Shown here: positions 1 to 64,000 of the stretch, in pieces
Layout: each line of letters starts with the position of its first letter
How positions within the stretch are numbered: position 1 is the first letter of the stretch
NCBI RefSeq assembly: GCF_902622435.1
Contig: NZ_CACNQB010000003.1
DNA: 64,000 nt
Direction: 5' to 3' (one strand)
Source of the DNA: an uncultured Prochlorococcus sp.
GTDB taxonomy: Bacteria > Cyanobacteriota > Cyanobacteriia > PCC-6307 > Cyanobiaceae
Notes under the pieces: model-generated
Told to the model about the DNA's origin: nothing
Database searches by the model: none
The model's input: the letters and a program-made list of their open reading frames with translations, nothing else
Program-made: the position numbers and the translations under genes

Positions 1-130
1 AGATTCTGCATTAATCTTCACCAATAATTAAAACTTTAAAATTAAAGTTTCTACAAAAAACTTTTTCCGTCTAATACTTAATAAAAAAAAGATAAACTTA
101 TTGAATTGTTACTTACTGATTTATTACTTA

Positions 131-1375
131 TTAATTTATTATTGATTGATTTAACTTTGAGACTGCCATCCCAGCGATCCATCCACTTGTCCAACAATGT
201 TGAAAATTAAATCCACCAGTGATCCCATCAACATCCAAAACTTCTCCAGAAAAAAATAACCCTGGACAAATTAAGCTCTCCATATTTTTAAAATTAACCT
301 CATTAATTTTTACGCCTCCGGAAGTAACAAATTCCTCTCCAAATGGACCTTTACCCGAAATTATATATTTATCACTCATTAGGATATTTATCATTTTCTC
401 TCTTTCATCCGCCAGTAAATCAGCCCACTTTTTCTCTTTATCAATACCTATTTTCTTTAATAAAAAAATCCATAATCTTTTTGTTAATAGTGGAACAGGT
501 CTACTATTAATGAGATTCACCTTGCCTTTATTTAATCTTAAATAATTAATTTTTTCTTTTAACTCCTCGTAACTTAAAGAAGACCATTTAATGATTAAAT
601 TAAATTTATATTTTTGGCTATAAAGTTCCCTTGCTGCAATTGATGAAAGTTTTAATACTGCTGGCCCACTAAACCCCCAATGAGTTATTAGTAAATCACC
701 TCTATTTTGAAAATTCTTATTGTTTAAATTAATTTCTATATCTATGCCCCTTATCGATACCCCAGTACATTCATCCAAATTTGGTTCTTTTGTGGAAAAA
801 GTAAAAAGCGATGGTACAGGTTTAACAATGTTGTGTCCAAGATTTTGAGCTAATTTATATCCGCTTGGATTACCTCCAGTTGAAACAATAATATTTTTTG
901 CAGTTACCTTTGCTTTTTTAAGACTAAAAATATTGAATATATTATCTGGAGTTTTTGCAATTTCTTTTACAAAAAATTTTGTTAGTATCTCTACGTTTTT
1001 TGATAAAGCACTTTTTCTCAAACAATCAATGACATCTGAAGAAGAATTAGACACTGGGAATACTCTTAGATCTTCCTCAATTTTTAATTTTAAACCTTTT
1101 TTCTCAAACCAATCGTATACATCTCCAGCAGCAAAACGATTAAATGATTCCAAGAGCTGAATTCCACCTCTGGGGTAATTCTCAATTAGTTCATTCGGTA
1201 TCCATGTTGCATTAGTGACGTTACATCTTCCCCCTCCACTAATCCTTACTTTCTCCATAAGTTTTGAAGTTCCTTCAAGAATTATTATTCTTTTTACTCC
1301 ATTTTCAGCAGCAGTTATTGCCGCCATAAAACCGGCTGCACCGCCTCCAACAACTGCTAAATCAAAAGGTTCCAA
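131..1375 (-). CDS. HI0933/BaiN family NAD(P)/FAD-dependent oxidoreductase
   Basis: GGGAAG dinucleotide-binding motif, ISGGGRCNVTN, and the C-terminal GEVLDVDGITGGFNFQ signature. Confidence 0.92.
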   Translation of the reverse strand: MEPFDLAVVGGGAAGFMAAITAAENGVKRIIILEGTSKLMEKVRISGGGRCNVTNATWIPNELIENYPRGGIQLLESFNRFAAGDVYDWFEKKGLKLKIEEDLRVFPVSNSSSDVIDCLRKSALSKNVEILTKFFVKEIAKTPDNIFNIFSLKKAKVTAKNIIVSTGGNPSGYKLAQNLGHNIVKPVPSLFTFSTKEPNLDECTGVSIRGIDIEINLNNKNFQNRGDLLITHWGFSGPAVLKLSSIAARELYSQKYKFNLIIKWSSLSYEELKEKINYLRLNKGKVNLINSRPVPLLTKRLWIFLLKKIGIDKEKKWADLLADEREKMINILMSDKYIISGKGPFGEEFVTSGGVKINEVNFKNMESLICPGLFFSGEVLDVDGITGGFNFQHCWTSGWIAGMAVSKLNQSIIN

Positions 1376-1608
1376 AAACTTATTATTTAATATGCTTCAA
1401 TATGATAATAGCAAGTAGTTATAAAGAAAAATTACTCCAAAAACCATAAAAAAATAAATATAAAACCTTAAAACTACATAATAAGTAGCTACCATTCGCT
1501 AATTTTTAAATTTCTAGAAAAATCAACACAGTCGTTATTTTTATGCTTTAAGTTAATTAAATGAGTCTATTGTTTTCTTACGTTAAATATTCTGAGGCCA
1601 GTTTTCCT

Positions 1609-1797
1609 ATGACTGGTCAATATACAGCTCTTCTTTTAATAACTTCTGTTATTTGGGTTCTACTTTGGTTTGGATATAGACAAAATAAGATAAATGATGA
1701 GATCAAGAAAAAAGAAAAAGAAGAAAGAATTAATGCGAAAGTTCAAAGAAGAAAGAAGTTAGAGAGTTTGTACCCTACTAATAAAAAAACTGTTTAG
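1609..1797 (+). CDS. Small single-TM protein with charged tail (62 aa)
   Basis: ORF-track ORF 1561-1797; in-frame ATG at 1609 gives MTGQYTALLLITSVIWVLLWFGYRQNK. Confidence 0.7.
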   Translation: MTGQYTALLLITSVIWVLLWFGYRQNKINDEIKKKEKEERINAKVQRRKKLESLYPTNKKTV

Positions 1798-1815
1798 GTA
1801 AAATATTTTAGAAAC

Positions 1816-1914
1816 ATGAAAAAAAATAATTTCAAATCACTTATTCAGTACTTACCGGGGATTTTGATTCTTATTTATGTATTGTTTTTAGCATTTACTC
1901 AATTTATAAAATAA
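1816..1914 (+). CDS. 32-aa single-TM microprotein
   Basis: Hand translation MKKNNFKSLIQYLPGILILIYVLFLAFTQFIK. Confidence 0.5.
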   Translation: MKKNNFKSLIQYLPGILILIYVLFLAFTQFIK

Positions 1915-1935
1915 AATTTCAAAAAATTATTCGTT

Positions 1936-2808
1936 TTGATTGGAATCCTTTCTGCTTTTGGAGCTGCTACATCTTGGACATATGCGTGCTTTATTTGGCG
2001 CTCGCAAACTCAAAAATATAAATCAATAGATATTAATTTAATAAAAAATATAATAGCTTTTTTAATTTTTATACCTGCTTTTATCAATCTAAGTTCTACA
2101 ACTGAATTAAAAAACATATTTATCCTACTAATTAGTGGAATAATAGGTATTGGTTTAGGTGATACTTTCTATTTAAAGTCACTACAAACAATTGGCACAA
2201 GAAAAACTTTATCTATAGAAACTCTTTCTCCGTTAATGGCAGCTTTATCAGGGGAATTTTTTATTAATGAAAATTTAACAACTAAATCATGGGTTGGAAT
2301 AATTATAGTAACGATTTCGCTATTCATAATTCTCAGAAAAGGTAACGATTTTAAAGAGGAAAAATCCTCTTTCTCAGAAAAAAATAACTTTAAGATTTTT
2401 GCTTTTCCTCTTTTATCAGTTTTATGTGCTGTTCTTGGAGGTCTTTTATCAAGGATGGTTTTCCTTCAAAGCAATTTATCTCCTTTCCTTACAACTGAAA
2501 TAAGATTATTAGGTGCAATAATTTTTTTAATTAGTCTAAAAGGATTTAAGATTAATTTTTTATTAAAAAACATAGACAAAAAACAACAAAAAAGATTTTT
2601 TATTTCAATACTTCTTGGAACAAATGTAGGAATATTTCTACAACAAGTTGTGTTTAAAACCCTTCCCATAGGATTAGGGTGGGCTTTATTAAGCATATCG
2701 CCAGTAATTTCCTTATTTTTTGCTAAGACTGAGGAAAGAGAAATTACCCAAAAAATAATATTTTTTACTTGTTTTTTATTTTTTGGCTTGACATTAATAA
2801 TCCTTTAA
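1936..2808 (+). CDS. DMT/EamA family transporter
   Basis: About 10 hydrophobic segments, two-repeat architecture, GIIGIGLGDTFY motif. Confidence 0.88.
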   Translation: MIGILSAFGAATSWTYACFIWRSQTQKYKSIDINLIKNIIAFLIFIPAFINLSSTTELKNIFILLISGIIGIGLGDTFYLKSLQTIGTRKTLSIETLSPLMAALSGEFFINENLTTKSWVGIIIVTISLFIILRKGNDFKEEKSSFSEKNNFKIFAFPLLSVLCAVLGGLLSRMVFLQSNLSPFLTTEIRLLGAIIFLISLKGFKINFLLKNIDKKQQKRFFISILLGTNVGIFLQQVVFKTLPIGLGWALLSISPVISLFFAKTEEREITQKIIFFTCFLFFGLTLIIL

Positions 2809-2885
2809 TCTCTGAGTTAATGTAAAAAATACTCATGTTAACAAAAATCAAATTAAATAAAATTACCTTATTAACACTAAAAACA

Positions 2886-3008
2886 ATGAAAAAATTAAAG
2901 AAAAAAAGACTCGACACATTGGAAGTTTATGTTATTTTTTTAAGCTGCATTTATGCAGGCTTTATAGGTTATAAATCTCTATTAAATGTTTTATTTACTT
3001 GGAATTAA
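2886..3008 (+). CDS. 40-aa single-TM microprotein
   Basis: Hand translation MKKLKKKRLDTLEVYVIFLSCIYAGFIGYKSLLNVLFTWN. Confidence 0.55.
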   Translation: MKKLKKKRLDTLEVYVIFLSCIYAGFIGYKSLLNVLFTWN

Positions 3009-3139
3009 TTAATTCTTTCTAATGATTTAATCAACTTACCTCCATCTTGGTCATCATCATCATTTGAAGCGAAAAATAAAAAAAATATTCCTAAAGAGGC
3101 TATAGATAGCGAAATTGACAATACAGAAAGCTCATCCAT
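3005..3139 (-). CDS. 44-aa TM microprotein with DDDDQDGG acidic motif
   Basis: Hand translation MDELSVLSISLSIASLGIFFLFFASNDDDDQDGGKLIKSLERIN; motif shared with 4276-4458. Confidence 0.7.
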   Translation of the reverse strand: MDELSVLSISLSIASLGIFFLFFASNDDDDQDGGKLIKSLERIN

Positions 3140-3257
3140 AAATTAAAATTTTTTTTATGATAAACGAAAAAAAATAAAAGACAGTAAAGAAATACACATT
3201 CTCGAAAATAAATATTTCTTTTATTTGTAAAATGAAAAAACACAATCGAACTATTTC

Positions 3258-3533
3258 GTGAAAGTTCTAATAACTTCCCCCTGTAGTGCAAGCGTAATAA
3301 TTCAGTATGGAATGAAAAGTTGGCCTATTTGGGAATGTGAGCCAAGCAAATTTCAATGGAATTACGATGATAAGGAAATTTGCTTAATTATTGAAGGTCA
3401 AGCGAAAATAAGTACCCAAAACGGTGGCATTTACGTGATTAAAGCTGGAGATCTAGTTGAGTTTCCTGCTGGACTTAACTGCGAATGGGAAGTAACCAAA
3501 AGTATTAAAAAACATTATCGATTGGGTAACTAA
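3258..3533 (+). CDS. Cupin_3 (DUF861) family protein
   Basis: WPIWECEPSKFQWNYDDKEICLIIEG and IKAGDLVEFPAG cupin motifs. Confidence 0.88.
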   Translation: MKVLITSPCSASVIIQYGMKSWPIWECEPSKFQWNYDDKEICLIIEGQAKISTQNGGIYVIKAGDLVEFPAGLNCEWEVTKSIKKHYRLGN

Positions 3534-3624
3534 ACTTAAAAAAAAAGATTTTTTCTTCTTTACTGTTAAGTCAATGTGGATAAAATATGGTTAATAAATA
3601 ATTTTCAAGAAGGAAACTAATATT

Positions 3625-3795
3625 ATGCCTTTTACTGATCAAGAATATTTTGAGGTTATTGAAAAAAACGAAATAGTAAAAAAGGCCTTTAAAAATATTA
3701 AGGAAATTTGCATTGATTTACAAAAACAAACAAATTGTCCTGAAGAGGATCTAAAAGATTTTCTTGAATTTATTTCTAAACAATGGAATAAATAA
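3625..3795 (+). CDS. 56-aa hypothetical protein
   Basis: Hand translation MPFTDQEYFEVIEKNEIVKKAFKNIKEICIDLQKQTNCPEEDLKDFLEFISKQWNK; AGGA upstream. Confidence 0.7.
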   Translation: MPFTDQEYFEVIEKNEIVKKAFKNIKEICIDLQKQTNCPEEDLKDFLEFISKQWNK

Positions 3796-3859
3796 TAATT
3801 AAAAAGCCTTTTAAATACAAAATTTAAAATTTCAATTTAGTTTTCTGTGACAATAAGTT

Positions 3860-3991
3860 CTAATCTAATTCCTTTTTTGGTTTTGTATTGATACTGGAAG
3901 TCCCCTTAGCAGCAGAAACGAAGAAAAAGAAGCCTACAATTCCCGACATACCAAATATCGCAGCCAAAGGATCAAAAGTGAAAGAAAACAT
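3860..3991 (-). CDS. 43-aa single-TM microprotein
   Basis: Internal ATG of the track ORF gives MFSFTFDPLAAIFGMSGIVGFFFFVSAAKGTSSINTKPKKELD. Confidence 0.6.
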   Translation of the reverse strand: MFSFTFDPLAAIFGMSGIVGFFFFVSAAKGTSSINTKPKKELD

Positions 3992-4275
3992 AGAATTTAT
4001 AAAATCAAGATAAATAATAGTTTTTGAATCAAAATTGTACAATTATTGTTAAGTATAAAAAATAACAATCGTGCGATTCATTATGTCATTATTAGTTTCT
4101 CAGTAGGTTCAAAAAAATTATTAATCAAATTGGTTTTAAGAATAAAAATATCAATACATACCAAAGATCTATTAGTGCTAAAGAGAAAAGTTTTTAAAAA
4201 ATATTTATAGAAATATTGAATAAAACAGTGCCCAGAGGATCCACAATTATTGTTTCTTTAGATTAAGATCGATTT

Positions 4276-4458
4276 ATGACAGAATTATACTCAACTTCTT
4301 CCTCGGTAAGTCCTTTTACAGCGATATTATGGTGCTTTTATCCAATAGCTATACTTGTAATTATTGAATTACTTCTCGGGGGTGGGTTTGATGATGACAA
4401 CAATGACGATCAAGATGGTGGAATGCTAATACCTGCTTACTCAAGATCAGACGGTTGA
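4276..4458 (+). CDS. 60-aa TM microprotein with DDDNNDDQDGGMLIPAY motif
   Basis: ORF track; TM helix followed by acidic stretch and GGMLIP. Confidence 0.8.
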   Translation: MTELYSTSSSVSPFTAILWCFYPIAILVIIELLLGGGFDDDNNDDQDGGMLIPAYSRSDG

Positions 4459-4495
4459 ATTTTCTGAATTAGAGACTCATAAGGAATTTATTAAA

Positions 4496-4636
4496 TTGTC
4501 GAACAATATTGATACAACTCATATTTCTCTAATTACACTTATCATCCTTATAATTGCCTCACTAACCTGGTTCGTCTTAAGAACCCTTAAGGAAGGTAGA
4601 AAAGCTCTAACAGAAATAAATGAGGATAGATCATGA
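4496..4636 (+). CDS. 46-aa single-TM microprotein (TTG start)
   Basis: AAGGA upstream; MSNNIDTTHISLITLIILIIASLTWFVLRTLKEGRKALTEINEDRS. Confidence 0.6.
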   Translation: MSNNIDTTHISLITLIILIIASLTWFVLRTLKEGRKALTEINEDRS

Positions 4637-4881
4637 ATTTCAATAACATTCAAAAATGTAGAATTTGATTAGATTTATAAAACTCTTAGATTTATAAGTT
4701 TTACTAACTAAACAGATACATTACAAAAATTTAAAAACTTTTCCTTCTCAAAGTTTGGGAAAAGCATAAAAAACTTAAATAAATACTAGAATTTGTTAGA
4801 TTGCTAAGTCAAAAAATTACCAATCTATTGAAATCCCATTTTTATGAAAGGACTTCTTTGTTATTACTTTAATAAATAAAA

Positions 4882-4977
4882 ATGCATCTAAATTCTTTAC
4901 TTTATATTTGTTCTTTATCTTTATTCATTTATATTATGGCGCTGTTTTGGAGAGACTTGCCAAATCAAAAAAAGTAA
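4882..4977 (+). CDS. 31-aa TM microprotein (WRDL family)
   Basis: MHLNSLLYICSLSLFIYIMALFWRDLPNQKK; similar to 29481-29573. Confidence 0.6.
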   Translation: MHLNSLLYICSLSLFIYIMALFWRDLPNQKK

Positions 4978-5059
4978 ATAAATAATTAATATTAATTTTG
5001 TTGCTTATAAAAAAAAATTGAGTTATTAATTTAATATTGGATTTAATTTTTTTATATAA

Positions 5060-5224
5060 ATGCTGAAAAAATCTTCAAATAACAATAACAAAAACATATT
5101 CTCAAAAACTAACGGTATTGCAAAAGAAAAGATGATTTGCAAAGACGGATTCTGTTCATTACCAAATCAAGATGAGATTTCAAAACAAGATTCAAATGAT
5201 ATGAATTTATTTGATCCTATTTAG
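5060..5224 (+). CDS. 54-aa hypothetical protein with CKDGFC motif
   Basis: Hand translation ending KMICKDGFCSLPNQDEISKQDSNDMNLFDPI. Confidence 0.6.
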   Translation: MLKKSSNNNNKNIFSKTNGIAKEKMICKDGFCSLPNQDEISKQDSNDMNLFDPI

Positions 5225-5292
5225 TAAATAAATAATATTTTGATAAATTAAAGATTAAATTGATAATGTTAGATTCTTTGAATTTTTAACTT

Positions 5293-5634
5293 ATGTTTAA
5301 TGACTTTTTAAACGCATATAAAGAGTTTTGGATTAAAGCTACAGACTTCAAAGGATTCACATCTCGATCGGACTGGTGGTTAGTTCAACTAGCAAATCTT
5401 ATAATTTCATTCCTAACTATCCCAATATTTTTAAAGACTTTTGGTTTCAATGTTTATGGCATAGTTTGTATCATTCCTCAAATAGCTATTGATGTAAGAA
5501 GAATCAAAGATTTTGGAAAAGATTGGAAATGGATCTTTATTAATTTAATACCTATCTTAGGATGGATCTTGTGGTTCATCTGGCTAGGCTTTGGTAAGAC
5601 TGGTAATGGGAAAATAAACTTATATAGAAATTAA
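5293..5634 (+). CDS. DUF805 family membrane protein
   Basis: DFKGFTSRSDWW and IAIDVRRIKDFGKDWKW motifs. Confidence 0.85.
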   Translation: MFNDFLNAYKEFWIKATDFKGFTSRSDWWLVQLANLIISFLTIPIFLKTFGFNVYGIVCIIPQIAIDVRRIKDFGKDWKWIFINLIPILGWILWFIWLGFGKTGNGKINLYRN

Positions 5635-5638
5635 CTCC

Positions 5639-5956
5639 TCAATTTTTTCTTTTTTTAAAATCTACAAATCTTACCTTTTTTCTTAACTCTATTTGTTTTT
5701 CAAGAATCTTAAACACAAGCATCTCGCATTCGGTTAATTTAAGAAACTGATCGAGGGTATCTTTATCTTCTTCATCAAAATCTTCGAAAACTTCTGAAAT
5801 AGTAATACTATTTCTAGAAATAAAATCCTCTGCAACATCTTGTGGATTCTTTCCTGATTCGAAATACTGAAAAGCTTCATAAGAATTAAGTTCTCTCGTT
5901 AACCATTTAAACCATGGTTCATTTTTATTATTTTTTTTATTTATGATTTTCTTCAT
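5639..5956 (-). CDS. Hypothetical protein
   Basis: 105-aa acidic, helical ORF with no competing ORF. Confidence 0.75.
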   Translation of the reverse strand: MKKIINKKNNKNEPWFKWLTRELNSYEAFQYFESGKNPQDVAEDFISRNSITISEVFEDFDEEDKDTLDQFLKLTECEMLVFKILEKQIELRKKVRFVDFKKRKN

Positions 5957-6161
5957 GAAAAAATTTTTACTATTTTAATCATTATTAGTTATTTATTCTT
6001 TGACAGCTGTACAAATACTTATTTTAAAAAACCAATTAAAGATTATACTTATTTTTTTACAAAATAACTAACATAATTACCATAAAGTTTTTAAAGAATA
6101 AGTATTTATTACTTATTTTTTTGTTTATGGGATAGCTAGAATTTATTTTTAGTAAAGAACA

Positions 6162-6380
6162 TTGTCAATTCCATTTTACGACTTTCCTTCATCCCCAATT
6201 TTAATAATTGGTGCTCTTGGCATTGCAGTAGCGATAGCAGTTTTTTTTGTCTCTTACCAAAAATATTTCAATTCTCCTTTAAACAAAGAGCTTGCAGAAA
6301 AGAAAAAAGCCTTAATTAAGGAAAAAAAAGAATTAAATGAAAGATTAGAAAAAATAGAACAAGATTTAAAAAATTTATAA
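6162..6380 (+). CDS. TM plus coiled-coil small protein
   Basis: Hydrophobic N-terminal helix followed by a K/E-rich heptad tail. Confidence 0.75.
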   Translation: MSIPFYDFPSSPILIIGALGIAVAIAVFFVSYQKYFNSPLNKELAEKKKALIKEKKELNERLEKIEQDLKNL

Positions 6381-6465
6381 AAAATTACTTTAAATTGAGA
6401 TGAGTTAATGATCTCGAATTCAAGACCTTAATTTCTTTAACAGGAATTTTGGTCTATAAGGAGAT

Positions 6466-6621
6466 ATGGATAAAGATCATCTTATTGATTTAATTTCTAA
6501 TAGTCTTCTTTACGAGAGTAAAAATTCTGACACTAATAGGTATCTTAGTGACTTTAAAAATTACTTAGAAAGATTAAATCTTGATCAATTGAGAACTATG
6601 TCTAAAGAATTTATTCTTTAG
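6466..6621 (+). CDS. 51-aa hypothetical protein (MDKxHLIDLIS family)
   Basis: AAGGAG Shine-Dalgarno; paralog at 30089-30244. Confidence 0.75.
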   Translation: MDKDHLIDLISNSLLYESKNSDTNRYLSDFKNYLERLNLDQLRTMSKEFIL

Positions 6622-6702
6622 TATGATTTTTAAAATATTTCATTGTTTATTACATAATGAATACTTTTTAAAAATTGTTAGTATCACAAAAATAAAGGAA
6701 AT

Positions 6703-7809
6703 ATGCTCAAAGTAAATAGAAGTGATTTTTTAATAAAGCCATTTTTAAAAAGAAGTAATATGAGAGCTTCTTATCAAATTATTTCTACCATTTTCCCAAT
6801 AATTTCTATTTGGTTAATCGTCCACCAAATAATAAATCAACCTCTTTCATTATTGATTAAAGGATTTCTATTGGTACCTTTTATAGTCCTTCTAACTCTC
6901 TTATCTTCTCGTACATTCTCATTAATGCATGATTGCGGTCATAATTCTCTTTTTGCAAAACGAAAATTAAATCGTTTTTTTGGATTTTTACTTGGCTTGG
7001 TTAATGGTATACCCCAGAAGTCATGGTCAATTGATCATGCTTTTCATCATAGAAACAATGGAAATTGGGAAATTTACAAAGGGCCTATTGATGTTTTAAG
7101 TCTTGAAGATTATCAATCCCTTACAAAAAGAGATCAAATATTTTATAAAGTAAGTCGAAACTGGATGATGCTTTTCCCTGGCGGTTTTTTTTACTTAGTT
7201 TTAAAACCTAGATTAGGACTAGTTATTATTATTTTTAATTTCATTAAAGATATATTGGAAGAGACATTTATCAAAATAAAAAACAGAGATATTTCTCAAC
7301 TATTAGCTATTAATTCAAGATTCAAACCACCTTTTTCTGATTATGGAGATAATTTTAGTGAACTATGTGAATTAATAATCAACAACATAGTAGTAATAAT
7401 AGGGTGGATTTTTATGTGTAAATGGTTGGGGTTAGTTTTTTTCGTATCATTTTATTCCATTGTATTAACCTTATCAGCAGCAATTTTAATATGTGTTTTT
7501 TTCGTACAACATAACTACGAAAATGCATATGCTAAAAATACAAAAAATTGGGATCTCATCGATGGAGCTATTTTAGGGAGTAGCAATTTAGATATTCCTA
7601 ATTGGCTAAATTGGTTTTTAGCAGACATATCCTTCCACAGTATTCACCATCTCTCTGAGAGAATACCAAATTACAACTTAAGAGCTTGTCATAAAGCAAA
7701 CATTCATTTACTCCAACAATCAAAGTTCTTAAAATTAAGAGAATTTTCAAACTGTTTTAAATATATTATTTGGGATAATAAAAATGAAAAATTAATTCCT
7801 ATCAGTTAA
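6703..7809 (+). CDS. Membrane fatty acid desaturase
   Basis: Three His boxes: HDCGH, HAFHH, HSIHH. Confidence 0.92.
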   Translation: MLKVNRSDFLIKPFLKRSNMRASYQIISTIFPIISIWLIVHQIINQPLSLLIKGFLLVPFIVLLTLLSSRTFSLMHDCGHNSLFAKRKLNRFFGFLLGLVNGIPQKSWSIDHAFHHRNNGNWEIYKGPIDVLSLEDYQSLTKRDQIFYKVSRNWMMLFPGGFFYLVLKPRLGLVIIIFNFIKDILEETFIKIKNRDISQLLAINSRFKPPFSDYGDNFSELCELIINNIVVIIGWIFMCKWLGLVFFVSFYSIVLTLSAAILICVFFVQHNYENAYAKNTKNWDLIDGAILGSSNLDIPNWLNWFLADISFHSIHHLSERIPNYNLRACHKANIHLLQQSKFLKLREFSNCFKYIIWDNKNEKLIPIS

Positions 7810-7812
7810 TAC

Positions 7813-7965
7813 CTAATTCAACCTTCTTCTCAATTTTCTTTTTAGAGGAATACTGCTATAGGAATGAGTACCAATAGATGGAGGTAAGTCATTCTTTAAA
7901 GGATGCATAAAAGCATTTGCCATACTCTCTAACATTTTAGAAAGCCAATTAATTACTGATTTCAT
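7813..7965 (-). CDS. 50-aa hypothetical protein
   Basis: MKSVINWLSKMLESMANAFMHPLKNDLPPSIGTHSYSSIPLKRKLRRRLN. Confidence 0.65.
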   Translation of the reverse strand: MKSVINWLSKMLESMANAFMHPLKNDLPPSIGTHSYSSIPLKRKLRRRLN

Positions 7966-8253
7966 TTGAAAATTTAAAAGTGTACTTTTTTATCTTCTAA
8001 CTAAATTACTGAGAAGTAAATCAGTCTTTATGCTGATTTTTTTTGGAAGATTACCTTATAAATTAATATTAAATAATCAAAATCATTGTTTACTTTTTGT
8101 TTTAAAAGAAGGATATTACTATCTTTTTCAAGATAAACCAGTTGCAAAAAAAATTTAGTAAATAATACTTATTTCTTCTAATTAGCTTAATAAATTAAAT
8201 TATTGAGCATAATTTCATGCTATATCTCTATTTCAAATAAATCTAACAATATT

Positions 8254-8412
8254 ATGAATGATTCATTTCTTTCTACAAACCAGAATACAGAAATAGATTC
8301 TATTAATTCATATTTCGAGTGTATTACTGAATGCAGTATTGTGGATGGTCATCAAGAATGTATTACTCGTTGTTTAGAAGTTCATTTAAAGGGGGGTGAT
8401 CAAAATGAATAA
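8254..8412 (+). CDS. 52-aa twin CX3C microprotein
   Basis: Internal ATG of the track ORF; FECITEC...QECITRC. Confidence 0.75.
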   Translation: MNDSFLSTNQNTEIDSINSYFECITECSIVDGHQECITRCLEVHLKGGDQNE

Positions 8413-8557
8413 AAAAAATTCACCTCAAAGGAAAACAACTTTAAAATGGAACTCGAATGGAGAGCTTTCCGAAATTGATATGTTAAGAATTTTAGAAAAG
8501 ATATCATCACATGATCTTAATCAATGTGAATTAACATGCGATTCTGATACAAATTAA
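8405..8557 (+). CDS. 50-aa hypothetical protein
   Basis: Overlaps the previous stop, GGGGGTG SD upstream; MNKKNSPQRKTTLKWNSNGELSEIDMLRILEKISSHDLNQCELTCDSDTN. Confidence 0.7.
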   Translation: MNKKNSPQRKTTLKWNSNGELSEIDMLRILEKISSHDLNQCELTCDSDTN

Positions 8558-8695
8558 GATATTTTTTTCAATATATTTCTAATAGTGTTGATAAAAAAAG
8601 CAGCTTATAAGATTTTTTAAAATTTTATTTTAATTAATCAGATTTAAATAAAGATTAAGAACATTTTCATAAATTCTATAGTTTTATTTTAAAAA

Positions 8696-8836
8696 TTAAT
8701 TTTTAGAACTCCTACCTTTTTTTAAGAATGTTTTACTAATTTCTTTTTTTGTTAATTGAATCGGTTTTACTAATCCTGAATCACCATGAGTTGGACAATA
8801 ATAAGTCATAAGCATCCAATTTTTTTCTTGATCCAT
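8696..8836 (-). CDS. 46-aa hypothetical protein
   Basis: GGTGA SD; MDQEKNWMLMTYYCPTHGDSGLVKPIQLTKKEISKTFLKKGRSSKN. Confidence 0.5.
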   Translation of the reverse strand: MDQEKNWMLMTYYCPTHGDSGLVKPIQLTKKEISKTFLKKGRSSKN

Positions 8837-9025
8837 AACTAATCACCATTTAAATAATGTTTAATTAGATAGGATGGATTTTGAAAAAATTGCTTTTTTT
8901 TAAGCTTTTTTTCTTTTTTACTTAATAATTTATAAAAATTTTGAATCTATTCTCACAAAATAGATATAAATACGCATGACTTTAAAAAAAATTCCTGCTA
9001 TTTATTAATAAATTCAAAATTATTC

Positions 9026-9157
9026 ATGTCTCTAGAATCTATATTGATGGTAGTTGCTCCAATCTGTCTTTTTACGGTAGGAGTTATAGTTTTACCTATC
9101 CTAGTAAAGCCACGTAAACAATCTGGTTTACCTAAGAGATATATACGAGGTCTTTAA
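9026..9157 (+). CDS. 43-aa single-TM microprotein
   Basis: MSLESILMVVAPICLFTVGVIVLPILVKPRKQSGLPKRYIRGL. Confidence 0.6.
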   Translation: MSLESILMVVAPICLFTVGVIVLPILVKPRKQSGLPKRYIRGL

Positions 9158-9393
9158 ATTACTCAAGCGTTAAAGAAAAGCAAAGACAATCAGCATAAAT
9201 AATAAATAAATAGATAAATAAAAAGATTGCGATCAAAGAATATTGGGCAAAATAATCTTATTTGGAGATGAAATTAAATAATGAAAGCTTTATCAAAAAA
9301 AATTTATAAATTCTTTTCATTATGAGATCCTGTGATGGATAATAGAGTAAATAAATTCATTTTAATTTAACAAAATTCTTAACTAACAAAAAT

Positions 9394-10560
9394 TTGAGTA
9401 ATATAAAATTTTCTGGTCTCCAAGGCCAAGCGCTTGTAATAGAGGATAAAGATATTCCAAGCATAAAAGAATTTCAGGATGTTATCCCAGATCACTACTT
9501 TAAGTGCATTACCAAAACTTCTTTGAGGTATCTTTTACAATCAGCTTTAATTCAATCATTAGTAGTTGCAATAGGGTTATCTATTCCATTTACTCCAAAA
9601 ATGATCCCAATTTGGATTATTTACGCATTAATATCAGGCACCACTGCTATGGGGTTCTGGGTAATTGCCCATGAATGTGGGCATGGAGCATTCTCTAAAA
9701 ATAAAACATTGGAATCTGTAACTGGTTATTTACTTCATTCATTACTTCTAGTACCTTATTTTTCTTGGCAGCGTTCTCATGCAGTTCATCATCGATTCAC
9801 AAATAACATAACTAATGGAGAAACTCACGTTCCTTTAGTAATTAAAGGGAACGGAGTTTCAGAAAAAGTTGGCGGAGAAAAAGAATTACATTTTTCAGAT
9901 TCCTTAGGTAAGAAAAATTATGGAATTCTTCAACTTTTTTTACATCTAATATTTGGCTGGCCTGCTTATTTACTTACGGGAAGTACAGGAGGTGTAAGAT
10001 ATGGAACTTCAAATCATTTTTGGCCAATTAAACCATTTTCTAAAGCATTATGGCCATCACACTGGGCCAAGAAGGTTTGGATATCAGATATTGGTGTAGG
10101 TTTGACATTATTAGGCATTGTTTATTTAGTTCTCAAGTGTGGAATATTTCCAGTAATTGCTATGTATTTTGGTCCTTTATTAGTGGTTAATTGTTGGCTA
10201 GTAGTTTATACATGGCTTCATCATACAGATTCTGATGTACCTCATCTTTCAAATACTGAATTTTCCTTTATGAGAGGGGCATTTCTTTCTATTGACAGAC
10301 CTTACGGTAAAGTCCTTAATTTTCTTCACCACAATATAGGTTCTAGCCATGTCGTTCATCATGTATGTCCAACGATCCCTCATTATCATGCAAAAAAGGC
10401 AACTGTCTTAATTAAAAAATCCTTTAAAAAAGCATATCTTTTTAATCCTGATCCAATACACAAAGCTCTATGGAATATTTCTTGCAATTGCGTTGCTGTT
10501 AAGTCAGATATCAAGAGAGGAAGATATGTATGGCAATCTTCATACAAAATGGTGGATTAA
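9394..10560 (+). CDS. desA: Delta-12 (omega-6) fatty acid desaturase, FAD2-like
   Basis: AHECGH, PYFSWQRSHAVHH and HNIGSSHVVHH boxes with the spacing typical of delta-12 desaturases. Confidence 0.88.
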   Translation: MSNIKFSGLQGQALVIEDKDIPSIKEFQDVIPDHYFKCITKTSLRYLLQSALIQSLVVAIGLSIPFTPKMIPIWIIYALISGTTAMGFWVIAHECGHGAFSKNKTLESVTGYLLHSLLLVPYFSWQRSHAVHHRFTNNITNGETHVPLVIKGNGVSEKVGGEKELHFSDSLGKKNYGILQLFLHLIFGWPAYLLTGSTGGVRYGTSNHFWPIKPFSKALWPSHWAKKVWISDIGVGLTLLGIVYLVLKCGIFPVIAMYFGPLLVVNCWLVVYTWLHHTDSDVPHLSNTEFSFMRGAFLSIDRPYGKVLNFLHHNIGSSHVVHHVCPTIPHYHAKKATVLIKKSFKKAYLFNPDPIHKALWNISCNCVAVKSDIKRGRYVWQSSYKMVD

Positions 10561-10675
10561 AAATATAATAAGCATCAATTCTTTATCACATTAATTTACG
10601 CAAATCTGAAAAGAATATAAAAGAATTAGCAAAAACAAATTTTTCATCTTAAAAATAACAAAACAAAATAGTTCT

Positions 10676-10837
10676 ATGAGTGGTGACAATTTGCATGGTA
10701 AGCAACCTATTAAATTTTATTCGGAAAAAATAACACTTACAAAAGTTGAATTATTAGAAAGACAGTTGAGTTTAGGCGAAAAAATTTCAGATTTAGATCA
10801 AAAGCATAAAGAATGGAGCAAAAAACTATCAGGTTGA
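10676..10837 (+). CDS. 53-aa hypothetical protein
   Basis: MSGDNLHGKQPIKFYSEKITLTKVELLERQLSLGEKISDLDQKHKEWSKKLSG. Confidence 0.65.
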   Translation: MSGDNLHGKQPIKFYSEKITLTKVELLERQLSLGEKISDLDQKHKEWSKKLSG

Positions 10838-10899
10838 TCATCAAATATGATGAATTTTAATTACTTTTTGATATTTCTACTTGCCTTATCAAGAAATTT

Positions 10900-11377
10900 T
10901 TCTGTGAATTATTGAAAAAACAATTACTTTCAATTGTATACTAATTACAAATTTTAAATGGCCACTACAAAATCCAAAATTGTCCCTTACTGAGTAATTT
11001 TCCTGACTCTATAAAGAGTGCCACAAGACTAGACCACTCTGCAACATGAATCATATTTATAGAGACTATTTCTTGCAAAGAATTAGCTAATACCAATGGA
11101 ATTTACCAAGGAATTTTTTTTACATCAATCTCAAGAGGCTGAGGCATTTTCCTAGTTAGGTCTTCATACTCAATCCAAGAACTTTTACTTTTCTATGCAC
11201 TAACTCTGGGTCACTTGTTTGCCAAATTATTTCAGGAAATCGTTTTTGAAAAAACACTCCATGTTCACCACTGCCACTACCGATTTCCAATACTGAACTT
11301 TTTTATATAATTCGGGATAGTGCATCACCAATGCAGTCTCTATTTCTTTGAGTTGCAGAAGAAAGGCTACTATCCAA
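10900..11377 (-). pseudogene. DUF938 family SAM-dependent methyltransferase pseudogene
   Basis: ATQRNRDCIGD, VLEIGSGSGEHG, WQTSDPE and SINMIHVAEW motifs are recognisable; TAA at 11303-11305, a 1-nt frameshift near 11189 and further in-frame stops. Confidence 0.85.
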
Positions 11378-11428
11378 AATTAAAAAAATTGGGCGCTTCA
11401 GTAAAAATAATAATTCTAAAATCCTTGA

Positions 11429-11539
11429 TTATTTAACCTTTCTCAATTTAGGAGTCTTGAAAAACATTATTTTAAGGCTAAAGAATAATATTGAAATTGT
11501 AAGAGCAGGCAAGATATAAAGTATTAAATCAGAACTCAT
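11429..11539 (-). CDS. 36-aa single-TM microprotein
   Basis: MSSDLILYILPALTISILFFSLKIMFFKTPKLRKVK; GGAAGGA upstream. Confidence 0.5.
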   Translation of the reverse strand: MSSDLILYILPALTISILFFSLKIMFFKTPKLRKVK

Positions 11540-11673
11540 TAGAGAAGGAATCCTTCCAAAAATTAAATGCATGTAGTAGCTCGCGAATGACATAAATTCA
11601 TATATATCTAATTTATTAATAGCAATTATTTAAATTCCTAAAAACTACTTTTAGTCAAAAACTAATAATTTAC

Positions 11674-11713
11674 AAAAAAAAGAGCCAGCCTGTATCCCTA
11701 CTAGCTGACTCTT
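11674..11713 (-). terminator. Intrinsic terminator
   Basis: AGAGTCAGC..GCTGGCTCT hairpin followed by an 8-T run on the minus strand. Confidence 0.6.
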
Positions 11714-11924
11714 ATAATATAGTAATTTAATTTACCTATAAATGAGGATATACCTCTAAAAAAACAAGGTGAAAAAGCTTATTTTTTTTTAGAATTTAAA
11801 AAATCAGACAAAAAAATAAATCCGCCAAAAAGGTATATTTCGACACATATATGTAGCATTATTAAAATTTTTCTGGCGAACCAAGGAATAATACCTCAAT
11901 TTCTTTACATTATTAAATAAATAT

Positions 11925-11942
11925 GTTATATTTGTTTACAAA
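11925..11942 (+). promoter_or_regulatory. HLR1-like (RpaB-type) direct repeat upstream of the hli pair
   Basis: GTTATATT-TG-TTTACAAA versus the consensus (G/T)TTACA(T/A)(T/A)-N2 repeat; one mismatch. Confidence 0.65.
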
Positions 11943-11955
11943 TTCACTTATCAAA

Positions 11956-12063
11956 ATGACTCCAGAAGCAGAACGTTTTAACGGTTGGGCAGCAATGTTA
12001 GGTTTCGTTGCAGCAGTTGGCGCCTATGTCACAACAGGCCAAATCATTCCAGGCTGGTTCTAA
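11956..12063 (+). CDS. hli: High-light inducible protein (35 aa)
   Basis: MTPEAERFNGWAAMLGFVAAVGAYVTTGQIIPGWF: ExxNGxxAMxG chlorophyll-binding motif plus TGQIIPG tail. Confidence 0.95.
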   Translation: MTPEAERFNGWAAMLGFVAAVGAYVTTGQIIPGWF

Positions 12064-12203
12064 TGAAAAATAACGAACCAAAAATAGTTGAAAAAGAAAA
12101 AATAGTTGCTGAAAAGCTTAACGGCAGATTTGCAATGATAGGTTTTGTAGCTTTAGTTGGAGCATACTTAACTACAGGTCAAATCATTCCTGGTTTTATC
12201 TAA
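12063..12203 (+). CDS. hli: High-light inducible protein (46 aa)
   Basis: TAATG overlap with the previous hli; AEKLNGRFAMIG...TTGQIIPGFI; the track start at 11985 is an overextension. Confidence 0.95.
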   Translation: MKNNEPKIVEKEKIVAEKLNGRFAMIGFVALVGAYLTTGQIIPGFI

Positions 12204-12222
12204 TATAAATTTTTGATCTTTT

Positions 12223-12255
12223 AAAAAGCCTAATCTAAATTTAGGCTTTTTTTTT
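12223..12255 (+). terminator. Intrinsic terminator after the hli pair
   Basis: AAAAAGCCTAA-loop-TTAGGC followed by a T run. Confidence 0.85.
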
Positions 12256-12646
12256 CGGAATTTTTTTTGATAATAAATAGTCTTTTTAATGGAGGATTGA
12301 ATAATCCTATTTCGAACAAAAAATATGTTAAAAACAGTATAAAAATACATTCTTATTTCTAAAGATTAGTTTCAAGGTTTTTTATTTAAAATATTTTGTT
12401 GCAGGTTGGTTTGAAAAGATTTTTTTAGTTAATTTTAAAATATATAGTGGGAAACGAATTAAGCTAAAAAGATTTATAAATAAGGATGCTAAAGAAAATA
12501 ATTTTTCCTAGTAAAAATTTGAGGAATAAAAATGATTAATGCAAAAAATGTTTTAAAAGAAATATTAATTTGTTTATTCATCTTCTATAAGAATTAAATT
12601 TATTCGTTAATAGATGCTATCTTTATCCAGATAATTCTAAGATTAA

Positions 12647-12781
12647 ATGAGAGTAAAGCTTGAACCGGAGACAGCATTTATTGGCAAAAAGTTTGCATAT
12701 ATATTTCTAGGGATAATATTTAGCCTAAATGCCATAACTTTTATTTGGTTTTTCTTATTTTCAAATTTAGATAAAACCTAA
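12647..12781 (+). CDS. 44-aa single-TM microprotein
   Basis: MRVKLEPETAFIGKKFAYIFLGIIFSLNAITFIWFFLFSNLDKT. Confidence 0.7.
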   Translation: MRVKLEPETAFIGKKFAYIFLGIIFSLNAITFIWFFLFSNLDKT

Positions 12782-12836
12782 ATCTTTCGATCAAAATAGT
12801 TAAATAATATACCTTAAATTAAAATTTATTTTGATA

Positions 12837-13043
12837 CTAAAAAATTCCTGGAATGATCTGACCTGTTGTTACATAAGCACCTAATAGTGCAACGAAGCCA
12901 ACCATAGCCCATCTACCATTTACTTTTTCTGCATTTTGAGGATATCCATCGTAAGACACAGTTTCATCAATATAAGGTCTAGTTTCTGATGGGAACATAT
13001 TCTGTCTTCCACCTGACTCTGTTGTAACTCCTGATTTAGTCAT
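12837..13043 (-). CDS. hli: High-light inducible protein (68 aa)
   Basis: AEKVNGRWAMVG...TTGQIIPGIF. Confidence 0.95.
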   Translation of the reverse strand: MTKSGVTTESGGRQNMFPSETRPYIDETVSYDGYPQNAEKVNGRWAMVGFVALLGAYVTTGQIIPGIF

Positions 13044-13276
13044 TAAAGAAATAATAATTGTTAACTAAAATAACATAAATATTAACTTATGTAAACTAAA
13101 ACCATTAAAAATTTTGCTCATAGTATTTATACAATGGATCAATGTGTGTCATTTCTGTCCAAAAAATTAATATCCCATATTTTTTAACCAAATCATCCTT
13201 TTTGTAAAATTTGAAGATAAATAATTAAAATAAGCATTTATACTCACAGTAAGTAAAATTACTCAGTAAAATATTC

Positions 13277-13375
13277 ATAGCATTTAGGAAGTGCTTAGCT
13301 GGTTAAATCGGTAATCTGAATTAACTAGTTCGTCATGAGCTTGCCTGTGGGATACTTGCAGGCTCTTTCAATTTT
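13277..13375 (+). ncRNA. Candidate ~95-nt sRNA with three hairpins
   Basis: TAAAAT -10 box at 13267; stems AGCATTT/AAGTGCT, AGCTGGTTAA/TTAACTAGTT and GAGCTTGC/GCAGGCTC followed by T-rich sequence. Confidence 0.55.
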
Positions 13376-13493
13376 GAAACAGGTTCAAATACTAAACATC
13401 TAGATAATTTTTGACTTATTAAATTTTAAAGAAAACTTAAAATGTCAAATATTTTTTTATTTGCTAAATAGAAATTAGACTTAAAAAAAATGT

Positions 13494-13595
13494 ATGTCTC
13501 TAGATTTTATCCTCATTCCATCTTGTATTTTGATTATCCTTTTTCTGTTAAATCGAGAAAATCTAATCTACAAAAAAAATCAAAAGGTTAAGTAA
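13494..13595 (+). CDS. 33-aa single-TM microprotein
   Basis: MSLDFILIPSCILIILFLLNRENLIYKKNQKVK. Confidence 0.45.
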   Translation: MSLDFILIPSCILIILFLLNRENLIYKKNQKVK

Positions 13596-14020
13596 GATAA
13601 TTATCCTAAAAAAGGGTTTATACTAAATGTCGTACGACATTATTTTTCATAAATAATAGTTTTTTTAGAAAACTACTTTGAAAAAAGTTTTAAAAACTTA
13701 AAAGATTTAGTAGAAAAACTATACCAACTTTTTACTTAAAATTAATTTATTCCAATAAAGTTTTGAATTATTAATTTGACTTAGTTTTTGTTGGCAGTGT
13801 ATGCAATTGCATTTGTATATTAAAGTTTTATTTTTCATGCTTTAAGTCTTTTTTTAAAGAAAACAAATTTCTTTTTTTTTTGCAAGCATTAATTAATTAT
13901 TTATATGATTTATTGTTTTTATAATAAAATACTCTTCTTAAGTATCATTTTTATATTGGTTTCTAAATCATTGATATTTTATAATGTTAAAAAATACAGT
14001 AAAAAACAAATAAATTTCTT

Positions 14021-15226
14021 TTGAAACTTTCAAATCAACCACTAATTAAAAAAACTATTAATAAAATAATTTCTCCTTGGTATTTACTTCCCTTAATAGA
14101 TAGATGGGTATTAGGGCAAATAATACCTCCCATGATATTTGCAATTTCTGCTTTTACTGTAATTTCATTATCTGTTGGAGTAATGTTTGATCTTATAAGG
14201 AAAATAGTTGAATTTGGTTTACCTTTATTTTTAGCTTTAAAAGTTCTTTTTTTTAGTTTACCCAGTTTTTTAGTTTTATCATTCCCAATGGCAGTTTTAC
14301 TTTCAACATTATTAGCCTATGGAAAATTATCAAGCAATTCTGAATTGTTGGCATTGAAATCTTTGGGTATTAAAACCTCAAGAATTATTTCTCCAGCTAT
14401 TGCTCTTTCAATATTTATGACAGGATTGACCTTTTACTTTAACGATAATTTAGTCCCTGCGAGCAATAAATTAGCTGAAACGACATTAAGAGCAGGAATA
14501 GGAAGTTCTTTTAGCGCCGAACAAAGGAAAGATAATATTATGTTTTCAAGATACGGATCTAGGATCAATGCATTAAATAAAAAACCAACAAAGACAAACA
14601 CTTATCTTACTCATATATTTTATGCTTCATGGTATGAAAACAATATTATGGAGGGAGTTACAGTTTTAGATTTTTCCAGGGAAGATTTTCAACAAATTTT
14701 AAAGGCAAAGAATGGAAGATTTGACAAAACAAGTTCTTCTTGGATATTTTCTGACGGTAGTATTGTATCTATTGATCCAAGCGGACAAACTACAAATATT
14801 CAATTTAAAGAATATATATATCCATTTGTTGAAGGTCCCATGGAGCTAGCAAAGGTGCCTAAAGATGCAAATGAAATGACTTTAAAGCAGGCTATACAAG
14901 CAGAAAAGATTTATATGAAAACTGGAAACTTGAAGGAGGTAAGAAGAATTAAAGTCCGCATTCAAGAAAAATTCACTCTACCTTTTGCCTGTTTGGTCTT
15001 TGGTTTAATAGGAAGCAGTCTGGGATCTAAATCTAATTTAAGATCTTCAAAAAGTCAGGGATTTGGATTGAGCGTAATACTGATATTAATTTATTACGTT
15101 ATATCATTTTTATTTAGTTCGTTCGGAGTAAAAGGTATTTTACCTCCAATTTTTGCTGCATGGTTACCTGTCTTAATTTCTCTTGGAGGTGGAATTTATT
15201 TATTAAGAAAATCAAGTTCTTTTTAA
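14021..15226 (+). CDS. LptF/LptG (YjgP/YjgQ) family permease
   Basis: LSFPMAVLLSTLLAYGKLSSNSELLALKSLG motif; 3 TM, periplasmic domain, 3 TM. Confidence 0.9.
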   Translation: MKLSNQPLIKKTINKIISPWYLLPLIDRWVLGQIIPPMIFAISAFTVISLSVGVMFDLIRKIVEFGLPLFLALKVLFFSLPSFLVLSFPMAVLLSTLLAYGKLSSNSELLALKSLGIKTSRIISPAIALSIFMTGLTFYFNDNLVPASNKLAETTLRAGIGSSFSAEQRKDNIMFSRYGSRINALNKKPTKTNTYLTHIFYASWYENNIMEGVTVLDFSREDFQQILKAKNGRFDKTSSSWIFSDGSIVSIDPSGQTTNIQFKEYIYPFVEGPMELAKVPKDANEMTLKQAIQAEKIYMKTGNLKEVRRIKVRIQEKFTLPFACLVFGLIGSSLGSKSNLRSSKSQGFGLSVILILIYYVISFLFSSFGVKGILPPIFAAWLPVLISLGGGIYLLRKSSSF

Positions 15227-15281
15227 TGTTTTAAGTACATAAATAACAAAATTCTTCTGCAAGTAATAGATTCTTAAATCT

Positions 15282-15866
15282 TTATTTCTCGTCTATTTTT
15301 TGATAACCATACCAATCAGGATAGTTGTTTTCTCGAATAAAGTTATTATCTGGAATTAATTCTATTTCCCAATTACCTATCTTTTTTATTTGTTCACAAT
15401 CATCGAAACTAATTAACATTTCTAAAGAAGCAAGATCATCATTATGCTTTTCTTTACACCCAATAAGCCATTTAGACTTAGCTAAATTTTTTGCCTCTAA
15501 TTTATTTGAAGCTATAACTAATCCAAACTCATGTTTTTCCATCATAGAAGTTGGATTATAGCCTCCAATATTGACAAACCATAAATATTTTTTGGAGTTA
15601 TTTTCTTTTAATAATTGCTTTTTTCCTATTTTATGCTTTTCAACATTTTTTAAATTAATCTTATGACCATCTATATATTGTATTTTTTTATAGCTATCTA
15701 TATGCAAACCTTTTGAGAATCCAAACCAATCCTTTCTTAAAGTATTGAATGTGTCTTCAATCTTAGATCCAACAACCCATCTAACATCATGAAGTTCAAT
15801 ATTAGCTTTTTCTGCTCTACCTCCAAGTACAACTAAATAAAGAAAATTATTTTCTAATTTTTTCAC
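15282..15866 (-). CDS. DUF1543 family protein
   Basis: LYLVVLGG..NIELHDVRWVVG..LHIDSY and the second-repeat VNIGGY..EKHEF. Confidence 0.85.
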   Translation of the reverse strand: MKKLENNFLYLVVLGGRAEKANIELHDVRWVVGSKIEDTFNTLRKDWFGFSKGLHIDSYKKIQYIDGHKINLKNVEKHKIGKKQLLKENNSKKYLWFVNIGGYNPTSMMEKHEFGLVIASNKLEAKNLAKSKWLIGCKEKHNDDLASLEMLISFDDCEQIKKIGNWEIELIPDNNFIRENNYPDWYGYQKIDEK

Positions 15867-15950
15867 TTTTAATAAATAAATTTTATTTAAACTTTAATTT
15901 AAATTATAAAAATTTAGCTTATACACAATTTTTCTAATTCATAGTTTCTG

Positions 15951-16094
15951 TTAATTAAACCAACCTTTTTTCTTATCTTTAATCTTTGGTGAAGTCTGAA
16001 TCTTAGGCTCCTCATCTACTCTCCCTTTAATAATCATTAAAGGAACTATTGCCCATAGAGCTAAAAATAATATCCAGAATAGGTAAATGTTCAT
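15951..16094 (-). CDS. 47-aa single-TM microprotein
   Basis: MNIYLFWILFLALWAIVPLMIIKGRVDEEPKIQTSPKIKDKKKGWFN. Confidence 0.7.
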   Translation of the reverse strand: MNIYLFWILFLALWAIVPLMIIKGRVDEEPKIQTSPKIKDKKKGWFN

Positions 16095-16431
16095 ACTATT
16101 AAATTGAATGAATATATAATAAAATTAATTAAATATGAGTCGCGAGTTTCTTTTTAAAGTTCCAATTTTGATGTATGATCGATAATTTATTTTAATGAAA
16201 TTTGTATAAGATGTCTAATAAATTTTATGTAAATGTTGAAGTTGCCAAAATATTAAAAAGTAAAAATTTGAAATTTTTATCCGGTAATTAAAATAATTGC
16301 ACTCATCAAAACCACTGCTTTGCTATGGGATGTATAGGATACATTTATATAACGACACGATAAAATTTTTTTCGTGGATCTTTTAAATCATACTTTTGCA
16401 TATCTAAAATAAATAAAAAATTAATAGATAA

Positions 16432-16587
16432 ATGAAAAAATGTGATTTATGTCATGAGCCAGATAAAACCCATTACAGGGTTAAATCCATAATTCATACC
16501 AACTGGATTTTTTGTTGTAAAGAATGTTGAAATCTAATTTCTACACATAAAAATTATTCCTATGGCGGAACTAGAAAGTCAAAATAA
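16432..16587 (+). pseudogene. Small Cys-rich (CxxC...CxxC) protein interrupted by one TGA
   Basis: MKKCDLCHEP...WIFCCKEC*NLISTHKNYSYGGTRKSK; TGA at 16528-16530, with the frame staying open for 18 more codons. Confidence 0.6.
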
Positions 16588-16618
16588 ATTAATTTTATTA
16601 GAAAAAAATTTTGACTTT

Positions 16619-17140
16619 CTAAAAAAAATCATTAATTTCTTTTTTTATAGATTTATATTCTAAATTAATTCCTTTAATAAATTCACCTAATTCTTTTTTT
16701 GTATTCTTATATTCATTTATTTTTTGTTTGGTTTTCTCATAGAAAATGGATTCAAATTTTCCTGGACTTACCTCCTCAATCCAATATCCTGCTAAACAAT
16801 AAATTTGATTTGGAACAAAATTTATAATAAATAATTTTTTGGAATTTTTATATTGATCAATGATCTTATTAGCAAAAGTACCTTTAGTTTTGTTAATCCC
16901 GAATAGAGTAATATCTCTTGCTAGAGGCTTAAAATTCTTCGATAGATTCTTACTTTTTTCTAACGTATTTCTAGAAATTATTTTTTCTAGGGAATAACAA
17001 TAATCGAAAAAATTAGTATTTTCTTTTTTTGAAGGATATATAGTTACGAGAGAGCTTAAAAGTAAAAAAGAAGTTAAAAGAAATTTTTTAAACATTTTTA
17101 TTTTAATTAGATTTATCATTTCATAAATATAAAAAGACAA
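16619..17140 (-). CDS. Hypothetical exported protein
   Basis: Signal-like MFKKFLLTSFLLLSSL; start probably at the internal Met. Confidence 0.75.
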   Translation of the reverse strand: MSFYIYEMINLIKIKMFKKFLLTSFLLLSSLVTIYPSKKENTNFFDYCYSLEKIISRNTLEKSKNLSKNFKPLARDITLFGINKTKGTFANKIIDQYKNSKKLFIINFVPNQIYCLAGYWIEEVSPGKFESIFYEKTKQKINEYKNTKKELGEFIKGINLEYKSIKKEINDFF

Positions 17141-17293
17141 TTCATAAATTACTATTAATTACCTTAAGAAGATTCACATTAATTAAAAAGATTTCTATTA
17201 ATTGAGCTAAACCTCTTTGTAAAAATTTTAAAAGTATTTAGGACTAATTAAGTATTTATCAAAAGCATATAATTTTTTTCTTATAATAAGTGT

Positions 17294-17674
17294 ATGAATA
17301 ATCTTTTTTTAAAAAATAAAAGTATCAAATCTTTTTTAGATTTTTTTTCAAGATTATCAATTTCAGCAATATTTATCTCAGCCATACCAGGTAAAATAAA
17401 TAATTTTGAAAGAACAGTTGAATATATTTCTTCAAAAGGGATTCCTGAACCAATTTCATCTATCCTTCTAGTAGGAGCAATTATATGTCTTATCTTAGGT
17501 TCTGGATTTTTTATATTTGGAGAAAATCAAAAAATAGGTTCAGTCTTTTTATTACTATTTCTTATTCCAACAACAATAATTTTTCATGTATTCCCTTTCC
17601 ATCAAAGAGCAGTATTCATTAATCTTGGATTGATAGGTGGATTAATAATTGCTGCAATAAGGAAACCAAAATAA
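17294..17674 (+). CDS. DoxX family membrane protein
   Basis: Four TM segments; RLSISAIFISA..K and FLIPTTIIFH..NLGLIGGL. Confidence 0.85.
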   Translation: MNNLFLKNKSIKSFLDFFSRLSISAIFISAIPGKINNFERTVEYISSKGIPEPISSILLVGAIICLILGSGFFIFGENQKIGSVFLLLFLIPTTIIFHVFPFHQRAVFINLGLIGGLIIAAIRKPK

Positions 17675-17701
17675 TTAAATTAAAGAAACCTAAATATCGT
17701 T

Positions 17702-17896
17702 TTATTTTTTCTCTCTTAATTCAGGAAAGCAATTCGCAATATGAATTAATTCATAAACTTCTTTGATGTCATATTTTTTATTAGGAATTCCACTTCCTAC
17801 CTCTATGCCTCTCTCTTTCATCTTCTTTAATATCAATTCTTGTCTTTGCATACTTGACATAGACTTAAATCTTTTTATTCGTTCTTCTTTATTCAC
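17702..17896 (-). CDS. 64-aa hypothetical protein
   Basis: ORF track; no competing ORF. Confidence 0.6.
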   Translation of the reverse strand: MNKEERIKRFKSMSSMQRQELILKKMKERGIEVGSGIPNKKYDIKEVYELIHIANCFPELREKK

Positions 17897-18185
17897 TATA
17901 TCTTAATTAATTTAAAATTTATTTTTTAAGGTTTTTATCAATTAGCGATTCATTAAATAAGTAAGAAAGCCAGTAAATGTAAGCAATTTGAATCCAATAA
18001 AGAAAGGCAAATATTTTTTGACCTTTTTGCCAACGGGCAATAATTTGTTTAATGAATTGATCATAATTTACATTTCAAGTTTTATTCTTTAAATATCCTA
18101 ACGAATTTTTTTTTAAATTATTACAGCTACTAATTGTTCATTTTTAATAATCGTTCTAAGATTGTAATAATAATTTTATTTTTTT

Positions 18186-18572
18186 ATGAATGATGAAGAA
18201 ACAATAACTACATTATTAAATGAGTTTGCTAATCCAGAAAAAATGGCTTCATTTTTTGTTGACAATTCAACTCCTGATTTTTTATTCATAAGGCCGAGTG
18301 GTAATCCTATAGATGCAAAAGGATTCGAACAAATGATTACTGGTGATATAGTTCAAGAAAAGGCAGAAATAACCAAAATTCACCGATTCGAATTTTTAAG
18401 CGAGAATATAGTAATGTGCATTTTTACACTAGGTTCAAAATTTACTTATAAAGGGACACCTAATGATGACTTACCCACAGTTACGTCAATTTTTAAAAAA
18501 GTAAATAATGTTTGGAAAATTCACTGGATGCAAAGATCTACAGGAAATTCGGATTTATCTTTATGGGATTAG
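18186..18572 (+). CDS. DUF3804 / SnoaL-NTF2-like protein
   Basis: FIRPSGNP and WMQRS motifs; paralog at 26584. Confidence 0.85.
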   Translation: MNDEETITTLLNEFANPEKMASFFVDNSTPDFLFIRPSGNPIDAKGFEQMITGDIVQEKAEITKIHRFEFLSENIVMCIFTLGSKFTYKGTPNDDLPTVTSIFKKVNNVWKIHWMQRSTGNSDLSLWD

Positions 18573-19156
18573 CAAAGTTAATAGCTCTTTTGATGACGCT
18601 ACTACTTGTAGGTAGTTCTTTTATTGGTTTAATTTTGTATTTTATAAAATAAATAAATCAAATAAAAAATGCCCAGTAAATATTTCTTTTTTTAGAAAAC
18701 AATTGCTTCTTTTATGCTAAGTAATTTGATTTTCAGGTAAAAATAAAAACTTTAGACAAACCAACTCCTATATCTAAAGCCAATAAAGCAATTAGTAATT
18801 TACTCATTTTTTAGAACTCTCAACTATTTTTTTGTAAAGTTCCTCAGAAATAGGTTGCATAACCCTTTAAAAATCTAATTACAAATTAATTATTTTAAAA
18901 TTAATTTCTAGTTACTAAATATACGAATATATAAATTTTTAAATAGGCAAAAAATATATTTACTATAAGTTCCTCTTATAAAGTATTAATAAATACTTAA
19001 TCCAAAAACGTCAATAAATGTCCAAACTTTTTTAAAAAAGAAACTATAAATCTTATTTCAAGTAAATAGATCCTCTATAAGTAAGCTTTATAATCTTTTC
19101 TTCTTGTTTTTTACAATATACGAATGACTTTCCATTGAAATACATGTTTACCATGA

Positions 19157-19256
19157 TGCAGCTCCTTAACTTGCTCAAGTCCCCGTCCTATGGCTTGAGT
19201 CGTACTGCGGTCTATCAGATGGTAGATCGGACGATTTTGTAGTATTCACTACAATC
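19157..19256. ncRNA. Candidate structured RNA (~100 nt)
   Basis: About 47% GC by hand count, within AT-rich flanks; stems GCAG/CTGC, CTCAAG/CTTGAG, TCTATC/GGTAGA, TTGTAGT/ACTACAA. Confidence 0.5.
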
Positions 19257-19290
19257 TATTTATAAAGTATTTATACTTAGATGTCAACAA

Positions 19291-19437
19291 TTAATAGAAA
19301 CTAAGCTTCAATTTAAAATTAGATTCTGCTCCCAGAAACTCCCTAAAAAGAATATAGAACATATAACTACGAGTAACTCCCATAAAAACTGAAACAAATG
19401 CTAGAACTACACAAATAGGGCAATGTGGGAATCCCAT
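19291..19437 (-). CDS. 48-aa TM microprotein with CPIC motif
   Basis: MGFPHCPICVVLAFVSVFMGVTRSYMFYILFREFLGAESNFKLKLSFY; TAATG-coupled to the upstream ORF. Confidence 0.65.
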   Translation of the reverse strand: MGFPHCPICVVLAFVSVFMGVTRSYMFYILFREFLGAESNFKLKLSFY

Positions 19438-19610
19438 TATTTATTTTCCAATATAAATTTTAATTCAGCCTCTGCATTAAGAATGTCAATTCTTCTCTTA
19501 AGTAGTTTAAGAAATTTGATTATTTTTTTCAAAATTAAACCTTGTTTAGGCATCAATAATAATATTATTATTAGAATTAATAAAGCAATAAGCAAAAATA
19601 CTGAATCCAT
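19437..19610 (-). CDS. 57-aa single-TM microprotein
   Basis: MDSVFLLIALLILIIILLLMPKQGLILKKIIKFLKLLKRRIDILNAEAELKFILENK. Confidence 0.6.
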   Translation of the reverse strand: MDSVFLLIALLILIIILLLMPKQGLILKKIIKFLKLLKRRIDILNAEAELKFILENK

Positions 19611-20222
19611 TGATATAACTAATTTTTTGTAGCATATTTATACAATAAACAACCCCAACATATGCTCAGATACTTTTGATCAATTAACCCATAAATGCTT
19701 ATTCAGAATAAATAGAATAATTGGTAATCTAGTTACCTTGCATTGCTTTTTTTCTTTTGCTAAAAAAATAAAGCGGGCTAAAGTCCAATACTCCATGAGG
19801 ATTTAGTCCGCTTCCTAAAGCCTGAGAGTGCAAATTTTTCTCTACTAATATAAATCTATGCTTTATGAGAAAAATATCTTGATTGCTTAATAAATTTATT
19901 TTGTATATTGCTATTACAAAAATAATGAGTTTATTTAAATTAGTTACTAAATCCTCGTGGAGAAAGCTTTAGTAAATTTCTTTTACTGGTTACTGATAAG
20001 ATCAGCCGAATCTCATTATGGAGAATCATTTATATCTGTAGAAATTCCATCTAATTCAATCAAAAGTTTTTCTTGATCTTAGAAAGTTTTTAAATACTTA
20101 AATTCATAGCTTTCTGAAAATTGAATAACTAATTTGAGTTAAGTTGGTTAATTATCTCTATTGCAAATAAAGATAGGGTTGTTAATCTTGCATTTAAAGA
20201 AGAAACTTAATTTCTTAAACTG

Positions 20223-20432
20223 ATGCAATTTGATCATTTAAATTCCAATGAAGATGATGGCCTCATGTCCATAGAAGATTTAAGGGCTTTACGTCTTAGA
20301 AAAAAGAAAATTGAAAGTGATAAGAAAGCTAGAAAGTATATCCTGGATATAAATCAAAGATATAGAAAAATGAGTACCCGCAATAGTAATAACTTTTTAA
20401 GGAATATGAACCCTTTTAAAAAGGCCTCATAA
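20223..20432 (+). CDS. 69-aa basic hypothetical protein
   Basis: ORF track. Confidence 0.65.
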   Translation: MQFDHLNSNEDDGLMSIEDLRALRLRKKKIESDKKARKYILDINQRYRKMSTRNSNNFLRNMNPFKKAS

Positions 20433-20519
20433 ATTGTTAATTTTGATTTTGTTAATTTGTTTAACTTTACAACTTTCAGAGTAAGATTTTAATGGTGTTT
20501 CTTTGGAAGAGTTTCACCT

Positions 20520-20550
20520 AGAGGGGCCAATTTTTGGCCTCTTCTTTGCA
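20520..20550 (+). terminator. Strong hairpin, probable terminator
   Basis: GAGGGGCCAA-TTT-TTGGCCTCTT, a 10-bp stem followed by CTTT. Confidence 0.6.
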
Positions 20551-20756
20551 AAGATATTTTTCAATTGAAACTCGTTATAAAATTAAAGTAATACTTTCCT
20601 ATAAGGCGAAAGTGATGTAAATCTTTTGTTTAAAGTTTTTTCTTACCACTTAATGAAAACTCTATATCTTCAACTAAATCCTCTTATTAAAAAAACAAAA
20701 GTTTTAGCTTATGGATCATTTCCCATAATTTATTGATTTTTTATTTGCGATTTTTA

Positions 20757-20960
20757 ATGGCTTCACCTACAAGTTGGGAATTCTACAAAGAAGTTGGAAC
20801 TAAAATTATATGGGTCAATATTTGTACCCAAAATTTAGAAGGAGTAGCTATTTCGATCAATAAATGGTGGAAGACAAGATATCCAGCATACAAAATCAGA
20901 ATAGTTTCTAAAAAAGAATTTGAGCTAGTAAAAATGCAAGCTGAGAAAAAGGAGCAATAA
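20757..20960 (+). CDS. 67-aa hypothetical protein
   Basis: Internal ATG of the track ORF (MASPTSWEFY...KWWKTRYPAYKIRIVSKKEF). Confidence 0.75.
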   Translation: MASPTSWEFYKEVGTKIIWVNICTQNLEGVAISINKWWKTRYPAYKIRIVSKKEFELVKMQAEKKEQ

Positions 20961-21036
20961 AATTATTTTTTGGTAAATATTGATGCTGAATATTTAATTT
21001 TTGCAGCTATTATAAAATCAATAAATTAAAGAACAA

Positions 21037-21192
21037 ATGAACTCTGCATTTGCAAAAGTCTCAAATTTGAAAGTTAACAGGGCTTCTAAAATAGCTATTA
21101 CTCTCGCATCATCAACTTTCTTTTTGTATGCCTTAGGTCAAGCACCAATTTTTAAAAATATTCTTGCAGGTGCCTTCTCTTGCTCTGGCTAA
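21037..21192 (+). CDS. 51-aa hypothetical protein
   Basis: MNSAFAKVSNLKVNRASKIAITLASSTFFLYALGQAPIFKNILAGAFSCSG. Confidence 0.65.
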   Translation: MNSAFAKVSNLKVNRASKIAITLASSTFFLYALGQAPIFKNILAGAFSCSG

Positions 21193-21237
21193 ATAGAATA
21201 CTGTTTTTTTTGAGAAGCTAAAAAGCTAAAATAGACT

Positions 21238-21288
21238 GTGATTGACAGTCGATCTAAACTTAGAGGGATAAACCCCTCTTTTTTAATG
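21238..21288 (+). repeat. Island repeat module, copy 1
   Basis: GTGATTGACAGTCGATC-TAAACT-TAGAGGGATAAACCCCTCT-T tract-AATG. Confidence 0.9.
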
Positions 21289-21345
21289 TTTAATAGATTT
21301 TTTGCTGTAAAGATAATGACTCTTCTTATTTCTCTTTTTAGCTGA
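21286..21345 (+). CDS. 19-aa hydrophobic micro-ORF
   Basis: MFNRFFAVKIMTLLISLFS; TGATG overlap with the next ORF. Confidence 0.35.
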   Translation: MFNRFFAVKIMTLLISLFS

Positions 21346-21461
21346 TGAATATTTCCCCGCACCTATTAATTGATGCTGTGATATTAAGCGCTGCCCTTAC
21401 GATAACATTGGTATTAAGAGCAAAAGGTAATGCTGCCAGAAAAGAAAAAGAAAATAAATGA
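21345..21461 (+). CDS. 38-aa single-TM microprotein
   Basis: MNISPHLLIDAVILSAALTITLVLRAKGNAARKEKENK. Confidence 0.6.
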   Translation: MNISPHLLIDAVILSAALTITLVLRAKGNAARKEKENK

Positions 21462-21598
21462 TTACTAAAGAAGAAGAAAAAGAATTTAAAAAACCTAAAT
21501 TATATAGATTTTGGAACTTTCTTATTTATGGAAGTTCCATAGCTATTGGAGTTTTCTTAGTTTATTTATATTCTGCTTATATTTTTATAAATAAATGA
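21458..21598 (+). CDS. 46-aa single-TM microprotein
   Basis: ATGA overlap; MITKEEEKEFKKPKLYRFWNFLIYGSSIAIGVFLVYLYSAYIFINK. Confidence 0.6.
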   Translation: MITKEEEKEFKKPKLYRFWNFLIYGSSIAIGVFLVYLYSAYIFINK

Positions 21599-21690
21599 CT
21601 TATATCTACGGTATAGCGATTACTTATGGGGTTGTGAGTCTTTTATTGCTTGGTGGGTTTGCATACTTTACTTTTAAAATGAGACGCTAA
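21595..21690 (+). CDS. 31-aa single-TM microprotein
   Basis: ATGA overlap; MTYIYGIAITYGVVSLLLLGGFAYFTFKMRR. Confidence 0.6.
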   Translation: MTYIYGIAITYGVVSLLLLGGFAYFTFKMRR

Positions 21691-22057
21691 TTTTTATATC
21701 TTCTTCAATAAAGATTTATTAGATAAAATTTTTGATTTTTGTAGAGAATATCAACAAGAAATTCCACCTCAAAGGATGGCTGAGATTTTAAGAGGATATA
21801 GAGATAGATTAGATTAATGATAGATAATAGCAGACCTAAGAAGGTATTAAGAGAATAAAATTTCTAGCAAAATTTATACAAATTTTTTTAAATTTGGAAT
21901 AAATTTTTTGAAGATATTTTCCTCGCAATTATTCATAATTTGAGATTTTTTTTTGATCCTTAATCCGTACAATTTTGTTCCTCTTACCGCACACATAAAA
22001 CTTGAAACTTACTATTCAAATGAATTAGAACATAATTGTAGTCAAGGGGTAAGTCTT

Positions 22058-22210
22058 ATGGCACTAAATGACACATTTACTATCCAAGAAATTAATTTGG
22101 ATAAAAAATATCTTTCATATGACAATAAGCTAAAAGAAATTGAAGCTTATTGGAATAACGAATGTGAAGAACATCCAAGTCACAACCATTGCAAGATTTT
22201 TTGTGATTGA
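22058..22210 (+). CDS. 50-aa CP12-C-terminal-like microprotein
   Basis: AAGGGG SD; C-terminal WNNECEEHPSHNHCKIFCD (CX8C with Pro at position 5). Confidence 0.7.
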   Translation: MALNDTFTIQEINLDKKYLSYDNKLKEIEAYWNNECEEHPSHNHCKIFCD

Positions 22211-22295
22211 AACTTTAACTTTTAGGTATTCTTACGCTTGATTTTTACATAATCGCCGTACTAAAGAATAATCAGATAGAAAGGAGGCCAAGCAA

Positions 22296-22397
22296 ATGAC
22301 TAATTTAGGTATAGAAATTTTATTTTGGACAATTTTAATTTCTTATCTGGGATTAAGGTTTTCTCAAACTTGGAATGGATTCAAAAAACAGTATTAA
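22296..22397 (+). CDS. 33-aa TM microprotein (MTNLxIE family)
   Basis: Perfect AAGGAGG SD; MTNLGIEILFWTILISYLGLRFSQTWNGFKKQY. Confidence 0.75.
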   Translation: MTNLGIEILFWTILISYLGLRFSQTWNGFKKQY

Positions 22398-22412
22398 TTA
22401 GGAGAATAGAAA

Positions 22413-22559
22413 ATGAAACTACAAACTCAGTTCACGGTTCCAAAAAAAGAATTAAATGATCTTGATTATGTTAAGAAAGTAGATTTTTTAGAAGAAACTT
22501 TAAATAAAGAATGTATAGATTATCCAAATCAAGAAGATTGCTTGGTTTGTTGCAATTAA
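22413..22559 (+). CDS. 48-aa CP12-C-terminal-like microprotein
   Basis: AGGAG SD; C-terminal LNKECIDYPNQEDCLVCCN (CX8C with Pro at position 5). Confidence 0.7.
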   Translation: MKLQTQFTVPKKELNDLDYVKKVDFLEETLNKECIDYPNQEDCLVCCN

Positions 22560-22624
22560 AAATAATAAAATAGGTATTTTTTAAAAGAAAATAAAATTTT
22601 TATTAGTATTTATAAATTTTCTAA

Positions 22625-23158
22625 ATGGGAGTTAGCACTATGGAATTAAGATTCTTCCCAATAAATGTTTTTAGAGAGACTCCAAAAGTAACATTCTTCG
22701 ATGCAGGCATAGATACTTCTAATGGTTCTGATGTTGTGATCCATTCTGGGGAAGCTATATCTCCTCCAGATGATTTAGAAGATGAGCAATATTACGTTCA
22801 CAATCATCAAATTGACCACAATTTAGTTATCACCGGAGAAAGGAAATTTATTTTAATAAACCCTTTCTGGGATGAACCACATCATGTGATTTATTTAAAT
22901 AGATCTATGGGAGCATTAGAAATTCCTATAGGAACATATCACAGATCTATCTCAGGGAAAGAAGGTAGTATTGTTTTAAACCAACCCAAAAGAGATAAAT
23001 TTTTTGATCCTTCTAAAGAATTTATCCCTCAAAAATTAGACAAAATTAATTTAATTAAGGCAAGAAAAAGTCCACCTGTTTATTGGGTTTACGAAAATAA
23101 CAAAATCAAAAGAGTCTATTTTAATCCTCCAGAAAAAAAAGTTAAAACTCTTGTTTGA
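22625..23158 (+). CDS. Hypothetical protein with cupin-like His motifs
   Basis: YYVHNHQIDHNLVITG and LEIPIGTYHRS resemble cupin motifs 1 and 2. Confidence 0.7.
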   Translation: MGVSTMELRFFPINVFRETPKVTFFDAGIDTSNGSDVVIHSGEAISPPDDLEDEQYYVHNHQIDHNLVITGERKFILINPFWDEPHHVIYLNRSMGALEIPIGTYHRSISGKEGSIVLNQPKRDKFFDPSKEFIPQKLDKINLIKARKSPPVYWVYENNKIKRVYFNPPEKKVKTLV

Positions 23159-24014
23159 AATGAAAAAACATATATCCCCTAGTAATAATTTAAAAAACCT
23201 GAATTTAATTATTAATTCTGATTCTTATAAATTAGCTCACGAAGATATTGGTCTACTAAGACGAAATGAAATGCGTGGAGTCAGAATGCTTCTTGAAATT
23301 ACTAAACCAGATTTAATCCTTGAAGAAAATAAAATTCTTTCAACAATAATTATTTTTGGAGGCGCAAGCATTAAAGAAGAATCAAATATAAAAAAGAGAC
23401 TTGAAAATATAGAAGAGTTGATTAAAAAAAATCCTAAATCGATACTTTTAAAACGAAATTTAAATAGATTAGAAAATTTGCTTCTAATGAGTCATTACTA
23501 TCAATCCGCAAGGGAGTTTTCTAAACTTGCTTCAATTAGTAATCAAAATAAGAACTGTAATTCTCATGTGATTGTGACAGGTGGGGGGCCAGGAATTATG
23601 GAAGCTGCTAATAGAGGTGCATTTGAAGCAAATTGTAAATCTATAGGGTTAAATATCAGTCTCCCTAATGAACAAATCCCAAATGCTTTTATAACTCCCG
23701 ATCTTTGCTTTAAGTTTAATTATTTTGCATTAAGAAAGATCCATTTTGTCATGCGATCAGTAGCTGCTGTATTTTTCCCTGGAGGTTTTGGAACACTAGA
23801 TGAATTATTTGAACTATTGACACTTTGTCAAACAGGAATGAAAACTAAAATTCCAATCATACTTTTTGGTAGAGAGTATTGGAATAAGTTAATTAACTTT
23901 AAATATTTAGCTGATCTTGGATTAATTGAAGATGAACATTTAAATCTTTTCCAATATGCAGACTCTGCATCAGAAGCATGGAAAATTATCAAATCGTCAA
24001 AAAAGTCAGCCTAG
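23151..24014 (+). CDS. LOG family (TIGR00730-type) nucleotide-binding protein
   Basis: VTGGGPGIMEAANRGA, FALRK and PGGFGTLDELFE. Confidence 0.92.
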   Translation: MFEMKKHISPSNNLKNLNLIINSDSYKLAHEDIGLLRRNEMRGVRMLLEITKPDLILEENKILSTIIIFGGASIKEESNIKKRLENIEELIKKNPKSILLKRNLNRLENLLLMSHYYQSAREFSKLASISNQNKNCNSHVIVTGGGPGIMEAANRGAFEANCKSIGLNISLPNEQIPNAFITPDLCFKFNYFALRKIHFVMRSVAAVFFPGGFGTLDELFELLTLCQTGMKTKIPIILFGREYWNKLINFKYLADLGLIEDEHLNLFQYADSASEAWKIIKSSKKSA

Positions 24015-24051
24015 AAAACTACAAGCTGACTTGATAACAAATGAAGAATGA

Positions 24052-24168
24052 TTAATAAGTATTTGATATTTTGTTTTTCATGTTTTCAATCTTATTGATT
24101 AATTCATCTAACCATTCTGTATTATTTTGCTCTTTACTTTTATGGCTTTGGCTTTTTTGAGTACTCAT
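24052..24168 (-). CDS. 38-aa microprotein (NNTxWLDxLIN family)
   Basis: MSTQKSQSHKSKEQNNTEWLDELINKIENMKNKISNTY. Confidence 0.6.
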   Translation of the reverse strand: MSTQKSQSHKSKEQNNTEWLDELINKIENMKNKISNTY

Positions 24169-24564
24169 AAATTTCTTACTTTTATGGTTTATTTAATATA
24201 TCTTCAGAAATTAAAGGAATCAATAAGCAATATTACCAAATCGATTGATAAAACAAGCTTTAGTAGCATTTCATACAAACCTAACCATCACAAATTAACT
24301 AAGAAAATCTAAATCTCTTCAGTTAAGTATTTTCTACGATGTTTTTATTTTAAATTCTGATTTGAATTAGGAAAGGTATAAATGTTTCTATGGAAAAATC
24401 ATTTCTAAATTTCATTTATTGGATCTTGGTAAAGTCAGCTGAAAGTTATTACGGAGATTCATTAAAAACAGAAGTACCTTATACTCCTTATTTTTAGTTT
24501 TGGTGGACTTTAACTTTTAATATTAGATCTCTATTTTGAGAGTTATTAGTTTGGAATTAATTTA

Positions 24565-24723
24565 TTAAAAAACACAATATGGGTTACTTATAGATTCACT
24601 ACAAAATAATTGCTTACGTTGAATTTCTTTTACTGATTGTGAATAAATTTTAGCGGTAAGGATCGCGCCAAAATTAACTAAAACTACAATTAAAAGTAGT
24701 AGCTCAATTGCGAGGTTGGTCAT
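24565..24723 (-). CDS. 52-aa TM microprotein (MTNLxIE family) with C-terminal CX8C
   Basis: AAGGAGG SD; MTNLAIELLLLIVVLVNFGAILTAKIYSQSVKEIQRKQLFCSESISNPYCVF. Confidence 0.7.
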   Translation of the reverse strand: MTNLAIELLLLIVVLVNFGAILTAKIYSQSVKEIQRKQLFCSESISNPYCVF

Positions 24724-24800
24724 AAGATTACCCTCCTTAAATCTATATAAAAACTCTATAAGGTCAAAATAGGTATTGAATAGAGTTTAAATTCCTATTT

Positions 24801-24965
24801 TTAGCCATCGAGATTCTCTGGTAATAATCTAGGTTCACAATTTACGACGCATTCTTCTAGAGACTTTTCAGTATTACTCTTAATTTCGCAACTACGAAGA
24901 CAATCATAGAAGGCATACTTGGGATCTAATTCATTTTTGAATTGTTTATTTCTAAATGTATTCAT
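24801..24965 (-). CDS. 54-aa twin CX3C microprotein
   Basis: AAAGGGAG SD; YDCLRSC...EECVVNC. Confidence 0.7.
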   Translation of the reverse strand: MNTFRNKQFKNELDPKYAFYDCLRSCEIKSNTEKSLEECVVNCEPRLLPENLDG

Positions 24966-24967
24966 GA

Positions 24968-25075
24968 TCAAACTCCCTTTGATTTTTTTTCAAGTTGATT
25001 AATTAATTTATCCAACCAAAGAGTGTTATTGATCTTTTTTATGTTTTTAAAGTATTTCGTTTTGTAAGTACTCAT
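24968..25075 (-). CDS. 35-aa microprotein (NNTxWLDxLIN family)
   Basis: GGAGG SD; MSTYKTKYFKNIKKINNTLWLDKLINQLEKKSKGV. Confidence 0.7.
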   Translation of the reverse strand: MSTYKTKYFKNIKKINNTLWLDKLINQLEKKSKGV

Positions 25076-25266
25076 GAAGTAAAACCTCCAATCAGTGGAT
25101 CTAATTTAAAGGTGATGATTCAAATTTGCTAGAGCAAAAATACTGATTATGAATTTAGTGAAATATTTTAAAAACGATTAATTTATAGTTTGTATTTTAG
25201 GTATTAAAACTCTTGATTCTTATATATAACTAATACTAAATAACTTCTAAAGAAAGGGGGTTAATT

Positions 25267-25437
25267 ATGACTTACGGAAATCTAATTAAAAATAAAATTC
25301 AACATGCATTTGTTGGTCTGTTTGATACGTTATCAATTGAGAGAAAACTAACTGATGCTCAAAAAGAATGTATGCAATTCGGAATTTGTGCGTACTCTCC
25401 AAGACAAGTTAAGGAAGTTCCCTTTTTTCATTATTAA
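25267..25437 (+). CDS. 56-aa hypothetical protein
   Basis: AAGGGGG SD; MTYGNLIKNKIQHAFVGLFDTLSIERKLTDAQKECMQFGICAYSPRQVKEVPFFHY. Confidence 0.65.
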   Translation: MTYGNLIKNKIQHAFVGLFDTLSIERKLTDAQKECMQFGICAYSPRQVKEVPFFHY

Positions 25438-25464
25438 TTTTAATTTATTTTAAACGAAGAGCAA

Positions 25465-25779
25465 TTAGCTCCTCCTCACCCAATCAGGCGATCCACTAAA
25501 CCAATCAGCAAGATCATCATTTTTGGGATCGAAATGATTTTCAGCTTCTAGACCATCAAGGCCAAGATTCTGGATAAGTCCATTTATTCCATCTGATTTT
25601 TGCTTGCCATATCTCCTCAAACTATTTGCTTTCTTAAGCCATGTCCATATAGTTGAATTATGTTTTGCAAACTTTTCTACATAAATTCTTTCTTCCAATG
25701 CCACAGGTTCATCTAGTGAAATCCTATTTACAATATCCTTGATTTTTAAACGAGTTTTGTTGGTTAGAAACATATTCAT
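25465..25779 (-). CDS. Hypothetical protein
   Basis: 104-aa ORF with conserved-looking C-terminus DDLADWFSGSPDWVRRS. Confidence 0.8.
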   Translation of the reverse strand: MNMFLTNKTRLKIKDIVNRISLDEPVALEERIYVEKFAKHNSTIWTWLKKANSLRRYGKQKSDGINGLIQNLGLDGLEAENHFDPKNDDLADWFSGSPDWVRRS

Positions 25780-26060
25780 AAAAGAAGTTAATGATTTATA
25801 AAAGTTTTTTTTATGAATGTCTTGTCAATCTTTATTTCAAGAAAAAGTATTTTTTAATGGCTTTTCAAGGACAAATATATTTATTTAACAACAGGTATAT
25901 TGAATTGGTAAAAAAGACTACTTAATTTGATTTATATAACTTATATAAAAAAGACTTCTATATAAGTTTCTCTACATAATTTAAGATTTAATTTATAAAA
26001 TTTAATAAGGAAAATATACATTGACAAACAATCTAAAATAATGGGCAATTAGCTCTTTTT

Positions 26061-26438
26061 TTAATAGCAAAGTACGCTATCCGCTTTAATTGATTCTTCA
26101 ACTAGAACATCTGGCATAACAAACTCTGCAGTATATCCATCTAGAAGCTTTTCATCGTAACCCCTAGATTTAGCAGACATTCCTGAGACATATATGGTAA
26201 TTTTTGAATTCTTTAAATTTTGAAGATGTTCGTATAAATCTCCAGTACCTTGACCAACTATTTCACCAGCTTTTTTGCAATTTAATATTTGTACTCCGTC
26301 TCCTGCTAGAAAAAGTGTTACTTTATGGTCGTTTTTTTCTGCAGTAAGGGCAACCAATAAACCTAAAGTTATTTTATTTTTGGATTCTAAACCGCTGTAA
26401 ATATGTACTAACACTGTATTGTCGGTAATGATAGACAT
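26061..26438 (-). CDS. DsrE family protein
   Basis: VTLFLAGDGV motif, GGAGG SD; the usual catalytic Cys position reads VSGMSAKSRG. Confidence 0.82.
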   Translation of the reverse strand: MSIITDNTVLVHIYSGLESKNKITLGLLVALTAEKNDHKVTLFLAGDGVQILNCKKAGEIVGQGTGDLYEHLQNLKNSKITIYVSGMSAKSRGYDEKLLDGYTAEFVMPDVLVEESIKADSVLCY

Positions 26439-26539
26439 TTAATCCTCCCTAAATTTTGTTTTTATATCTTAAATAAAATCTATTTTCATTAGATGTTTTT
26501 TTATGAAACGCTTACTACTTGTACCTCTATATTAATTAC

Positions 26540-26586
26540 GATTGACAGTCGATCTAAAATAAGGGGCATTAGCTCCTTTTTTAATG
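26540..26586 (+). repeat. Island repeat module, copy 2
   Basis: GATTGACAGTCGATC-TAAAAT-AAGGGGCATTAGCTCCTT-T tract-AATG (start of the DUF3804 gene). Confidence 0.85.
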
Positions 26587-26967
26587 TCAAACACTAAAGC
26601 CATAGAAGATTTAATTAATGGTTATGCAACCAGTGAAGATTCTTCTTTTCTAATACCAAACGTAACTGAGGATTTTTTAGCTGTAAGACCAAGTGGAAAT
26701 CCAATATCTGCTAAGGGATTAGTGGGAATGTTTGATAGTAAAGACTTAATTGCAGAATCATCAGAACTAATCAAAACCCACAAAATTGAAATTTACGGTG
26801 AGATAGCTTACGCAGTTTTTACTTTAAATGAAATCTTCAGTTATAAAGGAAATCAAAATAAAGATCTTTCAACTTATACTTGCATTTTTAAAAATGTAAA
26901 TGGTATTTGGAAGTATTCTTGGATGCAAAGATCTCAAGGCACTACTGATATGACCACATGGGAATAA
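26584..26967 (+). CDS. DUF3804 / SnoaL-NTF2-like protein
   Basis: AVRPSGNP and WMQRS motifs; paralog of 18186. Confidence 0.85.
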   Translation: MSNTKAIEDLINGYATSEDSSFLIPNVTEDFLAVRPSGNPISAKGLVGMFDSKDLIAESSELIKTHKIEIYGEIAYAVFTLNEIFSYKGNQNKDLSTYTCIFKNVNGIWKYSWMQRSQGTTDMTTWE

Positions 26968-27117
26968 ATGAAACGATTACTACTCCCACCACTGTTCAAA
27001 CTATTCAACAAAAGCACCTTCTTTTCGTCACTAAATCAAAATACCTGCCCTGTCTTGGATGCTGAAGAGATAAAAAAGCAAGAACAAAATGAAGCTATTA
27101 AAAAGTTATATCCATAA
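26968..27117 (+). CDS. 49-aa microprotein, duplicate A
   Basis: MKRLLLPPLFKLFNKSTFFSSLNQNTCPVLDAEEIKKQEQNEAIKKLYP; paralog at 30513. Confidence 0.75.
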   Translation: MKRLLLPPLFKLFNKSTFFSSLNQNTCPVLDAEEIKKQEQNEAIKKLYP

Positions 27118-27296
27118 AATTTAAACAGAAATTTCTTAGGTCATATTAAAAGCTTTTGAACGATCGTATATTCCCCATACCATCCATCACTTTCCTAAAT
27201 AGGAACTTTGCATGATAATTAATATATAAAAGCGAATAGTATGCTGATACATTCACGATTCGTTCACGATTTGCAATTTACTCCAAATCCTTTGAT

Positions 27297-27341
27297 ATGA
27301 CTAAAGAAAATTTTTGGATAATGAACCATGTACCAGCTTGA
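27297..27341 (+). pseudogene. 5' remnant of the EVE-domain gene
   Basis: MTKENFWIMNHVPA* versus MTEKNFWLMKSEP at 30830; upstream CCTTTGATATG versus CCCTTGATATG. Confidence 0.7.
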
Positions 27342-27442
27342 TATAACTAGGTTTTTTGAAATTTATAAATTTTATTCTAGCAAAATTCTAGCAACACTAA
27401 TAAATATAAAGCATCCATTGAGGTAAAGATTTAGGATAATTT

Positions 27443-27495
27443 GTGATTGACATTCGATCTAAACTTAGAGGGATAAAACCCTCTTTTTTTTGATG
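27443..27495 (+). repeat. Island repeat module, copy 3
   Basis: GTGATTGACATTCGATC-TAAACT-TAGAGGGATAAAACCCTCT-T tract-GATG. Confidence 0.9.
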
Positions 27496-27666
27496 AGAAA
27501 CAAATTTAAAAGATCAGCTTTTTTTGATATGTCTGATGACCTTTTCTATCGAATATCATTAATAGGATTTTTAGTTGTTTTTAGCTCAATGGTATTTTTC
27601 CTAACGAAATATAGAGAAAAAAAAGTTAATAATATAAGCCAGATTTCCATAACTGAACAAATTTAA
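27493..27666 (+). CDS. 57-aa single-TM microprotein
   Basis: MRNKFKRSAFFDMSDDLFYRISLIGFLVVFSSMVFFLTKYREKKVNNISQISITEQI. Confidence 0.6.
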   Translation: MRNKFKRSAFFDMSDDLFYRISLIGFLVVFSSMVFFLTKYREKKVNNISQISITEQI

Positions 27667-27680
27667 TTTATAAAGCAGTA

Positions 27681-28037
27681 ATGCAAAGATTTATAATTTC
27701 ACCGTTATTTGCTTTATCTAGGTTTTTTATAAATATTTACGGAATATTTTTAAAGTTTTTTCTTCAATTAAATGGTGGTTATTGGTCAAGAATTGGTTTA
27801 GCCGAAAATATTACAGAGGAAAGAATTAAAAAAAGAAGATTTTATATCCTGCCTTTTTATATTCTTCTAGCTTTATTGTTTGGATTACTATCTGCTCTAT
27901 ATTGGTATTTTGTTATTCTTCATGTGCCACTTTCAATAGAAAGATATTTAAGTCCATTGAATAACAATATTGCTTTAATAATTGCTTTTGCTACTTTCTT
28001 TGGTTGGCTTTATATTCTTTGTAAAACAAACAAATAA
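27681..28037 (+). CDS. Hypothetical membrane protein
   Basis: 118 aa with two or three hydrophobic segments. Confidence 0.75.
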   Translation: MQRFIISPLFALSRFFINIYGIFLKFFLQLNGGYWSRIGLAENITEERIKKRRFYILPFYILLALLFGLLSALYWYFVILHVPLSIERYLSPLNNNIALIIAFATFFGWLYILCKTNK

Positions 28038-28139
28038 AATGCTTACTGAGAGATGATGTGGTCCGCGGATTAAAGATTTAATTAATCATGATTAAATCAT
28101 TCTTAAGGATTCATGCAAAATATTTATGACCGATTAATT

Positions 28140-28452
28140 TGTATTTACGACAGTTCTGGTGATCGACTCGACCAAGGTTGACCAACTAGATCTTCACTAA
28201 TCCATGGTCTGCAACACCAAGGTAAATTAACTTATCTAACCTTTACGGTAAGAAAGTTAAGTGATCAGAAATTAATCTTTCGGGATTAATTCTGAACTAT
28301 CTTAAAAATAAAGTCGTTTGTAAAGCATGAAGAAGTGAGTAATCACTTTTACATTCAAAACTAATTTCTAAGAAAATTCTTAATCTGATTATTAAATAGA
28401 TCTCCTTTCTGTCGTCACCATTTAAAAAAGACCTGTAAAAGGGTCTTTTTTT
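28140..28452 (+). ncRNA. Candidate ~300-nt structured RNA
   Basis: GC-rich 5' part; hairpins at 28228-28259, 28266-28294 (UUCG loop) and 28333-28348 (GUAA loop); CTCCTTT at 28402; terminator; no ORF over 25 aa seen. Confidence 0.55.
28424..28452. terminator. Bidirectional intrinsic terminator
   Basis: AAAAAAGACCT-GTAAAA-GGGTCTTTTTTT. Confidence 0.85.
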
Positions 28453-28503
28453 ATGTCTTAAATTTTATTTATTTACTGTTAATCCACAAATAATTAAATA
28501 TTT

Positions 28504-28635
28504 TTATCTCGCTCTTTCGCGATCAGTTAATGCTTTTTCAAAAGTAAAAAAGAAAGTACAAATGCTATTCAATGCAACCAACAAAAGAACTACTGATCTT
28601 CCATGTTGATTTAATTGAAGTGATCTTTGAGTCAT
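28504..28635 (-). CDS. 43-aa single-TM microprotein
   Basis: Starts 4 nt after the previous stop; MTQRSLQLNQHGRSVVLLLVALNSICTFFFTFEKALTDRERAR. Confidence 0.6.
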   Translation of the reverse strand: MTQRSLQLNQHGRSVVLLLVALNSICTFFFTFEKALTDRERAR

Positions 28636-28639
28636 ACTT

Positions 28640-28822
28640 TTAATAATCTTCATTGTAATCGGATGGACTACCAGTTAAAGAACAAACAACTGATTCCTCT
28701 TTTTTCATTTCTTTTATTTCCATTATTGGTCTGCCCATTTTCTTAAGAACATCTATATCTTCTTTAGTCTGACAGCGTGCAATTATATTTCCTTTTTGAT
28801 CAAAGCAACTGTAGTAAGTCAT
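28640..28822 (-). CDS. 60-aa hypothetical protein
   Basis: ORF track; MTYYSCFDQKG...VVCSLTGSPSDYNEDY. Confidence 0.8.
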   Translation of the reverse strand: MTYYSCFDQKGNIIARCQTKEDIDVLKKMGRPIMEIKEMKKEESVVCSLTGSPSDYNEDY

Positions 28823-28846
28823 TTTATTAAATGCAATTTAACGTTC

Positions 28847-28892
28847 ATGGTTGATTTCAGTTGCAGCAACGCAACCGACTCATGACAACCAT
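28847..28892 (-). promoter_or_regulatory. Structured 5' leader candidate
   Basis: Outer stem ATGGTTG/CAACCAT enclosing inner stem TCGGTTGC/GCAACTGA, 25 nt upstream of the ATG at 28822. Confidence 0.5.
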
Positions 28893-29049
28893 ATTTCTAA
28901 TTTAGGTCAGCCATAGATTTAAATGGCTAAAAAAACATACCTCTTTCCGTACCTAAATGTTCCTCAAACCGCACACATTAGATACGCAGTGTTTTAGTCA
29001 AATCAATTAGAAAAAAGAGGTAGTTAAACGAATATACAAAGGAGAATTT

Positions 29050-29187
29050 ATGAGTGGAGATTTTGAGACTCTTGAAATTAATCAACCAAAAATTAAATAT
29101 TTAAAACCAGAAGATAATACAAAATGGTTAGACAAATTAATTAATAATATTAAGGACATGAAGAGGAAGATATCAAAAGATTCTTAG
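29050..29187 (+). CDS. 45-aa microprotein (NNTxWLDxLIN family)
   Basis: GGAG SD; MSGDFETLEINQPKIKYLKPEDNTKWLDKLINNIKDMKRKISKDS. Confidence 0.7.
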   Translation: MSGDFETLEINQPKIKYLKPEDNTKWLDKLINNIKDMKRKISKDS

Positions 29188-29321
29188 AAATTTAAGAAAG
29201 AAACATTTTTATTTGACCTTTAGTTTGAATGAAAAGAAATTCAAAAAAGAATTTAAATTTTGTATTTAAGGTAACCGCTTTTTTGTGAGCATTATTCAGA
29301 ATAAGAGTCCGACTATTTTTT

Positions 29322-29465
29322 ATGCAAAAAAATTTAGATGAAAATTCTTATGAAAAAAGAATTGAAAATATAGAAAAAGGAAAATCTTATTTAAAAAGTA
29401 ATGGATTTTTCAAATCAAAATCTAATCTTTTCGAAGACATACAAAGATTTATCTATAAAAGGTAA
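29322..29465 (+). CDS. 47-aa hypothetical protein
   Basis: MQKNLDENSYEKRIENIEKGKSYLKSNGFFKSKSNLFEDIQRFIYKR. Confidence 0.5.
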   Translation: MQKNLDENSYEKRIENIEKGKSYLKSNGFFKSKSNLFEDIQRFIYKR

Positions 29466-29480
29466 TTTAAAAAATATTTT

Positions 29481-29573
29481 TTACTTTTGATTAATTAAAT
29501 CTCTCCATAAGCAAGCCATCACATAAAAGAAAGAAAGACTTGAAAAGGTAAAGAGAAAAAAAGAATGGGTCAA
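29481..29573 (-). CDS. 30-aa TM microprotein (WRDL family, TTG start)
   Basis: MTHSFFLFTFSSLSFFYVMACLWRDLINQK; similar to 4882-4977. Confidence 0.55.
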   Translation of the reverse strand: MTHSFFLFTFSSLSFFYVMACLWRDLINQK

Positions 29574-29583
29574 TTTTCTATAA

Positions 29584-29688
29584 CTAAATTAGACCAAATA
29601 ATCCTGCAGTAAAACCAACAGCCGAAAAGAATGTGAACTCAATCAAATCTCTTGGGGCAGAGTTCATAAATAAACCAATTTGAGTCAT
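29584..29688 (-). CDS. 34-aa TM microprotein
   Basis: MTQIGLFMNSAPRDLIEFTFFSAVGFTAGLFGLI; starts 4 nt after the previous stop. Confidence 0.65.
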   Translation of the reverse strand: MTQIGLFMNSAPRDLIEFTFFSAVGFTAGLFGLI

Positions 29689-29692
29689 GATT

Positions 29693-29887
29693 TTATGACT
29701 TGAGAGAATCTTTTAAATCAAACTTTTCAGCTTTTTCAATTTGACACTCAGTATCATCTTCAGCACATTTGATTTCAGCTTTTTTGTTCATGTGGCTACT
29801 ACAACCGCCTGCTATAACTGGTAAACCGGTCGTAGCCGTAAAACCAGTTAAACATGCAAAAGCTATATAAGGAAAAAGTCTTTTCAT
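29693..29887 (-). CDS. 64-aa exported Cys-containing protein
   Basis: Signal-like MKRLFPYIAFACLTGFTA followed by GGCSSH..CAEDDTEC. Confidence 0.8.
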   Translation of the reverse strand: MKRLFPYIAFACLTGFTATTGLPVIAGGCSSHMNKKAEIKCAEDDTECQIEKAEKFDLKDSLKS

Positions 29888-29890
29888 TTA

Positions 29891-29908
29891 ATTGTTACTT
29901 TATGTAAA
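29891..29908 (-). promoter_or_regulatory. HLR1-like direct repeat
   Basis: TTTACATA-AA-GTAACAAT (one mismatch) just upstream of the ATG at 29887. Confidence 0.55.
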
Positions 29909-30088
29909 TTTATTATGTTACATAAAAAGCTCAAGTGTGAGTAGCTGATAATTCGCGTGCACCCTATACCAATCATCTAAAGTGATTTAGCAAACCTATG
30001 AGTTTTATATTTATCTGAGTATTTTTACTTATATGTTGAGTTGAAGACTTTAAATAATTAATGTTTGTTTTGGGTTTATATATAAGTA

Positions 30089-30244
30089 ATGGATAAAGAA
30101 CATTTAATTGATTTAATATCTAGCAGCATTATTTCTGAGATTAAAGATCTCCAAATTAATGAGCAAAAATTGATTGCAAATAATTATTTAAATAATCTGA
30201 ATTTAAATCAGCTTAGAATAATTTCTAAAGAATTTATTTTGTAA
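30089..30244 (+). CDS. 51-aa hypothetical protein (MDKxHLIDLIS family)
   Basis: Same length and termini as 6466-6621. Confidence 0.75.
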   Translation: MDKEHLIDLISSSIISEIKDLQINEQKLIANNYLNNLNLNQLRIISKEFIL

Positions 30245-30326
30245 TTTTTATTGAATATTTATTTAAATAAATGAGATTTTCTTTACTATCATTTGAATTT
30301 GAATAAGTTAATACCTTTTAATTAAT

Positions 30327-30512
30327 ATGAATGATTCAGAAGAATTTAAACCTAGCCTTAAACAAATAAATGAGGATATCAGACCTACATGGGAAGATAT
30401 CAAAAAACAATCAGAAGTTTTAGTTAACAAACTTGGTTGCCCTAGATCATTTGTAGGAGGGATGCTTCATGCAATAGCAAGCGACTTCTCTGATATGAAA
30501 ACTTGGGAATAA
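30327..30512 (+). CDS. 61-aa hypothetical protein ending in a DUF3804-like DMKTWE tail
   Basis: ORF track; last six codons match the end of the 26584 gene. Confidence 0.75.
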   Translation: MNDSEEFKPSLKQINEDIRPTWEDIKKQSEVLVNKLGCPRSFVGGMLHAIASDFSDMKTWE

Positions 30513-30662
30513 ATGAAAAACTTGTTACTTACACCACTTTTCAAACTATTCAAAAAAAGCACTTTTCTCTTATCACTAAATCAAAACTCGTGCCCTGTTT
30601 TATATGCTGAAGACATAAAAAAGCAAGAACAGAAAGAAGCTATTGAAAGGTTGTACCCGTAA
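30513..30662 (+). CDS. 49-aa microprotein, duplicate B
   Basis: MKNLLLTPLFKLFKKSTFLLSLNQNSCPVLYAEDIKKQEQKEAIERLYP. Confidence 0.75.
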   Translation: MKNLLLTPLFKLFKKSTFLLSLNQNSCPVLYAEDIKKQEQKEAIERLYP

Positions 30663-30666
30663 ACTT

Positions 30667-30732
30667 TTAACAGAAATGTATCAGATCATATATACGATGC
30701 AGCACGGTCCTATGCACCCCCATGCCACCCAT
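30667..30732 (-). CDS. Candidate 21-aa peptide
   Basis: AGGAAAG SD; MGGMGVHRTVLHRIYDLIHFC; a homologous frame exists in duplicate A. Confidence 0.4.
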   Translation of the reverse strand: MGGMGVHRTVLHRIYDLIHFC

Positions 30733-30829
30733 TACTTTCCTAAATTGTGACTTTGATGGATAATAAACATATAAAAAAAATCTGATTCTAGCAAAATTCT
30801 AGCAGATAAATTCCTTCAATTCCCTTGAT

Positions 30830-31288
30830 ATGACTGAAAAAAATTTTTGGCTAATGAAAAGTGAGCCTGATGCTTACAGCATAGATACTTTAAAAAATGA
30901 CGGTGTAACTTTATGGGATGGAATAAGAAATTATCAGGCTCGAAATTTTATGAGAAAAATGAATAAAGGAGATAAAGTTTTTTTCTATCATTCGAATTGT
31001 AAACCCCCTGGTATTGTGGGACTTATGGAGGTAATAGATCTAAATATTGTTGATCCTACTCAATTTGATCAAGATTCAAAATATTTTGATCCAAAATCGA
31101 AACCTGATAATCCTAGATGGGATTGCGTAAAAGTAAAATACATTTCTAAATCAAATAAGATTTTAAGTTTACCTGAATTGAAGATTTTATTTAATGAAGA
31201 CGAGTTATTAGTTGTAAAAAAAGGAAATAGGTTGTCTATATTACCTGTCAGAAATGATATTGCAAAAGTACTACTAGAAAAAATATAA
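30830..31288 (+). CDS. EVE domain protein
   Basis: FWLMKSEP, WDGIRNYQARNFMRKM..GD..FFYHSNCKPPGIVG. Confidence 0.95.
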   Translation: MTEKNFWLMKSEPDAYSIDTLKNDGVTLWDGIRNYQARNFMRKMNKGDKVFFYHSNCKPPGIVGLMEVIDLNIVDPTQFDQDSKYFDPKSKPDNPRWDCVKVKYISKSNKILSLPELKILFNEDELLVVKKGNRLSILPVRNDIAKVLLEKI

Positions 31289-31294
31289 AAAAAT

Positions 31295-31546
31295 CTAATC
31301 CTTAAAACTCATTGAAAACATATTGCCAATATAAAGCCTTGTTAAATCCCTGTTTTGAAATCCTTTTTGCATCAAAAATCCTGCAATAGCAGCTTGTAAT
31401 ATCCTGTATTGATCCCAGTTAGGATGGGCCTCAACAAATTCATTCATAGCCTTTTGAAGATTTTCTTGAAGTTCACATTTGAAACTTATTACTTCATCAT
31501 TATGATTTGATACTTTTGAATTTTCGTCGTCATTTAACTCTTGCAT
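31295..31546 (-). CDS. DUF2811 family protein
   Basis: AMNEFVEAHPNWDQYRILQAAIAGFLMQKG. Confidence 0.88.
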   Translation of the reverse strand: MQELNDDENSKVSNHNDEVISFKCELQENLQKAMNEFVEAHPNWDQYRILQAAIAGFLMQKGFQNRDLTRLYIGNMFSMSFKD

Positions 31547-31742
31547 ATTGAAAACTTTATTGGAATTTAAATCTACAAGATGTAGTTTTCTCCAAAATTA
31601 CTAAATCGTCAACAAGCATTATTTAGATACAGTCTCATGTAATAGAATAATGAGAATTCAGTCATAATTTGGGGAGTCATGGAAATGAATTTCGTAAATT
31701 TAAATCTTACTCAAATATAAAATATTTATATAAAATCAGAAG

Positions 31743-31806
31743 TTTTCCACATGCTTTAGATCACAAGATGTTTTTTTTTTAAATACTGTGGAAAAGTTGT
31801 GAAAAA
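31743..31806. promoter_or_regulatory. Cluster of three DnaA boxes
   Basis: TTTTCCACA (+, 31743), TTTTCCACA (-, 31787-31795) and TTTTTCACA (-, 31798-31806), all matching TTWTNCACA. Confidence 0.6.
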
Positions 31807-31858
31807 TTTTTTTTTGGAAGGGGAAATATTTTCTAAAATTTCCAATTTTATTTATCTT

Positions 31859-32230
31859 TTAATCCATTGATTCCCACATTTTTTTTATTTCATAAAATAA
31901 ATTTTGTGCTATTGGTATAGGCCAATACATTTCGAAGGATCTAGTTTGGTCTTGACTTTCAAAAACAAATCTTAAACTCCACTCATTCTTTTTCCCCTCT
32001 AAGTGAATATACCAAGGTAATTGTTCTAATTCTAAAGTAATAGATTCTTCATCCATTAGTTCATCCTTGATAACTAATAGTTGTTCATTAATTCTTAAGA
32101 GTAGAAGGCAGAGTGAATTAAATTCACCTTTTTGTAACTCGATTGACCAATTGTCTACAGCAATCAAATAGCAAAATTTGCCTTTTTTTGAATCTTTAAG
32201 TAATCTCCATCTTTTTTGGTCTTTTACCAA
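31859..32230 (-). CDS. DUF1818 family protein
   Basis: WRLLKD..F.YLIA..NWSIEL and LEQLPWYIHLEG....WSLR. Confidence 0.85.
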   Translation of the reverse strand: MVKDQKRWRLLKDSKKGKFCYLIAVDNWSIELQKGEFNSLCLLLLRINEQLLVIKDELMDEESITLELEQLPWYIHLEGKKNEWSLRFVFESQDQTRSFEMYWPIPIAQNLFYEIKKMWESMD

Positions 32231-32232
32231 AA

Positions 32233-32469
32233 TTAGCCTGGAAGTAAATCTGGTTGATCTTGCTCATCACTTAATTCAATAATTGACCTTTGAACGGGTT
32301 TAATAGTTGATTCTTCTAATAAGCCATCAAAATCATCAAAACGTCTTTGTTTAGCTCTAAAAGCAATTTTCACTGTAGTTAAATATCTATTAGTTGATTT
32401 TCTTATCAAGCTCTCACCTCTCTTTGCAAGATCATTAGAATCAACTCCTGCATTGTTAGATATGTTCAT
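32233..32469 (-). CDS. rpoZ: RNA polymerase omega subunit
   Basis: [32 protein letters not shown]. Confidence 0.93.
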
Positions 32470-32566
32470 TAAAAAAATTTTTTACTATAAAATGTATTTT
32501 ACAATTTATTCGACCATTTCAAAACATAAATTACAAAAAGAACTTAATTGATTTAAATAATTTCAT

Positions 32567-34135
32567 ATGGAAGAAAGTTTATCTGGAACACTTGCTATCG
32601 ATTTAGGGAACACTAATACTGTTGTGGCTTTTCAAGATCAAAAAGATATAAATTCTGTTTTAGTTGAAATACCCAATATTACATCATCTCCAGGAGTTAT
32701 TCCTTCAGCAGTTTGGTTCGAGGAACCTTCAAAGATTACTAAAATTGGTATTAGTGCTTTAAAGATGAGGGATAACTCAAATTCTGATTTATTTTTTCAT
32801 TCGAATTTTAAAAGACTAATTGGGAATTCTATTGAAAAAACTAACCAAAAAAATATTTTAACCCCTAATGAATGTGGCGAAAAATTTTTTCAAATATTGT
32901 GGGCGAACATTCCGCACAATTATGAGATCAAAAGACTTGTTTTAACTGCTCCTATTGATACATACAAGGGTTACAGAGAATGGTTAGTTAACCTTTGCGA
33001 GGAGATATCTGTAGATGAAATAGCTCTTGTTGATGAGCCTACTGCAGCAAGTTTAGGAATAAATGTACCATTTGGCTCAAAAATTATGACATTAGATATT
33101 GGAGGAAGTACAGTCGATATGAATATAGTCAAAATAGAAGGGGGAGAAGGAAAGTCTGTTCCAATAGCTGAACTATTAAAATTTAAAGGTAATAATGTAA
33201 GCTCAATTTCAAAACAAAAAATAAGGTGTGCTGAAATAATTGGAAAAACAGGCTCAAAAATTGGTGGGAAAGATATTGATCAATGGATAGTTGATTATTT
33301 TATTCCAGGTAATAATTATATTTATAATCTTTTAAAGGCAGAAAAAATAAAATGTAAACTCAGCTCATCTCTAATCAAATACGAAAATAAATATCCAATA
33401 AAATTATTTACTGAACAAAATAACGAAAGTGATTTTTACCTTAGTAAAGAAATATTTGAGAAAATACTCATTGACAATAATCTTCTTAATCATCTCAACT
33501 CTTTACTAAAAGATTTATTAAATCAAGCAAGAGGTAAATTTTGCACAGTTGATGACTTAAATGCAATTGTTTTGGTTGGTGGAGGAACTCAAATACCATT
33601 GATTAAAGAATGGATAACAAAAAAAATTCCAAAAATTCAAATAAAGTCGCCACCACCTATTGAATCAATAGCTTTAGGAGCTTTAGCAATGACCCCGGGG
33701 GTAAAAATAAAAGACATATTAAACAAAGGATTATCTATAAGATTATTTAATAAAAGAGAGCGAAAACACTTTTGGCATCCTATTTTTTGCAAAGGTCAAA
33801 CATGGCCAACTGAAACGCCCTTTAAACTAATCCTTCAAGCCAGTAAAAAGAATCAAAAAATAATCGAAATAATAATTGGAGAGACGCAAAAAGAAAGATC
33901 ATATGATGTTATTTTTGAAAATGGATTACCAAAGTTATCAGAGATTCAAAATGAAGAAGAAATTATAAAATGGGACCAAAAAACTCTCAAAATAGAATTA
34001 AAAAATAAATCCAATGTTGGAGAAGACACCTTAAAACTTTTTTTTAAAATTACGGAAAATGCTGATTTATTGGTTAAGTGTTTTGATATTAAAGATGAAT
34101 TTTTTGGAGAATATAATTTAGGAAATATCTTCTGA
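32567..34135 (+). CDS. Hsp70 family protein (DnaK-like)
   Basis: AIDLGNTNT, DEPTAA, LDIGGST and LVGGGTQIP actin-like ATPase motifs. Confidence 0.9.
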   Translation: MEESLSGTLAIDLGNTNTVVAFQDQKDINSVLVEIPNITSSPGVIPSAVWFEEPSKITKIGISALKMRDNSNSDLFFHSNFKRLIGNSIEKTNQKNILTPNECGEKFFQILWANIPHNYEIKRLVLTAPIDTYKGYREWLVNLCEEISVDEIALVDEPTAASLGINVPFGSKIMTLDIGGSTVDMNIVKIEGGEGKSVPIAELLKFKGNNVSSISKQKIRCAEIIGKTGSKIGGKDIDQWIVDYFIPGNNYIYNLLKAEKIKCKLSSSLIKYENKYPIKLFTEQNNESDFYLSKEIFEKILIDNNLLNHLNSLLKDLLNQARGKFCTVDDLNAIVLVGGGTQIPLIKEWITKKIPKIQIKSPPPIESIALGALAMTPGVKIKDILNKGLSIRLFNKRERKHFWHPIFCKGQTWPTETPFKLILQASKKNQKIIEIIIGETQKERSYDVIFENGLPKLSEIQNEEEIIKWDQKTLKIELKNKSNVGEDTLKLFFKITENADLLVKCFDIKDEFFGEYNLGNIF

Positions 34136-34140
34136 GAGAG

Positions 34141-34689
34141 CTATTCAAGAAAAACTCCTTCTTCATTATCAACATTATTTAAACGTAAACTAATACTTTC
34201 AATTTTACTAGTTGGCACTTTTTTACCACAAAAATCTGGTTGAATAGGTAATTCTCTATGACCTCTATCTACCATTACTAATAACATTACTCTTTGAGGT
34301 CTGCCCCATGAATATAAAGCATCCATTGCAGCTCTAATTGTTCTGCCTGTGTAAATTACATCATCTATTAAAAGAATTTCTTGTTTCTCAATAGGAGTTG
34401 GAATATCTGCAGCTTGTATTAGGCGAGTTCCAACTCTATTTTGGTCATCTCTATAAAAAGTTGGATCAATTGTTCCTTTTCTAACTCTTAAACCTGTTCT
34501 AGAGAATAATTCCTTTTCTAGTACTTCGGTCAGCTCAATTCCTCTAGTAGGGATGCCAACCAATAGAAGGTTATCAAGTTTTTTTACTTTTTCGATTATT
34601 TCGCAAGTTAAACGCGAAATAGTTTTTCTAAGCTCAACTTCAGTAAGTATTACGATCTTTTTTGTCTTCTTGGACATGTGATTTATCAA
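34141..34689 (-). CDS. pyrR: PyrR / uracil phosphoribosyltransferase
   Basis: GIPTRG, TFYRDD, LIDDVIYTGRTIRAA and DRGHRELPIQPDF. Confidence 0.96.
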   Translation of the reverse strand: MINHMSKKTKKIVILTEVELRKTISRLTCEIIEKVKKLDNLLLVGIPTRGIELTEVLEKELFSRTGLRVRKGTIDPTFYRDDQNRVGTRLIQAADIPTPIEKQEILLIDDVIYTGRTIRAAMDALYSWGRPQRVMLLVMVDRGHRELPIQPDFCGKKVPTSKIESISLRLNNVDNEEGVFLE

Positions 34690-34759
34690 GAAATAAAATT
34701 AATCTAATATTTTCATAAATTAGCAAAAGCTAACTATGTTAAATATAAATTGTTAAAGA

Positions 34760-36439
34760 GTGACGTTTGAAGCTAAATTTAAGGTTGGATCAGTTAACAA
34801 TGAATTTGATCTAAATATGTCAAAGATTAGCAGCAAAAATATAAAAAGATTAAGTGTTCCTCAGAGCCCTGTAGTTCTTGCAATATTAGATGGATGGGGA
34901 TATCGAAAAGAAAAATCACATAATGCTATAAAAAGTGCCAGTACACCAATCATGGACTCATTGTGGCATGCTTACCCCCACACCCTCATAAGTGCTAGTG
35001 GATCTGATGTAGGCCTCCCAGATGGTCAAATGGGCAATTCAGAGGTAGGACATCTTACCATTGGTTCGGGAAGAATAATACAACAAGAACTTGTAAGGAT
35101 CTCAAATGTTGTAAAAAATAATCAATTAGGCTTGGTTAATGAGTTAAAAGAGATGGCTGATTCATTAAAGAAAAATAATTCTACTTTGCATATCACGGGA
35201 TTATGTTCCGATGGAGGAGTTCATAGTCATATAGATCATTTATTAGGTTTAATAAAATGGGCGTCTGATAATAAAATTAAAAAAGTTGCAATCCATATTA
35301 TTACTGATGGAAGAGACACGCCTGCAAAAAGTGCCTTGAAATATCTAAATCAAATAGAAGCATGTATAAAACAATTTAACGTCGGCGAAATATCTTCCAT
35401 ATGCGGAAGATACTGGATAATGGATAGAAATCTTTTATGGGATAGAACAGAAAAAGCATACTCTAATTTGACTGATCCAGATATTCAAATAACAAATATT
35501 TCTCCCAAGGATTACATAGAAAAAAGTTATTCCAAAAACATAACCGATGAATTTATAGAGCCCATACGAATGTCTGAAAACTATCTTAAAGATGGGGATA
35601 GTTTGATTTGCTTTAACTTTCGTCCAGACAGAGCAAGACAAATAGTCAAATCCCTTTCAGTCAGTGAATTCTCAGACTTTGAAAGAAAAAATTATCCAAC
35701 TCTAAATTTCCTTACTTTTACTCAATATGATCCAAACTTTCCCGTAAAAGTTGCATTTCCTCCTGAATCACTAAATAATTTTATAGGTCAGGTAGTATCA
35801 GAAAACGGACTTAAACAATACAGAACCGCGGAAACTGAAAAATATCCTCACGTAACATACTTTTTCAATGGAGGAGTTGAAATTCCTTTACCTGGAGAGG
35901 AGAGACATTTGATTCCATCTCCTAGAGTCGCAACTTATGATATGGAACCCGAAATGTCTGCGGAGGAATTAACTATTAGTTGCTCTAAAGCAATTAAAAG
36001 CGGAAATTATGCTTTTGTTGTAATCAATTTTGCCAATCCTGATATGGTTGGTCATACAGGCAACATGGATGCAACAATTAAAGCAATAGAAAAAGTAGAT
36101 AAATGTGTAGGTCAAATAGTTAATGCTACTGGAGAAATGGGCGGAAGCATTGTTATTACAGCCGATCATGGCAACGCAGAATTAATGAAAGGATCTGAAG
36201 GAGAGCCATGGACAGCACACACAATAAATAAAGTTCCATTAATATTGATTGAAGGTGAAAAAAGAAAAATACCAAATATGGGAAATGAAATAAATTTGAG
36301 AGAAAACGCAGGATTAGCAGATATTGCTCCTACTTTATTGCAATTGTTGAAATTACCTATACCAAGAGAAATGACCGGCAAATCGCTTATTCAAGAAATT
36401 GAATTAAAGGGTTATAATAAAGTAGTTCAACACGTTTAA
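34760..36439 (+). CDS. gpmI: 2,3-bisphosphoglycerate-independent phosphoglycerate mutase
   Basis: [18 protein letters not shown] and [16 protein letters not shown]; the true start may be the internal ATG near 34817. Confidence 0.97.
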
Positions 36440-36460
36440 AGTCAATAAAAATTTTTAGCA

Positions 36461-36688
36461 ATGATTCAAATTATTAGTTGGGTTTGGGTATTTTCTGGAA
36501 TTCTTCTAATTCTCTTAGTTTTACTTCATAGTCCCAAAGGTGATGGAATGGGAGGAATAGCCGCTAGTGGAAGCTCTATGTTCAACAGCGCAAGTAGTGC
36601 AGAAGCATCTCTAAACAAAATAACTTGGACTTTTTTAGTGATATTTTTGTCTCTCGCAATAATTCTTAGCGCTGGTTGGATTTCATAA
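36461..36688 (+). CDS. secG: Preprotein translocase subunit SecG
   Basis: LVLLHSPKGDGMGG..SAEASLNKITW. Confidence 0.95.
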   Translation: MIQIISWVWVFSGILLILLVLLHSPKGDGMGGIAASGSSMFNSASSAEASLNKITWTFLVIFLSLAIILSAGWIS

Positions 36689-36696
36689 AGTTCGAA

Positions 36697-36735
36697 TAAA
36701 AAAGAGGGACCATTTTGAACGATCCCTTTTAAAAA
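36697..36735. terminator. Probable bidirectional terminator between secG and groEL
   Basis: A-run, GAGGGA..TCCCTTTT hairpin between convergent genes. Confidence 0.6.
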
Positions 36736-36759
36736 ATTTATTGAAAAACTATTTTTTAG

Positions 36760-38424
<1,665 letters not shown>

Positions 38425-38448
38425 TTAATAATTTTTGAAACAAATAAT

Positions 38449-38760
38449 TTAGCTTACTACAGCTAAAATATCCTTTTCTGAGAGCAAGACATATTCATCT
38501 CCTCCCAATTTAATGTCTGTACCAGCATATTTGCTGTACAAAACTTTATCGCCAATACTCACTTCTGGAGTTTGTCGAGAACCATCGTCATTAAGTTTGC
38601 CAGGGCCTACCTGAGCAACTTCTCCAACCTGGGGTTTTTCTTTAGCTGAATCAGGCAAAAGAATGCCTCCAGCAGTTTTTTCCTCAGATGCGGAAACTTT
38701 AATAAATATTCTATCTCCCAGTGGTTTTACTGTAGAGACTGTAAGTGAAACAGCTGCCAT
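38449..38760 (-). CDS. groES: Co-chaperonin GroES
   Basis: [25 protein letters not shown] and YSKYAGT. Confidence 0.99.
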
Positions 38761-38877
38761 AGATTAATGGAGGATCATGATTGAGACGCTTTGCGTCATA
38801 AAAGTGGAAAGAGAAATTCTCCATCCGTATCATCAACAACATAATCTGCAAAGCGGCAATTAAACCATACTTAAACT

Positions 38878-38893
38878 GTGCGGGTGGCCGAAC
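38878..38893 (-). promoter_or_regulatory. K-box upstream of groESL
   Basis: GTTCGG-CCAC-CCGCAC matches the cyanobacterial K-box GTTCGG-NNAN-CCNNAC exactly. Confidence 0.8.
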
Positions 38894-38970
38894 CCATTTA
38901 ACGAATCTACCCATAAGATGGTAGTATTTTCGGATTATGAGCTGTTCAATCAGCTAATTTTCACCAATAA

Positions 38971-40437
<1,467 letters not shown>

Positions 40438-40477
40438 ATACTCAAATATATATATAACCTTCAATAATTTTAAATTA

Positions 40478-40882
40478 ATGGCAATTTCTCTAAAAGTTTT
40501 AGCTCCAAATAAAAATGTTTATCAAGGTGAAGCTGAAGAAGTAATCCTTCCTAGTACAACCGGTCAACTTGGGATACTACCAGGACACATTTCTTTAGTT
40601 ACTGCTATAGATATTGGCGTTTTAAGGCTAAGAATGAATTCCCAGTGGAAATCAATAGCACTTATGGGAGGCTTCGCTGAAATTGAATCAGATGAAGTTA
40701 TAGTTTTAGTAAATAATGCTGAAATAGGTTCTGAAATTAATGTTCAAAATGCTGAACAAGATCTCAAAGAAGCAAAATTAAAAATAAGTAAATTTTCTGA
40801 AAATGAAAAAAATCCAGAAAAAATTAAAGCCTTGAAAGAGGTTTCAAAGGCTGAGGCTTGGATTCAAGCTGCAAAGAACTAA
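40478..40882 (+). CDS. atpC: ATP synthase F1 epsilon subunit
   Basis: [14 protein letters not shown] and ALMGGFAE; follows beta. Confidence 0.97.
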
Positions 40883-40885
40883 TAT

Positions 40886-41362
40886 TTAAGCGGTTCCACA
40901 AAAAGTTACTTCAGGAAACTTTAATTTGGCTTCTTCTAATTTTTTTGTTTTACCCTCTTCTTGCCAATAATTTATCACTTCAGTAGCTTTATTCAATATC
41001 TCTACTCTCTCGTTATCTGTAATCCAACCTTTATTCTCAAGTTCACTTTTTAATTTTTCCCAAGCATCATCTCTTGGCCAAAAATAATAGGCAGTTAAAG
41101 GGCTTGGGCCTCCACCTACTATTTGATCCACTGCTAAAGCAACATTATCAGGTAACCACAATACTTTTATTATGAATCTTCCTTCATCGGGTTTGGGAGT
41201 ATAACCAGTAGGTACCCCATCTTCATCAATTGTGGCAGCTGCCAATACAGCTGTGGCACCCATCATTCCTGAATTAGGAGAAGAATTTATAGAGTTTGGT
41301 GCATCACTGTTTTTTCCCTTTTTTTCTGTTGAATTTTGATTTAACTTATCTGATGAGGTCAT
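40886..41362 (-). CDS. ycf65: 30S ribosomal protein PSRP-3 / Ycf65
   Basis: [32 protein letters not shown]; start may be at the internal MMGAT. Confidence 0.88.
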
Positions 41363-41467
41363 TCACTTATTTGTATTTAATAAATAATTTATCAGTTTAT
41401 GGTCACATTTTGATTGATTTATTCAAAATTTCTTGATTTTAGTAATTGATAACTTCTAAACAGGATT

Positions 41468-41626
41468 TTATCTATCATTAGTTACTTCATAAAAATCATA
41501 AATAGTGGCTTCCAATGAATCCCAAAGATCTTTGGGGATATCGTTTTCTTCTGCGAACATGCCAAGCTGACTAGCTAAGCCTCTTGCTTGAGAAAGTTTC
41601 GAATCATATGAATCAGACTTATTCAT
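41468..41626 (-). CDS. 52-aa hypothetical protein
   Basis: MNKSDSYDSKLSQARGLASQLGMFAEENDIPKDLWDSLEATIYDFYEVTNDR. Confidence 0.8.
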   Translation of the reverse strand: MNKSDSYDSKLSQARGLASQLGMFAEENDIPKDLWDSLEATIYDFYEVTNDR

Positions 41627-41680
41627 TTTTAAGTTTTAAACTTAATAAAAAATAAATCTATTAACTAGATAAGTCAAATT

Positions 41681-43006
41681 TCAAAACTCTAAATCAGAAA
41701 TTTCTTTAAGTGCAGCAATACTTAAAACATCTGGGTTTGTATCTTTGACCAGGACATCATCTTCAATTCTTATCCCTATTCCTTTCCATCTCTCATCTAT
41801 AGGGGGTTGTCCCTCAGGGACTGGGATCCTATCACTTATATAGATCCCAGGTTCTACCGTAAGAATCATTCCATTCTGTAATGGCACTTCATAGTCACCC
41901 ATTCTGTATGCTCCAACATCATGAACATCTAAGCCGAGCCAATGTCCAGTTCTATGCATGTAAAGATGTTTATAAGATTGATTTTCAATTATCTCCTCAG
42001 TACTGCCCGACAATAATCCAATTTCCTTTAAACCTTCTATAAGAATTGTTAACGCAACATTATGAACAGCATTAGAATTCGACCCTTTTACAGCACTTTT
42101 AATTGCATTTTTCTGCGCACTCAATACAATTTCATAGATAACTTTTTGCTCATTAGAAAATTTACCACCTATTGGAATAGTTCTTGTTATATCTCCATTG
42201 TAATAATCAATTAGTGAGCAACCAGCATCCACCAACAATAAATCTTCCTTCTTTAAGGGTGAGTTATTTGAGGTGTAATGCAAAATACAAGCATTGTCTC
42301 CTGATGCAACAATTGAGTTATAAGCTGGTCCTCTAGCCCCTTTTTCCAAAAAGAATCCCTCAAGAAGACCCTGAATTTGTCTTTCATTTTTCTTTGATGC
42401 GATAGATTCTCTAACTAGTTCATGAGCTTCGGCTGAAATTTGTATTGCCTCTCTCATTCTCTTAATCTCAAATTCACTTTTAATTAATCTCATCTCATTT
42501 AAATAAATTTCTGGAGATTTTATAGAATTTGCACCAATCCCTGATCTTGAGCGATTTTCAAGTTGTTGTGAAAATATCTCTAGTACTATTTTCTCTATTT
42601 TTGGATGCTTTCCAATTGAAAAAACAAGTTCATCAGAACCATTTATGTAATTTGGGAGTAAATCTCTTAATTCATTTATTGAGTGAGCCTTATCAGCCTT
42701 AAACTCTTTTTCAGCGCCTTCTAAACCCCATCTAAAGCCATGCCAGACTTCGCTTATAACATCTTTAGGAGCGACAAACATAATAAATCTCTCTCCCTTT
42801 GGCTTATGCGGTAAGAAAAGAGCGATTGCATCTGGCTCATCGAAACCTGTTAAATACCAAAAATTACTATCTTGCCTAAAAGGATATTCACAATCAGCAT
42901 GATGCTTTACAAGATTAGCCCCTGGGATAATAGCAGTTTTCCCTCCTAATTTATTTAGGAATATTTCTCTTCTTTCTTCAAAAACTTTATGATCAGTTTC
43001 AAACAT
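41681..43006 (-). CDS. pepP: Xaa-Pro aminopeptidase
   Basis: LLVDAGC, YNGDITRT, HRTGHWLGLDVHD, TVEPGIY and GIRIEDD. Confidence 0.96.
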   Translation of the reverse strand: MFETDHKVFEERREIFLNKLGGKTAIIPGANLVKHHADCEYPFRQDSNFWYLTGFDEPDAIALFLPHKPKGERFIMFVAPKDVISEVWHGFRWGLEGAEKEFKADKAHSINELRDLLPNYINGSDELVFSIGKHPKIEKIVLEIFSQQLENRSRSGIGANSIKSPEIYLNEMRLIKSEFEIKRMREAIQISAEAHELVRESIASKKNERQIQGLLEGFFLEKGARGPAYNSIVASGDNACILHYTSNNSPLKKEDLLLVDAGCSLIDYYNGDITRTIPIGGKFSNEQKVIYEIVLSAQKNAIKSAVKGSNSNAVHNVALTILIEGLKEIGLLSGSTEEIIENQSYKHLYMHRTGHWLGLDVHDVGAYRMGDYEVPLQNGMILTVEPGIYISDRIPVPEGQPPIDERWKGIGIRIEDDVLVKDTNPDVLSIAALKEISDLEF

Positions 43007-43080
43007 AAATTGTGTATTGGCGTGTTTAAAAAAAAAATGGAAGAATGAATTAAAACAGATTTAGTACCTAATCTACTTTA

Positions 43081-44064
43081 ATGGAACCAAGTGTTTACGG
43101 TTTATTTTTACTAATAATAATTATTTTAATTGGATCAGCATGTTGTTCGGGAGTAGAAGCAGCTTTTTTAGCCGTAAATTCAATAAGAATTTTAGAAATT
43201 GCCTCTAGACAAAAGCCAAAAAATTCTGCAAATCAACTTCTAAAACTCAGGAAACATCTTGGGAGAACGCTAACTGTAATTACTATTACAAATAATGGAT
43301 TTAATATAATTGGCAGTCTTATTTTAGGAGTATACGGTGCATTGGTAATTAATAGCAGTTTTGGTTTAACCCTTTTTTCAATAGCTTTTTACATACTAGT
43401 TGTTTTAGTAGGAGAAGTACTACCAAAAGCTCTTGGCACAAGATTTTCAATTCAAATAGCACTATTATCTGTTCCTATCTTGCGAATATTAAATACTTTA
43501 ATGAGGCCATTCTTAATATTAATAGAACAGATATTTCCGGTTATTACAGCAGAAAACGAAATTGCAACTGATGAAGAAGAAATTAGACAAATGGCAAAAA
43601 TTGGAAGTCAAAAAGGTTTTATAGAGGCTGATGAGGCAGCAATGATATTTAAGGTTTTTCAATTAAATGACTTAAAAGCAAAAGACTTAATGACCCCTAG
43701 GGTATCGGCACCTTGTCTTGATGGGTCTTCAAATATTGATGAAATTTCAAAACTTATAATGTCTGACAGCTCTCCATGGTGGGTTATTTTGGGAGATAAA
43801 GTTGACAAAATACAAGGGGTAGTTAAGCGTGAAAAAATGTTGGAAAAGTTAATAAATGGGCAAAATAAAAAATTATTATCAGAAATTTGCGAACCTGTGG
43901 ACTACATTCCCGAAATGATTAAAGCAGATCAATTATTAACTAAATTTGACAAGGATCATAAAGGAGTGAAAGTAGTAGTAGATGAATTCGGGGGATTCGT
44001 GGGAATTATTGGTGCAGAAGCTGTGTTATCAGTGTTAGCTGGTTGGTGGAAGAATAAATTATGA
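43081..44064 (+). CDS. CNNM (DUF21) plus CBS domain protein
   Basis: CSGVEAAFLAV, GEVLPK, DLMTPR and VVVDEFGG. Confidence 0.92.
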   Translation: MEPSVYGLFLLIIIILIGSACCSGVEAAFLAVNSIRILEIASRQKPKNSANQLLKLRKHLGRTLTVITITNNGFNIIGSLILGVYGALVINSSFGLTLFSIAFYILVVLVGEVLPKALGTRFSIQIALLSVPILRILNTLMRPFLILIEQIFPVITAENEIATDEEEIRQMAKIGSQKGFIEADEAAMIFKVFQLNDLKAKDLMTPRVSAPCLDGSSNIDEISKLIMSDSSPWWVILGDKVDKIQGVVKREKMLEKLINGQNKKLLSEICEPVDYIPEMIKADQLLTKFDKDHKGVKVVVDEFGGFVGIIGAEAVLSVLAGWWKNKL

Positions 44065-45302
44065 AACAATTTAAAATTAAAGAAAATTATTTACTTTTAA
44101 AAAAATGGTGGGAGACTATTGATCTTACCAATTATGAAAAAAGTTTTTTTAATAGAGAAATAATTTCTTTTAATCAACAACTTTTAAGGCTCAAAGAAAA
44201 AAAAATAAGAATTGGCGCATATGGTAAATCAGGTGTAGGAAAATCCTCTGTTTTGAATTCTTTATTAAAAAAAGACATATTCAAAACAGATATTATTAAT
44301 GGGACCACAAAAGAAATAGAATCGGAAATTTGTAATCTTAAAGATCAAACACTCAATAGTTTAGAGTTGCTAGATTCTCCAGGATTTGATTTCTGCAATA
44401 TTAAATCTCCAGATAAAGTTTACTCTTACATAAATCATTCAGATCTTATTCTTTTTATAGTTTCGGGAGATTTAAATAGAAATGAGTTAAACGAAATCAA
44501 CTCTTTTATAAAAGATGGGAAAAAAATTATTTTAATTTTAAACAAAATCGATCTATTTAATAAAAATGAATTAAAAGAAATAATTGAAAATATAAAGTTT
44601 AAGCTTCCAAAAGATTTAAATATTCCAATAATTATTAATAATGGAAACAATCTTAAAAATTACATAGCAAAATTAATCAATCAATATGGTGAGATACTAT
44701 TAACACTAAATTCTATTCAATTAGCTGACAAATTTTTTCTGCGATTAAAAGAACAAAGATTGAAAAGAAGGCAGAAATTAGCTCAATCAACTATCGGTAA
44801 ATTTTCTACTATAAAGGCATCCGCAGTAGCTCTTAATCCTTTTATTTTTTTTGATGTTGCTGGTAGTTTTGCACTAGATACTGCATTGATTAACGAATTA
44901 AGTAAGATTTATGGCTTAAAGTTGAAAGGTGAATCTACAAGAAAAATATTTAAAAATATATCCATTAATAATTTATATTTGGGAGTCACTCAAGTCGGCG
45001 TCAATACCTCTTTCAACCTAATTAAGAAAGTAATTCTATTAACAGCACCTTTTACTAACGGGCTTTCATTATTACCCTATGGACCCATAGCAATTACTCA
45101 AGCAGCAATCGCGGTGTATTCAACAAAAATACTTGGGAAATTAGCAGCAAAAGAGATATTTATAAGAAGCAAAGCTTCTTTTATAGAGCCTGCTGTTATG
45201 ATCCAGAATATGAATTTTAATGACTCAGAAATTTTTAACCATATAAATATTTATTTTTCAAATAGAAATTTTAATAATAATTTTGTTAGCATTCTGCCTT
45301 GA
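44061..45302 (+). CDS. Era-like GTPase with DUF697-type C-terminus
   Basis: GKSGVGKSS, DSPG and NKID GTPase motifs. Confidence 0.88.
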   Translation: MKQFKIKENYLLLKKWWETIDLTNYEKSFFNREIISFNQQLLRLKEKKIRIGAYGKSGVGKSSVLNSLLKKDIFKTDIINGTTKEIESEICNLKDQTLNSLELLDSPGFDFCNIKSPDKVYSYINHSDLILFIVSGDLNRNELNEINSFIKDGKKIILILNKIDLFNKNELKEIIENIKFKLPKDLNIPIIINNGNNLKNYIAKLINQYGEILLTLNSIQLADKFFLRLKEQRLKRRQKLAQSTIGKFSTIKASAVALNPFIFFDVAGSFALDTALINELSKIYGLKLKGESTRKIFKNISINNLYLGVTQVGVNTSFNLIKKVILLTAPFTNGLSLLPYGPIAITQAAIAVYSTKILGKLAAKEIFIRSKASFIEPAVMIQNMNFNDSEIFNHINIYFSNRNFNNNFVSILP

Positions 45303-45309
45303 AACTTAA

Positions 45310-45879
45310 ATGGAAAAAAGCATTGCATTATTTGGTACCAGTGCAGATCCACCTACCATTGGACATGAGAAAATATTAGAAGAATTATCCAAAATATATG
45401 CTCATACCATTTGTTATGTAAGTAACAATCCGAAAAAAAAGCATAAAGAGGATATCGCAATCCGTAGCCAATTATTAAAAACTCTTATTGAAGATTTAGA
45501 TGATTATAAAATATTATTTAATCAAAGTATCACTAGCAAATGGGCAGTAGAGTCGATTAAAAAATGTAAAAAAATTTACGAAATTGATAATTTAGATTTC
45601 GTTATTGGGAGTGATTTAATTCAAGATATTTTTTGCTGGAAAAATTTTGAAAAAATTATTAAAGAGGTAAGTTTTTTTATAATTTTAAGAGAGGGTTATC
45701 CTGTTGAATCAAATACTCTTAAGATGTTAGAAACTTATAAAGTGAAATTTAAGATTTCATCCATAAAAATCCCAAACATTTCAAGTTCTAAGTTCAGATT
45801 AAACTTTAATTATTCTAATTTACCACCGTCTTTAATAGATTTTGTTAAAAAGAATAATTTATATGAATCCACAAATTAG
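45310..45879 (+). CDS. nadD: Nicotinate-nucleotide adenylyltransferase
   Basis: FGTSADPPTIGH, VIGSDL and ISSS; adjacent to nadE. Confidence 0.93.
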   Translation: MEKSIALFGTSADPPTIGHEKILEELSKIYAHTICYVSNNPKKKHKEDIAIRSQLLKTLIEDLDDYKILFNQSITSKWAVESIKKCKKIYEIDNLDFVIGSDLIQDIFCWKNFEKIIKEVSFFIILREGYPVESNTLKMLETYKVKFKISSIKIPNISSSKFRLNFNYSNLPPSLIDFVKKNNLYESTN

Positions 45880-45883
45880 TTGA

Positions 45884-47581
45884 ATGAAGTTTTTACTTGC
45901 TCAAATTAATCCGATTGTTGGAGATTTAGAGGGTAATGCAAAAAAAATTCTTAATGCTGCTTCGAAAGCTAGCTCAAATTCTACTGATTTAGTTCTTACT
46001 CCAGAATTATCATTATGGGGATATCCAGCAAATGACTTACTTCTAAAAAATAATTTAATCAGAAATCAATATCAAATTCTTGACCAATTAGCTTTAGTTA
46101 TTAATAAAAAATATGGAAACTTGAGTATTACAGTTGGGATAGCTGAGATAATAAATGATTCTTTTTTCCCAAATCTTTATAATTCTATTGCATTGCTTGA
46201 GCGCGGAGAGTGGAAAATAATTGCTCGAAAAATTATTCTTCCCACATATGAAGTATTTGATGAAAAAAGATACTTTAGATCAGAGGAAAAAGTTTCCGTC
46301 TTAACAAAAGAAATACATAATAAAACTTGGCGAATTGGCTTTACTATATGTGAGGATTTATGGGTTAACAAAAATATAGAAGGTAGAGGAATTCATAAAG
46401 AAAATCCTATTTCTGATTTAAAGAAAAAAAAAGTTGATATCTTAGTGAATCTATCAGCCTCCCCATATACCTTCAAAAAGTTAGAGCTAAGATCCAAAGT
46501 TTCCAGTTTTGCTGCTAAATATCTTCAAGTACCGCTTATATATGTAAACCAGATTGGTGCAAATGATAATTTAATTTTTGATGGAAATAGTTTTATTCTT
46601 AATAAATATGGATCTAAAATTAAGCAATTGAAATCTTTTTCAGAAGATCTCTCAAGTTGGCATATTAAGCAAACAATACCCGAGAAAAAAGAATTTGAAC
46701 AATCTGAAATATCATCAATTTTTGATGCATTAGTCCTTGGGGTTAGGGATTATGCTCAAAAATGCGGTTTTAAAACAGCTTTAATCGGACTAAGTGGTGG
46801 CATTGATTCAGCACTAGTTTCAGCAATTGCGACAGCTGCTCTTGGCAGCAATAATATTTATTGCGTCTCAATGCCCTCCAAATGGAGTTCATCCCATTCA
46901 AAAAGTGATGCAAAAGATTTAGCAAGGAGATTAAAAATAAATTTCAATAGTATACCAATTGAAAACCTAATGAATTCTTTTGAAGAATCTTTTATAAAAA
47001 CCATATCTTTCGAGATGGCCGAAATAACAAATCAAAATATTCAATCAAGGATCAGAGGAACTCTTCTGATGGCTTTAGCAAATCAAGAGAAGCATTTATT
47101 ACTTTCAACAGGAAATAAATCAGAGCTAGCTGTAGGATATTGCACACTTTATGGTGATATGAATGGGGGATTATCGGTAATTGGGGATTTATATAAAACT
47201 AATGTTTTTAAATTATGCAATTGGCTTGATAGTGAAGAATCAATAAATCATAGAAAGTCATATATGTTAGATACTAATGAAAATATAATTGGAGAAAAGA
47301 TCCGCACGAAAGCTCCAAGTGCCGAATTAGGTCCTGATCAATTAGATACTGATTCTCTCCCGCCTTATTCTATTTTAGATAATATTCTTAAAGGAATTAT
47401 TGAAGAGAAAAAAGATTTACTACAGCTAGAAGAAGATGGTTATAAAAAAGATTTAATTTTAAAAATTATCACACTCATAAAAAAAGCGGAATTCAAAAGA
47501 AAGCAGGCTCCTCCAATCCTAAAACTGAGTAGCCAATCATTAGGAAGTGACTGGAGAATTCCCATAGCAATATCTTATTAA
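45884..47581 (+). CDS. nadE: Glutamine-dependent NAD+ synthetase
   Basis: N-terminal nitrilase domain (PEL, FDEKRYF, ICED); SGGIDS and TGNKSE. Confidence 0.97.
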   Translation: MKFLLAQINPIVGDLEGNAKKILNAASKASSNSTDLVLTPELSLWGYPANDLLLKNNLIRNQYQILDQLALVINKKYGNLSITVGIAEIINDSFFPNLYNSIALLERGEWKIIARKIILPTYEVFDEKRYFRSEEKVSVLTKEIHNKTWRIGFTICEDLWVNKNIEGRGIHKENPISDLKKKKVDILVNLSASPYTFKKLELRSKVSSFAAKYLQVPLIYVNQIGANDNLIFDGNSFILNKYGSKIKQLKSFSEDLSSWHIKQTIPEKKEFEQSEISSIFDALVLGVRDYAQKCGFKTALIGLSGGIDSALVSAIATAALGSNNIYCVSMPSKWSSSHSKSDAKDLARRLKINFNSIPIENLMNSFEESFIKTISFEMAEITNQNIQSRIRGTLLMALANQEKHLLLSTGNKSELAVGYCTLYGDMNGGLSVIGDLYKTNVFKLCNWLDSEESINHRKSYMLDTNENIIGEKIRTKAPSAELGPDQLDTDSLPPYSILDNILKGIIEEKKDLLQLEEDGYKKDLILKIITLIKKAEFKRKQAPPILKLSSQSLGSDWRIPIAISY

Positions 47582-48639
47582 TCACCATAAAAACACTGTT
47601 GGATTTTTTTTAAAGGCCGTTTAACTGAATCAAGATTGATACCTTTTTTGATAGCAAGAATTATGCCTGCAGCTTCTAAATAATTATCCACTTCAAAAAG
47701 ATTGGGATATTCATAAAACTCATTTGTTATTTTTAATGAATTTTGATTTTTTACAGAGATAATATTTAAACCTTTCTCAATCCCTGCTAGTACTGCTTCT
47801 CCACCTAGTGCTCCATTAGGAACAACAATAGATTCAATCTGATCAGGGTGTAGTGAGATTGATTCATTTTTAGCGGGCAATTCAACAATGTCAGGTGCAT
47901 TGCTTAAACCAATCAGTACAGATGGTAAAAAAGTGTATCCTATTTCTTCTGCAGCTGCACGAGGATCTAAATTTTCATTCAATTCAATTGGATTTAAAGC
48001 AGGTGCGTGAGCACAGGGAACTTTAAAAAATTTGCTTATTAAATGACTTATAACTGCTTCGACTCCAGCAATAGGATCAACCCCTTTTCCCTCTCGATAG
48101 ATATTTGTTTCTAAAGAATCTGGATTATCTGGAAATTTTGCCACAATTGCTATTGCTGTAACTCCTTTTTCTATTAAACATTTTCCAGCATCAATTAGAG
48201 TATCAGGATTTTCAATTGTGCCACCACTGATTTTTGAAGAATCAGAATCGATAACTATGTTTAATGGCTTTTTTGTAATCACATAAGAATGAACATTAAT
48301 CCCTAAAGTAGAAACACATGCATCAGCAACTTGTAAATGTCTTACTAATATTTCTTTTTCAATGGCTAAATCAAAAATTATCCCAATTTTCTGTTGCTTT
48401 ACTCTCTTTAAAGCGATTTCTCCTTTAGCAAGTCGGTCTAAACTATAACCCTCAACATAAAAAATATTTTTATCTTTTTCAGAAAGAGTACCGCCATTCA
48501 TAACATTTGGATGAGTAATTAAACATCCACTTGCGGATGCTAATAATTTAGCGGTAGGAAGTGCATCTCCAGCAAAACCTCCTACTTCACAACCAATACC
48601 AGTTGGAACAATGAATATTGTTGGTGAATTTTCCATCAT
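47578..48639 (-). CDS. DUF3326 family protein
   Basis: IVPTGIGCEVGGFAGDA, HPNVMNG and GVDPIAGVEAVISH. Confidence 0.9.
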   Translation of the reverse strand: MMENSPTIFIVPTGIGCEVGGFAGDALPTAKLLASASGCLITHPNVMNGGTLSEKDKNIFYVEGYSLDRLAKGEIALKRVKQQKIGIIFDLAIEKEILVRHLQVADACVSTLGINVHSYVITKKPLNIVIDSDSSKISGGTIENPDTLIDAGKCLIEKGVTAIAIVAKFPDNPDSLETNIYREGKGVDPIAGVEAVISHLISKFFKVPCAHAPALNPIELNENLDPRAAAEEIGYTFLPSVLIGLSNAPDIVELPAKNESISLHPDQIESIVVPNGALGGEAVLAGIEKGLNIISVKNQNSLKITNEFYEYPNLFEVDNYLEAAGIILAIKKGINLDSVKRPLKKIQQCFYGD

Positions 48640-48662
48640 TAAAGATATTTGAATTTATATTT

Positions 48663-48854
48663 TTAATAAGCTATGACAGCTTTAATTTTAAGTTTTTTTG
48701 TTCCAAAAGAGTCAATAGAATTTTGAATATCAACAATTGACCATCGAATTAAATCTCCTTTTTTTTCTAAATTTGTAATGATGAATTCCCTTAAATTTTT
48801 TAATTTTATTGAAACCGGCCAATCTAAATAATAATCAACTGAACTTAATTTCAT
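48663..48854 (-). CDS. 63-aa hypothetical protein
   Basis: Coupled to ferredoxin by overlap; GDLIRWSI motif. Confidence 0.7.
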   Translation of the reverse strand: MKLSSVDYYLDWPVSIKLKNLREFIITNLEKKGDLIRWSIVDIQNSIDSFGTKKLKIKAVIAY

Positions 48855-49177
48855 TTTTGATATTTACCAAATTGATCATTATACAAATCATCTTCGACTT
48901 CTTTACCAATAACAATATTCAAATCTGACTTGGGGTATGCTACACACAAAAGTGCAAAGCCCTTTTCCCGTAAATCATCATTTAATCCCATGGCATCTTC
49001 CTGATCTACTGATCCTTCCAATATCATGGATGCACAATCTGTACAAACTCCTGAACAACAACTACTTGGTAAATCTATTCCGTTCATTTTTGCCGCTGAA
49101 ATAATATCTTGATCTTCAGAACATAAAAAACTAAAAGTCTTTTGCTCAAATTGAACTTTGATATTGTATTCAGGCAT
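48851..49177 (-). CDS. 2Fe-2S plant-type ferredoxin
   Basis: LPSSCCSGVCTDCA and ALLCVAYP. Confidence 0.95.
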   Translation of the reverse strand: MPEYNIKVQFEQKTFSFLCSEDQDIISAAKMNGIDLPSSCCSGVCTDCASMILEGSVDQEDAMGLNDDLREKGFALLCVAYPKSDLNIVIGKEVEDDLYNDQFGKYQK

Positions 49178-49193
49178 ATCCTAAATCTTATTG

Positions 49194-50144
49194 CTAAACT
49201 GCTGAACCTCCTACAACTTCTAATATTTCTTGTGTAATAGCTGCTTGTCTGGCTTTGTTATAGGTTAGATTCAAAGTACTTGCTAATTCTTTAGCATTAT
49301 CACTTGCATTATTCATAGCAGTCATCCTGCAAGCTAATTCAGAAGCTGCCGACTCTTGAAGAGCTCTTAGTACCTGATTCTGTAAATATAAAGGTAATAA
49401 GGAATCTAATAGTTGATCAGGACTTTGTTCAAAAACAATATCTGATGGCAACTTCTCTGAATCACTTTTTTCAATATTTGATTTTTCAACAAGTAACTTA
49501 CTATCTTTTGTAGTCAACCTAAAAATTTCATCGTTTTCCTCAGCGATTCCTTGAGGGTCAAGTGGCAATAGTGTTTGAACGACAGGGGCACAGCTAACTA
49601 AAGTGATGAATTTCGTATAAATAATTTCCACCCTATCAGAATTTTCTGAAAGAAATTCGGCTAAAATCTCATTTGTAACTCCTTCAGAATCCTTGACTGT
49701 GGGCACCTGTTCTAATTCTTTGAAAGTACTTTTAATTACATATCTATCCTTTCTATTTTGAAAATATCCAATAGCTTTCTTCCCTACCAAAATTAAATTT
49801 GGCTGGTACCCTTGTTTGACTAATTCTGCGTATCTTATTTCTACCTTTTTTATAATATTTGTATTGTAACCACCGCATAAACCTCTATCAGCAGTTATAC
49901 ATACCAAGGAGATACTCTTTACTTCTCTCTTAGATAATAGAGGAGAGTCGACAGCCTCAAATTGTACTCTAGATTGAATATTTTCTAAGACTCGCGCAAG
50001 TTTATCTGCAAAAGGTCTACTCTTAAGAACTTGATCTTGAGCTCTCCTAACTTTTGCAGCTGCAACAAGTCTCATGGCCTCCGTTATTTTTCTCGTATTT
50101 TTAACGGAAACGATTCGATCTCTAATCTCTTTAAGATTTGCCAT
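49194..50144 (-). CDS. atpG: ATP synthase F1 gamma subunit
   Basis: [26 protein letters not shown] and [11 protein letters not shown]. Confidence 0.99.
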
Positions 50145-50162
50145 TGTATCTCCTTAATAAAT

Positions 50163-51692
<1,530 letters not shown>

Positions 51693-51710
51693 TTAAGGTT
51701 GATTTAAAAA

Positions 51711-52253
51711 TTACTTGGAAAGGGATAAGCCAAGTTTTCTTATTTGTGAAGCAAGAGAAGCATCAATTACTTTTGATCCTACACTGGCGACGAAACCACC
51801 AATAAGAGATGGATCGATTTTAGTTACAAGTTCTAATTTTTCAGTTCCAGCAATATTGATGATCTTTTTGGTAATTAAACCTTTCTGTTCATCAGTAAGC
51901 TCGACTGCAGAAGTAACAGTTGCCAAAGCAATATTACTATTTTCTCGGTAAATCTCTAAAAACCTATCAAGAATTGAAGTAAGGATTCCAATTCTTTGCC
52001 TATCGGCCAATAATTTTAAGAAATTCAATAAAGAAGAATTAACCTTTTTTGAAAAAATTTCATTAATGATTTTCTTCTTAGCATCTGTCTCTAAAATGGG
52101 AGAGGATAGTGCCTTCTCCAGTTCAGGGGAATCATTTATTAATTCCAAGAGTTGTTTAACTTCAGAAACCATCTCTTCAGTTTGCGAATTTTCATTCACA
52201 ACTTGAAGTAATGCCTCTGCGTATGGTGTAGTAACTGAATTTAAAAGTGGCAT
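51711..52253 (-). CDS. atpH: ATP synthase delta subunit
   Basis: PYAEAL, IDPSLIGG and DASL; operon position. Confidence 0.97.
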   Translation of the reverse strand: MPLLNSVTTPYAEALLQVVNENSQTEEMVSEVKQLLELINDSPELEKALSSPILETDAKKKIINEIFSKKVNSSLLNFLKLLADRQRIGILTSILDRFLEIYRENSNIALATVTSAVELTDEQKGLITKKIINIAGTEKLELVTKIDPSLIGGFVASVGSKVIDASLASQIRKLGLSLSK

Positions 52254-52765
52254 TAGTTCACCTCAATATTGTTAATTGATTGAGTTACCAAATTTTCTTG
52301 AGTTGTTTTATCAAGTCTATTTGGAAGAGAATCTAAAGCTTTCTTAATTGCCATTTCTACAGCTTCTTTTCGAAGTTGAGAAATTGCTCTGGATGCTTCA
52401 GAGCTCTCATCAGAGATTGCACTTTGTTTAATTCGTGCCATCTCCTCTATCGCTTTTTTCTCACTTTCCATTCTGATTGATTCAGATCTTTTAAGGGAAT
52501 CTGCTTTTATTTGAGAAGCTTTTTCTTCTGCTGAAGATAAATCTTTTTTCGCCTTTTCTAAAGCTTGAGTTGCATTTAGAAGTCGATCTTCAGCATCTTT
52601 TAATTCAAGAAGGATTCCTTCTCTCCTTTTTTGAAGCATTTTACCTAGGAAACCAGGCAAAAATTTATAAAGACCGAAAACTACTACAGCCCAATTAAGG
52701 ATATTGGTTTCGAATAAATTGAAGTTCAATCCAAAACCTTCTGTAGCTAAAAGAGTTAAATTCAT
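52253..52765 (-). CDS. atpF: ATP synthase F0 subunit b
   Basis: [13 protein letters not shown] plus coiled coil. Confidence 0.96.
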
Positions 52766-53223
52766 TTTTCTAGAATCAATCTATTAACAATAAGTTCGCT
52801 TAGATCATCAGCCTGTTTAGAAAGTTGATCACGAGCAGCAGACGTCTGACTTTCAATTTCTAGTCTTGCTTTTTCTTTTGAAGCATTTGCTTCATTGTTG
52901 GCAAGTTCTAGTGCTTCTTTATAAAGCTTGTCAGACTCATTCTCAGCTTCGCTCACAATTCTTTGGGCTTCTGAACGAGCACTTTGAAGCTGAGTTAATA
53001 AATCAGCTTCTAATTTTTTAACCTCAGAAAGTTTATTTTTGGCCTCAATAATATTATTACTTACAAACTTTTCTCTTTTTTCTACAACATTGCCAACAGG
53101 CTTAAAAAAGAGAGAATTTAATATGTAAGTAAGCGCAACTACTTGTATCGCCATAAGTGGCAAAGTGGCATTTATATCAAATAATCCACCTTCTGTAGCA
53201 CCAAAAAAATTAAAGGCCAACAT
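52762..53223 (-). CDS. atpF2: ATP synthase F0 subunit b'
   Basis: [20 protein letters not shown]. Confidence 0.95.
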
Positions 53224-53291
53224 ATGATTCAGTTGAAGTTAAAAAATTAAATTTAAATATTGCTAATAAGGATTAGAAGCAATATTAACTT

Positions 53292-53555
<264 letters not shown>

Positions 53556-53582
53556 TTAATACTTGTGATAATCTTTGTTGTC

Positions 53583-53645
53583 ATTCACGCTTGGACATCC
53601 TTTCTTTTAAGAATGGGTCTGATATATTCAGACCTACGCGATTAG
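53583..53645 (-). ncRNA. ATPC-type cis-regulatory RNA between subunit a and c genes
   Basis: Perfect GGTCTGA/TCAGACC stem plus CATTC/GGATG and CGC/GCG stems; this position is where the ATPC RNA motif is described in Prochlorococcus. Confidence 0.75.
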
Positions 53646-53701
53646 ATATTTTGCCAGATTACAGACTCTTTGTAAAAGCGTCTGAATGTATTAGAAGACG
53701 G

Positions 53702-54427
53702 CTAATGATGTTCTTCAACAGCTTCTCCAATGTAGTAGGCGGCTAAAGTTGCGAAAATCAATGCCTGAATTGCACTAGTAAATAATCCTAGGAACATAAC
53801 AGGTATTGGAAGAATTAGCGGAACTAAAAAGACCAGAACACCAACTACAAGTTCATCAGCCAAAATGTTTCCAAATAGCCTGAAAGAAAGTGATAAAGGT
53901 TTCGTAAAGTCCTCTAGAATTTTGAAAGGAAGCATAATAGGAGTTGGGTGAACGTAATATTCGAAGTATCTCCAACCCTTATTGCTTAAACCTGCGTAGA
54001 AATAAGAAAGTGAAACCAACAAAGCCAAGGCTATAGTTGTATTGATATCTGCAGTAGGTGCTCCTAATTCTCCACTTGGTAACTTAATCAATCTCCAAGG
54101 AATTAAAGCTCCCCCCCAATTACTAATAAAGACGAATAAAAATAAAGTACCTATAAATGGCATCCAATCTCTATATACTTTTTCACCTATTTGCGTCCTA
54201 GCAAGATCTCTTATGTAATCCCAGAGGAACTCAAGCAAATTTTGAAGGCCTTTAGGATCATTTTCCATTTTTTTAGTTCCTAAAGAAATAAAAACTAATA
54301 ACGCTCCTAATAAAATCCAAGATGTTAAAAATACCTGCCCATGAAGTCTGATATTTCCAATTTGCCAATAAAGATGTTGACCAACTTCTAATGCTGCAAA
54401 ATTTGTTAGCAAGGAATTAAAAAACAT
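53702..54427 (-). CDS. atpB: ATP synthase F0 subunit a
   Basis: APTADINTT and [14 protein letters not shown]. Confidence 0.98.
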
Positions 54428-54449
54428 TTGTTTTGAATAAAAAATTTAC

Positions 54450-54926
54450 TTAAGAACGTGAAAAATAGAGAATGAGTGAAGGCTTATAAATGAAAAAACC
54501 TATCATCGCAGGAAGAATATCCAAATATCCTAGCTTGCTCGCAAAAATAAAGAGGCAAACTGGAACTAATAGTTGCAATTTTGATACACCTGATGATTCT
54601 TTACCAAGTTTCCCTATACTTTTGGCAAGCAAACGTAGATAAAAAATGCCGGCAATTGCACCTATAAAAATACTAAAACCAAAAGTAAAGCCTAGAAAAA
54701 TTCCAGTTATTGATGCTAATAAAATAGAAACAATAAAAGTAATTCCAAAAATTGTTAATTGCAATTTTGTGTATTCATCATTTTGGGAAAGCAAATGATC
54801 TATTTGATTGGCAATGCCAGATTTACTTTCTTTGATGATCGAATTATTCAAGGATTGAGGAAATTGAACATTCTTATTAGAAGGATGCTCAAGTTTTTTT
54901 CTATTTGAGTCCACTGATGTGAACAT
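54450..54926 (-). CDS. atpI: ATP synthase protein I (Atp1)
   Basis: First gene of the operon; GAIAGIFYLRLLAKSI. Confidence 0.88.
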   Translation of the reverse strand: MFTSVDSNRKKLEHPSNKNVQFPQSLNNSIIKESKSGIANQIDHLLSQNDEYTKLQLTIFGITFIVSILLASITGIFLGFTFGFSIFIGAIAGIFYLRLLAKSIGKLGKESSGVSKLQLLVPVCLFIFASKLGYLDILPAMIGFFIYKPSLILYFSRS

Positions 54927-55192
54927 AGTTTAGAAACCCCTCTGAATGGTTTGAAATAAGTATATAAACTCACGGAATCTATCATGGAGAGGTGCCTTTT
55001 AGCTAGTTTTTTTTTATAAAAAATTAATTCTTAAGATTTATGATGAATCTGTAGTCCATTTTTTACTTGATTCATCAAAAATAAAATTTATGAAAAGTCA
55101 TCTTTTTAATTTCTTTAACACTTTAAAACTTTAATAAAAGACTTGGCAAAATCTCAATTAAACGTCTCAATAGTACATATACATCAAAAAAA

Positions 55193-56419
55193 TTGGAGAT
55201 AAGTCAAGAACAAATAAAATATAAAAGAATTTCTAAAAGAAAAAAAGCCTTTAATCTTAATTACAAAAAAGATTTAACAGAGTCTATATTTCCCTTAGCT
55301 TGGACGATATGGCCTTATGAGGCAAAAATCCTAATTATCCTTATTGGAATTTGGTCAATATTAGGAATATCCATACTTGGATCATCAAGTTGGTGGGTAG
55401 CAAGTAGGGAAATGGGAAATTGGGCTTATTTCTTAAAAAAACAAATTATCTGGACAATTCCAGGCATTGCTCTTTTTTATTTCGTTCTTAATACGGATAT
55501 TAGAAGTCTTTTAAAGTGTTCAAGAATCATTTTTTATATTTTATTTTTTTTAATTTTTCTAACCAACATTACTGGAATTACAGTGAATGGCTCTTCAAGA
55601 TGGCTAGCAATAGGGTTTTTACGTCTTCAACCATCTGAATTGATAAAACCTTTTCTAATTCTTGAAGCTTCTAACCTTTTTTCTCATTGGAATTTGATAA
55701 GGAATGATAAAAAATTAATTTCAATATTCTCTTTTTGTTTATTAATTTTATTAATACTTAAACAACCTAATTTAAGCACTGCATCATTAACTGGAATTCT
55801 TTTTTGGGTAATGGGTTTTTGTGGAGGCGTAAAATTTAGCTCTCTTTGCTCATTTGCTTCATTAGGATTCATAACAGGATGCATTAGTATCCTCAACAAC
55901 GAATATCAAAAACTTCGAGTTACTTCATTTATTAATCCTTGGAAAGATCAACAGGAAAGTGGATTTCAATTAGTTCAGAGTTTATTAGCTATAGGTTCAG
56001 GTGGTTTATTTGGTCAAGGTTTTGGGCTGTCTATGCAAAAATTACAGTATCTACCGTTCATGTATACAGATTTTATTTTTGCCATTTTTGCAGAAGAATT
56101 TGGTTTGTTGGGTTGTACTTTATTCTTAGGATTTTTAGCAGTTTTCTCTTTAATATGCTTAAGAATTAGTCTTAAGTGCAGGAACAACTATACAAAATTA
56201 GTTGCTATCGGATGTGGAGTATTGTTAACAGGTCAGTCGATAATGCATATTGCTGTAGCAACAGGATCCATGCCTACTACAGGCTTACCACTTCCTTTCA
56301 TTAGTTATGGTGGAAATTCTTTAATAGCATCTTTTTTTATTGCAGGAATGTTACTGAGATGTTCATTAGAATCAACAGGATTCATAGGTATGATTAATAC
56401 ACGAAAGACTCTTGATTAG
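55193..56419 (+). CDS. ftsW: FtsW/RodA/SpoVE family protein
   Basis: VNGSSRW, LQPSELIK, QPNLST and LPFISYGG. Confidence 0.93.
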   Translation: MEISQEQIKYKRISKRKKAFNLNYKKDLTESIFPLAWTIWPYEAKILIILIGIWSILGISILGSSSWWVASREMGNWAYFLKKQIIWTIPGIALFYFVLNTDIRSLLKCSRIIFYILFFLIFLTNITGITVNGSSRWLAIGFLRLQPSELIKPFLILEASNLFSHWNLIRNDKKLISIFSFCLLILLILKQPNLSTASLTGILFWVMGFCGGVKFSSLCSFASLGFITGCISILNNEYQKLRVTSFINPWKDQQESGFQLVQSLLAIGSGGLFGQGFGLSMQKLQYLPFMYTDFIFAIFAEEFGLLGCTLFLGFLAVFSLICLRISLKCRNNYTKLVAIGCGVLLTGQSIMHIAVATGSMPTTGLPLPFISYGGNSLIASFFIAGMLLRCSLESTGFIGMINTRKTLD

Positions 56420-56502
56420 TTAGAATTTGAATTGAGTTAACGCATGCTATCGAATCATTTAATTTAGTTATTTCAGAATTATCTCAAAAGAGCAATCTGC
56501 TT

Positions 56503-57159
56503 ATGCAGAATGGTCTTAATAATCCTGGCCCATTTACTATATTTTTGGTTTTCAGCGCAGGACTTTTAACGAGTCTTGGTCCATGTTCATTATCATTACT
56601 ACCAATCACAATTGCTTATATAGGAGGAACAGAGAAAAATAAATTTAAACTTATTAGTTTTTCAGGAGGAGTCGTTTTTGCACTCGTTGCGCTTGGTGCT
56701 GCTAGTGGATTCTTAGGTAGAATATATGGGCAAATCCCATCTTATTACACTTCGGTCGTTGCCTTGATAGCAATAATAATGGGTTTAAATTTACTAGGAG
56801 TTTTAAAGTTTCAGTTCCCGAATGGACCTGATATAAAAATAATTGAAGATAAAATACCAACGTTTATAGCCCCTTTCGCGATAGGGACTACTTTTGGATT
56901 AGCTTCTTCACCTTGCATTACTCCAGTTTTAGCAACTCTTCTAGCTTGGGTATCGCAAGCCAAAAACCCAACAATATCAATTACTTTTTTATTTTTCTTT
57001 GGGATAGGCCAAGTAACACCGCTAATCATTGCAGGAGCTACTGCAGAAAACTTAAAACAATTTTTAGAGCTTAGAAAATTTAGTCAAATAATTCCCACTT
57101 TAAGTGGGATATTTTTAGTTTCCTTAGGGTTATTAAACTTATTTTCAAATTGGATTTAA
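56503..57159 (+). CDS. ccdA: Cytochrome c biogenesis protein CcdA
   Basis: SLGPCSLSLLP and SSPCITPVL conserved Cys motifs. Confidence 0.93.
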   Translation: MQNGLNNPGPFTIFLVFSAGLLTSLGPCSLSLLPITIAYIGGTEKNKFKLISFSGGVVFALVALGAASGFLGRIYGQIPSYYTSVVALIAIIMGLNLLGVLKFQFPNGPDIKIIEDKIPTFIAPFAIGTTFGLASSPCITPVLATLLAWVSQAKNPTISITFLFFFGIGQVTPLIIAGATAENLKQFLELRKFSQIIPTLSGIFLVSLGLLNLFSNWI

Positions 57160-58446
57160 ATGATTATTTTTAAGAATCTAATTTTAAAAATATCAAGTTT
57201 AAGATTCGCCATATCACTTATAATCTTCATAGCTATTACAAGCGGCATAGGTACTTTTATACCTCAAGGTAGTAGTAGTAAATTTTATATTGATAATTTC
57301 GATAGTGCTCCCATTTTTGGATTTTTAGATGGAGAAAAAGTCTTAAAACTCCAATTAGATCATGTTTATACAAGCTTTTGGTTTTTATTCACATTAATTC
57401 TTCTTTGCATTTCTCTGGCAGCTTGTAGTTTCAGGAGGCAAATCCCTTCATTAAAAGCTTCATTAAAATGGATTGAATACAACAGCGAAAAAAAATTTAA
57501 CAGACTGCAACTAACTACAAGTCATCCAATCAATCAAGATGGAGAACATATATCAAAAGTAGATTTATTACTTAAAAAAAAAGGATGGAAAACATACAAA
57601 TTTAATAGTCATATTTCTGCAAGAAAGGGTTTAATTGGAAAAATCGGTCCTTTAGTTGTACACATCGGATTAATAGTCTTACTTATAGGTTCAGCATATG
57701 GAAGTTTTACAAATCAATCAAAAGAACAATATTTACTGCTTGGAGAAACTTTAGATCTTGTTAATGAGAGCACAAACTCAAAAGCCAACGTGAAATTACT
57801 CGATTTTTCTATAGAACGTGAAAGTGATGGTATACCCAAACAGTTTATTTCAAAATTAAATTTTTCTTCTGAAGATACAAATTTAAATGAAATAAAAACA
57901 ACTAAAGTTAATCACCCAATCAGGTTTAAAGGATTAACTATTTATCAAGCAGATTGGGCAATATCAAATGTTGTTTTAGAAATAGATAATATCCTTTATC
58001 AATTGCAATTAAAGGAGATTCCAGAAATAGGTAATCAAGTTTGGGGAGTTTTAATTGAATTAGGATCGGAGACTAAAAAAAATTTCCTTTTAACAATAGA
58101 TAATGAAAATGGTCCACTCAAAATTTCGAATATAGAAAATTTTTCCGGGAATAATCTCTATATCAATGACGATCCTTTAGAAGTTAACTCTTCAAAAGTA
58201 TCTCTGAAACAAATAATCCCTAGCAGTGGATTAATAATTAAAAATGATCCGTCTATACCATTTATTTACTTTTCTTTTATCTTAATAATTTTTGGAACAA
58301 TAATAAGTCTTATACCAACTAATCAATTATGGATTCTGGTAAATAAAGAATCATTAAAGTTAACTATTGGAGGCCTTAGTAATAAAAATCTAGTTGGTTT
58401 TAAAAAAGAATTTTTTAAATTATCAGACGAAATAAAAAATTTTTAA
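57160..58446 (+). CDS. ccsB: Cytochrome c biogenesis protein Ccs1/CcsB
   Basis: [23 protein letters not shown] and [15 protein letters not shown]. Confidence 0.93.
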
Positions 58447-58853
58447 TTTCTTTTCTGCCCACTAAAAATATCTAATTGCATAGAAACATTCCCTCTGGGG
58501 TTAAATGCAGCATTTAAATGTATCCAGTGAGGTGAGCCTTCATTCACTAAATCATCCATAATTCTATTCACAACTTCCTCATGTGATATTTTTATATCCC
58601 TAAAATTATTTATATAAAGCTTTAAAGACTTCAACTCATAGACTTTCAAATTAGGTTGATAAATAATATTTAGCTTTGCAAAATCTGGATAACCCGAAAA
58701 GGGGCACTTACATGTAAATTCAGGTAACTGAATAGAAATTTCATAAATTCTTTTCTTATTTGGATTATCGAAACAAATTATTTTTGATTCTTCAATAATT
58801 CTCTCACCATATAGCGGTCTTTGAGTCGAATCTTCTAATTTAGCTGTACTCAT
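58443..58853 (-). CDS. queF: preQ0 reductase
   Basis: [16 protein letters not shown] and [10 protein letters not shown]...ISHEE. Confidence 0.96.
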
Positions 58854-58976
58854 TTTTAGTAGAACTTTTTTACTAAACCTATTTAAAAACTATATATAAA
58901 GATAAAAATTCGCAAAAGTATCAACAAATCTAAGTATTACAATTGACTAAGCCAAAAGCTGTTAAATCTTATTTTT

Positions 58977-58990
58977 GTATCAATAATAAC
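58977..58990 (+). promoter_or_regulatory. NtcA-like site upstream of the hypothetical-glnB unit
   Basis: TGTATCAATAATAACA: GTA-N8-AAC with one mismatch, flanked TGT-N10-ACA. Confidence 0.45.
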
Positions 58991-59042
58991 ATTCATAATG
59001 TCCACCGAAAGGGTTATATGTGTTTAGTTCAATAAAAAATTA

Positions 59043-59288
59043 ATGGACATTTGTTTGATAACTATCGATAAAAATTTAAATAAATCTCTTCAACCAAAAA
59101 CTGCAATTGGAATGTTATGGCTTCAAACACACTTTGAGAATGATCAGTGGGAAGCGTTGTCAAATAGTACAGTAATAATTTCCGAAGAAAACTCCCTATT
59201 ATTAATTGAAGACGCCAAGAATGCAGGCCTTAATGTTGAATGTTTTTCTGATATTTCAATGTTGGATGTTTTCCCAAAAAACGATTAA
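59043..59288 (+). CDS. 81-aa conserved-looking protein upstream of glnB
   Basis: LQPKTAIGMLWLQTHFENDQW..DAKNAGL. Confidence 0.8.
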   Translation: MDICLITIDKNLNKSLQPKTAIGMLWLQTHFENDQWEALSNSTVIISEENSLLLIEDAKNAGLNVECFSDISMLDVFPKND

Positions 59289-59651
<363 letters not shown>

Positions 59652-59652
59652 T

Positions 59653-60465
59653 TCAAAGAGTTTCTTTTACTAAATTTTGTATATATTCACTATTAATCCT
59701 CTTATTTGATTGACTTCCTAAGGTCATCCAAGCTAGATATTCATGATTTCCAGCAGGACCTACCAGCGGTGAAGCTATCAAATTCTTTATGTTCCATTGG
59801 AAATTCTTAGCAGCATAAACAACAGACTCTATAGCCTCAGTATGGAATTTAGGATTGCGAACAACACCACCTTTACTGACTTTATCTTTACCTACCTCAA
59901 ATTGGGGTTTAATTAAAAATATTCCCTCAATACAATCACCTTCTAATAAATTACCAATAGATTTAAAAACTAACTTTAATGAAATAAAAGACAAATCAGC
60001 AACAACAAAATTTGGTAATTCATTACTTCTAGATAAAAGATCATTAGGTTTTAAATTTCGAATATTAGTTCGTTCAAAAAGTATAACTTTTGGGTTATTT
60101 CTAATCTTCCATGCAGTTTGTCCATAACCAACATCTATCCCATAAACTAACTTAGCTCCTTGTTGCAATAAGCAATCAGTAAATCCCCCAGTTGAGATTC
60201 CTGCGTCAATACATATTTTGTCTTTTACTTTAATTTCAAGTTTTTTAAATGCCTCCAATAATTTTTCGCCGCCCCTTGATACAAACATAGGCTCAGAATC
60301 AATAAAAAATTCAGATCCTATTAATACTTGTTGTCCAGGTTTATCCAATACTTTTCCATTGATATCTCTAACCTTGCCCGCAAGAATTAAACCTTGGGCT
60401 TTTTGACGAGTTTCACATAAACCTTTATTTAGAAGATAAAGGTCTAATCTACTTTTTTTAATCAT
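59653..60465 (-). CDS. tlyA: TlyA family rRNA methyltransferase
   Basis: S4 domain, FVSRGGEKL, DAGISTGGFTD and DLSFISL. Confidence 0.95.
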   Translation of the reverse strand: MIKKSRLDLYLLNKGLCETRQKAQGLILAGKVRDINGKVLDKPGQQVLIGSEFFIDSEPMFVSRGGEKLLEAFKKLEIKVKDKICIDAGISTGGFTDCLLQQGAKLVYGIDVGYGQTAWKIRNNPKVILFERTNIRNLKPNDLLSRSNELPNFVVADLSFISLKLVFKSIGNLLEGDCIEGIFLIKPQFEVGKDKVSKGGVVRNPKFHTEAIESVVYAAKNFQWNIKNLIASPLVGPAGNHEYLAWMTLGSQSNKRINSEYIQNLVKETL

Positions 60466-60746
60466 CTATTAACCAATAAAAAAAGGCTGAATAATGAACT
60501 TCTATAAGATTAAGATCCAAATTCTTTAATACCTTTTAATTTTAAATAAAAACTAAAAAATTACCCATCATTAACGAAGGCATTTATGCAAACATTTTTA
60601 TATTTAATCTTTCTTTATTAGCCAGAAAAATGTTACATAAGAAAATAATAATCATGCAAATATGTTCAATGGCAAGTACATCTTTAAAGGTATAGGGCAA
60701 TAATTCGATTTTGTTATACAGTTTAAATTGATAATAAATAAAAATT

Positions 60747-62042
60747 GTGATCGAGCGTTACACATTACCCGAAATGGGGAAAATCTGGACTGATAGCGCA
60801 AAATTCCAGACTTGGCTTAAGGTTGAAATAGCTGCATGTGAAGCAAATTTTTCCTTGGGAAAAATTCCTGAAAATGCCATGAAAGAGATACGTTCAAATG
60901 CAAAGTTTGATGAATCTAGAATTACAGAAATCGAGAAAGAAGTTAAACATGATGTCATAGCATTTCTTACGAGCGTTAATGAATTTGTAGGAGATTCTGG
61001 AAGATACATACATGTTGGTATGACCAGCAGTGACGTACTTGATACTGGCTTATCTCTTCAGTTAAAAGACTCTTGCGAATTGTTATTAGAAGAAATTGAG
61101 AAATTAGAAAATGAAGTCAGATTATTAGCAAGGAAGCATAAAAATACATTAATGATTGGCAGATCTCATGCCATTCATGGGGAGCCAATTTCCTTCGGTT
61201 TTAAACTTGCTGGATGGTTAGCAGAAATAATAAGGAACAAAAAAAGATTGTTAACGTTGAGAGAATCTGTAGCAATTGGACAAATCAGTGGTGCAATGGG
61301 AACTTACGCTAATACGAATCCCAAAGTAGAACAAATAACTTGTGATTTACTCGGCTTAAAACCTGATACAGCGAGTACTCAAGTTATATCGAGAGACAGA
61401 CATGCAGAATATGTGCAAACTATAGCCCTAGTTGGCGCTTCTTTAGATAGATTTGCAACTGAAATAAGAAATTTACAAAGAACTGATGTTTTAGAAGTTG
61501 AGGAGGGATTTACAACAGGGCAAAAAGGAAGTTCTGCCATGCCTCATAAAAGAAATCCTATTCGAAGTGAAAGAGTAAGCGGTTTAGCAAGAATTTTGAG
61601 GAGTTACGTCCTAACAGCACTGGAAAATGTTCCACTTTGGCACGAAAGAGATATAAGCCATAGTTCAAATGAACGTATTATGTTACCTGACGTATCAATC
61701 TGTTTGCATTTTATGCTCAGGGAAATGAAAGATATAGTAAGCAATTTGGAAGTTTATCCAAAAAATATGCTCAAAAATTTAAATATATATGGTGGTGTAA
61801 TTTTTAGTCAGAAAGTTTTACTTTTGCTTGTAGAGAAAGGCTTTTCTAGAGAAAAAGCTTATAGATTAGTTCAAAAAAATGCTCATCAAGCTTGGAATAC
61901 TCAGAATGGGAATTTCAAACAAAATATAGAGAGAGATAATGAAATAATGGATCTTATTGATCCAAGTGACTTAGAAGAATGTTTTAATCCTTCAATTCAT
62001 CTCAATAATTTAAGTGTAATATGGGAGAAGTTAGGTATCTAG
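60747..62042 (+). CDS. purB: Adenylosuccinate lyase
   Basis: HVGMTSSD, GSSAMPHKRNP and LWHERDISHSS. Confidence 0.98.
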   Translation: MIERYTLPEMGKIWTDSAKFQTWLKVEIAACEANFSLGKIPENAMKEIRSNAKFDESRITEIEKEVKHDVIAFLTSVNEFVGDSGRYIHVGMTSSDVLDTGLSLQLKDSCELLLEEIEKLENEVRLLARKHKNTLMIGRSHAIHGEPISFGFKLAGWLAEIIRNKKRLLTLRESVAIGQISGAMGTYANTNPKVEQITCDLLGLKPDTASTQVISRDRHAEYVQTIALVGASLDRFATEIRNLQRTDVLEVEEGFTTGQKGSSAMPHKRNPIRSERVSGLARILRSYVLTALENVPLWHERDISHSSNERIMLPDVSICLHFMLREMKDIVSNLEVYPKNMLKNLNIYGGVIFSQKVLLLLVEKGFSREKAYRLVQKNAHQAWNTQNGNFKQNIERDNEIMDLIDPSDLEECFNPSIHLNNLSVIWEKLGI

Positions 62043-62090
62043 GATTACTGAAAACCTTATCTAAGTTAAACCAGTGTTTTCAGAGGAATA

Positions 62091-63476
62091 ATGACAAAAA
62101 ACTTTAGGATTGAAAAAGATAGTATGGGAACAATAGAGGTTCCCATGGAAGCTTTGTGGGGCGCTCAAACACAAAGATCGATAATAAATTTTTCTATTGG
62201 AGAAGAATTAATTCCAATTGAGTTAATTTATTCAATCACCCTTATAAAAAAAGCTGCTTCAATTGCGAATTTCAATTTAGGTTTAATAGATAAAAGGAAA
62301 AAAGATTTGATTGTAGAGGCATGTACAGAAATACTTGATGGGCTTCACGATTCACAATTTCCCCTAAAGGTTTGGCAAACAGGTAGTGGCACTCAAACAA
62401 ATATGAACGTAAATGAGGTAATTTCAAATATTGCAGCTTTAAAAACCAATTCAGAGCTTGGTAGTCATCAACCAATTCACCCGAATGATGATGTAAATAA
62501 ATCTCAGTCAACTAATGACACTTTTCCTGCTGCTATTCAAATATCTGTCGTTAATGAAATAATCAAAAATTTAGTTCCAACGATAAGAGAACTTACTCAG
62601 ATCCTTGATAAAAAAAGTGAAGAATGGAAAGACCTTATAAAGATAGGAAGAACCCATTTTCAAGATGCAGTTCCACTTACTTTTGGGCAAGAAATATCAG
62701 GATGGTCAGAGCAACTTAAAGATGCTGAGAATGCAATTATTATTAGTATGAATGAATTGTATTTCTTACCTTTAGGAGGAACTGCAGTTGGAACAGGGAT
62801 TAATTGTCCAAAAGGATTTTGTGAAGAGTCTCTAAGATCAATTTCCGATGATACTAATCTAATGTTCTATAAATCAAAAAATAATTTTTCTATCATGGCC
62901 TCTCATGATCGTCTAGCTCAAGTAATGAGTCAGATAAAAATATTAGCAAGTGCATTATTTAAAATTTCAAATGATATAAAAATTCTATCTTCTGGTCCAA
63001 GATCAGGAATATATGAACTAATTATTCCTCAAAATGAACCTGGAAGTTCTATCATGCCGGGTAAAGTGAATCCAACTCAATGCGAAGCCTTATCAATGGT
63101 TTGCACTCAGATAATGGGTCTTGAATATGCAGTCTCAATGGCCAATTCTAGCGGCACTTTACAGATGAATGAATATAAGCCTCTTATTGGGTTTAATATT
63201 CTCACAAGTTTAAAATTACTAAAAAATGTAATAGAAAATTTCAGAGAAAAATTAGTTGATGGGATGGAACCTAATCAAAAGAAAATGAAGTTAAATTTAG
63301 AAAATTCACTAATGTTGGTTACAGCCATAGTGCCAAAAGTTGGTTATGAAAAAGCAGCTGAAATTGCAAACCTTGCCTTCAAAGAATCATTAAATTTAAA
63401 AGAGGCAACACTTAAATTAGGTTATTTAAACGAAGATGAATTTGATGAAGCAATGAATATCAATTCAATGATTTGA
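62091..63476 (+). CDS. fumC: Class II fumarate hydratase
   Basis: WQTGSGTQTNMN, GRTHFQDA and GSSIMPGKVNPTQCE. Confidence 0.98.
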   Translation: MTKNFRIEKDSMGTIEVPMEALWGAQTQRSIINFSIGEELIPIELIYSITLIKKAASIANFNLGLIDKRKKDLIVEACTEILDGLHDSQFPLKVWQTGSGTQTNMNVNEVISNIAALKTNSELGSHQPIHPNDDVNKSQSTNDTFPAAIQISVVNEIIKNLVPTIRELTQILDKKSEEWKDLIKIGRTHFQDAVPLTFGQEISGWSEQLKDAENAIIISMNELYFLPLGGTAVGTGINCPKGFCEESLRSISDDTNLMFYKSKNNFSIMASHDRLAQVMSQIKILASALFKISNDIKILSSGPRSGIYELIIPQNEPGSSIMPGKVNPTQCEALSMVCTQIMGLEYAVSMANSSGTLQMNEYKPLIGFNILTSLKLLKNVIENFREKLVDGMEPNQKKMKLNLENSLMLVTAIVPKVGYEKAAEIANLAFKESLNLKEATLKLGYLNEDEFDEAMNINSMI

Positions 63477-63486
63477 TTAAAAAAAT

Positions 63487-64000
63487 TTAAGAATTATTGT
63501 CAATTCTTTTTGTTGCAGGATTAATATCTTCAGAGACTTTTATAAGATCATTAGATTCAGAAACGGGAAAACGATTAATAGCTTTTAATGCTAGCTTTGC
63601 TTTGCTTTTTAATTTATTACTGACACCAATACAGTATTGCACTTGAGAAAGGACATCAATTGATCTTCTAATAATCCTCACTACATCACCTTCGTCTAAT
63701 GAAGTATTAAAAACCAAATCTTTCCATTTTTTTCCTCTTGCCCATTCAGAAATAATTCCAGTTAACTCTGTTTCTAAATAAATAGGGATTTCAATATGAA
63801 ACTTATTTTGTTGAGAAGCGACTAATTTTCTTAAACCATCTAACTCATTAAAAACATCTATTACCTTTAAAGAAGACTTGAAATTACACCAAAGATTAGG
63901 CCTCCTTATATCAACACATATAGCTTGAATAATTGCAGCTAATTCAGGAGGATCTAAATCATCTAAATAACCACTAACTAAAACCAGACCAATCCATAAT
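63487..64000 (-). CDS. Ski2/HelY-like DEAD/DEAH helicase, C-terminal part (runs off the window)
   Basis: Open frame to the window edge: LWIGLVL..LDPPELAA..EWARG..W..LVFNTSLDEGDVVRIIRR (DSHCT-like). Confidence 0.88.
   Translation of the reverse strand, partial: LWIGLVLVSGYLDDLDPPELAAIIQAICVDIRRPNLWCNFKSSLKVIDVFNELDGLRKLVASQQNKFHIEIPIYLETELTGIISEWARGKKWKDLVFNTSLDEGDVVRIIRRSIDVLSQVQYCIGVSNKLKSKAKLALKAINRFPVSESNDLIKVSEDINPATKRIDNNS

Follow-up and report, generated by a model that had tools for sequence, protein, structure and literature searches.

The window analysed here, 64,000 nucleotides of an uncultured Prochlorococcus, includes a 29-kb stretch of this high-light genome that raises a simple question: are its many very short open reading frames genes or by-products of AT-rich DNA? 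ORFs of at least 100 aa cover 36% of the stretch, compared with a median of 90%, making it an extreme of the genome. The larger genes and the two flanks are as follows.

131-1375 (-), HI0933-like flavoprotein, core gene, left flank (Pfam PF03486, 8e-71)
1936-2808 (+), EamA-type transporter, 290 aa (PF00892, 1e-22; omega 0.24)
3258-3533 (+), cupin_3 protein, 91 aa (PF05899, 2e-23)
5293-5634 (+), DUF805 membrane protein, 113 aa (PF05656, 2e-13)
5639-5956 (-), 105-aa protein, no family (omega 0.26; no Pfam/PADLOC match)
6703-7809 (+), fatty-acid desaturase, 368 aa (PF00487, 2e-30)
9394-10560 (+), fatty-acid desaturase, 388 aa (PF00487, 2e-22)
14021-15226 (+), LptF/LptG permease, 401 aa (PF03739, 9e-74)
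15282-15866 (-), DUF1543 protein, 194 aa (PF07566, 3e-35)
16619-17140 (-), 173-aa protein, no family (54% identity to MED4; no Pfam match)
17294-17674 (+), DoxX membrane protein, 126 aa (PF07681, 7e-12)
18186-18572 (+), DUF3804 protein, paralog of 26584-26967 (PF12707, 2e-55)
22640-23158 (+), 172-aa protein, no family (omega 0.22; no Pfam match)
23160-24014 (+), LOG / 'lysine decarboxylase'-family protein (PF03641, 6e-29)
25465-25779 (-), 104-aa protein, no family (omega 0.06; no Pfam match)
26061-26438 (-), DsrE-family protein (PF02635, 2e-13)
26584-26967 (+), DUF3804 protein (PF12707, 7e-51)
27681-28037 (+), 118-aa two-TM protein (omega 0.31)
30830-31288 (+), EVE-domain protein, right flank (PF01878, 2e-52)

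We compared the ORFs of 1400-30900 with orthologous DNA of more than 50 congeners in a pooled test that demanded a dN/dS under 0.4 relative to 3-21 distinct orthologs, a conserved start and at most 10% premature stops. Sixty-two non-overlapping ORFs passed, indicating purifying selection and conserved starts; 47 of these were no longer than 80 aa and 44 were shorter than 70 aa. Addition by hand of weaker candidates and paralogs gave 61 genes of up to 80 aa, 59 of them under 70 aa. The more than 40 ORFs under 70 aa counted in the initial annotation were upheld. A test free of pseudo-replication, using a single pair with the most divergent intact ortholog, gave p<0.01 for 34 of the 61 small genes and for 18 of the 28 with a TM segment. 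Judged by this conservation, the micro-ORFs of 1400-30900 are real genes, about 55 tiny genes in all, of which about 24 encode predicted single-helix membrane proteins. The soluble and other small genes, and a riboswitch beside one of them, are listed here.

3625-3795 (+), 56-aa soluble (omega 0.14, n=15; matches PMED4_15471)
5060-5224 (+), 54-aa soluble, weaker support (omega 0.41, no stops; matches PMED4_15511)
6466-6621 (+), 51-aa soluble (omega 0.31, n=19; paralog 30089-30244, 57% identity, E=7e-17)
7813-7965 (-), 50-aa soluble basic (omega 0.11; matches PMED4_15601)
8254-8412 (+), 52-aa Cys-rich, twin CX3C (omega 0.20; matches PMED4_15621; 8-nt overlap with next gene; weak paralog of 24801-24971)
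8405-8557 (+), 50-aa soluble (omega 0.10; matches PMED4_15631)
8696-8836 (-), 46-aa soluble (omega 0.23; matches PMED4_15651)
10676-10837 (+), 53-aa soluble (omega 0.06, n=15; p=7e-15)
13719-13838 (-), 39-aa Cys-containing soluble (omega 0.27, n=11)
16432-16530 (+), 32-aa Cys-rich, zinc-ribbon-like (omega 0.28, n=13)
17702-17896 (-), 64-aa soluble (omega 0.08, n=17)
17942-18064 (-), 40-aa, borderline hydrophobic (KD 1.46; omega 0.11, n=20)
19053-19154 (-), 33-aa ORF downstream of the riboswitch (AGGAG SD-like motif upstream; omega 0.40, longest ORF)
19174-19236 (-), glutamine-II riboswitch aptamer (Rfam RF01704, 58 bits)
19957-20076 (+), 39-aa, paralog of 24390-24497 (E=5e-12; omega 0.33)
20223-20432 (+), 69-aa basic soluble (omega 0.30, n=17)
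20757-20960 (+), 67-aa soluble, weaker support (omega 0.47, longest ORF; ATG conserved 20/21)
21037-21192 (+), 51-aa, moderately hydrophobic (omega 0.20, n=20; homologs outside genus)
22058-22210 (+), 50-aa Cys-rich soluble, paralog of 22413-22559 (E=2e-6; ATG conserved 20/20; best MED4 match PMED4_15771)
22296-22397 (+), 33-aa, borderline TM (KD 1.58; omega 0.27, n=21; best MED4 match PMED4_15762; strong SD, AGGAGG motif upstream)
22413-22559 (+), 48-aa Cys-rich soluble (omega 0.28, n=21; matches PMED4_15981 at 81%)
24052-24168 (-), 38-aa soluble, one paralog family with 24968-25075 and 29050-29187 (omega 0.15)
24390-24497 (+), 35-aa, paralog of 19957-20076 (omega 0.15, n=18)
24801-24971 (-), 56-aa Cys-rich soluble (omega 0.29, n=10)
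24968-25075 (-), 35-aa soluble, 4-nt overlap with next gene (omega 0.21, n=10)
25267-25437 (+), 56-aa ORF, weak support (omega 0.55; 2 stops in 6 sequences)
26968-27117 (+), 49-aa, abuts DUF3804 stop (omega 0.16; paralog 30513-30662 78% identical; further copies on C1 and C15)
28640-28822 (-), 60-aa soluble (omega 0.11; 78% identical paralog on C1)
29050-29187 (+), 45-aa soluble (AGGAG motif upstream; best MED4 match PMED4_16021)
29322-29465 (+), 47-aa soluble (omega 0.10)
29693-29887 (-), 64-aa, N-terminal hydrophobic segment, possibly a signal peptide, and Cys-rich tail (omega 0.11)
30089-30244 (+), 51-aa soluble, paralog of 6466-6621
30327-30512 (+), 61-aa ORF, few relatives (n=3, near-identical sequences)
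30513-30662 (+), 49-aa, paralog of 26968-27117 (omega 0.27)

About half of the micro-genes are predicted to encode single-pass membrane proteins. Twenty-eight small proteins reached a Kyte-Doolittle (KD) hydropathy of 1.6 or more over a 19-residue window, and the Hli protein at 11956-12063 (KD 1.57) was added to them. Twenty-four single-helix micro-proteins, three of them Hli, were well supported (pooled omega of at most 0.30), close to the 25 or so single-TM peptides originally proposed. Those outside the Hli-linked families, with the Yfr20 sRNA, are given below.

1561-1797 (+), 78-aa single-TM, basic tail (omega 0.08, n=15; single-pair p=2e-13; matches PMED4_15421; NCBI nr, on ~1000 contigs)
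1816-1914 (+), 32-aa single-TM (omega 0.17, n=16; p=2e-4; exact sequence absent from public protein collection)
2886-3008 (+), 40-aa single-TM, 3' end in 4-nt overlap with convergent 3005-3139 (omega 0.26, n=17; ATG conserved 17/17; matches PMED4_15442)
3005-3139 (-), 44-aa TM, acidic tail (DDDDQDGG) paralogous by blastp to that of 4276-4458 (omega 0.14, n=17; matches PMED4_15451; in NCBI nr)
3860-3991 (-), 43-aa single-TM (omega 0.11, n=18; ATG conserved 18/18; matches PMED4_15481; cluster members named 'hypothetical protein [Prochlorococcus]')
4496-4636 (+), 46-aa single-TM, TTG start (omega 0.23, n=15; p=2e-4)
4882-4977 (+), 31-aa single-TM, paralog of 29481-29573 (E=1e-6; omega 0.12, n=17)
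9026-9157 (+), 43-aa single-TM, basic tail, one of the most constrained micro-genes of the stretch (omega 0.06, n=14; matches PMED4_15652; NCBI nr, on ~500 contigs)
11429-11593 (-), 54-aa single-TM, basic tail (omega 0.18; matches PMED4_15712)
12647-12781 (+), 44-aa single-TM, upstream of Yfr20 (omega 0.08; matches PMED4_15791, in MED4 reportedly dicistronic with Yfr20)
13278-13364 (+), Yfr20 sRNA (Rfam RF02367, 81 bits)
13494-13595 (+), 33-aa single-TM (omega 0.16; matches PMED4_15792)
15951-16094 (-), 47-aa single-TM, basic tail (omega 0.10, n=19; in NCBI nr)
21345-21461 (+), 38-aa single-TM, first of three overlapped genes (omega 0.12, n=20; ATGA overlap with 21458-21598; NCBI nr hypothetical protein)
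21458-21598 (+), 46-aa single-TM, second of three (omega 0.25, n=20; ATGA overlaps both sides)
21595-21690 (+), 31-aa single-TM, third of three (omega 0.25, n=20)
24565-24723 (-), 52-aa single-TM, Cys-containing tail (omega 0.30, n=6; strong SD, AGGAGG motif upstream)
29481-29573 (-), 30-aa TM, paralog of 4882-4977 (omega 0.29, no stops)

Four to five further single-helix candidates were weak or doubtful.

18563-18652 (+), 29-aa TM ORF overlapping DUF3804 stop, weak (omega 0.40; ATG conserved 15/15)
19291-19437 (-), 48-aa TM, weak within genus (omega 0.56; 0 stops in 19 sequences) but widespread beyond it, with homologs in over 20 other genera, some from genomes of 2.4-2.7 Mb
19437-19610 (-), 57-aa TM-like ORF, doubtful (relatives with premature stops at several positions)
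27493-27666 (+), 57-aa TM ORF, few relatives (n=3, omega 0.80)
28504-28635 (-), 43-aa TM ORF, weak support (omega 0.46; ATG conserved 10/10)

Chance accounts for part of the hydrophobic signal. In 100 dinucleotide shuffles, TM-like ORFs of 30-80 aa numbered 19.7 ± 4.2, compared with 46 in the real sequence, and therefore about 20 of the TM-like ORFs here are spurious products of AT-rich DNA. The density was nevertheless above chance: the excess of about 26 is in line with the conserved set, and with ATG starts only the figures were 31 real versus 9.5 ± 2.8 shuffled. The arguments from gene arrangement fared unevenly. Nine paralog families within the window were confirmed, of which only three are TM families (hli, 4882/29481 and the 3005/4276 tail), as were eight same-strand stop/start overlaps or abutments. 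However, the assertion that many of the genes carry clear SD sequences was overstated, as an SD-like 4-mer at -18 to -4 preceded 9 of the 61 small genes, against a background of 6.5%, and such motifs are rare.

The initial annotation regarded these proteins as small membrane modulators located beside hli, desaturase and LptF/G genes. The neighbours were confirmed (three hli genes, two FA_desaturase genes and LptF/LptG), and the genes themselves and the single-pass prediction for about half of them stood. However, searches of Pfam, NCBIfam, PADLOC and PDB matched none of the micro-proteins other than Hli to a protein family, a defence system or a structure, and the modulating role is an inference. 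Positive functional evidence, in the form of gene linkage to hli in cyanophages, was obtained for three families only (4276, 29584 and 6162).

4276-4458 (+), 60-aa TM, poly-Asp tail, cyanophage-shared family (omega 0.14, n=20; matches PMED4_15491; phrog_7843, 5e-21; homolog of P-HM1 PHM1_203)
6162-6380 (+), 72-aa TM + coiled-coil, common to cyanophages (omega 0.17, n=16; phrog_14199, 2e-16)
11956-12063 (+), Hli (high-light-inducible) protein, 35 aa (phrog_178; ATG conserved 14/14)
12063-12203 (+), Hli protein, 46 aa, start in 1-nt overlap with stop of 11956-12063 (Pfam Chloroa_b-bind, phrog_20629)
12837-13043 (-), Hli protein, 68 aa (omega 0.05; phrog_178, 1e-26)
29584-29688 (-), 34-aa C-terminal-TM (EFxFF...GxTAGxxG), cyanophage-shared family (omega 0.22; homolog of P-HM1 PHM1_204, E=3e-7; phrog_17067, 2e-4)

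The acidic-tail family of 4276-4458 and the 34-aa family of 29584-29688 adjoin hli in all 18 cyanophage loci, as well as in 17 of 20 loci of other Prochlorococcus lineages (LL loci), where the 34-aa family sits between hli and the acidic-tail family. This adjacency in both phage and LL loci suggests that the two families are Hli-associated partners. In L092 and L098, the 6162-6380 family falls within the viral hli cluster. Two of the Hli proteins themselves also have close viral counterparts, with 94% identity between 11956-12063 and the P-HM1 phage copy (L081) and between 12837-13043 and viral-contig copies.

The description of the whole region as an island holds for its right half only, which is mosaic; from 1400 to ~16000, synteny is shared by the HL-II and HL-I genomes, including MED4. 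The gene-dense island is in fact already known. Coordinates in a relative (G015) agree with those published for MED4 and place the region at island ISL5 together with the flank to its left, where small genes are annotated and transcribed. Public "hypothetical protein" entries exist for 7 of the 10 micro-genes checked, and 19 micro-genes of the window match transcribed ORFs listed by Steglich et al. (2008).

The window (GC content, 23-39%) is part of contig C3 in a genome of 1.52 Mb and 18 contigs, and its right part carries groEL/ES and ATP synthase genes together with the cyanobacterial ATPC RNA motif. This motif, located at positions 53586-53676 on the minus strand (99 bits, Rfam), falls within the ATP synthase operon, as expected in a cyanobacterium. 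DNA searches returned long syntenic matches to the window in congeners, and in one relative of 1,657,990 bp, G015, positions 1317837-1339820 aligned in order with positions 1539-14450 of the window. The tblastn start positions of the window proteins on G015 were identical to the coordinates printed for MED4 (BX548174) in Table S2 of Steglich et al. 2008 (PMC2518516), examples being 1321009, 1329124, 1336192, and 1336734. G015 is therefore MED4, and positions 1400-30800 of the window correspond to MED4 ~1.318-1.35 Mb, where the orthologous position and gene order agree with genomic island 5 (ISL5) and its flank. The small RNA gene Yfr20 was found at 13278-13364 (Rfam), with high-light-inducible (hli) genes nearby at 11956-13043; in MED4, Yfr20 (1336435) was placed in genomic island 5 with hli11/12 less than 2 kb away, and PMED4_15491 (1321009) was termed "in vicinity of genomic island 5" (Steglich et al. 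2008, PMC2518516). These data show that the region is the counterpart, in a Prochlorococcus of the high-light II (HL-II) type, of MED4 ISL5 and the conserved segment on its left.

The two halves of the region differ in how they align with relatives. From 1400 to ~16000 the window was syntenic in HL-II (83-94% identity) and HL-I (70-77%) genomes, which fits the statement of Doré et al. 2020 that most HL islands are common to all HL strains and are inherited vertically. The right half (~16000-30800) matched relatives piecemeal, at differing loci and contigs. One piece of it, 26020-26990, containing a DsrE gene and its flanks, was 95-98% identical in many congeners at varied loci and contigs; in MED4 it was 86% identical, compared with the usual 70-77%, and lay at ~0.35 Mb, far from ISL5. 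This piece looks like a recently exchanged cassette. The setting among hli, desaturase, and LptF/G genes described in the initial annotation was borne out, as three Hli genes, two fatty acid desaturases, and LptF/G were identified, and the larger neighbors also included EamA, cupin, DUF805, DoxX, DUF1543, two DUF3804, LOG, DsrE, and EVE proteins.

Much of the micro-gene array had been described before. In MED4, 113 short ORFs (33-130 aa) were reported as transcribed by Steglich et al. 2008 (PMC2518516), and the re-annotation of Kettler et al. 2007 also contains 89 of them. At least 19 of the micro-genes in the window match PMED4_15xxx/16xxx ORFs reported as transcribed in Table S2 of the former study, most as orthologs and some as best paralog hits. 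Steglich et al. also noted PSSM4_181 and PSSM2_278 as phage homologs of PMED4_15491, the ortholog of the gene at 4276-4458, and stated that in MED4 both P starvation and high light elicit a response of island 5 genes. With the Table S2 ORFs, the re-annotation, and island 5 all published, the existence, annotation, and (in MED4) transcription of the micro-genes and the island are already known, and the array itself is no discovery. The 44-aa transmembrane (TM) gene at 12647-12781 was found upstream of Yfr20, with the hli gene at 12837-13043 between them on the opposite strand; this split arrangement is that of MIT9312 and MIT9515, whereas MED4 has a dicistron (Steglich et al. 2008, PMC2518516).

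In order to assess which small ORFs are genes, we aligned all ORFs of at least 25 aa to orthologous DNA (78 loci, 766 kb) and calculated Nei-Gojobori (NG86) dN/dS (omega) in six frames. After start refinement, 62 nonoverlapping ORFs passed, with a pooled omega of 0.05-0.40 in their own frame, intact frames, and conserved starts and stops. Forty-seven of these were 80 aa or shorter and 44 were under 70 aa, in agreement with the earlier claim of more than 40 real ORFs under 70 aa in 29 kb. In other frames omega was near or above 1 and stops were many, with the exception of the antisense frame that shares third codon positions; such frames were excluded by their stops and nonconserved starts. The following antisense "shadow" ORFs, whose low omega stems from third codon positions in common with real genes, were rejected as genes:

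3888-4013, plus strand, shadow ORF
5478-5579, minus strand, shadow ORF
7515-7628, minus strand, shadow ORF
14434-14601, minus strand, shadow ORF
25604-25684, plus strand, shadow ORF
29769-29870, plus strand, shadow ORF

Inclusion of weaker candidates and paralogs gave 79 genes, 61 of them of 80 aa or less. Since the pooled pairwise p-values are inflated by common ancestry (shared branches are reused), a single-pair test against the most divergent intact ortholog of each gene was added, and p<0.01 was obtained for 34 of the 61 small genes and 18 of the 28 TM genes. Seven of 10 TM micro-proteins checked in NCBI nr/UniRef were present as "hypothetical protein [Prochlorococcus]," in up to ~1000 contigs, and exact sequences of the three shortest (31-33 aa) were not found there. 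These codon comparisons show that purifying selection maintains about 55 separate genes, 29-80 aa in length.

Other features cited in the initial annotation as signs of real genes fared unevenly. Nine paralog families were found in the window, where several had been proposed, with more copies in other low-density regions of the genome (contigs C1, C4, C5, and C15), and eight same-strand stop/start overlaps or abutments proved real, including the triple 21345/21458/21595. The "many clear SD sequences" were overstated, an SD-like motif being present in 9 of 61 genes, mostly in the right half, against a background of 6.5%. A 49-aa gene occurs in four copies, 67-80% identical, at 26968-27117 and 30513-30662 in the window and at C1:54218-54364 and C15:6644-6790 elsewhere in the genome (G000); both window copies start right after the stop of the upstream gene, with the common junction GAATAAATGAAA.

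Predicted single-helix proteins make up a large part of the array. A 19-residue Kyte-Doolittle window reached 1.6 or more in 28 small proteins, the TM calls resting on this simple hydropathy measure. Twenty-four single-helix micro-proteins, counting the Hli at 11956-12063, were well supported (omega of 0.30 or less, frames intact in 6-20 distinct relatives), and five TM candidates were weak or doubtful (18563, 19291, 19437, 27493, and 28504). The helix was usually near the N terminus. The earlier proposal was that about 25 proteins share a plan of one helix with a basic or acidic tail; the tail was basic (+2 or more) in about half, acidic tails were seen in two (3005 and 4276), and the remainder were near neutral, with that of 29693, a signal peptide candidate, mildly acidic. 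The remaining half of the micro-genes encode soluble products, several of them Cys-rich or basic.

Most TM families were confined to the HL genus. Nine families extended to other Prochlorococcus lineages and are referred to below by the start coordinate of the window gene:

1561-1797, plus strand, 1561 family
3005-3139, minus strand, 3005 family, acidic tail
4276-4458, plus strand, 4276 family, 60-aa TM protein with poly-Asp tail
6162-6380, plus strand, 6162 family, 72-aa TM and coiled-coil protein
12647-12781, plus strand, 12647 family, 44-aa TM protein
19291-19437, minus strand, 19291 family, 48-aa TM protein
21037-21192, plus strand, 21037 family
29584-29688, minus strand, 29584 family, 34-aa GxTAGxxG protein
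29693-29887, minus strand, 29693 family, signal peptide candidate

The 19291 and 21037 families occurred even in genomes of 2.4-2.7 Mb, and the TM ORF at 19291-19437 was conserved in more than 20 other genera, genomes of this size included. On the minus strand this ORF is followed by a glutamine-II riboswitch at 19174-19236 (Rfam, 58 bits) and then by a 33-aa ORF at 19053-19154, whose SD is AGGAG and whose C terminus carries a YRGxxY motif.

The region is the densest micro-gene cluster of this genome. It is the most extreme 29-kb window genome-wide, ORFs of at least 100 aa covering 36% compared with a median of 90%, and it contains 38 intergenic TM-like ORFs compared with a genome-wide median of 3. 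With all 79 genes counted the coding density was only 64%, and several spacers of 300-500 nt (e.g., 28038-28503) contained no conserved ORF and gave no Rfam match. Low long-ORF cover (52-66%) with many small TM-like ORFs was also observed at C1:45-80 kb, C5:1-10 kb, and C4:1-10 kb, which carry paralogs of the window micro-genes and more hli clusters.

Searches for known families assigned few of the small proteins. Three were identified as Hli by Pfam PF00504 (Chloroa_b-bind) and by PHROG profiles (phrog_178 at 2e-37 and 1e-26; phrog_20629 at 3e-30), and the chlorophyll-binding motif ExxNGRxAMxGF was read in them as AEKLNGRFAMIGF, AEKVNGRWAMVGF, and AERFNGWAAMLGF; it was absent from the other 25 TM micro-proteins. 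Chance-level Pfam hits aside, the rest of the 61 small proteins had no match in Pfam or NCBIfam, the Pfam run having used X-linked concatenations, which slightly weaken E values; DUF4278 was not recovered for 19053-19154 in this concatenated search. PADLOC returned no family for the TM micro-proteins or for five unassigned larger proteins, and no PDB chain matched the TM micro-proteins at an E value of 1 or less. Described small subunits of photosystem II (PSII), PSI, cytochrome b6f, and NDH-1 were likewise sought, with no Pfam match and no PDB chain at this cutoff. The initial annotation had spoken of small membrane modulators; the genes are real and many have predicted helices, but "modulators" was an interpretation for which Pfam, NCBIfam, PADLOC, and PDB gave no match other than Hli.

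Three further families matched PHROG profiles, specifically 4276-4458 (phrog_7843, 5e-21), 6162-6380 (phrog_14199, 2e-16), and 29584-29688 (phrog_17067, 2e-4). The first belongs to phrog_7843/T4-GC 437, aligning over profile positions 3-56 of 59. A tblastn search of the phage collection gave no match with the concatenated TM proteins or with 6162-6380 alone and only a weak partial match with 4276-4458 alone, probably owing to low-complexity masking of the TM and poly-Asp segments; the phage homologs were recovered by PHROG profiles and by scanning viral contigs with a pattern. The gene order in myovirus P-HM1 runs from three copies of hli03 through hli04 and PHM1_203 (4276 homolog) to PHM1_204 (29584 homolog), after which come genes including one for heme oxygenase. 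The 4276 homolog stood directly 3' of two to five tandem hli genes in 18 of 18 viral loci recovered, and among 20 loci from other Prochlorococcus genera (low-light [LL] lineages), 17 had hli within ~2 kb; both sets of loci were picked by the presence of a 4276 homolog and are partly orthologous, so that these counts describe conserved linkage rather than independent events. The outer parts of the 20 LL loci gave a single hli hit. The 29584 homolog followed the 4276 homolog in 5 of the 18 viral loci and lay elsewhere in the locus in one more, the 6162 homolog was within the hli cluster in 2 of the 18, and seven or eight of the 17 LL loci had the order hli, 29584 family, 4276 family on one strand. 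In an alignment of 35 host and phage sequences of the 4276 family, the LWC[FY]YP motif, the helix Glu, the poly-Asp run, and GG.MIP were invariant, and alignment of the 29584 family showed the motif R[DE]L.EF.FF...G.TAG..G across hosts and phages. In the window itself the 4276 gene is 7.5 kb and the 29584 gene 17 kb from the hli cluster, neither directly after hli, and the linkage is broken in HL genomes. The host Hli proteins (11956-13043) were 94% identical to cyanophage copies (viral loci L081 and L089), far above the identity of neighboring genes to anything viral, which is consistent with recent host-phage exchange of hli.

On balance, we think it probable that the ISL5 counterpart is an array of conserved single-pass membrane micro-proteins acting as accessory partners in light and nutrient stress, with an Hli-linked subset shared with phages. 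Judging from helix prediction, these would be single-pass proteins of the thylakoid or cytoplasmic membrane, and by the positive-inside rule most would be oriented N-out/C-in. Under light and nutrient stress they may, as small partners, assist or regulate larger membrane complexes, as is known for Hli. For most of the TM micro-genes, which lack both a phage copy and an informative neighbor, a role as partners of membrane complexes is suggested only by analogy with known cyanobacterial small subunits. The best-supported subset comprises the acidic-tail family (4276, with its tail relative 3005), the 29584 family, and the 6162 family, which T4-like cyanophages carry in or just after the hli cluster, 4276 and 29584 also lying beside hli in low-light Prochlorococcus. 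This conserved linkage suggests that the subset most likely works with Hli in photoprotection or pigment handling. A more specific and tentative possibility is that the hli cassette is a multipart module, in which Hli, the 34-aa GxTAGxxG helix (29584), and the 60-aa poly-Asp-tail helix (4276/3005) form a hetero-oligomeric photoprotective or pigment-handling complex. If so, T4-like cyanophages would carry the complex whole, keeping host photosynthesis running, and the ISL5 array would act as a reservoir, specific to the clade, from which thylakoid complexes draw additional accessory helices.

Other explanations carry low to modest weight. In DNA of 27% GC, T-rich codons encode Phe, Leu, and Ile, and most TM-like micro-ORFs might be chance frames that mimic membrane helices. 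Shuffles of the region did yield 19.7 ± 4.2 TM-like ORFs of 30-80 aa, indicating ~20 false ones in DNA this AT-rich, and about as many of the 46 observed failed the conservation test because omega was at least 0.5, relatives carried stops, or the ORF overlapped a real gene (for example, 2765-2917, 3132-3245, 5026-5142, 10737-10844, and 16860-16997). However, the observed count, which had been put forward for comparison with shuffled sequence, exceeded the shuffles by 6-8 standard deviations (31 compared with 9.5 ± 2.8 for ATG starts only), the 24 single-helix ORFs are conserved in relatives, and MED4 orthologs are transcribed. Chance is hardly credible as a general account and is already refuted for the conserved set. 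A further reading, in which some hydrophobic N termini are cleaved signal peptides and the products, Cys-rich ones included, are secreted or periplasmic, draws on the stretch of 29693-29887 that ends in AGGC before a Cys-rich acidic tail, on the MKxLLLxPLFKLF start of 26968-27117 and 30513-30662, and on several Cys-rich soluble neighbors. We regard it as quite improbable, as most TM segments precede short basic tails or are C-terminal (29584 and hli), unlike exported peptides.

Two island-borne functions were also weighed. Type I toxins and comparable self-poisoning peptides, which are common on islands and controlled by antisense RNA, are an unlikely identity for the hydrophobic micro-proteins. 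In size, single helix, and charged tail these resemble toxins of the Hok, Ldr, and TisB kind, and they are located on an island. Antisense RNAs occur in this MED4 region, and Yfr6/Yfr14 and Yfr8/Yfr9, in other parts of the genome, have been discussed as toxin-antitoxin pairs (Steglich et al. 2008, PMC2518516). However, no Pfam toxin family (Hok, Ldr, TisB, Ibs, ShoB, Fst, and others) matched any of the 61 small proteins at an E value of 0.05 or less, and the four antisense RNAs listed for the MED4 region (asMED4_15701, 15721, 15771, and 16031) do not face orthologs of TM micro-genes. Many of the genes hold their position across HL-I and HL-II genomes with an omega near 0.1, as addiction modules rarely do, and the phage homologs are placed within the hli cassette. 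There is a small but real chance that the genes are phage-derived "morons" for phage-host conflict (superinfection exclusion, holin/antiholin-like membrane control, or receptor masking) rather than for photosynthetic physiology, given that three families and hli are common to T4-like cyanophages, that the host Hli at 12837-13043 is 94% identical to viral copies, and that the right half is mosaic, with cassettes at different loci in relatives. Against this, PADLOC gave no match, phage copies were found for only 3 of ~25 TM families and sit in the photosynthesis gene region (hli and heme oxygenase) rather than in lysis or early-gene blocks, and the left half was inherited vertically across HL clades. 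The point worth following is that, in hosts and cyanophages alike, two or three micro-protein families show conserved linkage to hli; this makes the Hli-partner hypothesis directly testable. With conserved micro-genes forming most of the island, and half of these encoding predicted membrane helices, small-protein proteomics and tagging also gain a clean, ranked set of targets.

Single-helix subunits are familiar in cyanobacteria (PsbI/J/K/L/M/T/X/Y, PsaI/J/M, PetG/L/M/N, and NdhP/Q), as are small membrane regulators in bacteria (MgtS, AcrZ, and CydX). From general knowledge, the window micro-proteins resemble these in having 30-60 aa, one helix, and short charged tails, a resemblance only; they differ in showing no sequence match to them in Pfam or in solved-structure chains and in being mostly restricted to Prochlorococcus, chiefly the HL genus. 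Compared with the one-helix, light-harvesting-complex-like Hlips/Scps, the other TM micro-proteins are similar in size, single helix, and island location, but they lack ExxNGRxAMxGF and a Chloroa_b-bind match. The ISL5 island of MED4 was reportedly described by Coleman et al. in 2006. From 1400 to ~16000 the present region has the same genes in the same order as MED4 ISL5, including Yfr20, hli genes, desaturases, and LptF/G; the present genome, in contrast, is of the HL-II type, with DNA ~70-80% identical to that of MED4 here, and its right half (~16000-30800) differs in content and order, its cassettes occurring elsewhere in relatives. The single-helix bias was not described in the published work on MED4 ISL5 and its short ORFs. 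Finally, the cyanophage families T4-GC 437 and 554 (PHM1_203 and PHM1_204 of P-HM1) and PHROGs 7843, 905, 17067, and 14199, all annotated as hypothetical, contain homologs of 4276, 29584, and 6162, which are adjacent to hli in phages and low-light Prochlorococcus, whereas in this window they are dispersed.

Follow-up and report, generated by a model that had tools for sequence, protein, structure and literature searches.

A short module preceding unrelated genes in the flexible islands of high-light Prochlorococcus is likely to form one complete package, made up of a promoter with its leader, an operator core and a joint for cassettes exchanged by homologous recombination, and it would serve these genes as a self-contained expression unit. 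In the window (the whole 64,000-nucleotide stretch of DNA analysed here), the palindrome GATTGACA(G/T)TCGATC begins on the + strand at 21240, 26540 and 27445, and a 19-mer has three matches where shuffled sequences predict 0.06. The first-pass annotation had recognised all three copies, although its starts at 21238 and 27443 include two additional bases, GT. Behind each palindrome lies TAAACT or TAAAAT, and then come an inverted repeat, a run of 6–8 T and an ATG. This ATG is located at 21286, 26584 and 27493 in copies 1, 2 and 3, respectively, and its distance from the first base of the palindrome is 46, 44 and 48 nt.

All features of the three copies are on the + strand. In copy 1, the near-palindromic core GATTGACAGTCGATC (21240..21254), which is invariant in 270 copies, is followed by a TAAACT -10 box (21255..21260) of the TAnnnT pattern, with a role deduced from MED4 start sites, and by the inverted repeat AGAGGG-ATAAAC-CCCTCT (21262..21279), of which the 5' arm is the G-rich discriminator and the 3' arm begins the leader. 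The MED4 register predicts a start site in the loop (~21267–21269), and the T-run leads into the ATG of a 19-aa peptide (21280..21288), the first in a chain of micro-ORFs; synteny at this locus is kept on both flanks in 14 of 16 related copies. Copy 2 is preceded by a 'stub' (ATGAAACGCTTACTACTTGTACC..., 26503..26539), which repeats in truncated form the beginning of the gene at 26968 and is found ahead of 28 of the 270 modules. It has its core at 26540..26554, a TAAAAT -10 box of the same TAnnnT pattern at 26555..26560 and, from sequence and folding, the inverted repeat AAGGGGC-ATTA-GCTCCTT with T-run at 26561..26583; the start site predicted from the MED4 register (~26567–26569) would give a leader of 16 nt, and copy 2 is the predicted driver of the DUF3804 gene (26584..26967, Pfam E=7e-51). 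Copy 3 consists of the core GATTGACATTCGATC (27445..27459), a TAAACT -10 box, again TAnnnT (27460..27465), and the inverted repeat AGAGGG-ATAAAA-CCCTCT with T-run (27467..27492, likewise from sequence and folding), with a start site predicted by the same register at ~27472–27474, and is the predicted driver of a gene for a 57-aa membrane peptide (27493..27666), for which a Pfam search gave no match. The three downstream genes are thus unrelated, as had been noted before. A coding reading of the module itself (ORFs at 21238 and 26493) was ruled out because the length of the T-run varies.

A search of genomes, as proposed in the first-pass annotation, revealed a family far larger than the three copies of the window. 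The source genome contains ~16 copies (about 12 canonical and 4 variant or decayed), and module matches are present in 120 of the 121 genomes of the genus, several per genome, while a reversed or scrambled control pattern gave zero matches in these 121 genomes. For conservation counts 270 distinct copies were collected, all of which are in one orientation and immediately ahead of the downstream gene, with no sign among them of independent movement of the 48-bp unit. The genes behind them are diverse (65 peptide clusters for 171 copies, and 112 flank families for 253). Among the 270 copies there is no conservation upstream of position −3, and the ATG lies 22–27 nt past the -10 box in 148, with a mode of 24. 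A 'class C' variant has kept the core and has no -10 box behind it. Metatranscriptome contigs also contain the core, as read-through transcripts or DNA carry-over, a point that speaks against our model.

The TAAAAT or TAAACT (also TACAAT or TAACAT) behind the core is a sigma-70-type -10 box of the form TAnnnT, which bears out the earlier assignment, and we are confident that the module contains a promoter and a start site. Four hexamers (TAAAAT 94, TAAACT 41, TAACAT 31 and TACAAT 27) account for 193 of the 270 copies, and the final T is 94% conserved at a position that lay outside the search pattern. The start-site evidence comes from MED4, and positions in the window copies are predicted by register. 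Genome G015, which we take to be the MED4 chromosome, has a sequence that fits the published start-site-to-gene distances exactly. In the TSSAR dRNA-seq tables for MED4 of Read et al. 2017 (PMC5607370), start sites are located at 358183(-), 16 nt before PMM0377, at 359627(-), at 359991(-), 20 nt before PMM0379, and at 1347115(+), 16 nt before PMM1401, the first three being present in four of four libraries and the last in two 12 h libraries only. All four are 25–27 nt past the first T of TTGACA and 7–9 nt past the -10 box, and all four sit in the loop of the apparent hairpin, from which it follows that the G-rich 5' arm is a promoter discriminator. Only 4 of the 14 MED4 module copies have a start site in this data set, and a decayed copy with TAAAAA replacing the -10 box has none. 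No -35 hexamer is conserved 16–18 bp upstream of the -10 box in the 270 copies; promoters lacking a -35 box are usual in Prochlorococcus, and its lack is therefore no argument against a promoter. The core does contain TTGACA, an exact -35 consensus, yet at 7 bp from the -10 box, which counts against our model, and the alternative that TTGACA is a true -35 box whose -10 partner lies in the loop was rejected, as the mapped MED4 start sites do not fit. The leader of 16–20 nt is unstructured and pyrimidine-rich, has no Shine-Dalgarno site and runs directly into the AUG. Leaders of 14–18 nt, often exactly 16, are recurrent in the MED4 start-site table (PMC5607370), and the fixed geometry to the ATG, which the first reading had singled out, was indeed observed and is explained by a leader of a length common in MED4. 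Initiation dependent on S1 has been proposed for pyrimidine-rich leaders in MED4 (PMC5607370), and the module leader may likewise recruit ribosomes through protein S1.

The core is also a joint, in that the segments on its upstream and downstream sides are combined independently of each other in different genomes. In 201 copy pairs the upstream flank is common up to the core and the downstream gene is different, and in 282 pairs the downstream side is common and the upstream side different, with the match reaching exactly to the module edge, versus 1+1 and 6+0 such pairs at control points 700 nt off. Identity is lost within the interval from position −3 to about +19. The three nucleotides immediately left of the core go with the upstream flank (0.66 vs 0.17 background), and the hairpin goes with the downstream gene (0.64 vs 0.44). 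Locus L138 is without window positions 26522–27482, roughly one core-to-core unit, the DUF3804 orthologs have four different upstream contexts, with the junction at the core in every case, and the gene for the 57-aa membrane peptide has two. The earlier idea of a recombination site is thus upheld in that synteny breaks coincide with the core rather than with control positions, whereas we found no support for its integron-like, site-specific mechanism. Each single-gene cassette would carry the same roughly 20 bp (core and -10 box) at its 5' end, so that homologous recombination between modules could delete, insert and swap cassettes, with each recombinant retaining a working promoter. We regard the case for this route as evenly balanced: a rough motif scan revealed no recombinase in the source genome, which makes homologous exchange between modules the likelier route, and in model bacteria homologous recombination works poorly when only about 20 bp are identical, which counts against our model.

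With regard to control, the core TTGACAGTCGATC (13–15 bp) is a 7-1-7 near-palindrome which fills the promoter spacer at about −27 to −15 and abuts the -10 box at a fixed position. It may well be the operator of a DNA-binding protein, most likely a repressor because of its position relative to the promoter, and such a repressor would join some 10–20 cassettes per genome into one regulon. Dyad symmetry and the fixed promoter position make the operator part of the earlier proposal plausible. In published MED4 data the start-site strengths at the four copies do not change in concert under nitrogen starvation, and there is thus no sign of a common regulon in that condition, which counts against our model. 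As class C keeps the core without the -10 box, the core may act independently of the adjacent promoter. LexA- or Fur-type operators placed over -10-only cyanobacterial promoters similarly combine a dyad box, a fixed distance to the start site and many unrelated genes, but, unlike these cyanobacterial operators, the module core is fused to a near-identical set of -10 box, discriminator and leader and marks synteny joints. The NtcA site is GTA-N8-TAC, which the module core does not fit. CGRE1 and PMM1637 provide a precedent for such boxes in MED4 and for finding the protein that binds them (PMC6191309); identity with the module was rejected, as CGRE1 has a length of 22 nt, GTTA on its flanks and a usual position of −55 (PMC6191309), and the module has an unrelated sequence and a different position. 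Dam methylation at the core GATC was also rejected, with no Dam-like methylase motif found in the genome, where GATC is neither enriched nor depleted (4854 vs 4413 expected).

The sequence between promoter and ATG resembles a terminator, and the first-pass annotation had read it as an attenuator, in which hairpin and U-run end the transcripts of the module's own promoter early unless relieved. This is very improbable, because at four of four mapped MED4 copies transcription begins within the hairpin loop: the 5' arm is not transcribed, the mRNA holds only the 3' arm and cannot fold the hairpin, and RNA from the predicted start is indeed unstructured on folding (−0.4 to −3.3 kcal/mol, z about 0). 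Read-through RNA of the whole module is another matter, with two hairpins at −13 to −14 kcal/mol and z of −2.7 to −4.3, and together with the GC-rich stem and T-run of textbook form this would fit an intrinsic terminator or 3' stabiliser of the upstream gene, making the module a complete 45-nt intergenic unit with a terminator for the gene on the left and a promoter for the gene on the right. Co-directional upstream frames of at least 60 codons stop 0–18 nt ahead of the core in 93 of 253 copies, which leaves a terminator no room elsewhere, and three stem sequences (classes A, B and C) occur at the same place. Nevertheless we consider this as the main function of the inverted repeat rather unlikely, as stable stems are found in 42% of copies with a co-directional upstream gene vs 50% without (p=0.32), the Rockhopper operons PMM0376-0378 and PMM0379-0380 span two module sites (PMC5607370), and, by our estimate, composition alone lets opposed purine and pyrimidine runs pair at about 75% per position. 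The stem is also weak or broken in about a third of distinct sequences, and covariation in class B is no better than in shuffles. The earlier suggestion that the fold is selected receives weak support: class B changes on both stem sides number 14 vs 8.8, a value reached in 14 of 500 shuffles, while class B stem pairing (82.5%) equals that in shuffled controls (82.3%). The inverted repeat may still stop or stabilise read-through RNA from the upstream gene.

Two further alternatives concern the core itself. In the first, RNA polymerase carrying a specific sigma factor would itself recognise the core as an extended promoter element of unusual type, in place of a separate regulator, given that the core adjoins the -10 box at a fixed distance, has a perfect TTGACA inside, and that there is no -35 box in the normal place. 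We think this improbable, since TTGACA and the -10 box are 7 bp apart, which by established geometry regions 2 and 4 of sigma-70 cannot span, while the dyad symmetry points to a dimeric protein and class C retains the core in the absence of a -10 box. The core could also be the crossover site of a dedicated recombinase, with cassettes excised and inserted as at attC. As in integrons, the arrays are variable and consist of single small genes of unknown function delimited by short repeats, with joints exactly at a short conserved core, here a near-palindrome, much like the first view of the Vibrio VCR repeats. A contig of roughly 3.4 kb from a Red Sea plasmidome, about 99% identical to Prochlorococcus and containing a DUF3764 gene (PMC10434023), would also be consistent with such excision. 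Still, this seems even less probable than reading by polymerase, as the rough motif scan of the source genome, which is 99.94% complete, gave no tyrosine or serine recombinase signature, the box II motif (HxLRH...) of an IntI-type tyrosine recombinase being absent from all reading frames of at least 90 aa. Tyrosine recombinases need an overlap region of 6–8 bp and serine recombinase sites exceed a 7-1-7 palindrome, whereas the core has no such overlap region and is too short for the latter. Of 249 pairs, only 85 have a further core as the right-hand cassette end. Moreover, attC sites fold over 57–141 nt and integron cassettes are promoterless, while the module measures 48 bp, contains two small dyads apart from each other and stands at the 5' end of genes in cassettes that carry their own promoter, without an integrase signature in the motif scan. 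Homologous exchange between modules therefore remains our preferred route.

As a short intergenic repeat supplying a promoter and perhaps a terminator, and as a putative recombination substrate, the module is reminiscent of the Correia repeats of Neisseria and of REP/BIME elements. It differs from Correia, REP and MITE elements in lacking terminal inverted repeats (its ends, TGATTGAC... and ...CTCTTTTTT, do not form an inverted repeat) and target-site duplication, and in its single orientation before an ATG. The first-pass annotation drew a parallel to PRE1, also of about 48 nt and in a Prochlorococcus island setting; we found no mention of PRE1 together with Prochlorococcus, nor a description or sequence of the module, in the searchable literature, and Rfam gave no match on any module copy, either at the gathering threshold or with E up to 5. 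A phage origin was rejected, as the module is absent from GenBank phages, and of 34 matches to the 15-mer in IMG/VR true modules were found in three contigs only (L057, L074 and L077), the others being chance matches in coding sequence. Similarly, a 14/15 match in the anticodon arm of a tRNA-Asn (C1:275915), where about 0.1 such matches are expected by chance, has flanks without similarity to the module, and a tRNA origin was discarded.

Finally, the notion that the same ~20 bp of core and -10 box both controls an island-wide regulon and joins single-gene cassettes exchanged without an integrase is tentative, and somewhat more likely to fail than to hold. If true, the module would be a recombinase-free counterpart of the integron, in which any recombinant would immediately come under the shared control and be expressed, and this could explain the cassette-level diversity of wild Prochlorococcus populations, whose main differences consist in small sets of island genes of unknown function. 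Prochlorococcus is known for very few regulators, and the module provides a defined bait for a missing one, a list of genes likely to be co-controlled, and a concrete sequence with which gain, loss and exchange of cassettes can be measured. It also illustrates how control signals, possibly with a terminator among them, can be compressed in a minimal genome into an intergenic space of about 45 nt.

The first-pass annotation had described a module in three copies, each fixed to the ATG of an unrelated gene, and all three could be confirmed in the sequence. The 15-bp near-palindromes start at 21240, 26540 and 27445 (+ strand) and the corresponding ATGs lie at 21286, 26584 and 27493, with the parts always in the same order: near-palindrome (the core), a TAAACT or TAAAAT hexamer, an inverted repeat (present in two sequence versions), 6–8 T residues and the ATG. 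Three occurrences of the 19-mer GATTGACAKTCGATCTAAA were counted in the window, versus 0.06 expected from shuffles. Copy 1 precedes a 19-aa peptide at the head of a chain of micro-ORFs, copy 2 a gene for a DUF3804 protein (E=7e-51) and copy 3 a gene for a 57-aa membrane peptide. The micro-ORFs following the 19-aa peptide MFNRFFAVKIMTLLISLFS behind copy 1 overlap (window 21286–21690); the start of this peptide is kept in 14 related single-cell genomes, and the last micro-ORF of the chain MYGIAITYGVISLLLLGGFAYLTFKMIKK has a homolog in Prochlorococcus MED4 at ~359290, downstream of another module. The window derives from a high-light Prochlorococcus, and Rfam matches were obtained for Yfr20 (13278–13364, + strand), a glutamine-II riboswitch (19174–19236, − strand) and an ATPC motif (53586–53676, − strand). 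Since Yfr20, which is the sole small RNA in island 5 of MED4 (PMC2518516), is located in the window, the window probably corresponds to this island.

The genome-wide search suggested in the annotation showed that the module is far more widespread than these three copies: 120 of the 121 genomes of the genus match TTGACAGTCGATCTAAA when up to one mismatch is allowed, as a rule 3–15 times per genome, and the reversed control pattern gave no matches in the same 121 genomes. The window's own genome (1.52 Mb) contains ~12 canonical copies and four variant or decayed ones, grouped in a small number of regions and close to contig ends. Fetched loci and the copies from this genome were pooled to give 270 distinct copies, with positions numbered from the first T of TTGACA. 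Two positions outside the search pattern are conserved, the A at −1 (95%) and the last T of the hexamer (94%), and upstream of −3 the 270 copies show neither conservation nor a −35 box. The hexamers include TAAAAT (94 copies), TAAACT (41), TAACAT (31) and TACAAT (27), and the first ATG is found 22–27 nt past the hexamer in 148/270 copies (mode 24). The downstream genes are unrelated (the peptides of 171 copies form 65 clusters, and the flanks of 253 copies form 112 families), with DUF3764, DUF3804, DUF1330 and DUF3303 proteins and many peptides lacking a Pfam match among their products. No module was found in cultured or GenBank phages. Three IMG/VR contigs filed as viral (L057, L074 with two copies, and L077) contain true modules and Prochlorococcus-type cassettes (small island genes behind a module), and may represent either island DNA of the host that ended up in the viral fraction or pieces of islands that are mobile. 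A 14/15 match to the core, GATTAACAGTCGATC, spans the anticodon arm of the tRNA-Asn(GTT) gene on contig C1 of the window's own genome (275915–275929, + strand); its flanks have nothing in common with the module, ~0.1 such match is expected, and it is probably due to chance.

The module is a promoter with a TAnnnT −10 box, as had been proposed: the hexamers fit this consensus, and at four MED4 copies the start sites in the TSSAR tables of Read et al. 2017 (four libraries, PMC5607370) lie 7–9 nt after the hexamer, or 25–27 nt past the first T of TTGACA. The MED4 sequence agrees with the published gene distances to the single base. Starts were predicted from the MED4 module copies at 358183–358186, 359627–359630, 359989–359992 and 1347112–1347115, and all four published starts fall inside these 4-nt windows, i.e. 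358183(−), 16 nt upstream of PMM0377; 359627(−), with no gene assigned; 359991(−), 20 nt upstream of PMM0379; and 1347115(+), 16 nt upstream of PMM1401 (PMC5607370). The tables list a few thousand start sites per 3.3 Mb of strand (PMC5607370), and we estimate the chance of four such hits among 14 copies at ~1e-6. The published tables give no start site for a decayed MED4 copy (TAAAAA, with the 3' arm broken), nor, at the predicted positions, for the other MED4 copies, which were located by pattern match. All start-site data are from MED4, and the starts of the window copies are predictions from the MED4 register. In assembled metatranscriptome contigs the module region is present in RNA libraries, with varied flanks.

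Transcription at the PMM0377 copy starts in the loop of the inverted repeat, at the second A of CAACTAG; the mRNA therefore carries the 3' arm and the U-run but not the 5' arm. Folding the three window leaders from their predicted starts gave unstructured RNA (−0.4 to −3.3 kcal/mol, z about 0). Going by the MED4 starts and the folding, the hairpin is absent from the promoter's own mRNA, and the proposed attenuator acting on these transcripts was thus rejected. The fixed geometry to the ATG is real, and can be explained by a short leader whose length is common in MED4: this leader has 16–20 nt, is rich in pyrimidines and carries no Shine-Dalgarno site. Leaders of 14–18 nt are recurrent in the MED4 table, exactly 16 nt being a frequent length, and it has been proposed that initiation on pyrimidine-rich leaders depends on S1 in this strain (PMC5607370).

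In read-through RNA that spans the entire module, two hairpins are predicted (−13 to −14 kcal/mol, z −2.7 to −4.3), and the inverted repeat may alternatively act as a terminator or stabiliser for such RNA. Co-directional upstream frames of 60 codons or more terminate 0–18 nt before the core in 93/253 copies, which makes the stem the only candidate terminator for these genes, and the TGA within gaTTGAc often serves as stop codon of the upstream frame; however, stem integrity is independent of the presence of a co-directional upstream gene (p=0.32), and predicted operons span two MED4 module sites. The view that the fold itself is selected is weakly supported: three stem versions (classes A, B and C) occupy the same place in the module and compensated variants are seen (AGAGAG/CTCTCT, AAAGAGC/GCTCTTT and AGGGGG/CCCCCT), but pairing of the class B stem equals that of shuffled controls (82.5% vs 82.3%). 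Two-sided changes in class B are mildly enriched (14 vs 8.8, reached by 14/500 shuffles), and the stem is weak or broken in about one third of the distinct sequences. The two arms may each be kept separately, as a G-rich discriminator and a pyrimidine-rich leader.

The core TTGACAGTCGATC is located at about −27 to −15 relative to the start site and adjoins the −10 box. It forms a 7-1-7 dyad with one asymmetric pair, and its commonest variant (G to A at position 9) gives a perfect dyad. This position and symmetry are consistent with a candidate operator, where a dimeric protein would hinder the polymerase. The perfect TTGACA in the core was rejected as −35 box, with only a 7-bp gap to the −10 box; identity with CGRE1 was ruled out by motif comparison, and the mapped starts disagree with a −10 box located in the loop. 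Start-site strength at the four MED4 copies showed no joint change under nitrogen starvation, and the PMM1401 start site appears only in the two 12 h libraries (PMC5607370). The core may have a role beyond the adjacent promoter, because the class C variant retains it without a hexamer. In this variant the core is directly followed by a stronger stem (GGGGGC-TTTTA-GCCCCC), the T-run, a conserved leader ATTTAGGAATTCAAAATAAATTAAT and the MASTFYIVHHEF gene; it sits before one gene family with a longer leader, both in the window's own genome (C1:59221 and C1:56550, − strand) and at the fetched loci L032, L039, L047 and L197. A paralog has a normal class B module ahead of the same leader, and the MED4 PMM0378 start site is 77 nt past a decayed core.

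Comparison of the 400-nt flanks of 253 copies showed that synteny breaks at the module edge. Both flanks match in 239 pairs; in 201 pairs the upstream flank matches up to the module edge and the downstream flank differs, and in 282 pairs the downstream flank matches from the module edge and the upstream flank differs. Such breaks are nearly absent at control pseudo-junctions 700 nt to either side (1+1 and 6+0 pairs), with intermediate counts at offsets of 300–500 nt, probably because neighbouring modules are spaced at about this distance. One upstream context may be joined to as many as seven different genes downstream. On the left of the core, the adjoining 3 nt track the upstream flank (0.66 vs 0.17), whereas the hairpin partly tracks the downstream gene (0.64, vs 0.50 and a background of 0.44). 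Identity breaks between −3 and about +19, placing the exchange within the core and −10 box. The cassettes are mostly single small genes, and their right end is another core in 85/249 informative pairs. In the window, the copy 1 locus is stable (both sides syntenic in 14/16 related copies), the DUF3804 gene behind copy 2 has four different upstream contexts and the copy 2 upstream context is joined to three different genes, while the copy 3 gene has two upstream contexts. The fetched locus L138 lacks roughly one core-to-core unit of the window, with a truncated gene start at 26521 joined to the copy 3 gene at 27483. This 37-nt stub AAATGAAACGCTTACTACTTGCACCGCTATATTAAATAC consists of the first codons of an MKRLLL... 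gene, and flanks the DUF3804 cassette in the window as an imperfect direct repeat (26503–26539 and 26968–27000). It precedes the core in 28/270 copies (~10%), with both the left-hand sequence and the gene behind the module varying, and is also found near 359690 in MED4.

We found no description of the module sequence in the literature searched, although an earlier one is possible; the island, small-RNA and tycheposon papers examined do not describe it, and the repeat PRE1 was not mentioned together with Prochlorococcus in the literature searched. In kind the module is a promoter with a candidate operator, which is an already known type. What looks new is that a near-identical full unit stands before dozens of unrelated genes, that transcription starts within the inverted repeat, and that the module coincides exactly with cassette joints.

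These joints at the core agree with the alternative suggestion of a recombination site, but when all reading frames of the 99.94% complete own genome were scanned for motifs, no tyrosine or serine recombinase signature was found, and the module neither looks like an attC site nor resembles the core site of either recombinase class. A ~3.4-kb contig with a DUF3764 gene from the Red Sea plasmidome, ~99% identical to Prochlorococcus RS04/RS01/RS50 (PMC10434023), may represent a piece of an island that was excised, or else a loop created by assembly through repeats. Homologous recombination between modules would be the simplest account of the exchange: within a genome it would lead to deletions and duplications, and with incoming DNA to replacements. 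Such exchange would be slow per cell yet effective in very large populations, and selection would favour those recombinants that retain the promoter.

Follow-up and report, generated by a model that had tools for sequence, protein, structure and literature searches.

Positions 21286 to 21690 of the window (the whole 64,000-nucleotide stretch of DNA analysed here) carry four overlapping micro-genes, ORF1 to ORF4. With a probability of about 0.7, we take them to be a coupled polycistronic micro-operon of high-light Prochlorococcus, expressed from the promoter of a repeat module, encoding membrane microproteins and built from cassettes. The genes are already present in databases as hypothetical proteins, and a transcript of one homolog was reported in 2008. 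New here are the coupled four-cistron architecture, the leader ORF, the promoter/terminator nature of the repeat and the pattern of reshuffling.

The window comes from a high-light Prochlorococcus genome (GC 25-30%) and has MED4, MIT9515, MIT9312 and AS9601 among its closest relatives; Yfr20, the ATPC motif and a Glutamine-II riboswitch are the Rfam matches found in it. From about 3 to 32 kb it is made almost exclusively of short ORFs, as is typical of a variable island, and the block lies inside this part. Genes of the locus are the following:

21037..21192, plus strand: ORF0, a 51-aa single-helix microprotein gene upstream of the repeat, with a 21-residue uncharged stretch
21286..21345, plus strand: ORF1, 19 aa, ATG at 21286, stop TGA at 21343-21345, TGATG join to ORF2
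21345..21461, plus strand: ORF2, 38 aa, ATGA join to ORF3
21458..21598, plus strand: ORF3, 46 aa, ATGA join to ORF4
21595..21690, plus strand: ORF4, 31 aa, last of the chain
21696..21817, plus strand: ORF5, a decayed gene of the soluble PMED4_04151 family (41 aa; MSSSMKDFLDKFFDLCREYQEEIPPQKMAEVLRDYADRLDG), both ATGs destroyed

The first-pass annotation had described four ORFs of 19, 38, 46 and 31 aa joined by TGATG, ATGA and ATGA directly behind a repeat, and this description is correct in all points, the repeat belonging to a family (D2) with copies at 21216, 26516 and 27421. The stop codon of ORF1 and the ATG of ORF2 have one A in common, and there is zero spacer DNA between any of the four ORFs. 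No Shine-Dalgarno sequence was found in front of any of the four cistrons, and their pairwise comparison gave no significant similarity, so that they are not paralogs of each other. ORF0, which has its full 51 aa in 14 of 19 relatives, is a separate unit, and the hairpin of the repeat would stop read-through from it.

One membrane-length hydrophobic stretch with basic flanks is present in each of ORF2, ORF3 and ORF4. That of ORF2 has about 19 residues (HLLIDAVILSAALTITLVL) and precedes a tail of charge +4; in ORF3, 28 uncharged residues come after a charged N-terminus, and in ORF4, 27 uncharged residues come before KMRR. The proposal of one hydrophobic helix per ORF thus holds for these three and is marginal for ORF1, whose uncharged tail has only 10 residues. 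ORF2 is predicted to form one helix with a basic C-terminal tail (N-out/C-in), and ORF3 one long aromatic-rich helix (N-in/C-out).

Three consecutive exact overlaps had been judged unlikely to occur by chance. We counted chains of small ATG-ORFs (19-60 aa) linked by -1 or -4 overlaps on both strands, in the 1.5 Mb genome and in six controls, namely the reversed genome and five Markov-3 simulations. The genome contains a single four-ORF chain, the ORF1-4 block, and none was found in the reversed genome or in the five simulations. Three-ORF chains numbered 2-11 per control and two-ORF chains 120-300, and roughly 0.1-0.3 four-ORF chains per genome are expected by chance. Two other three-ORF chains of the genome (C1:53012 and C1:56944) were discarded as frame artefacts, each being a 63-aa ORF coupled to an ORF2-like peptide. 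Such a chain alone is therefore unusual but not decisive, and conservation is the stronger evidence.

Conservation was measured on an alignment and parsimony tree of 58 species-level homologs plus the window (59 sequences), and pN/pS was pooled over comparisons of the window with 16 relatives. On this tree the flanks underwent 7.3-7.5 changes per site and the repeat module 3.2-3.9. The values were 1.96 for ORF2, 1.79 for ORF3 and 2.97 for ORF4, with changes at codon positions 1/2/3 of 60/42/122, 81/57/103 and 64/53/150 respectively. In the same order pN/pS was 0.13, 0.23 and 0.29, against 0.9-2.6 in the off-frames. The ATG of ORF2 is present in 59 of 59 sequences. ORF2 has its 38 aa in 49 of the 59, ORF3 its 46 aa in 51 and ORF4 its 31 aa in 53; the length variants of ORF2 are mostly in-frame changes within its Lys/Glu tail. 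Because of the third-position excess, the low pN/pS and the kept lengths, ORF2, ORF3 and ORF4 are to be read as genuine protein genes under purifying selection, and not as chance frames. Within ORF2, P5, H6 and D10 are invariant and the remainder of the N-terminal decapeptide MNISPHLLID nearly so. A role of the invariant His as heme ligand, as in cytochrome b559, was considered and is unsupported, ORF2-like paralogs on contig C1 having Phe at this place.

The overlaps are conserved as well. The ORF1-ORF2 junction reads TGATG or TAATG in 54 of the 59 sequences. ORF1 ends in a double stop, TGATGA, within which ORF2 begins. When the first stop is lost, the second one therefore still gives an ATGA overlap, and at least three of the other five sequences are rescued in this way. 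The first-pass annotation would have been refuted by overlaps lost among homologs; they are kept wherever the block occurs.

ORF1, a peptide of 19 codons (MFNRFFAVKIMTLLISLFS), appears to be a conserved first cistron that accompanies the repeat in front of it; that it is coding is less certain than for the other three. Its sequence is constrained (3.1 changes per site), yet changes are spread 72/53/53 over the codon positions, i.e. without codon periodicity (59 orthologs), and pN/pS pooled over the 16 relatives is 0.74. Together with a peptide of just 19 aa ending in a 10-residue hydrophobic tail, this is what would be seen if ORF1 were no gene and its 60 nt a conserved untranslated leader, with only ORF2-4 translated and ORF2 initiated internally. 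The same frame, however, runs for 19-20 codons without interruption in 53 of 59 orthologs, as it does in eight or more paralogous copies lying before different genes. In other genomes, a member of this 19-codon family (MDKRFIAEKIMTLIISLIG) forms the first ORF after further repeat copies, with unrelated genes behind it. Most differences between divergent copies are synonymous (pN/pS 0.31 in frame, as opposed to 0.81 and 1.36 off-frame), the stop of ORF1 always abuts or overlaps the next ATG, and its own ATG is placed where other modules put the starts of established genes, 16-20 nt from a mapped transcription start. On balance these observations make us lean towards translation of ORF1; the untranslated leader is the less probable of the two and still a serious contender, and the constraint may act at the RNA or DNA level and not on the peptide.

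The repeat in front of ORF1 contains the following elements:

21240..21254, plus strand: near-palindrome GATTGACAGTCGATC, 15 bp, the invariant core of the module, 3.2 changes per site versus 7.3 in the flank
21255..21260, plus strand: inferred -10 box TAAACT; MED4 transcripts start 7-9 nt after the hexamer
21262..21285, plus strand: hairpin AGAGGG/CCCTCT plus T-run, scored as terminator-like

The module as a whole measures about 48 bp and has a constant order, near-palindrome, TAnnnT hexamer, G-rich hairpin and T-run, with an ATG 40-48 nt from the core. We collected 80 distinct copies, all with an ATG at a fixed short distance. The palindrome occurs 14 times in the genome of the window and 15 times in MED4, and a reversed-pattern control gave 0 copies. 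Other copies have TAAAAT, TAGACT or TACACT as hexamer, all of the form TAnnnT, and stems such as GGGGC/GCTCC, GGAGC/GCTCC, GAAGC/GCTTC and GGGGC/GCCCC, in which pairing is kept. A literature search with the palindrome sequence and the locus tags found no paper.

With the hexamer as -10 box, starts were predicted beforehand to fall 25-27 nt after the first T of TTGACAGTCGATCTAAA. In the tables of 5'-triphosphate starts of MED4 (Read et al. 2017, PMC5607370), a mapped start is present at this offset for only 4 of the 14 MED4 module copies checked:

358183, minus strand: 16 nt upstream of PMM0377
359627, minus strand: 17 nt upstream of PMED4_04151
359991, minus strand: 20 nt upstream of PMM0379
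1347115, plus strand: 16 nt upstream of PMM1401

No start is listed in these tables (PMC5607370) for the degenerate MED4 copy that precedes ORF1-ORF2-ORF3. All four starts lie immediately behind the 5' arm of the hairpin, with leaders of 16-20 nt that end at the ATG, and the hairpin is consequently outside the mRNA. In these four MED4 copies, the repeat module is thus a promoter. Two other assignments were rejected: the hairpin as 5' stabiliser of the mRNA, the mapped starts lying after its 5' arm, and TTGACA as -35 box, its distance being only 7 nt to the TAAAAT hexamer and 22-27 nt to the mapped starts. By homology, the mRNA of the window is predicted to begin at 21267-21269, with a pyrimidine-rich leader of about 18 nt (AUAAACCCCUCUUUUUUA). 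The palindrome, centred some 20 bp upstream of this position, is a probable protein-binding site, and the hairpin with its T-run would act as an intrinsic terminator in RNA reading through from upstream.

The block is widespread in the genus. The 651-nt region is present in most relatives, the 405-nt block matches 219 of 285 genus genomes, usually without length change, and its position is syntenic across more than 150 species-level genomes. Among 63 genomes of at least 95% completeness, ORF2 was found in 56 (single copy in all but one), ORF3 in 55 (mostly single copy) and ORF4 in 57 (up to four copies), and the end/start coordinates at the ORF2-ORF3 and at the ORF3-ORF4 joint are in common in at least 40 of the 63 each. 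Outside the genus, ORF3 was absent from 35 other genera of the family (1 positive out of 36), and a search of 24 other families of the class gave no match. The cyanobacteria-wide conservation expected of small subunits of the photosystems, cytochrome b6f or NDH was thus not observed, and no similarity to such subunits was found among PDB chains or at Pfam thresholds. Searches of Pfam, NCBIfam, PADLOC and PHROGs returned sub-threshold noise (e.g. NDUF_B12, E 0.025), a PDB sequence search with ORF2-4 gave no chain at E up to 10, and phage genomes gave no match in a DNA search or in tblastn with ORF2-5.

The MED4 homolog of ORF2 (match 816334-816447, 87% identity) lies in the ORF 816334..816450, PMED4_09621, and by this identity ORF2 is a member of the PMED4_09621 / P9301_15961 family of hypothetical proteins. 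PMED4_09621 was reported as a microarray-detected ORF of MED4 'genomic islet 3', with homologs P9301_15961, P9215_16321 and A9601_16141 (Steglich et al. 2008, Table S2, PMC2518516). ORF3 has 377 protein clusters, nearly all exactly 46 aa among the 120 listed, with E down to 3e-22; one is named hypothetical protein EU99_1626, of MIT 9321, and on these matches ORF3 is a member of the EU99_1626 family. The ORF4 family (MYGIAITYGVVSLLLLGGFAYLTFKM) is dispersed and sometimes multi-copy.

A small hetero-oligomeric membrane complex and accreted cassettes had both been suggested as explanations of the chain. In the first case ORF1-4, or at least ORF2-4, would be obligate subunits and the overlaps would fix their stoichiometry. 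Tight coupling agrees with this, as do the order ORF2-ORF3-ORF4, which 40 or more of the 63 complete genomes share, the purifying selection acting on all three genes, their alternating predicted topologies and small-xxx-small packing motifs, and the adjacency of ORF2 and ORF3, with an ATGA overlap, in both MED4-like and MIT9312-like genomes. Gene order in other strains, proposed as a check, is nevertheless not kept everywhere: in MED4 the repeat, ORF1, ORF2 and ORF3 all overlap, and there, as in the relatives of MED4, a DUF1651 protein comes next where ORF4 would be. In the MED4-type genomes, a gene of the ORF5 family and one of 61 aa precede ORF4, which is part of island 1; it directly follows an ORF1-like leader in genome G016, and elsewhere it is preceded by a coiled-coil peptide or a DUF3804 protein. 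Relatives of ORF4 occur in unrelated operons and in up to four copies per genome. ORF2 occurs without ORF3 in three genomes (G028, G029, G065), while in MIT9515 ORF3 has no ORF2, being placed behind a chimeric remnant of it. Finally, in five of the 63 complete genomes (G004, G086, G077, G140, G197) the ORF3 frame is broken by stops, next to ORF2 and ORF4 frames that are open.

An obligate four-subunit complex is unlikely, because relatives of ORF1, ORF4 and ORF5 have other partners elsewhere; ORF2 and ORF3 are the only constant pair, possibly interacting. Where arrangements differ, sequence divergence begins at the start codon of the downstream gene. Since the parts are found apart, arrangements diverge at start codons and ORF1-4 are not paralogs, we favour cassette accretion. 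A more speculative extension, which seems to us possible and on the whole doubtful, is that the module, often with its 19-codon leader ORF, could be a portable 'expression socket' with which high-light Prochlorococcus would swap micro-gene cassettes in island operons, cassette junctions falling exactly at start codons or at the T-run of the module. If so, mix-and-match of an integron-like kind would take place without recognisable integrase or attC site, the palindrome would put all module genes under one regulator, and the four-ORF block would be one frozen product.

The start-less frame noted behind ORF4 is real, reading KDLLDKIF...DRLD up to a stop at 21815-21817. Rather than an oddity in its own right it is a gene in decay, ORF5, which in its intact form starts with ATG in many relatives. 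Many relatives have TTTTTATGTCCTCTTCAATGAAAGA at its start, giving MSSSMKDFLDKFF...DRLDE, of the PMED4_04151 family. The window reads ATA (21696-21698) in place of the first ATG and lacks the G of the second ATG, which would stand between 21709 and 21710. This second-position ATG is kept in 9 of 19 relatives, six with an intact frame, and one more relative is intact with TTG; start loss, frameshifts, stops or deletions are found in the others. The ORF5 region also evolves faster (4.6 changes per site). Intact genes of the family lie directly behind their own module copy in MED4 and elsewhere, and the T-run before ORF5 looks like a module remnant that would mark an old cassette joint. PMED4_04151 itself is a microarray-detected short mRNA of MED4 island 1 (Steglich et al. 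2008, PMC2518516).

From these elements, expression of the block as a coupled unit can be proposed as follows. Transcription would start inside the module, at about 21267-21269, from the -10 box TAAACT with no -35 box, as in the homologous copies; the palindrome is probably the site of a regulator, and hairpin plus T-run would insulate the unit from upstream read-through. On an mRNA with an 18-nt pyrimidine-rich leader devoid of Shine-Dalgarno sequence, ribosomes would load at the 5'-proximal AUG of ORF1 and then reach each following cistron by termination-reinitiation, at UGAUG, AUGA and AUGA in turn. Stop-start overlaps are the classic geometry for termination-reinitiation, and it is from this geometry that we infer the step; overlapping stops and starts of the AUGA or UGAUG type are conserved in relatives. 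ORF2, ORF3, ORF4 and probably the ORF1 peptide would be made in linked amounts, the products of ORF2-4 presumably inserting as single-pass membrane microproteins of alternating topology. As for its origin, the block was probably assembled from independently mobile cassettes, an ORF2-ORF3 core, ORF1 coming with the promoter module, and ORF4 and the dead ORF5 being added. Helix-helix binding, with each other or with larger complexes as partners of the ORF2-4 helices, would agree with the alternating positive-inside topology, the small-xxx-small motifs and, in ORF2, the largely invariant decapeptide and the membrane Asp.

No other phototroph on Earth is as abundant as Prochlorococcus, whose strain variation lies to a large extent in islands full of unannotated micro-genes. 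The present locus indicates that such micro-frames can be real, strongly selected and near-universal in the high-light clade, and that they can form coupled chains behind a shared promoter module. It offers targets for first functional tests, namely three membrane peptides, one leader peptide and one palindromic operator, and for finding the regulator of an island-wide regulon. The block in itself is an uncharacterised operon and no new kind of system, and several known systems resemble it in part.

In cyanobacteria, the four genes of the psbEFLJ tandem are co-transcribed and encode membrane proteins of about 40-80 aa with a single helix each (cytochrome b559, PsbL and PsbJ of photosystem II). 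The block is likewise a tandem of four putative genes for small, mostly single-helix membrane proteins; unlike psbEFLJ, it has no similarity to solved chains, is confined to one genus, is dispensable in some strains and has varying partners. KdpF (kdpFABC), CydX (cydABX) and AcrZ-type regulators, all below 50 aa with one helix and encoded in operons whose stops and starts overlap, are translationally linked to their neighbours and bind larger membrane proteins, whereas the block encodes no large partner and every cistron in it is a micro-gene.

Type I toxins (TisB, Hok, Ldr, Fst) share size, hydrophobicity and a basic end with the short single-helix peptides of the block. Moreover, the variable island around the locus has many mobile-element scars, and Steglich et al. 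proposed toxin-antitoxin pairs for other MED4 island peptide RNAs. The peptides could then be membrane-damaging, type I toxin-like, holin-like or of the leaderless multi-peptide bacteriocin kind, and serve defence, competition or addiction. We consider this very unlikely, because ORF2 and ORF3 are near-core, mostly single copy and syntenic in more than 150 species-level genomes, which is unusual for addiction or warfare modules, and because four MED4 tables list no minus-strand start at 816.1-816.9 kb, opposite the homolog. The block is also polycistronic, unlike type I toxins; its four peptides show none of the mutual paralogy seen among the tandem peptides of leaderless multi-peptide bacteriocins; and it has no PADLOC or PHROGs match and no phage copies.

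Closest by descent are the small island ORFs of MED4, PMED4_09621 being the ortholog of ORF2 (at the 87% identity given above) and PMED4_04151 being of the same family as the dead ORF5. Steglich et al. 2008 (PMC2518516) catalogued their transcripts only and gave the MED4 short ORFs no function; their Table S2 has overlapping orf1/orf2/orf3 trios elsewhere too, and four-cistron coupling, leader ORF, shared promoter module and reshuffling are not described there. A closer parallel in kind may be SliP4 of Synechocystis, a lineage-restricted thylakoid microprotein of a class of very small membrane proteins that have a narrow range, are unrecognisable by homology and modulate large membrane complexes (review PMC11848123). 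The block differs in having several cistrons and not one. By analogy, and with moderate confidence, we propose that its products are small, clade-specific accessory or modulatory membrane proteins, closer to the SliP4 kind than to a toxin or a four-subunit machine.

A module of ~48 bp, a near-palindrome with a hairpin and a T-run, precedes the chain of overlapped micro-ORFs (ORF1-ORF4), and copies of it are found both in the window and on contigs C1 and C4 of the same genome.

Window 21240-21285; 26540-26584; 27443-27490: module copies
C1:55178; 55525; 58738: module copies
C4:224; 1498; 44112; 44455: module copies

Judged by its behaviour, the module behaves as a terminator and a promoter in one. 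In four MED4 copies, transcription starts are mapped 25-27 nt inside the module (start tables, PMC5607370), downstream of the 5' arm of the hairpin. Module-driven genes include those for DUF3303, DUF3804, cupin, cupredoxin-like and DUF1651 proteins, and the palindrome GATTGACAGTCGATC suggests a single putative regulator with an island-wide regulon. A perfect MED4 copy, 358573-358589 (-), lies 17 nt downstream of the position where the small RNA Yfr11 is mapped to end. The MED4 start data list no start at the predicted offset in this copy; a very strong start is present at 358512, 52 nt beyond that offset.

The 19-codon ORF1 family (MDKRFIAEKIMTLIISLIG) forms the first cistron behind the module ahead of very different genes in other genomes (L035, L036, L037, L039, L031). 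Among these genes are an ORF4-like one, one for a membrane peptide of 31 aa, and others for MKRLLL... proteins of secreted or membrane type; in every case the ORF1 frame touches or almost touches the ATG that follows. In the window, ORF1 ends on two consecutive in-frame stops (TGATGA, 21343-21348). Where the first is mutated in relatives (to TCA or TTA), ORF1 is one codon longer; the second stop then takes over with an ATGA junction, and the overlap therefore survives.

At the other end of the chain, window 21696-21817 is a decayed member of the PMED4_04151 family of 41-aa soluble proteins, in which both start codons are destroyed. The copy is intact with an ATG in 6 of 19 relatives, and intact with TTG in one further relative. 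Elsewhere, in other genomes, the family occurs as separate copies, each behind its own module. A conserved gene lies immediately upstream of the chain.

Window 21037-21192: ORF0, 51-aa single-helix microprotein gene

ORF0 has an AT-rich -10-like sequence of its own, and looks like one more unannotated micro-gene. Rfam matches in the window, all three above the gathering score, were as follows.

Window 19174-19236 (-): Glutamine-II riboswitch
Window 13278-13364 (+): Yfr20
Window 53586-53676 (-): ATPC motif

Peptides resembling ORF2 (28-31 aa, MNLNTFLLIDGSLM...) are encoded on contig C1.

C1:53145-53240: ORF2-like peptide
C1:57077-57163: ORF2-like peptide

Both share with ORF2 the N-terminal motif MN..LLID, and may be its distant paralogs. 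Each follows a 63-aa ORF through an ATGA junction. Identity between the loci is 83%, and the second is preceded by a tRNA-like 3' end at ~C1:56780.

Three overlapping small ORFs, PMED4_16131, 16122 and 16121, were reported in MED4 island 5 (Steglich et al. Table S2, PMC2518516).

MED4 1353048-1353606 (-): PMED4_16131/16122/16121

Module copies lie close to this trio, which is a further micro-ORF chain of the same style, predicted to be coupled.

Follow-up and report, generated by a model that had tools for sequence, protein, structure and literature searches.

The closest described systems are the tycheposons, which shape genomic islands of Prochlorococcus. According to the part of the preprint available to us, these elements carry a tyrosine integrase and insert at one proximal site, with older elements being pushed inward (Hackl et al., bioRxiv 10.1101/2020.12.28.424599). 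Partial target copies, degraded elements and integrase fragments are left behind, and heterogeneity is highest beside the anchor (bioRxiv 10.1101/2020.12.28.424599). The anchors are seven tRNA or tmRNA genes; in the available text, "non-tRNA-associated" recombinases appear solely as a tree label, and EVE is not mentioned (bioRxiv 10.1101/2020.12.28.424599).

We analyzed 64,000 nucleotides from an uncultured Prochlorococcus sp. (the window), in which ARAGORN detects no tRNA or tmRNA gene. The region from 26.5 to 30.9 kb is probably a two-layer stack of insertions by site-specific integrative elements, which use the start of a core gene with an EVE domain as their attachment site. With good confidence, we take it that mobile elements of one integrase-bearing family dock at the first ten codons of this gene. 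Thus, a protein-coding gene would anchor the island rather than a tRNA gene. Such an anchor had been suggested in a sequence-only reading, and the position of the att core within EVE codons 7-10 bears this out. [quoted passage not shown] The systems differ in the anchor, which is here the 5' end of a protein gene. They also differ in gene content: a genomic relative (L080) and a circular one (L137) code only for an integrase, an RHH/RepB-like protein and a zinc ribbon (Pfam, PHROGs), and the primase, helicase and polymerase hallmarks are lacking. This gene content places the EVE elements nearer to the "cryptic" class of Hackl et al. Matched arm repeats and a co-varying integrase N-domain (see below) are absent from the preprint text available to us (bioRxiv 10.1101/2020.12.28.424599). 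The EVE-anchored stack is a variant of the tycheposon-type island model.

Three other systems share some of these traits. SXT/R391 integrative conjugative elements were reportedly found by Hochhut and Waldor in 1999 to integrate into the 5' end of prfC. SXT is a conjugative element of about 100 kb. As in the EVE elements, a tyrosine integrase is said to act within the first codons of a conserved protein-coding gene; this gene stays intact, as the element reportedly brings a new promoter and 5' coding end. SXT differs in its target and integrase lineage, and is not known to build up serial, cassette-like stacks in which each element measures 1-10 kb. Lambda-type integrases likewise have an N-terminal extension besides the core-binding and catalytic domains, and direct-repeat sites around the core on the P and P' arms. 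Here, however, the repeats always come as tandem pairs with a strict period of 11 bp, and arm binding is deduced solely from co-variation. No Xis or IHF partners of the EVE elements were identified. Integron arrays resemble the locus as one-directional stacks of short, mostly promoter-less cassettes at a fixed site, many without their own recombinase. Unlike integrons, the EVE stacks have neither IntI nor attI/attC hairpins, and their cassettes are bordered by copies of the target gene start; Rfam gave no match at the cassette borders.

The intact EVE gene (30830-31288; all features are on the plus strand unless stated otherwise) matches PF01878 nearly completely (E 1.5e-52, profile 1-144/145), and its att core TGGCTAATGAA is at 30848-30858. 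It is preceded by a gene for a 61-aa protein with a grafted tail (p61, 30327-30512, junction at 30490-30495), a 49-aa gene (p49B, 30513-30662) and spacer B (30663-30829), the P arm of the element, with a conserved block (30718-30776) and the tandem TTCTAGCAaaaTTCTAGCA at 30786-30804. Further upstream, a DUF3804 gene (26584-26967, 127 aa, ending in TDMTTWE; PF12707, E 7e-51, profile 1-128/128) is followed by p49A (26968-27117), a paralog of p49B, and by spacer A (27118-27296), which has a conserved block (27173-27231) and the tandem TTCACGATtcgTTCACGAT (27252-27269) and represents the P-arm side of an older element. Then comes EVE stub A (MTKENFWIMNHVPA), which extends from an ATG at 27297 to a TGA ending at 27341. 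It is a hybrid attL-type junction with the att core TGGATAATGAA at 27315-27325. The P' arm of an integrase-less element (27326-27393) has the tandem TTCTAGCAaaaTTCTAGCA as its final part (27375-27393). Copy 2 of the D2 repeat (26531-26582) consists of the near-palindrome GATTGACAGTCGATC, followed by a hairpin and a T-run. Copy 3 (27436-27487) begins 95 nt after the stub stop, close to the 100 nt given in the sequence-only reading, and occupies the place of the integrase gene start in autonomous relatives. The element cargo (27490-30244, no strand assigned) comprises small ORFs of 58, 118 (membrane), 60, 45, 47, 64 and 51 aa.

The right end of the island is indeed repeated upstream together with an EVE stub, as had been claimed. 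When compared to the whole genome by blastn, 26945-27341 matches 30490-30874 with about 78-81% identity (E 2e-67). The copies contain co-linear direct repeats at 26945-27146/30490-30691 (202 nt, 81%), 27173-27231/30718-30776 (59 nt, 81%) and 27275-27325/30808-30858 (51 nt, 84%). In a MAFFT alignment, homology of copies A and B extends from CTGATATGA to AATGAA and covers six common codons, the 49-aa gene, the spacer and the EVE start, which in copy A is only a 14-codon stub. The genome has two further copies, one with the 49-aa gene, the spacer and a longer stub (C15:6426-6795, on contig C15), and one with the 49-aa gene alone (C1:54214-54369). All four 49-aa gene copies show dN/dS values of 0.07-0.25, with dS between 0.6 and 2.7. 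In the whole 1.5-Mb genome, the 19-nt tandem repeat TTCTAGCAAAATTCTAGCA has exactly two copies (27375-27393 and 30786-30804), which flank the DNA between stub A and EVE. The term "duplicated" is misleading, as the event was neither recent nor local: p49A and p49B have diverged at synonymous sites (dS ~1), and the arm repeats are distinct (TTCACGAT for copy A versus TTCTAGCA for copy B). Copies A and B belong to different element lineages, and the repeat pair appears to be the scar between two successive insertions.

The core was analyzed in 80 EVE genes and 47 stubs from 80 fetched loci. The 11-nt TGGCTAATGAA is shared by all intact EVE genes and all stubs. Among the 80 EVE genes, the majority-base fraction is 0.5-0.8 before the core, 1.00 at the core and at least 0.95 thereafter; thus, EVE genes vary between genomes 5' of the core and are near-invariant 3' of it. 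For the 47 stubs, the match to EVE is about 1.0 over the core, drops to about 0.5 from position +11 and is at random level beyond +25. For the genus, 93 near-complete genomes were compared; the repeat unit (p49, spacer and EVE start) is present in 86 of them, with at least two matches in about 60. Same-strand arrays reach 8-9 copies, within 15-22 kb in G044 and G006, and are also found in the closed genomes of MIT 9201, MIT 9314, MIT 9302 and MIT 9107 (loci L038, L044, L070 and L071). The earlier proposal of serial integration at the EVE boundary, made from the window only, is now backed by three findings: the population data above, a dedicated family of integrases, and a circular form bearing attP.

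The gene for this 526-aa family of probable tyrosine recombinases is located 80-120 nt past a stub in all nine genomes for which the flank is available (L080, L098, L103, L126, L127, L128, L129, L130 and L132). It faces inward, and the true EVE gene follows 5.5-10 kb downstream where the flank is long enough. Direct Pfam matches to PF00589 are weak (E 1e-3 and 6.5e-5; 19-23 bits versus a cut-off of 27.1). Many of 177 integrase homologs carry a precomputed PF00589 match, one is named "Tyr recombinase domain-containing protein" in UniRef, and the family profile matches the integrase core-binding domain of PDB 3nrw (E 2.8e-5). K377, YxxR462, G(H/N)485 and Y494 are conserved; box I reads GMSPEE, and the canonical arginine is apparently absent. 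The AlphaFold model (pLDDT 48) is too poor for use. Identity to the 500-aa integrase encoded in the genome under study is 16%.

Each element has its own tandem of an 8-10-mer, with an 11-bp period, on either side of the core. Matched arms at both ends were found for TACCAGCA in L126-L128, TTATCCAAAC in L080, GTCCACAC in L130 and TTCTAGCA in the window. The N-terminal 75 residues of the integrase are 84-100% identical within an arm type but only 37-45% between types, in contrast to 76-91% for residues 216-526. The integrase N-terminus co-varies with the tandem arm repeat. The TTCACGAT tandem of spacer A is also found in the attL of L127, in L140 and in L082, where it forms a P' arm. The tail of stub A past the core, CCATGTACCAGCTTGATATAACTAGG, is homologous to the integrase-adjacent P' arm in L103, L128 and L129, and 27326-27393 matches, in every alignment column, the CATACCAGCAnCATACCAGCA tandem found ahead of the integrase gene in L103 and L126-L128. 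It should be noted that many consecutive att pairs lack matched arms, which counts against our main reading. One relative was found as an 8.5-kb circular metagenome molecule, with an attP that has two copies of TTTACCCAAAC on each side of the core and no EVE body. L137, L138 and L139 are three circularly permuted contigs, and their terminal overlaps correspond to the assembler k (127 and 55). Circular contigs could in principle stem from tandem identical copies.

We propose that a circular element recombines with EVE at the core. Its P arm, ATG and first six codons would become the new 5' end of EVE (attR), so that everything 5' of the EVE core would be supplied by the element. The previous 5' end would be displaced upstream and persist as a stub (attL), fused to the element's P' arm. 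The tandem repeats are putative arm-type integrase-binding sites, which, as co-variation suggests, may be read by the N-terminal domain. Stub 27297-27341 would then be the attL of the newest element (27326-30847, with TTCTAGCA arms), while an older element with TTCACGAT arms would survive as its right end, namely the DUF3804 gene (cargo), p49A and spacer A. The stack was probably reshuffled secondarily by recombination at D2 repeats and MKRLLL-type gene starts, and by the grafting of a DUF3804 tail onto p61.

The newest element is flanked by direct target repeats, the stub core (27315-27325) and the EVE core (30848-30858). No recombinase gene was found in 27326-30847 or elsewhere in the window, and the genome has no homolog of the 526-aa family. 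The element has lost its integrase or never had one, and would be fixed unless an integrase is supplied in trans. A search of 80 genome loci and 29 metagenome stretches gave no autonomous TTCTAGCA-type element. Twelve other genomes share module 27443-30829 at 94-99% identity; adjacent core DNA is only 85-94.5% identical, and the module is closer than the core in all twelve. This 3.4-kb module seems to have spread horizontally. D2 copy 3 follows the TTCTAGCA P' arm also in L010, L048, L060, L133 and about 15 metagenome stretches. In L017, L025 and L072, window position 26521 is joined straight to 27443. The 905-nt piece with DUF3804, p49A and stub is an indel, bracketed by D2 copies 2 (left) and 3 (right). 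Thus, homologous or illegitimate recombination also shapes the region.

The 61-aa protein has no Pfam match. Its last five codons (MKTWE) and the stop are those of a DUF3804 3' end, which had led to the claim that p61 is chimeric. We agree: p61 homologs with 66-80% identity end in SDFSDKEI, SDFSDK or SDFSETKDL, never in MKTWE, and at the nucleotide level they resemble the window only as far as 30493-30495, where the homology of p61 to the DUF3804 copy, starting at 30490, sets in. Over 29 nt (CTGATATGAAAACTTGGGAATAAATGAAA), the tail is identical to DUF3804 alleles elsewhere. DUF3804 orthologs with 97-98% identity in nine other loci end in DMTTWE or DMKTWE. A native DMKTWE end of p61 orthologs had been named as evidence against a chimera. 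Taken literally, such an end is present in all close orthologs (20 of 80 loci, with DMKTWE or a one-base frameshift thereof), but not in the 66-80% homologs. The graft is therefore old in the whole close clade. It belongs to that clade and to the widely shared 3.4-kb module, and did not arise in this genome.

Three explanations compete with serial integration. It is unlikely that homologous or illegitimate recombination between short modules (the EVE 5' end, p49 and MKRLLL gene starts, and D2 repeats) after uptake of foreign DNA built the stack without any integrase, integrase elements being occasional passengers. This fits a genome devoid of the integrase family, an island of which the majority is not element DNA, the D2 repeats around the 905-nt indel, breakpoints that recur at MKRLLL-type starts and the p61/DUF3804 tail, and the fusion of P' and P arms via the TTCTAGCA repeat in L030. 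It fits poorly with a sharp 11-nt core boundary common to 47 stubs, with integrase genes that adjoin a stub in nine of nine cases, with the circular attP form, and with arm repeats that match between the two ends of an element and vary in step with the integrase N-domain.

The two co-linear same-strand copies, 3.5 kb apart, might also suggest that the segment upstream of EVE was duplicated locally in this lineage and then diverged, with no mobile element involved. This is very improbable, because each copy has counterparts of 94-99% elsewhere, in other positions and orders, while p49A and p49B differ by a dS of about 1.0. Furthermore, a third copy is on a different contig, the arm repeats are not alike, and the same stubs recur in about 60 genomes. 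An assembly artefact, with repeats collapsed or mis-joined in a draft of 18 contigs, one copy being near the end of a 7-kb contig, is hardly credible, as the window lies unbroken on a 209-kb contig and the four closed MIT genomes show the same arrays. Serial site-specific integration at the EVE start remains our preferred reading.

It is tempting to speculate that an integrase lineage with a single 11-nt core has split into orthogonal groups, each having an N-terminal arm-binding domain and its own tandem repeat, and that integrase-less cassettes are mobilized in trans, although we consider this tentative and rather doubtful. If true, an element could be excised from a mixed stack with its neighbors undisturbed, and cassettes that lack an integrase but have an intact pair of matched arms, like the TTCTAGCA element of the window, could be mobilized in trans. 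The most abundant phototroph of the ocean would then exchange cassettes in an integron-like manner at a gene anchor, with the EVE promoter and N-terminus being rewritten by each insertion. Apart from this speculation, the EVE-anchored system is compact and testable, having an 11-nt core, co-varying matched arms, an 8.5-kb circle and many integrase-less derivatives. It explains strain differences in the EVE N-terminus and upstream region, the grafted ends on small island genes, and identical 3.4-kb modules in backgrounds with core genes that are 6-15% different. Most flexible genes of Prochlorococcus are located in islands, and island growth is at present attributed to seven tRNA/tmRNA sites. 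The region studied here indicates that the same additive mechanism also works where a protein-coding gene begins, and that a separate integrase lineage serves this site.

The host genome (1.52 Mb in 18 contigs) has high-light Prochlorococcus isolates and single cells as its nearest relatives, and the window corresponds to C3:114533-178532 in it. Flexible genes occupy the window from position 1 to about 30.8 kb, and GC is 25-30% across the first 34 kb. The gene for an EVE-domain protein (EVE, 30830-31288) follows, and rightward from it lie core genes (DUF2811, DUF1818, an Hsp70-like gene and others). The 64-kb window contains no tRNA. Rfam matches at gathering score are a Yfr20 sRNA (13278-13364), a glutamine-II riboswitch (19174-19236, minus strand) and an ATPC motif (53586-53676, minus strand).

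A repeat upstream of EVE, with a truncated EVE start in its first copy, had been proposed from the sequence, and this repeat is real. Three co-linear blocks (26945-27146 with 30490-30691, 27173-27231 with 30718-30776, 27275-27325 with 30808-30858) align at 81-84% (blastn E 2e-67, whole genome searched). Both copies, A (26945-27341) and B (30490-30874), have the same order: the last codons of the upstream gene (DM(T/K)TWE, TAA), an abutting 49-aa ORF (p49; 26968-27117 and 30513-30662), a spacer of about 170 nt and the EVE start. Copy A has only a stub at this point (27297-27341), the frame of which reads MTKENFWIMNHVPA and then stops. A copy of the D2 repeat (copy 3, 27436-27487) lies 95 nt past the stub, close to the original estimate of 100 nt.

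The genome carries two more copies of the unit. The one at C15:6426-6795 (locus L006) consists of a membrane gene (131 aa), a p49 with a TTG start, a spacer and a longer stub, MTEEKFCLMKSELDAKKYS followed by a stop. The unit sits close to one end of its 7.2-kb contig, which cannot belong inside the contiguous window; either the unit has a second place in the genome, or the contig is another haplotype of the island. The other has only a 167-aa gene and a GTG-start p49 (C1:54214-54369). It belongs to a second island (C1:48000-62000, locus L007), which also codes for a DUF3804 paralogue ending DLSLWD and a 359-aa tyrosine integrase (C1:48149-48616) and contains a tRNA-like fragment. All four p49 genes are intact with a dN/dS of 0.07-0.25, so p49 is a real gene. 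Since dS is 0.6-2.7, copies A and B are old paralogues: the island end does exist in two homologous copies, but not through a fresh duplication. PHROGs assigned no function to p49, to the 61-aa gene upstream of p49 in copy B (p61, 30327-30512) or to the cargo.

To locate the boundary, 80 intact EVE genes and 47 stubs were aligned, anchored on TGGCTAATGAA. Per-position conservation in the intact genes is 0.5-0.8 5' of this motif, 1.00 on it and at least 0.95 3' of it, and the N-termini preceding WLMK differ (MTEINYW, MTEENFW, MTEKNFW, MVQQEPSYW). Stubs agree with the EVE consensus at about 1.0 across 11-12 nt and about 0.5 from +11, and are random beyond +25; their tails 3' of the core fall into a few recurring classes. 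Because conservation steps at TGGCTAATGAA in genes and stubs alike, the pattern has the signature expected of crossover at a fixed core (11 nt, EVE codons 7-10) rather than of scattered breakpoints.

A candidate enzyme is encoded next to the stubs. At locus L080, a 526-aa ORF begins 89 nt past a stub. Its direct match to Pfam PF00589 is weak. Many of its 177 homologues have a precomputed PF00589 match, and one has the UniRef name "Tyr recombinase domain-containing protein". A deeper family profile matches the core-binding domain of PDB 3nrw (E 2.8e-5); PDB sequence searches with the single protein or a shallow profile gave nothing useful. K377, YxxR462, G(H/N)485 and Y494 are conserved in the family. 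On this evidence, we predict that it is a tyrosine recombinase. Box I of tyrosine recombinases normally holds the first catalytic arginine. At this position (residues 296-301, L080:471-2048), G-M-S-P-E-E is found family-wide (alignment A4), and R317, 19 residues further on, is invariant. PHROGs gave no function for the integrase, and IMG/VR, scanned with the integrase alignment, contained no relative. An AlphaFold2 model from a 7-sequence alignment was discarded (pLDDT 48, pTM 0.27). Among 285 genomes of the genus, the integrase is full-length in 8-9 and fragmentary in about a dozen; the host genome has no copy. Nine loci have enough flank to be judged, eight with a full-length integrase gene and L132 with an N-terminal fragment; in every one, an EVE stub precedes the integrase gene by 80-120 nt. 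An intact EVE gene is found 5.5-10 kb downstream in the same orientation wherever the flank extends that far.

Each element has an identical tandem 8-10-mer with an 11-bp period on both sides of the core, in the P' arm about 45-65 nt 3' of the core, just before the integrase gene, and in the P arm about 45-65 nt 5' of the EVE ATG. The arm types are two copies each of CATACCAGCA (L126-L128), TTATCCAAAC (L080), GTCCACAC (L130) and TTTACCCAAAC (L098 and a circle described below). The N-terminal 75 integrase residues are 84-100% identical inside an arm type and 37-45% across types, while residues 216-526 maintain 76-91% identity. As N-terminal identity tracks arm type, we infer that the tandem repeats are arm-type sites read by the integrase N-terminal domain. 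An integrase homologue (P0040, 86% identical to that of L080) occurs on three metagenome contigs from different assemblies. These are mutual circular permutations with terminal overlaps equal to the assembler k (127, 55), and together describe a circular molecule of about 8.51 kb, the attP of which consists of TTTACCCAAAC twice, 27 nt, ATGACAGAATGTAACTAC-TGGCTAATGAA, a tail, TTTACCCAAAC twice and the integrase gene, without an EVE body. The fixed core, the integrase beside the stubs and this attP circle support the sequence-only reading in that a protein-coding gene may act as island anchor, with serial integration at the EVE boundary.

In the whole host genome, TTCTAGCAAAATTCTAGCA is present at two places only: the copy at 27375-27393 lines up with the repeats in the P' arms of autonomous elements, and that at 30786-30804 occupies the P arm position. 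For this reason, we interpret 27326-30847 as a single element, with the stub as attL and EVE as attR. An integrase is lacking; a D2 repeat and small-ORF cargo are at its expected place. This layout also occurs in L010, L048, L060, L075, L133 and about 18 metagenome stretches. Neither the 80 genome loci nor 29 metagenome stretches with the exact arm repeat contained an autonomous TTCTAGCA-type element; one stretch from this search (L164) has an RHH-like gene and no integrase. In an "empty" element (L030:2262-2400), nothing separates the TTCTAGCA P' arm from the P arm, after which comes the next EVE start, as would be seen if the two arm repeats had recombined and removed the cargo. Elements would recombine with the chromosome at the EVE core, and element 27326-30847 might be mobilised in trans. 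Spacer A has a different tandem (TTCACGAT twice, 27252-27269). Since this serves elsewhere as P arm and as P' arm, we read the DUF3804 gene (26584-26967), p49 and spacer of copy A as the right end of an older element. Its left end is lost, the tandem occurring once in the genome.

The spacer block CCCCATnCCAnCCATnACTTTCCTAAAT..TTTGATGGATAAT (27173-27231 and 30718-30776) is about 81% conserved between copies with saturated synonymous sites, and its minus strand reads FRKVM(D/G)GMG in both. Integrase-bearing elements lack it in their P arms, and it is thus not needed for att function. A consensus promoter scan of both spacers found none; judged by position only, the element may supply the EVE promoter.

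The p61 gene had been suspected of having replaced a DUF3804 gene and kept its tail. A native tail would fit its close orthologues, which end DMKTWE throughout. Homologues at 66-80% identity, however, end SDFSDKEI, SDFSDK, SDFSETKDL and similar, and what comes after them is not p49 but an unrelated spacer (about 160 nt); their nucleotide homology to the window ends at 30493-30495. In DUF3804 proteins the tail is native, as the Pfam profile is matched over 1-128/128. Alleles in other genomes end DMTTWE or DMKTWE, the latter with 29 nucleotides identical to the p61 tail and p49 start. Given the distant endings, the homology break and this allele, p61 owes MKTWE, its stop codon and p49 to the 3' end of a DUF3804 gene. 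The borrowed tail thus stands, but not as a local event: the graft is ancestral to the close clade and moves with the module. A different native tail in L047 and L048 was rejected. A one-base deletion in an A-run of the grafted tail (L047:533-706, L048:5490-5663) results in DMKLGNK and a shifted stop, the ORF overlapping the p49 start. Breakpoints of this sort are seen repeatedly about 25 nt inside MKRLLL-type gene starts, that of p49 among them.

Further D2 copies are at 26010-26061, 26531-26582 and about 21237-21284, and on contigs C1 and C4. The module comprises a near-palindrome GATTGACAnTCGATC, TAAA and a hairpin with a T-run, and ends just 5' of a start codon. Single cassettes are bracketed by D2 (DsrE; DUF3804-p49A-stub), and in other genomes and metagenomes the TTCTAGCA P' arm always precedes it. 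D2 may mark cassette borders of a second type, or act as a 5' leader. Neither the att unit nor D2 matches an Rfam family. A 905-nt piece (26522-27442) is missing in L017, L025 and L072. Because this gap lies exactly between D2 copies 2 and 3, repeat-mediated recombination has also acted here.

Among the 80 loci fetched around EVE orthologues, 20 have the p61-p49 pair, 170 nt to 5.4 kb upstream of EVE (p61 95-100% identical, tail included). The stretch 27443-30829 is a common module (94-99% identity), which adjoins EVE in some genomes and is displaced by other DNA in others. In 12/12 genomes with at least 2 kb of it, the module is nearer to the window sequence than are 3.2 kb of adjoining core genes (for example, 97.7% versus 86.8% and 97.5% versus 84.7%), which indicates horizontal spread. 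Many genomes have the distal part of the island in common (about 21.0-26.06 kb), and the EVE-proximal part varies by genome. The suspected rearrangement at the EVE start recurs in other strains: 86 of 93 near-complete genomes of the genus contain the EVE 5' unit (30718-30874), about 60 with two or more matches, and same-strand arrays reach 8-9 copies in 15-22 kb. Cargo adjoining EVE elsewhere includes a NucS/MrcB-like nuclease (L084:4972-5877), a Schlafen-type helicase (L019:2111-4087) and a T5orf172/GIY-YIG-like protein (L057:4881-5924), which look like defence genes. In a 610-nt ENA contig, a 104-aa ORF (protein P0004) joins EVE residues 1-42 to the whole of p61 with nothing in between, being either a different rearrangement at this site or an assembly chimera.

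SXT integrates at the 5' end of prfC and restores the gene; integration at the EVE site with gene restoration would be analogous. As far as the tycheposon model of serial integrase-element insertion at tRNA or tmRNA anchors is outlined (Hackl et al., bioRxiv 10.1101/2020.12.28.424599), stacking at the EVE site follows the same model but differs in that the anchor is a protein gene and the elements examined lack replication hallmarks and have matched arm repeats.
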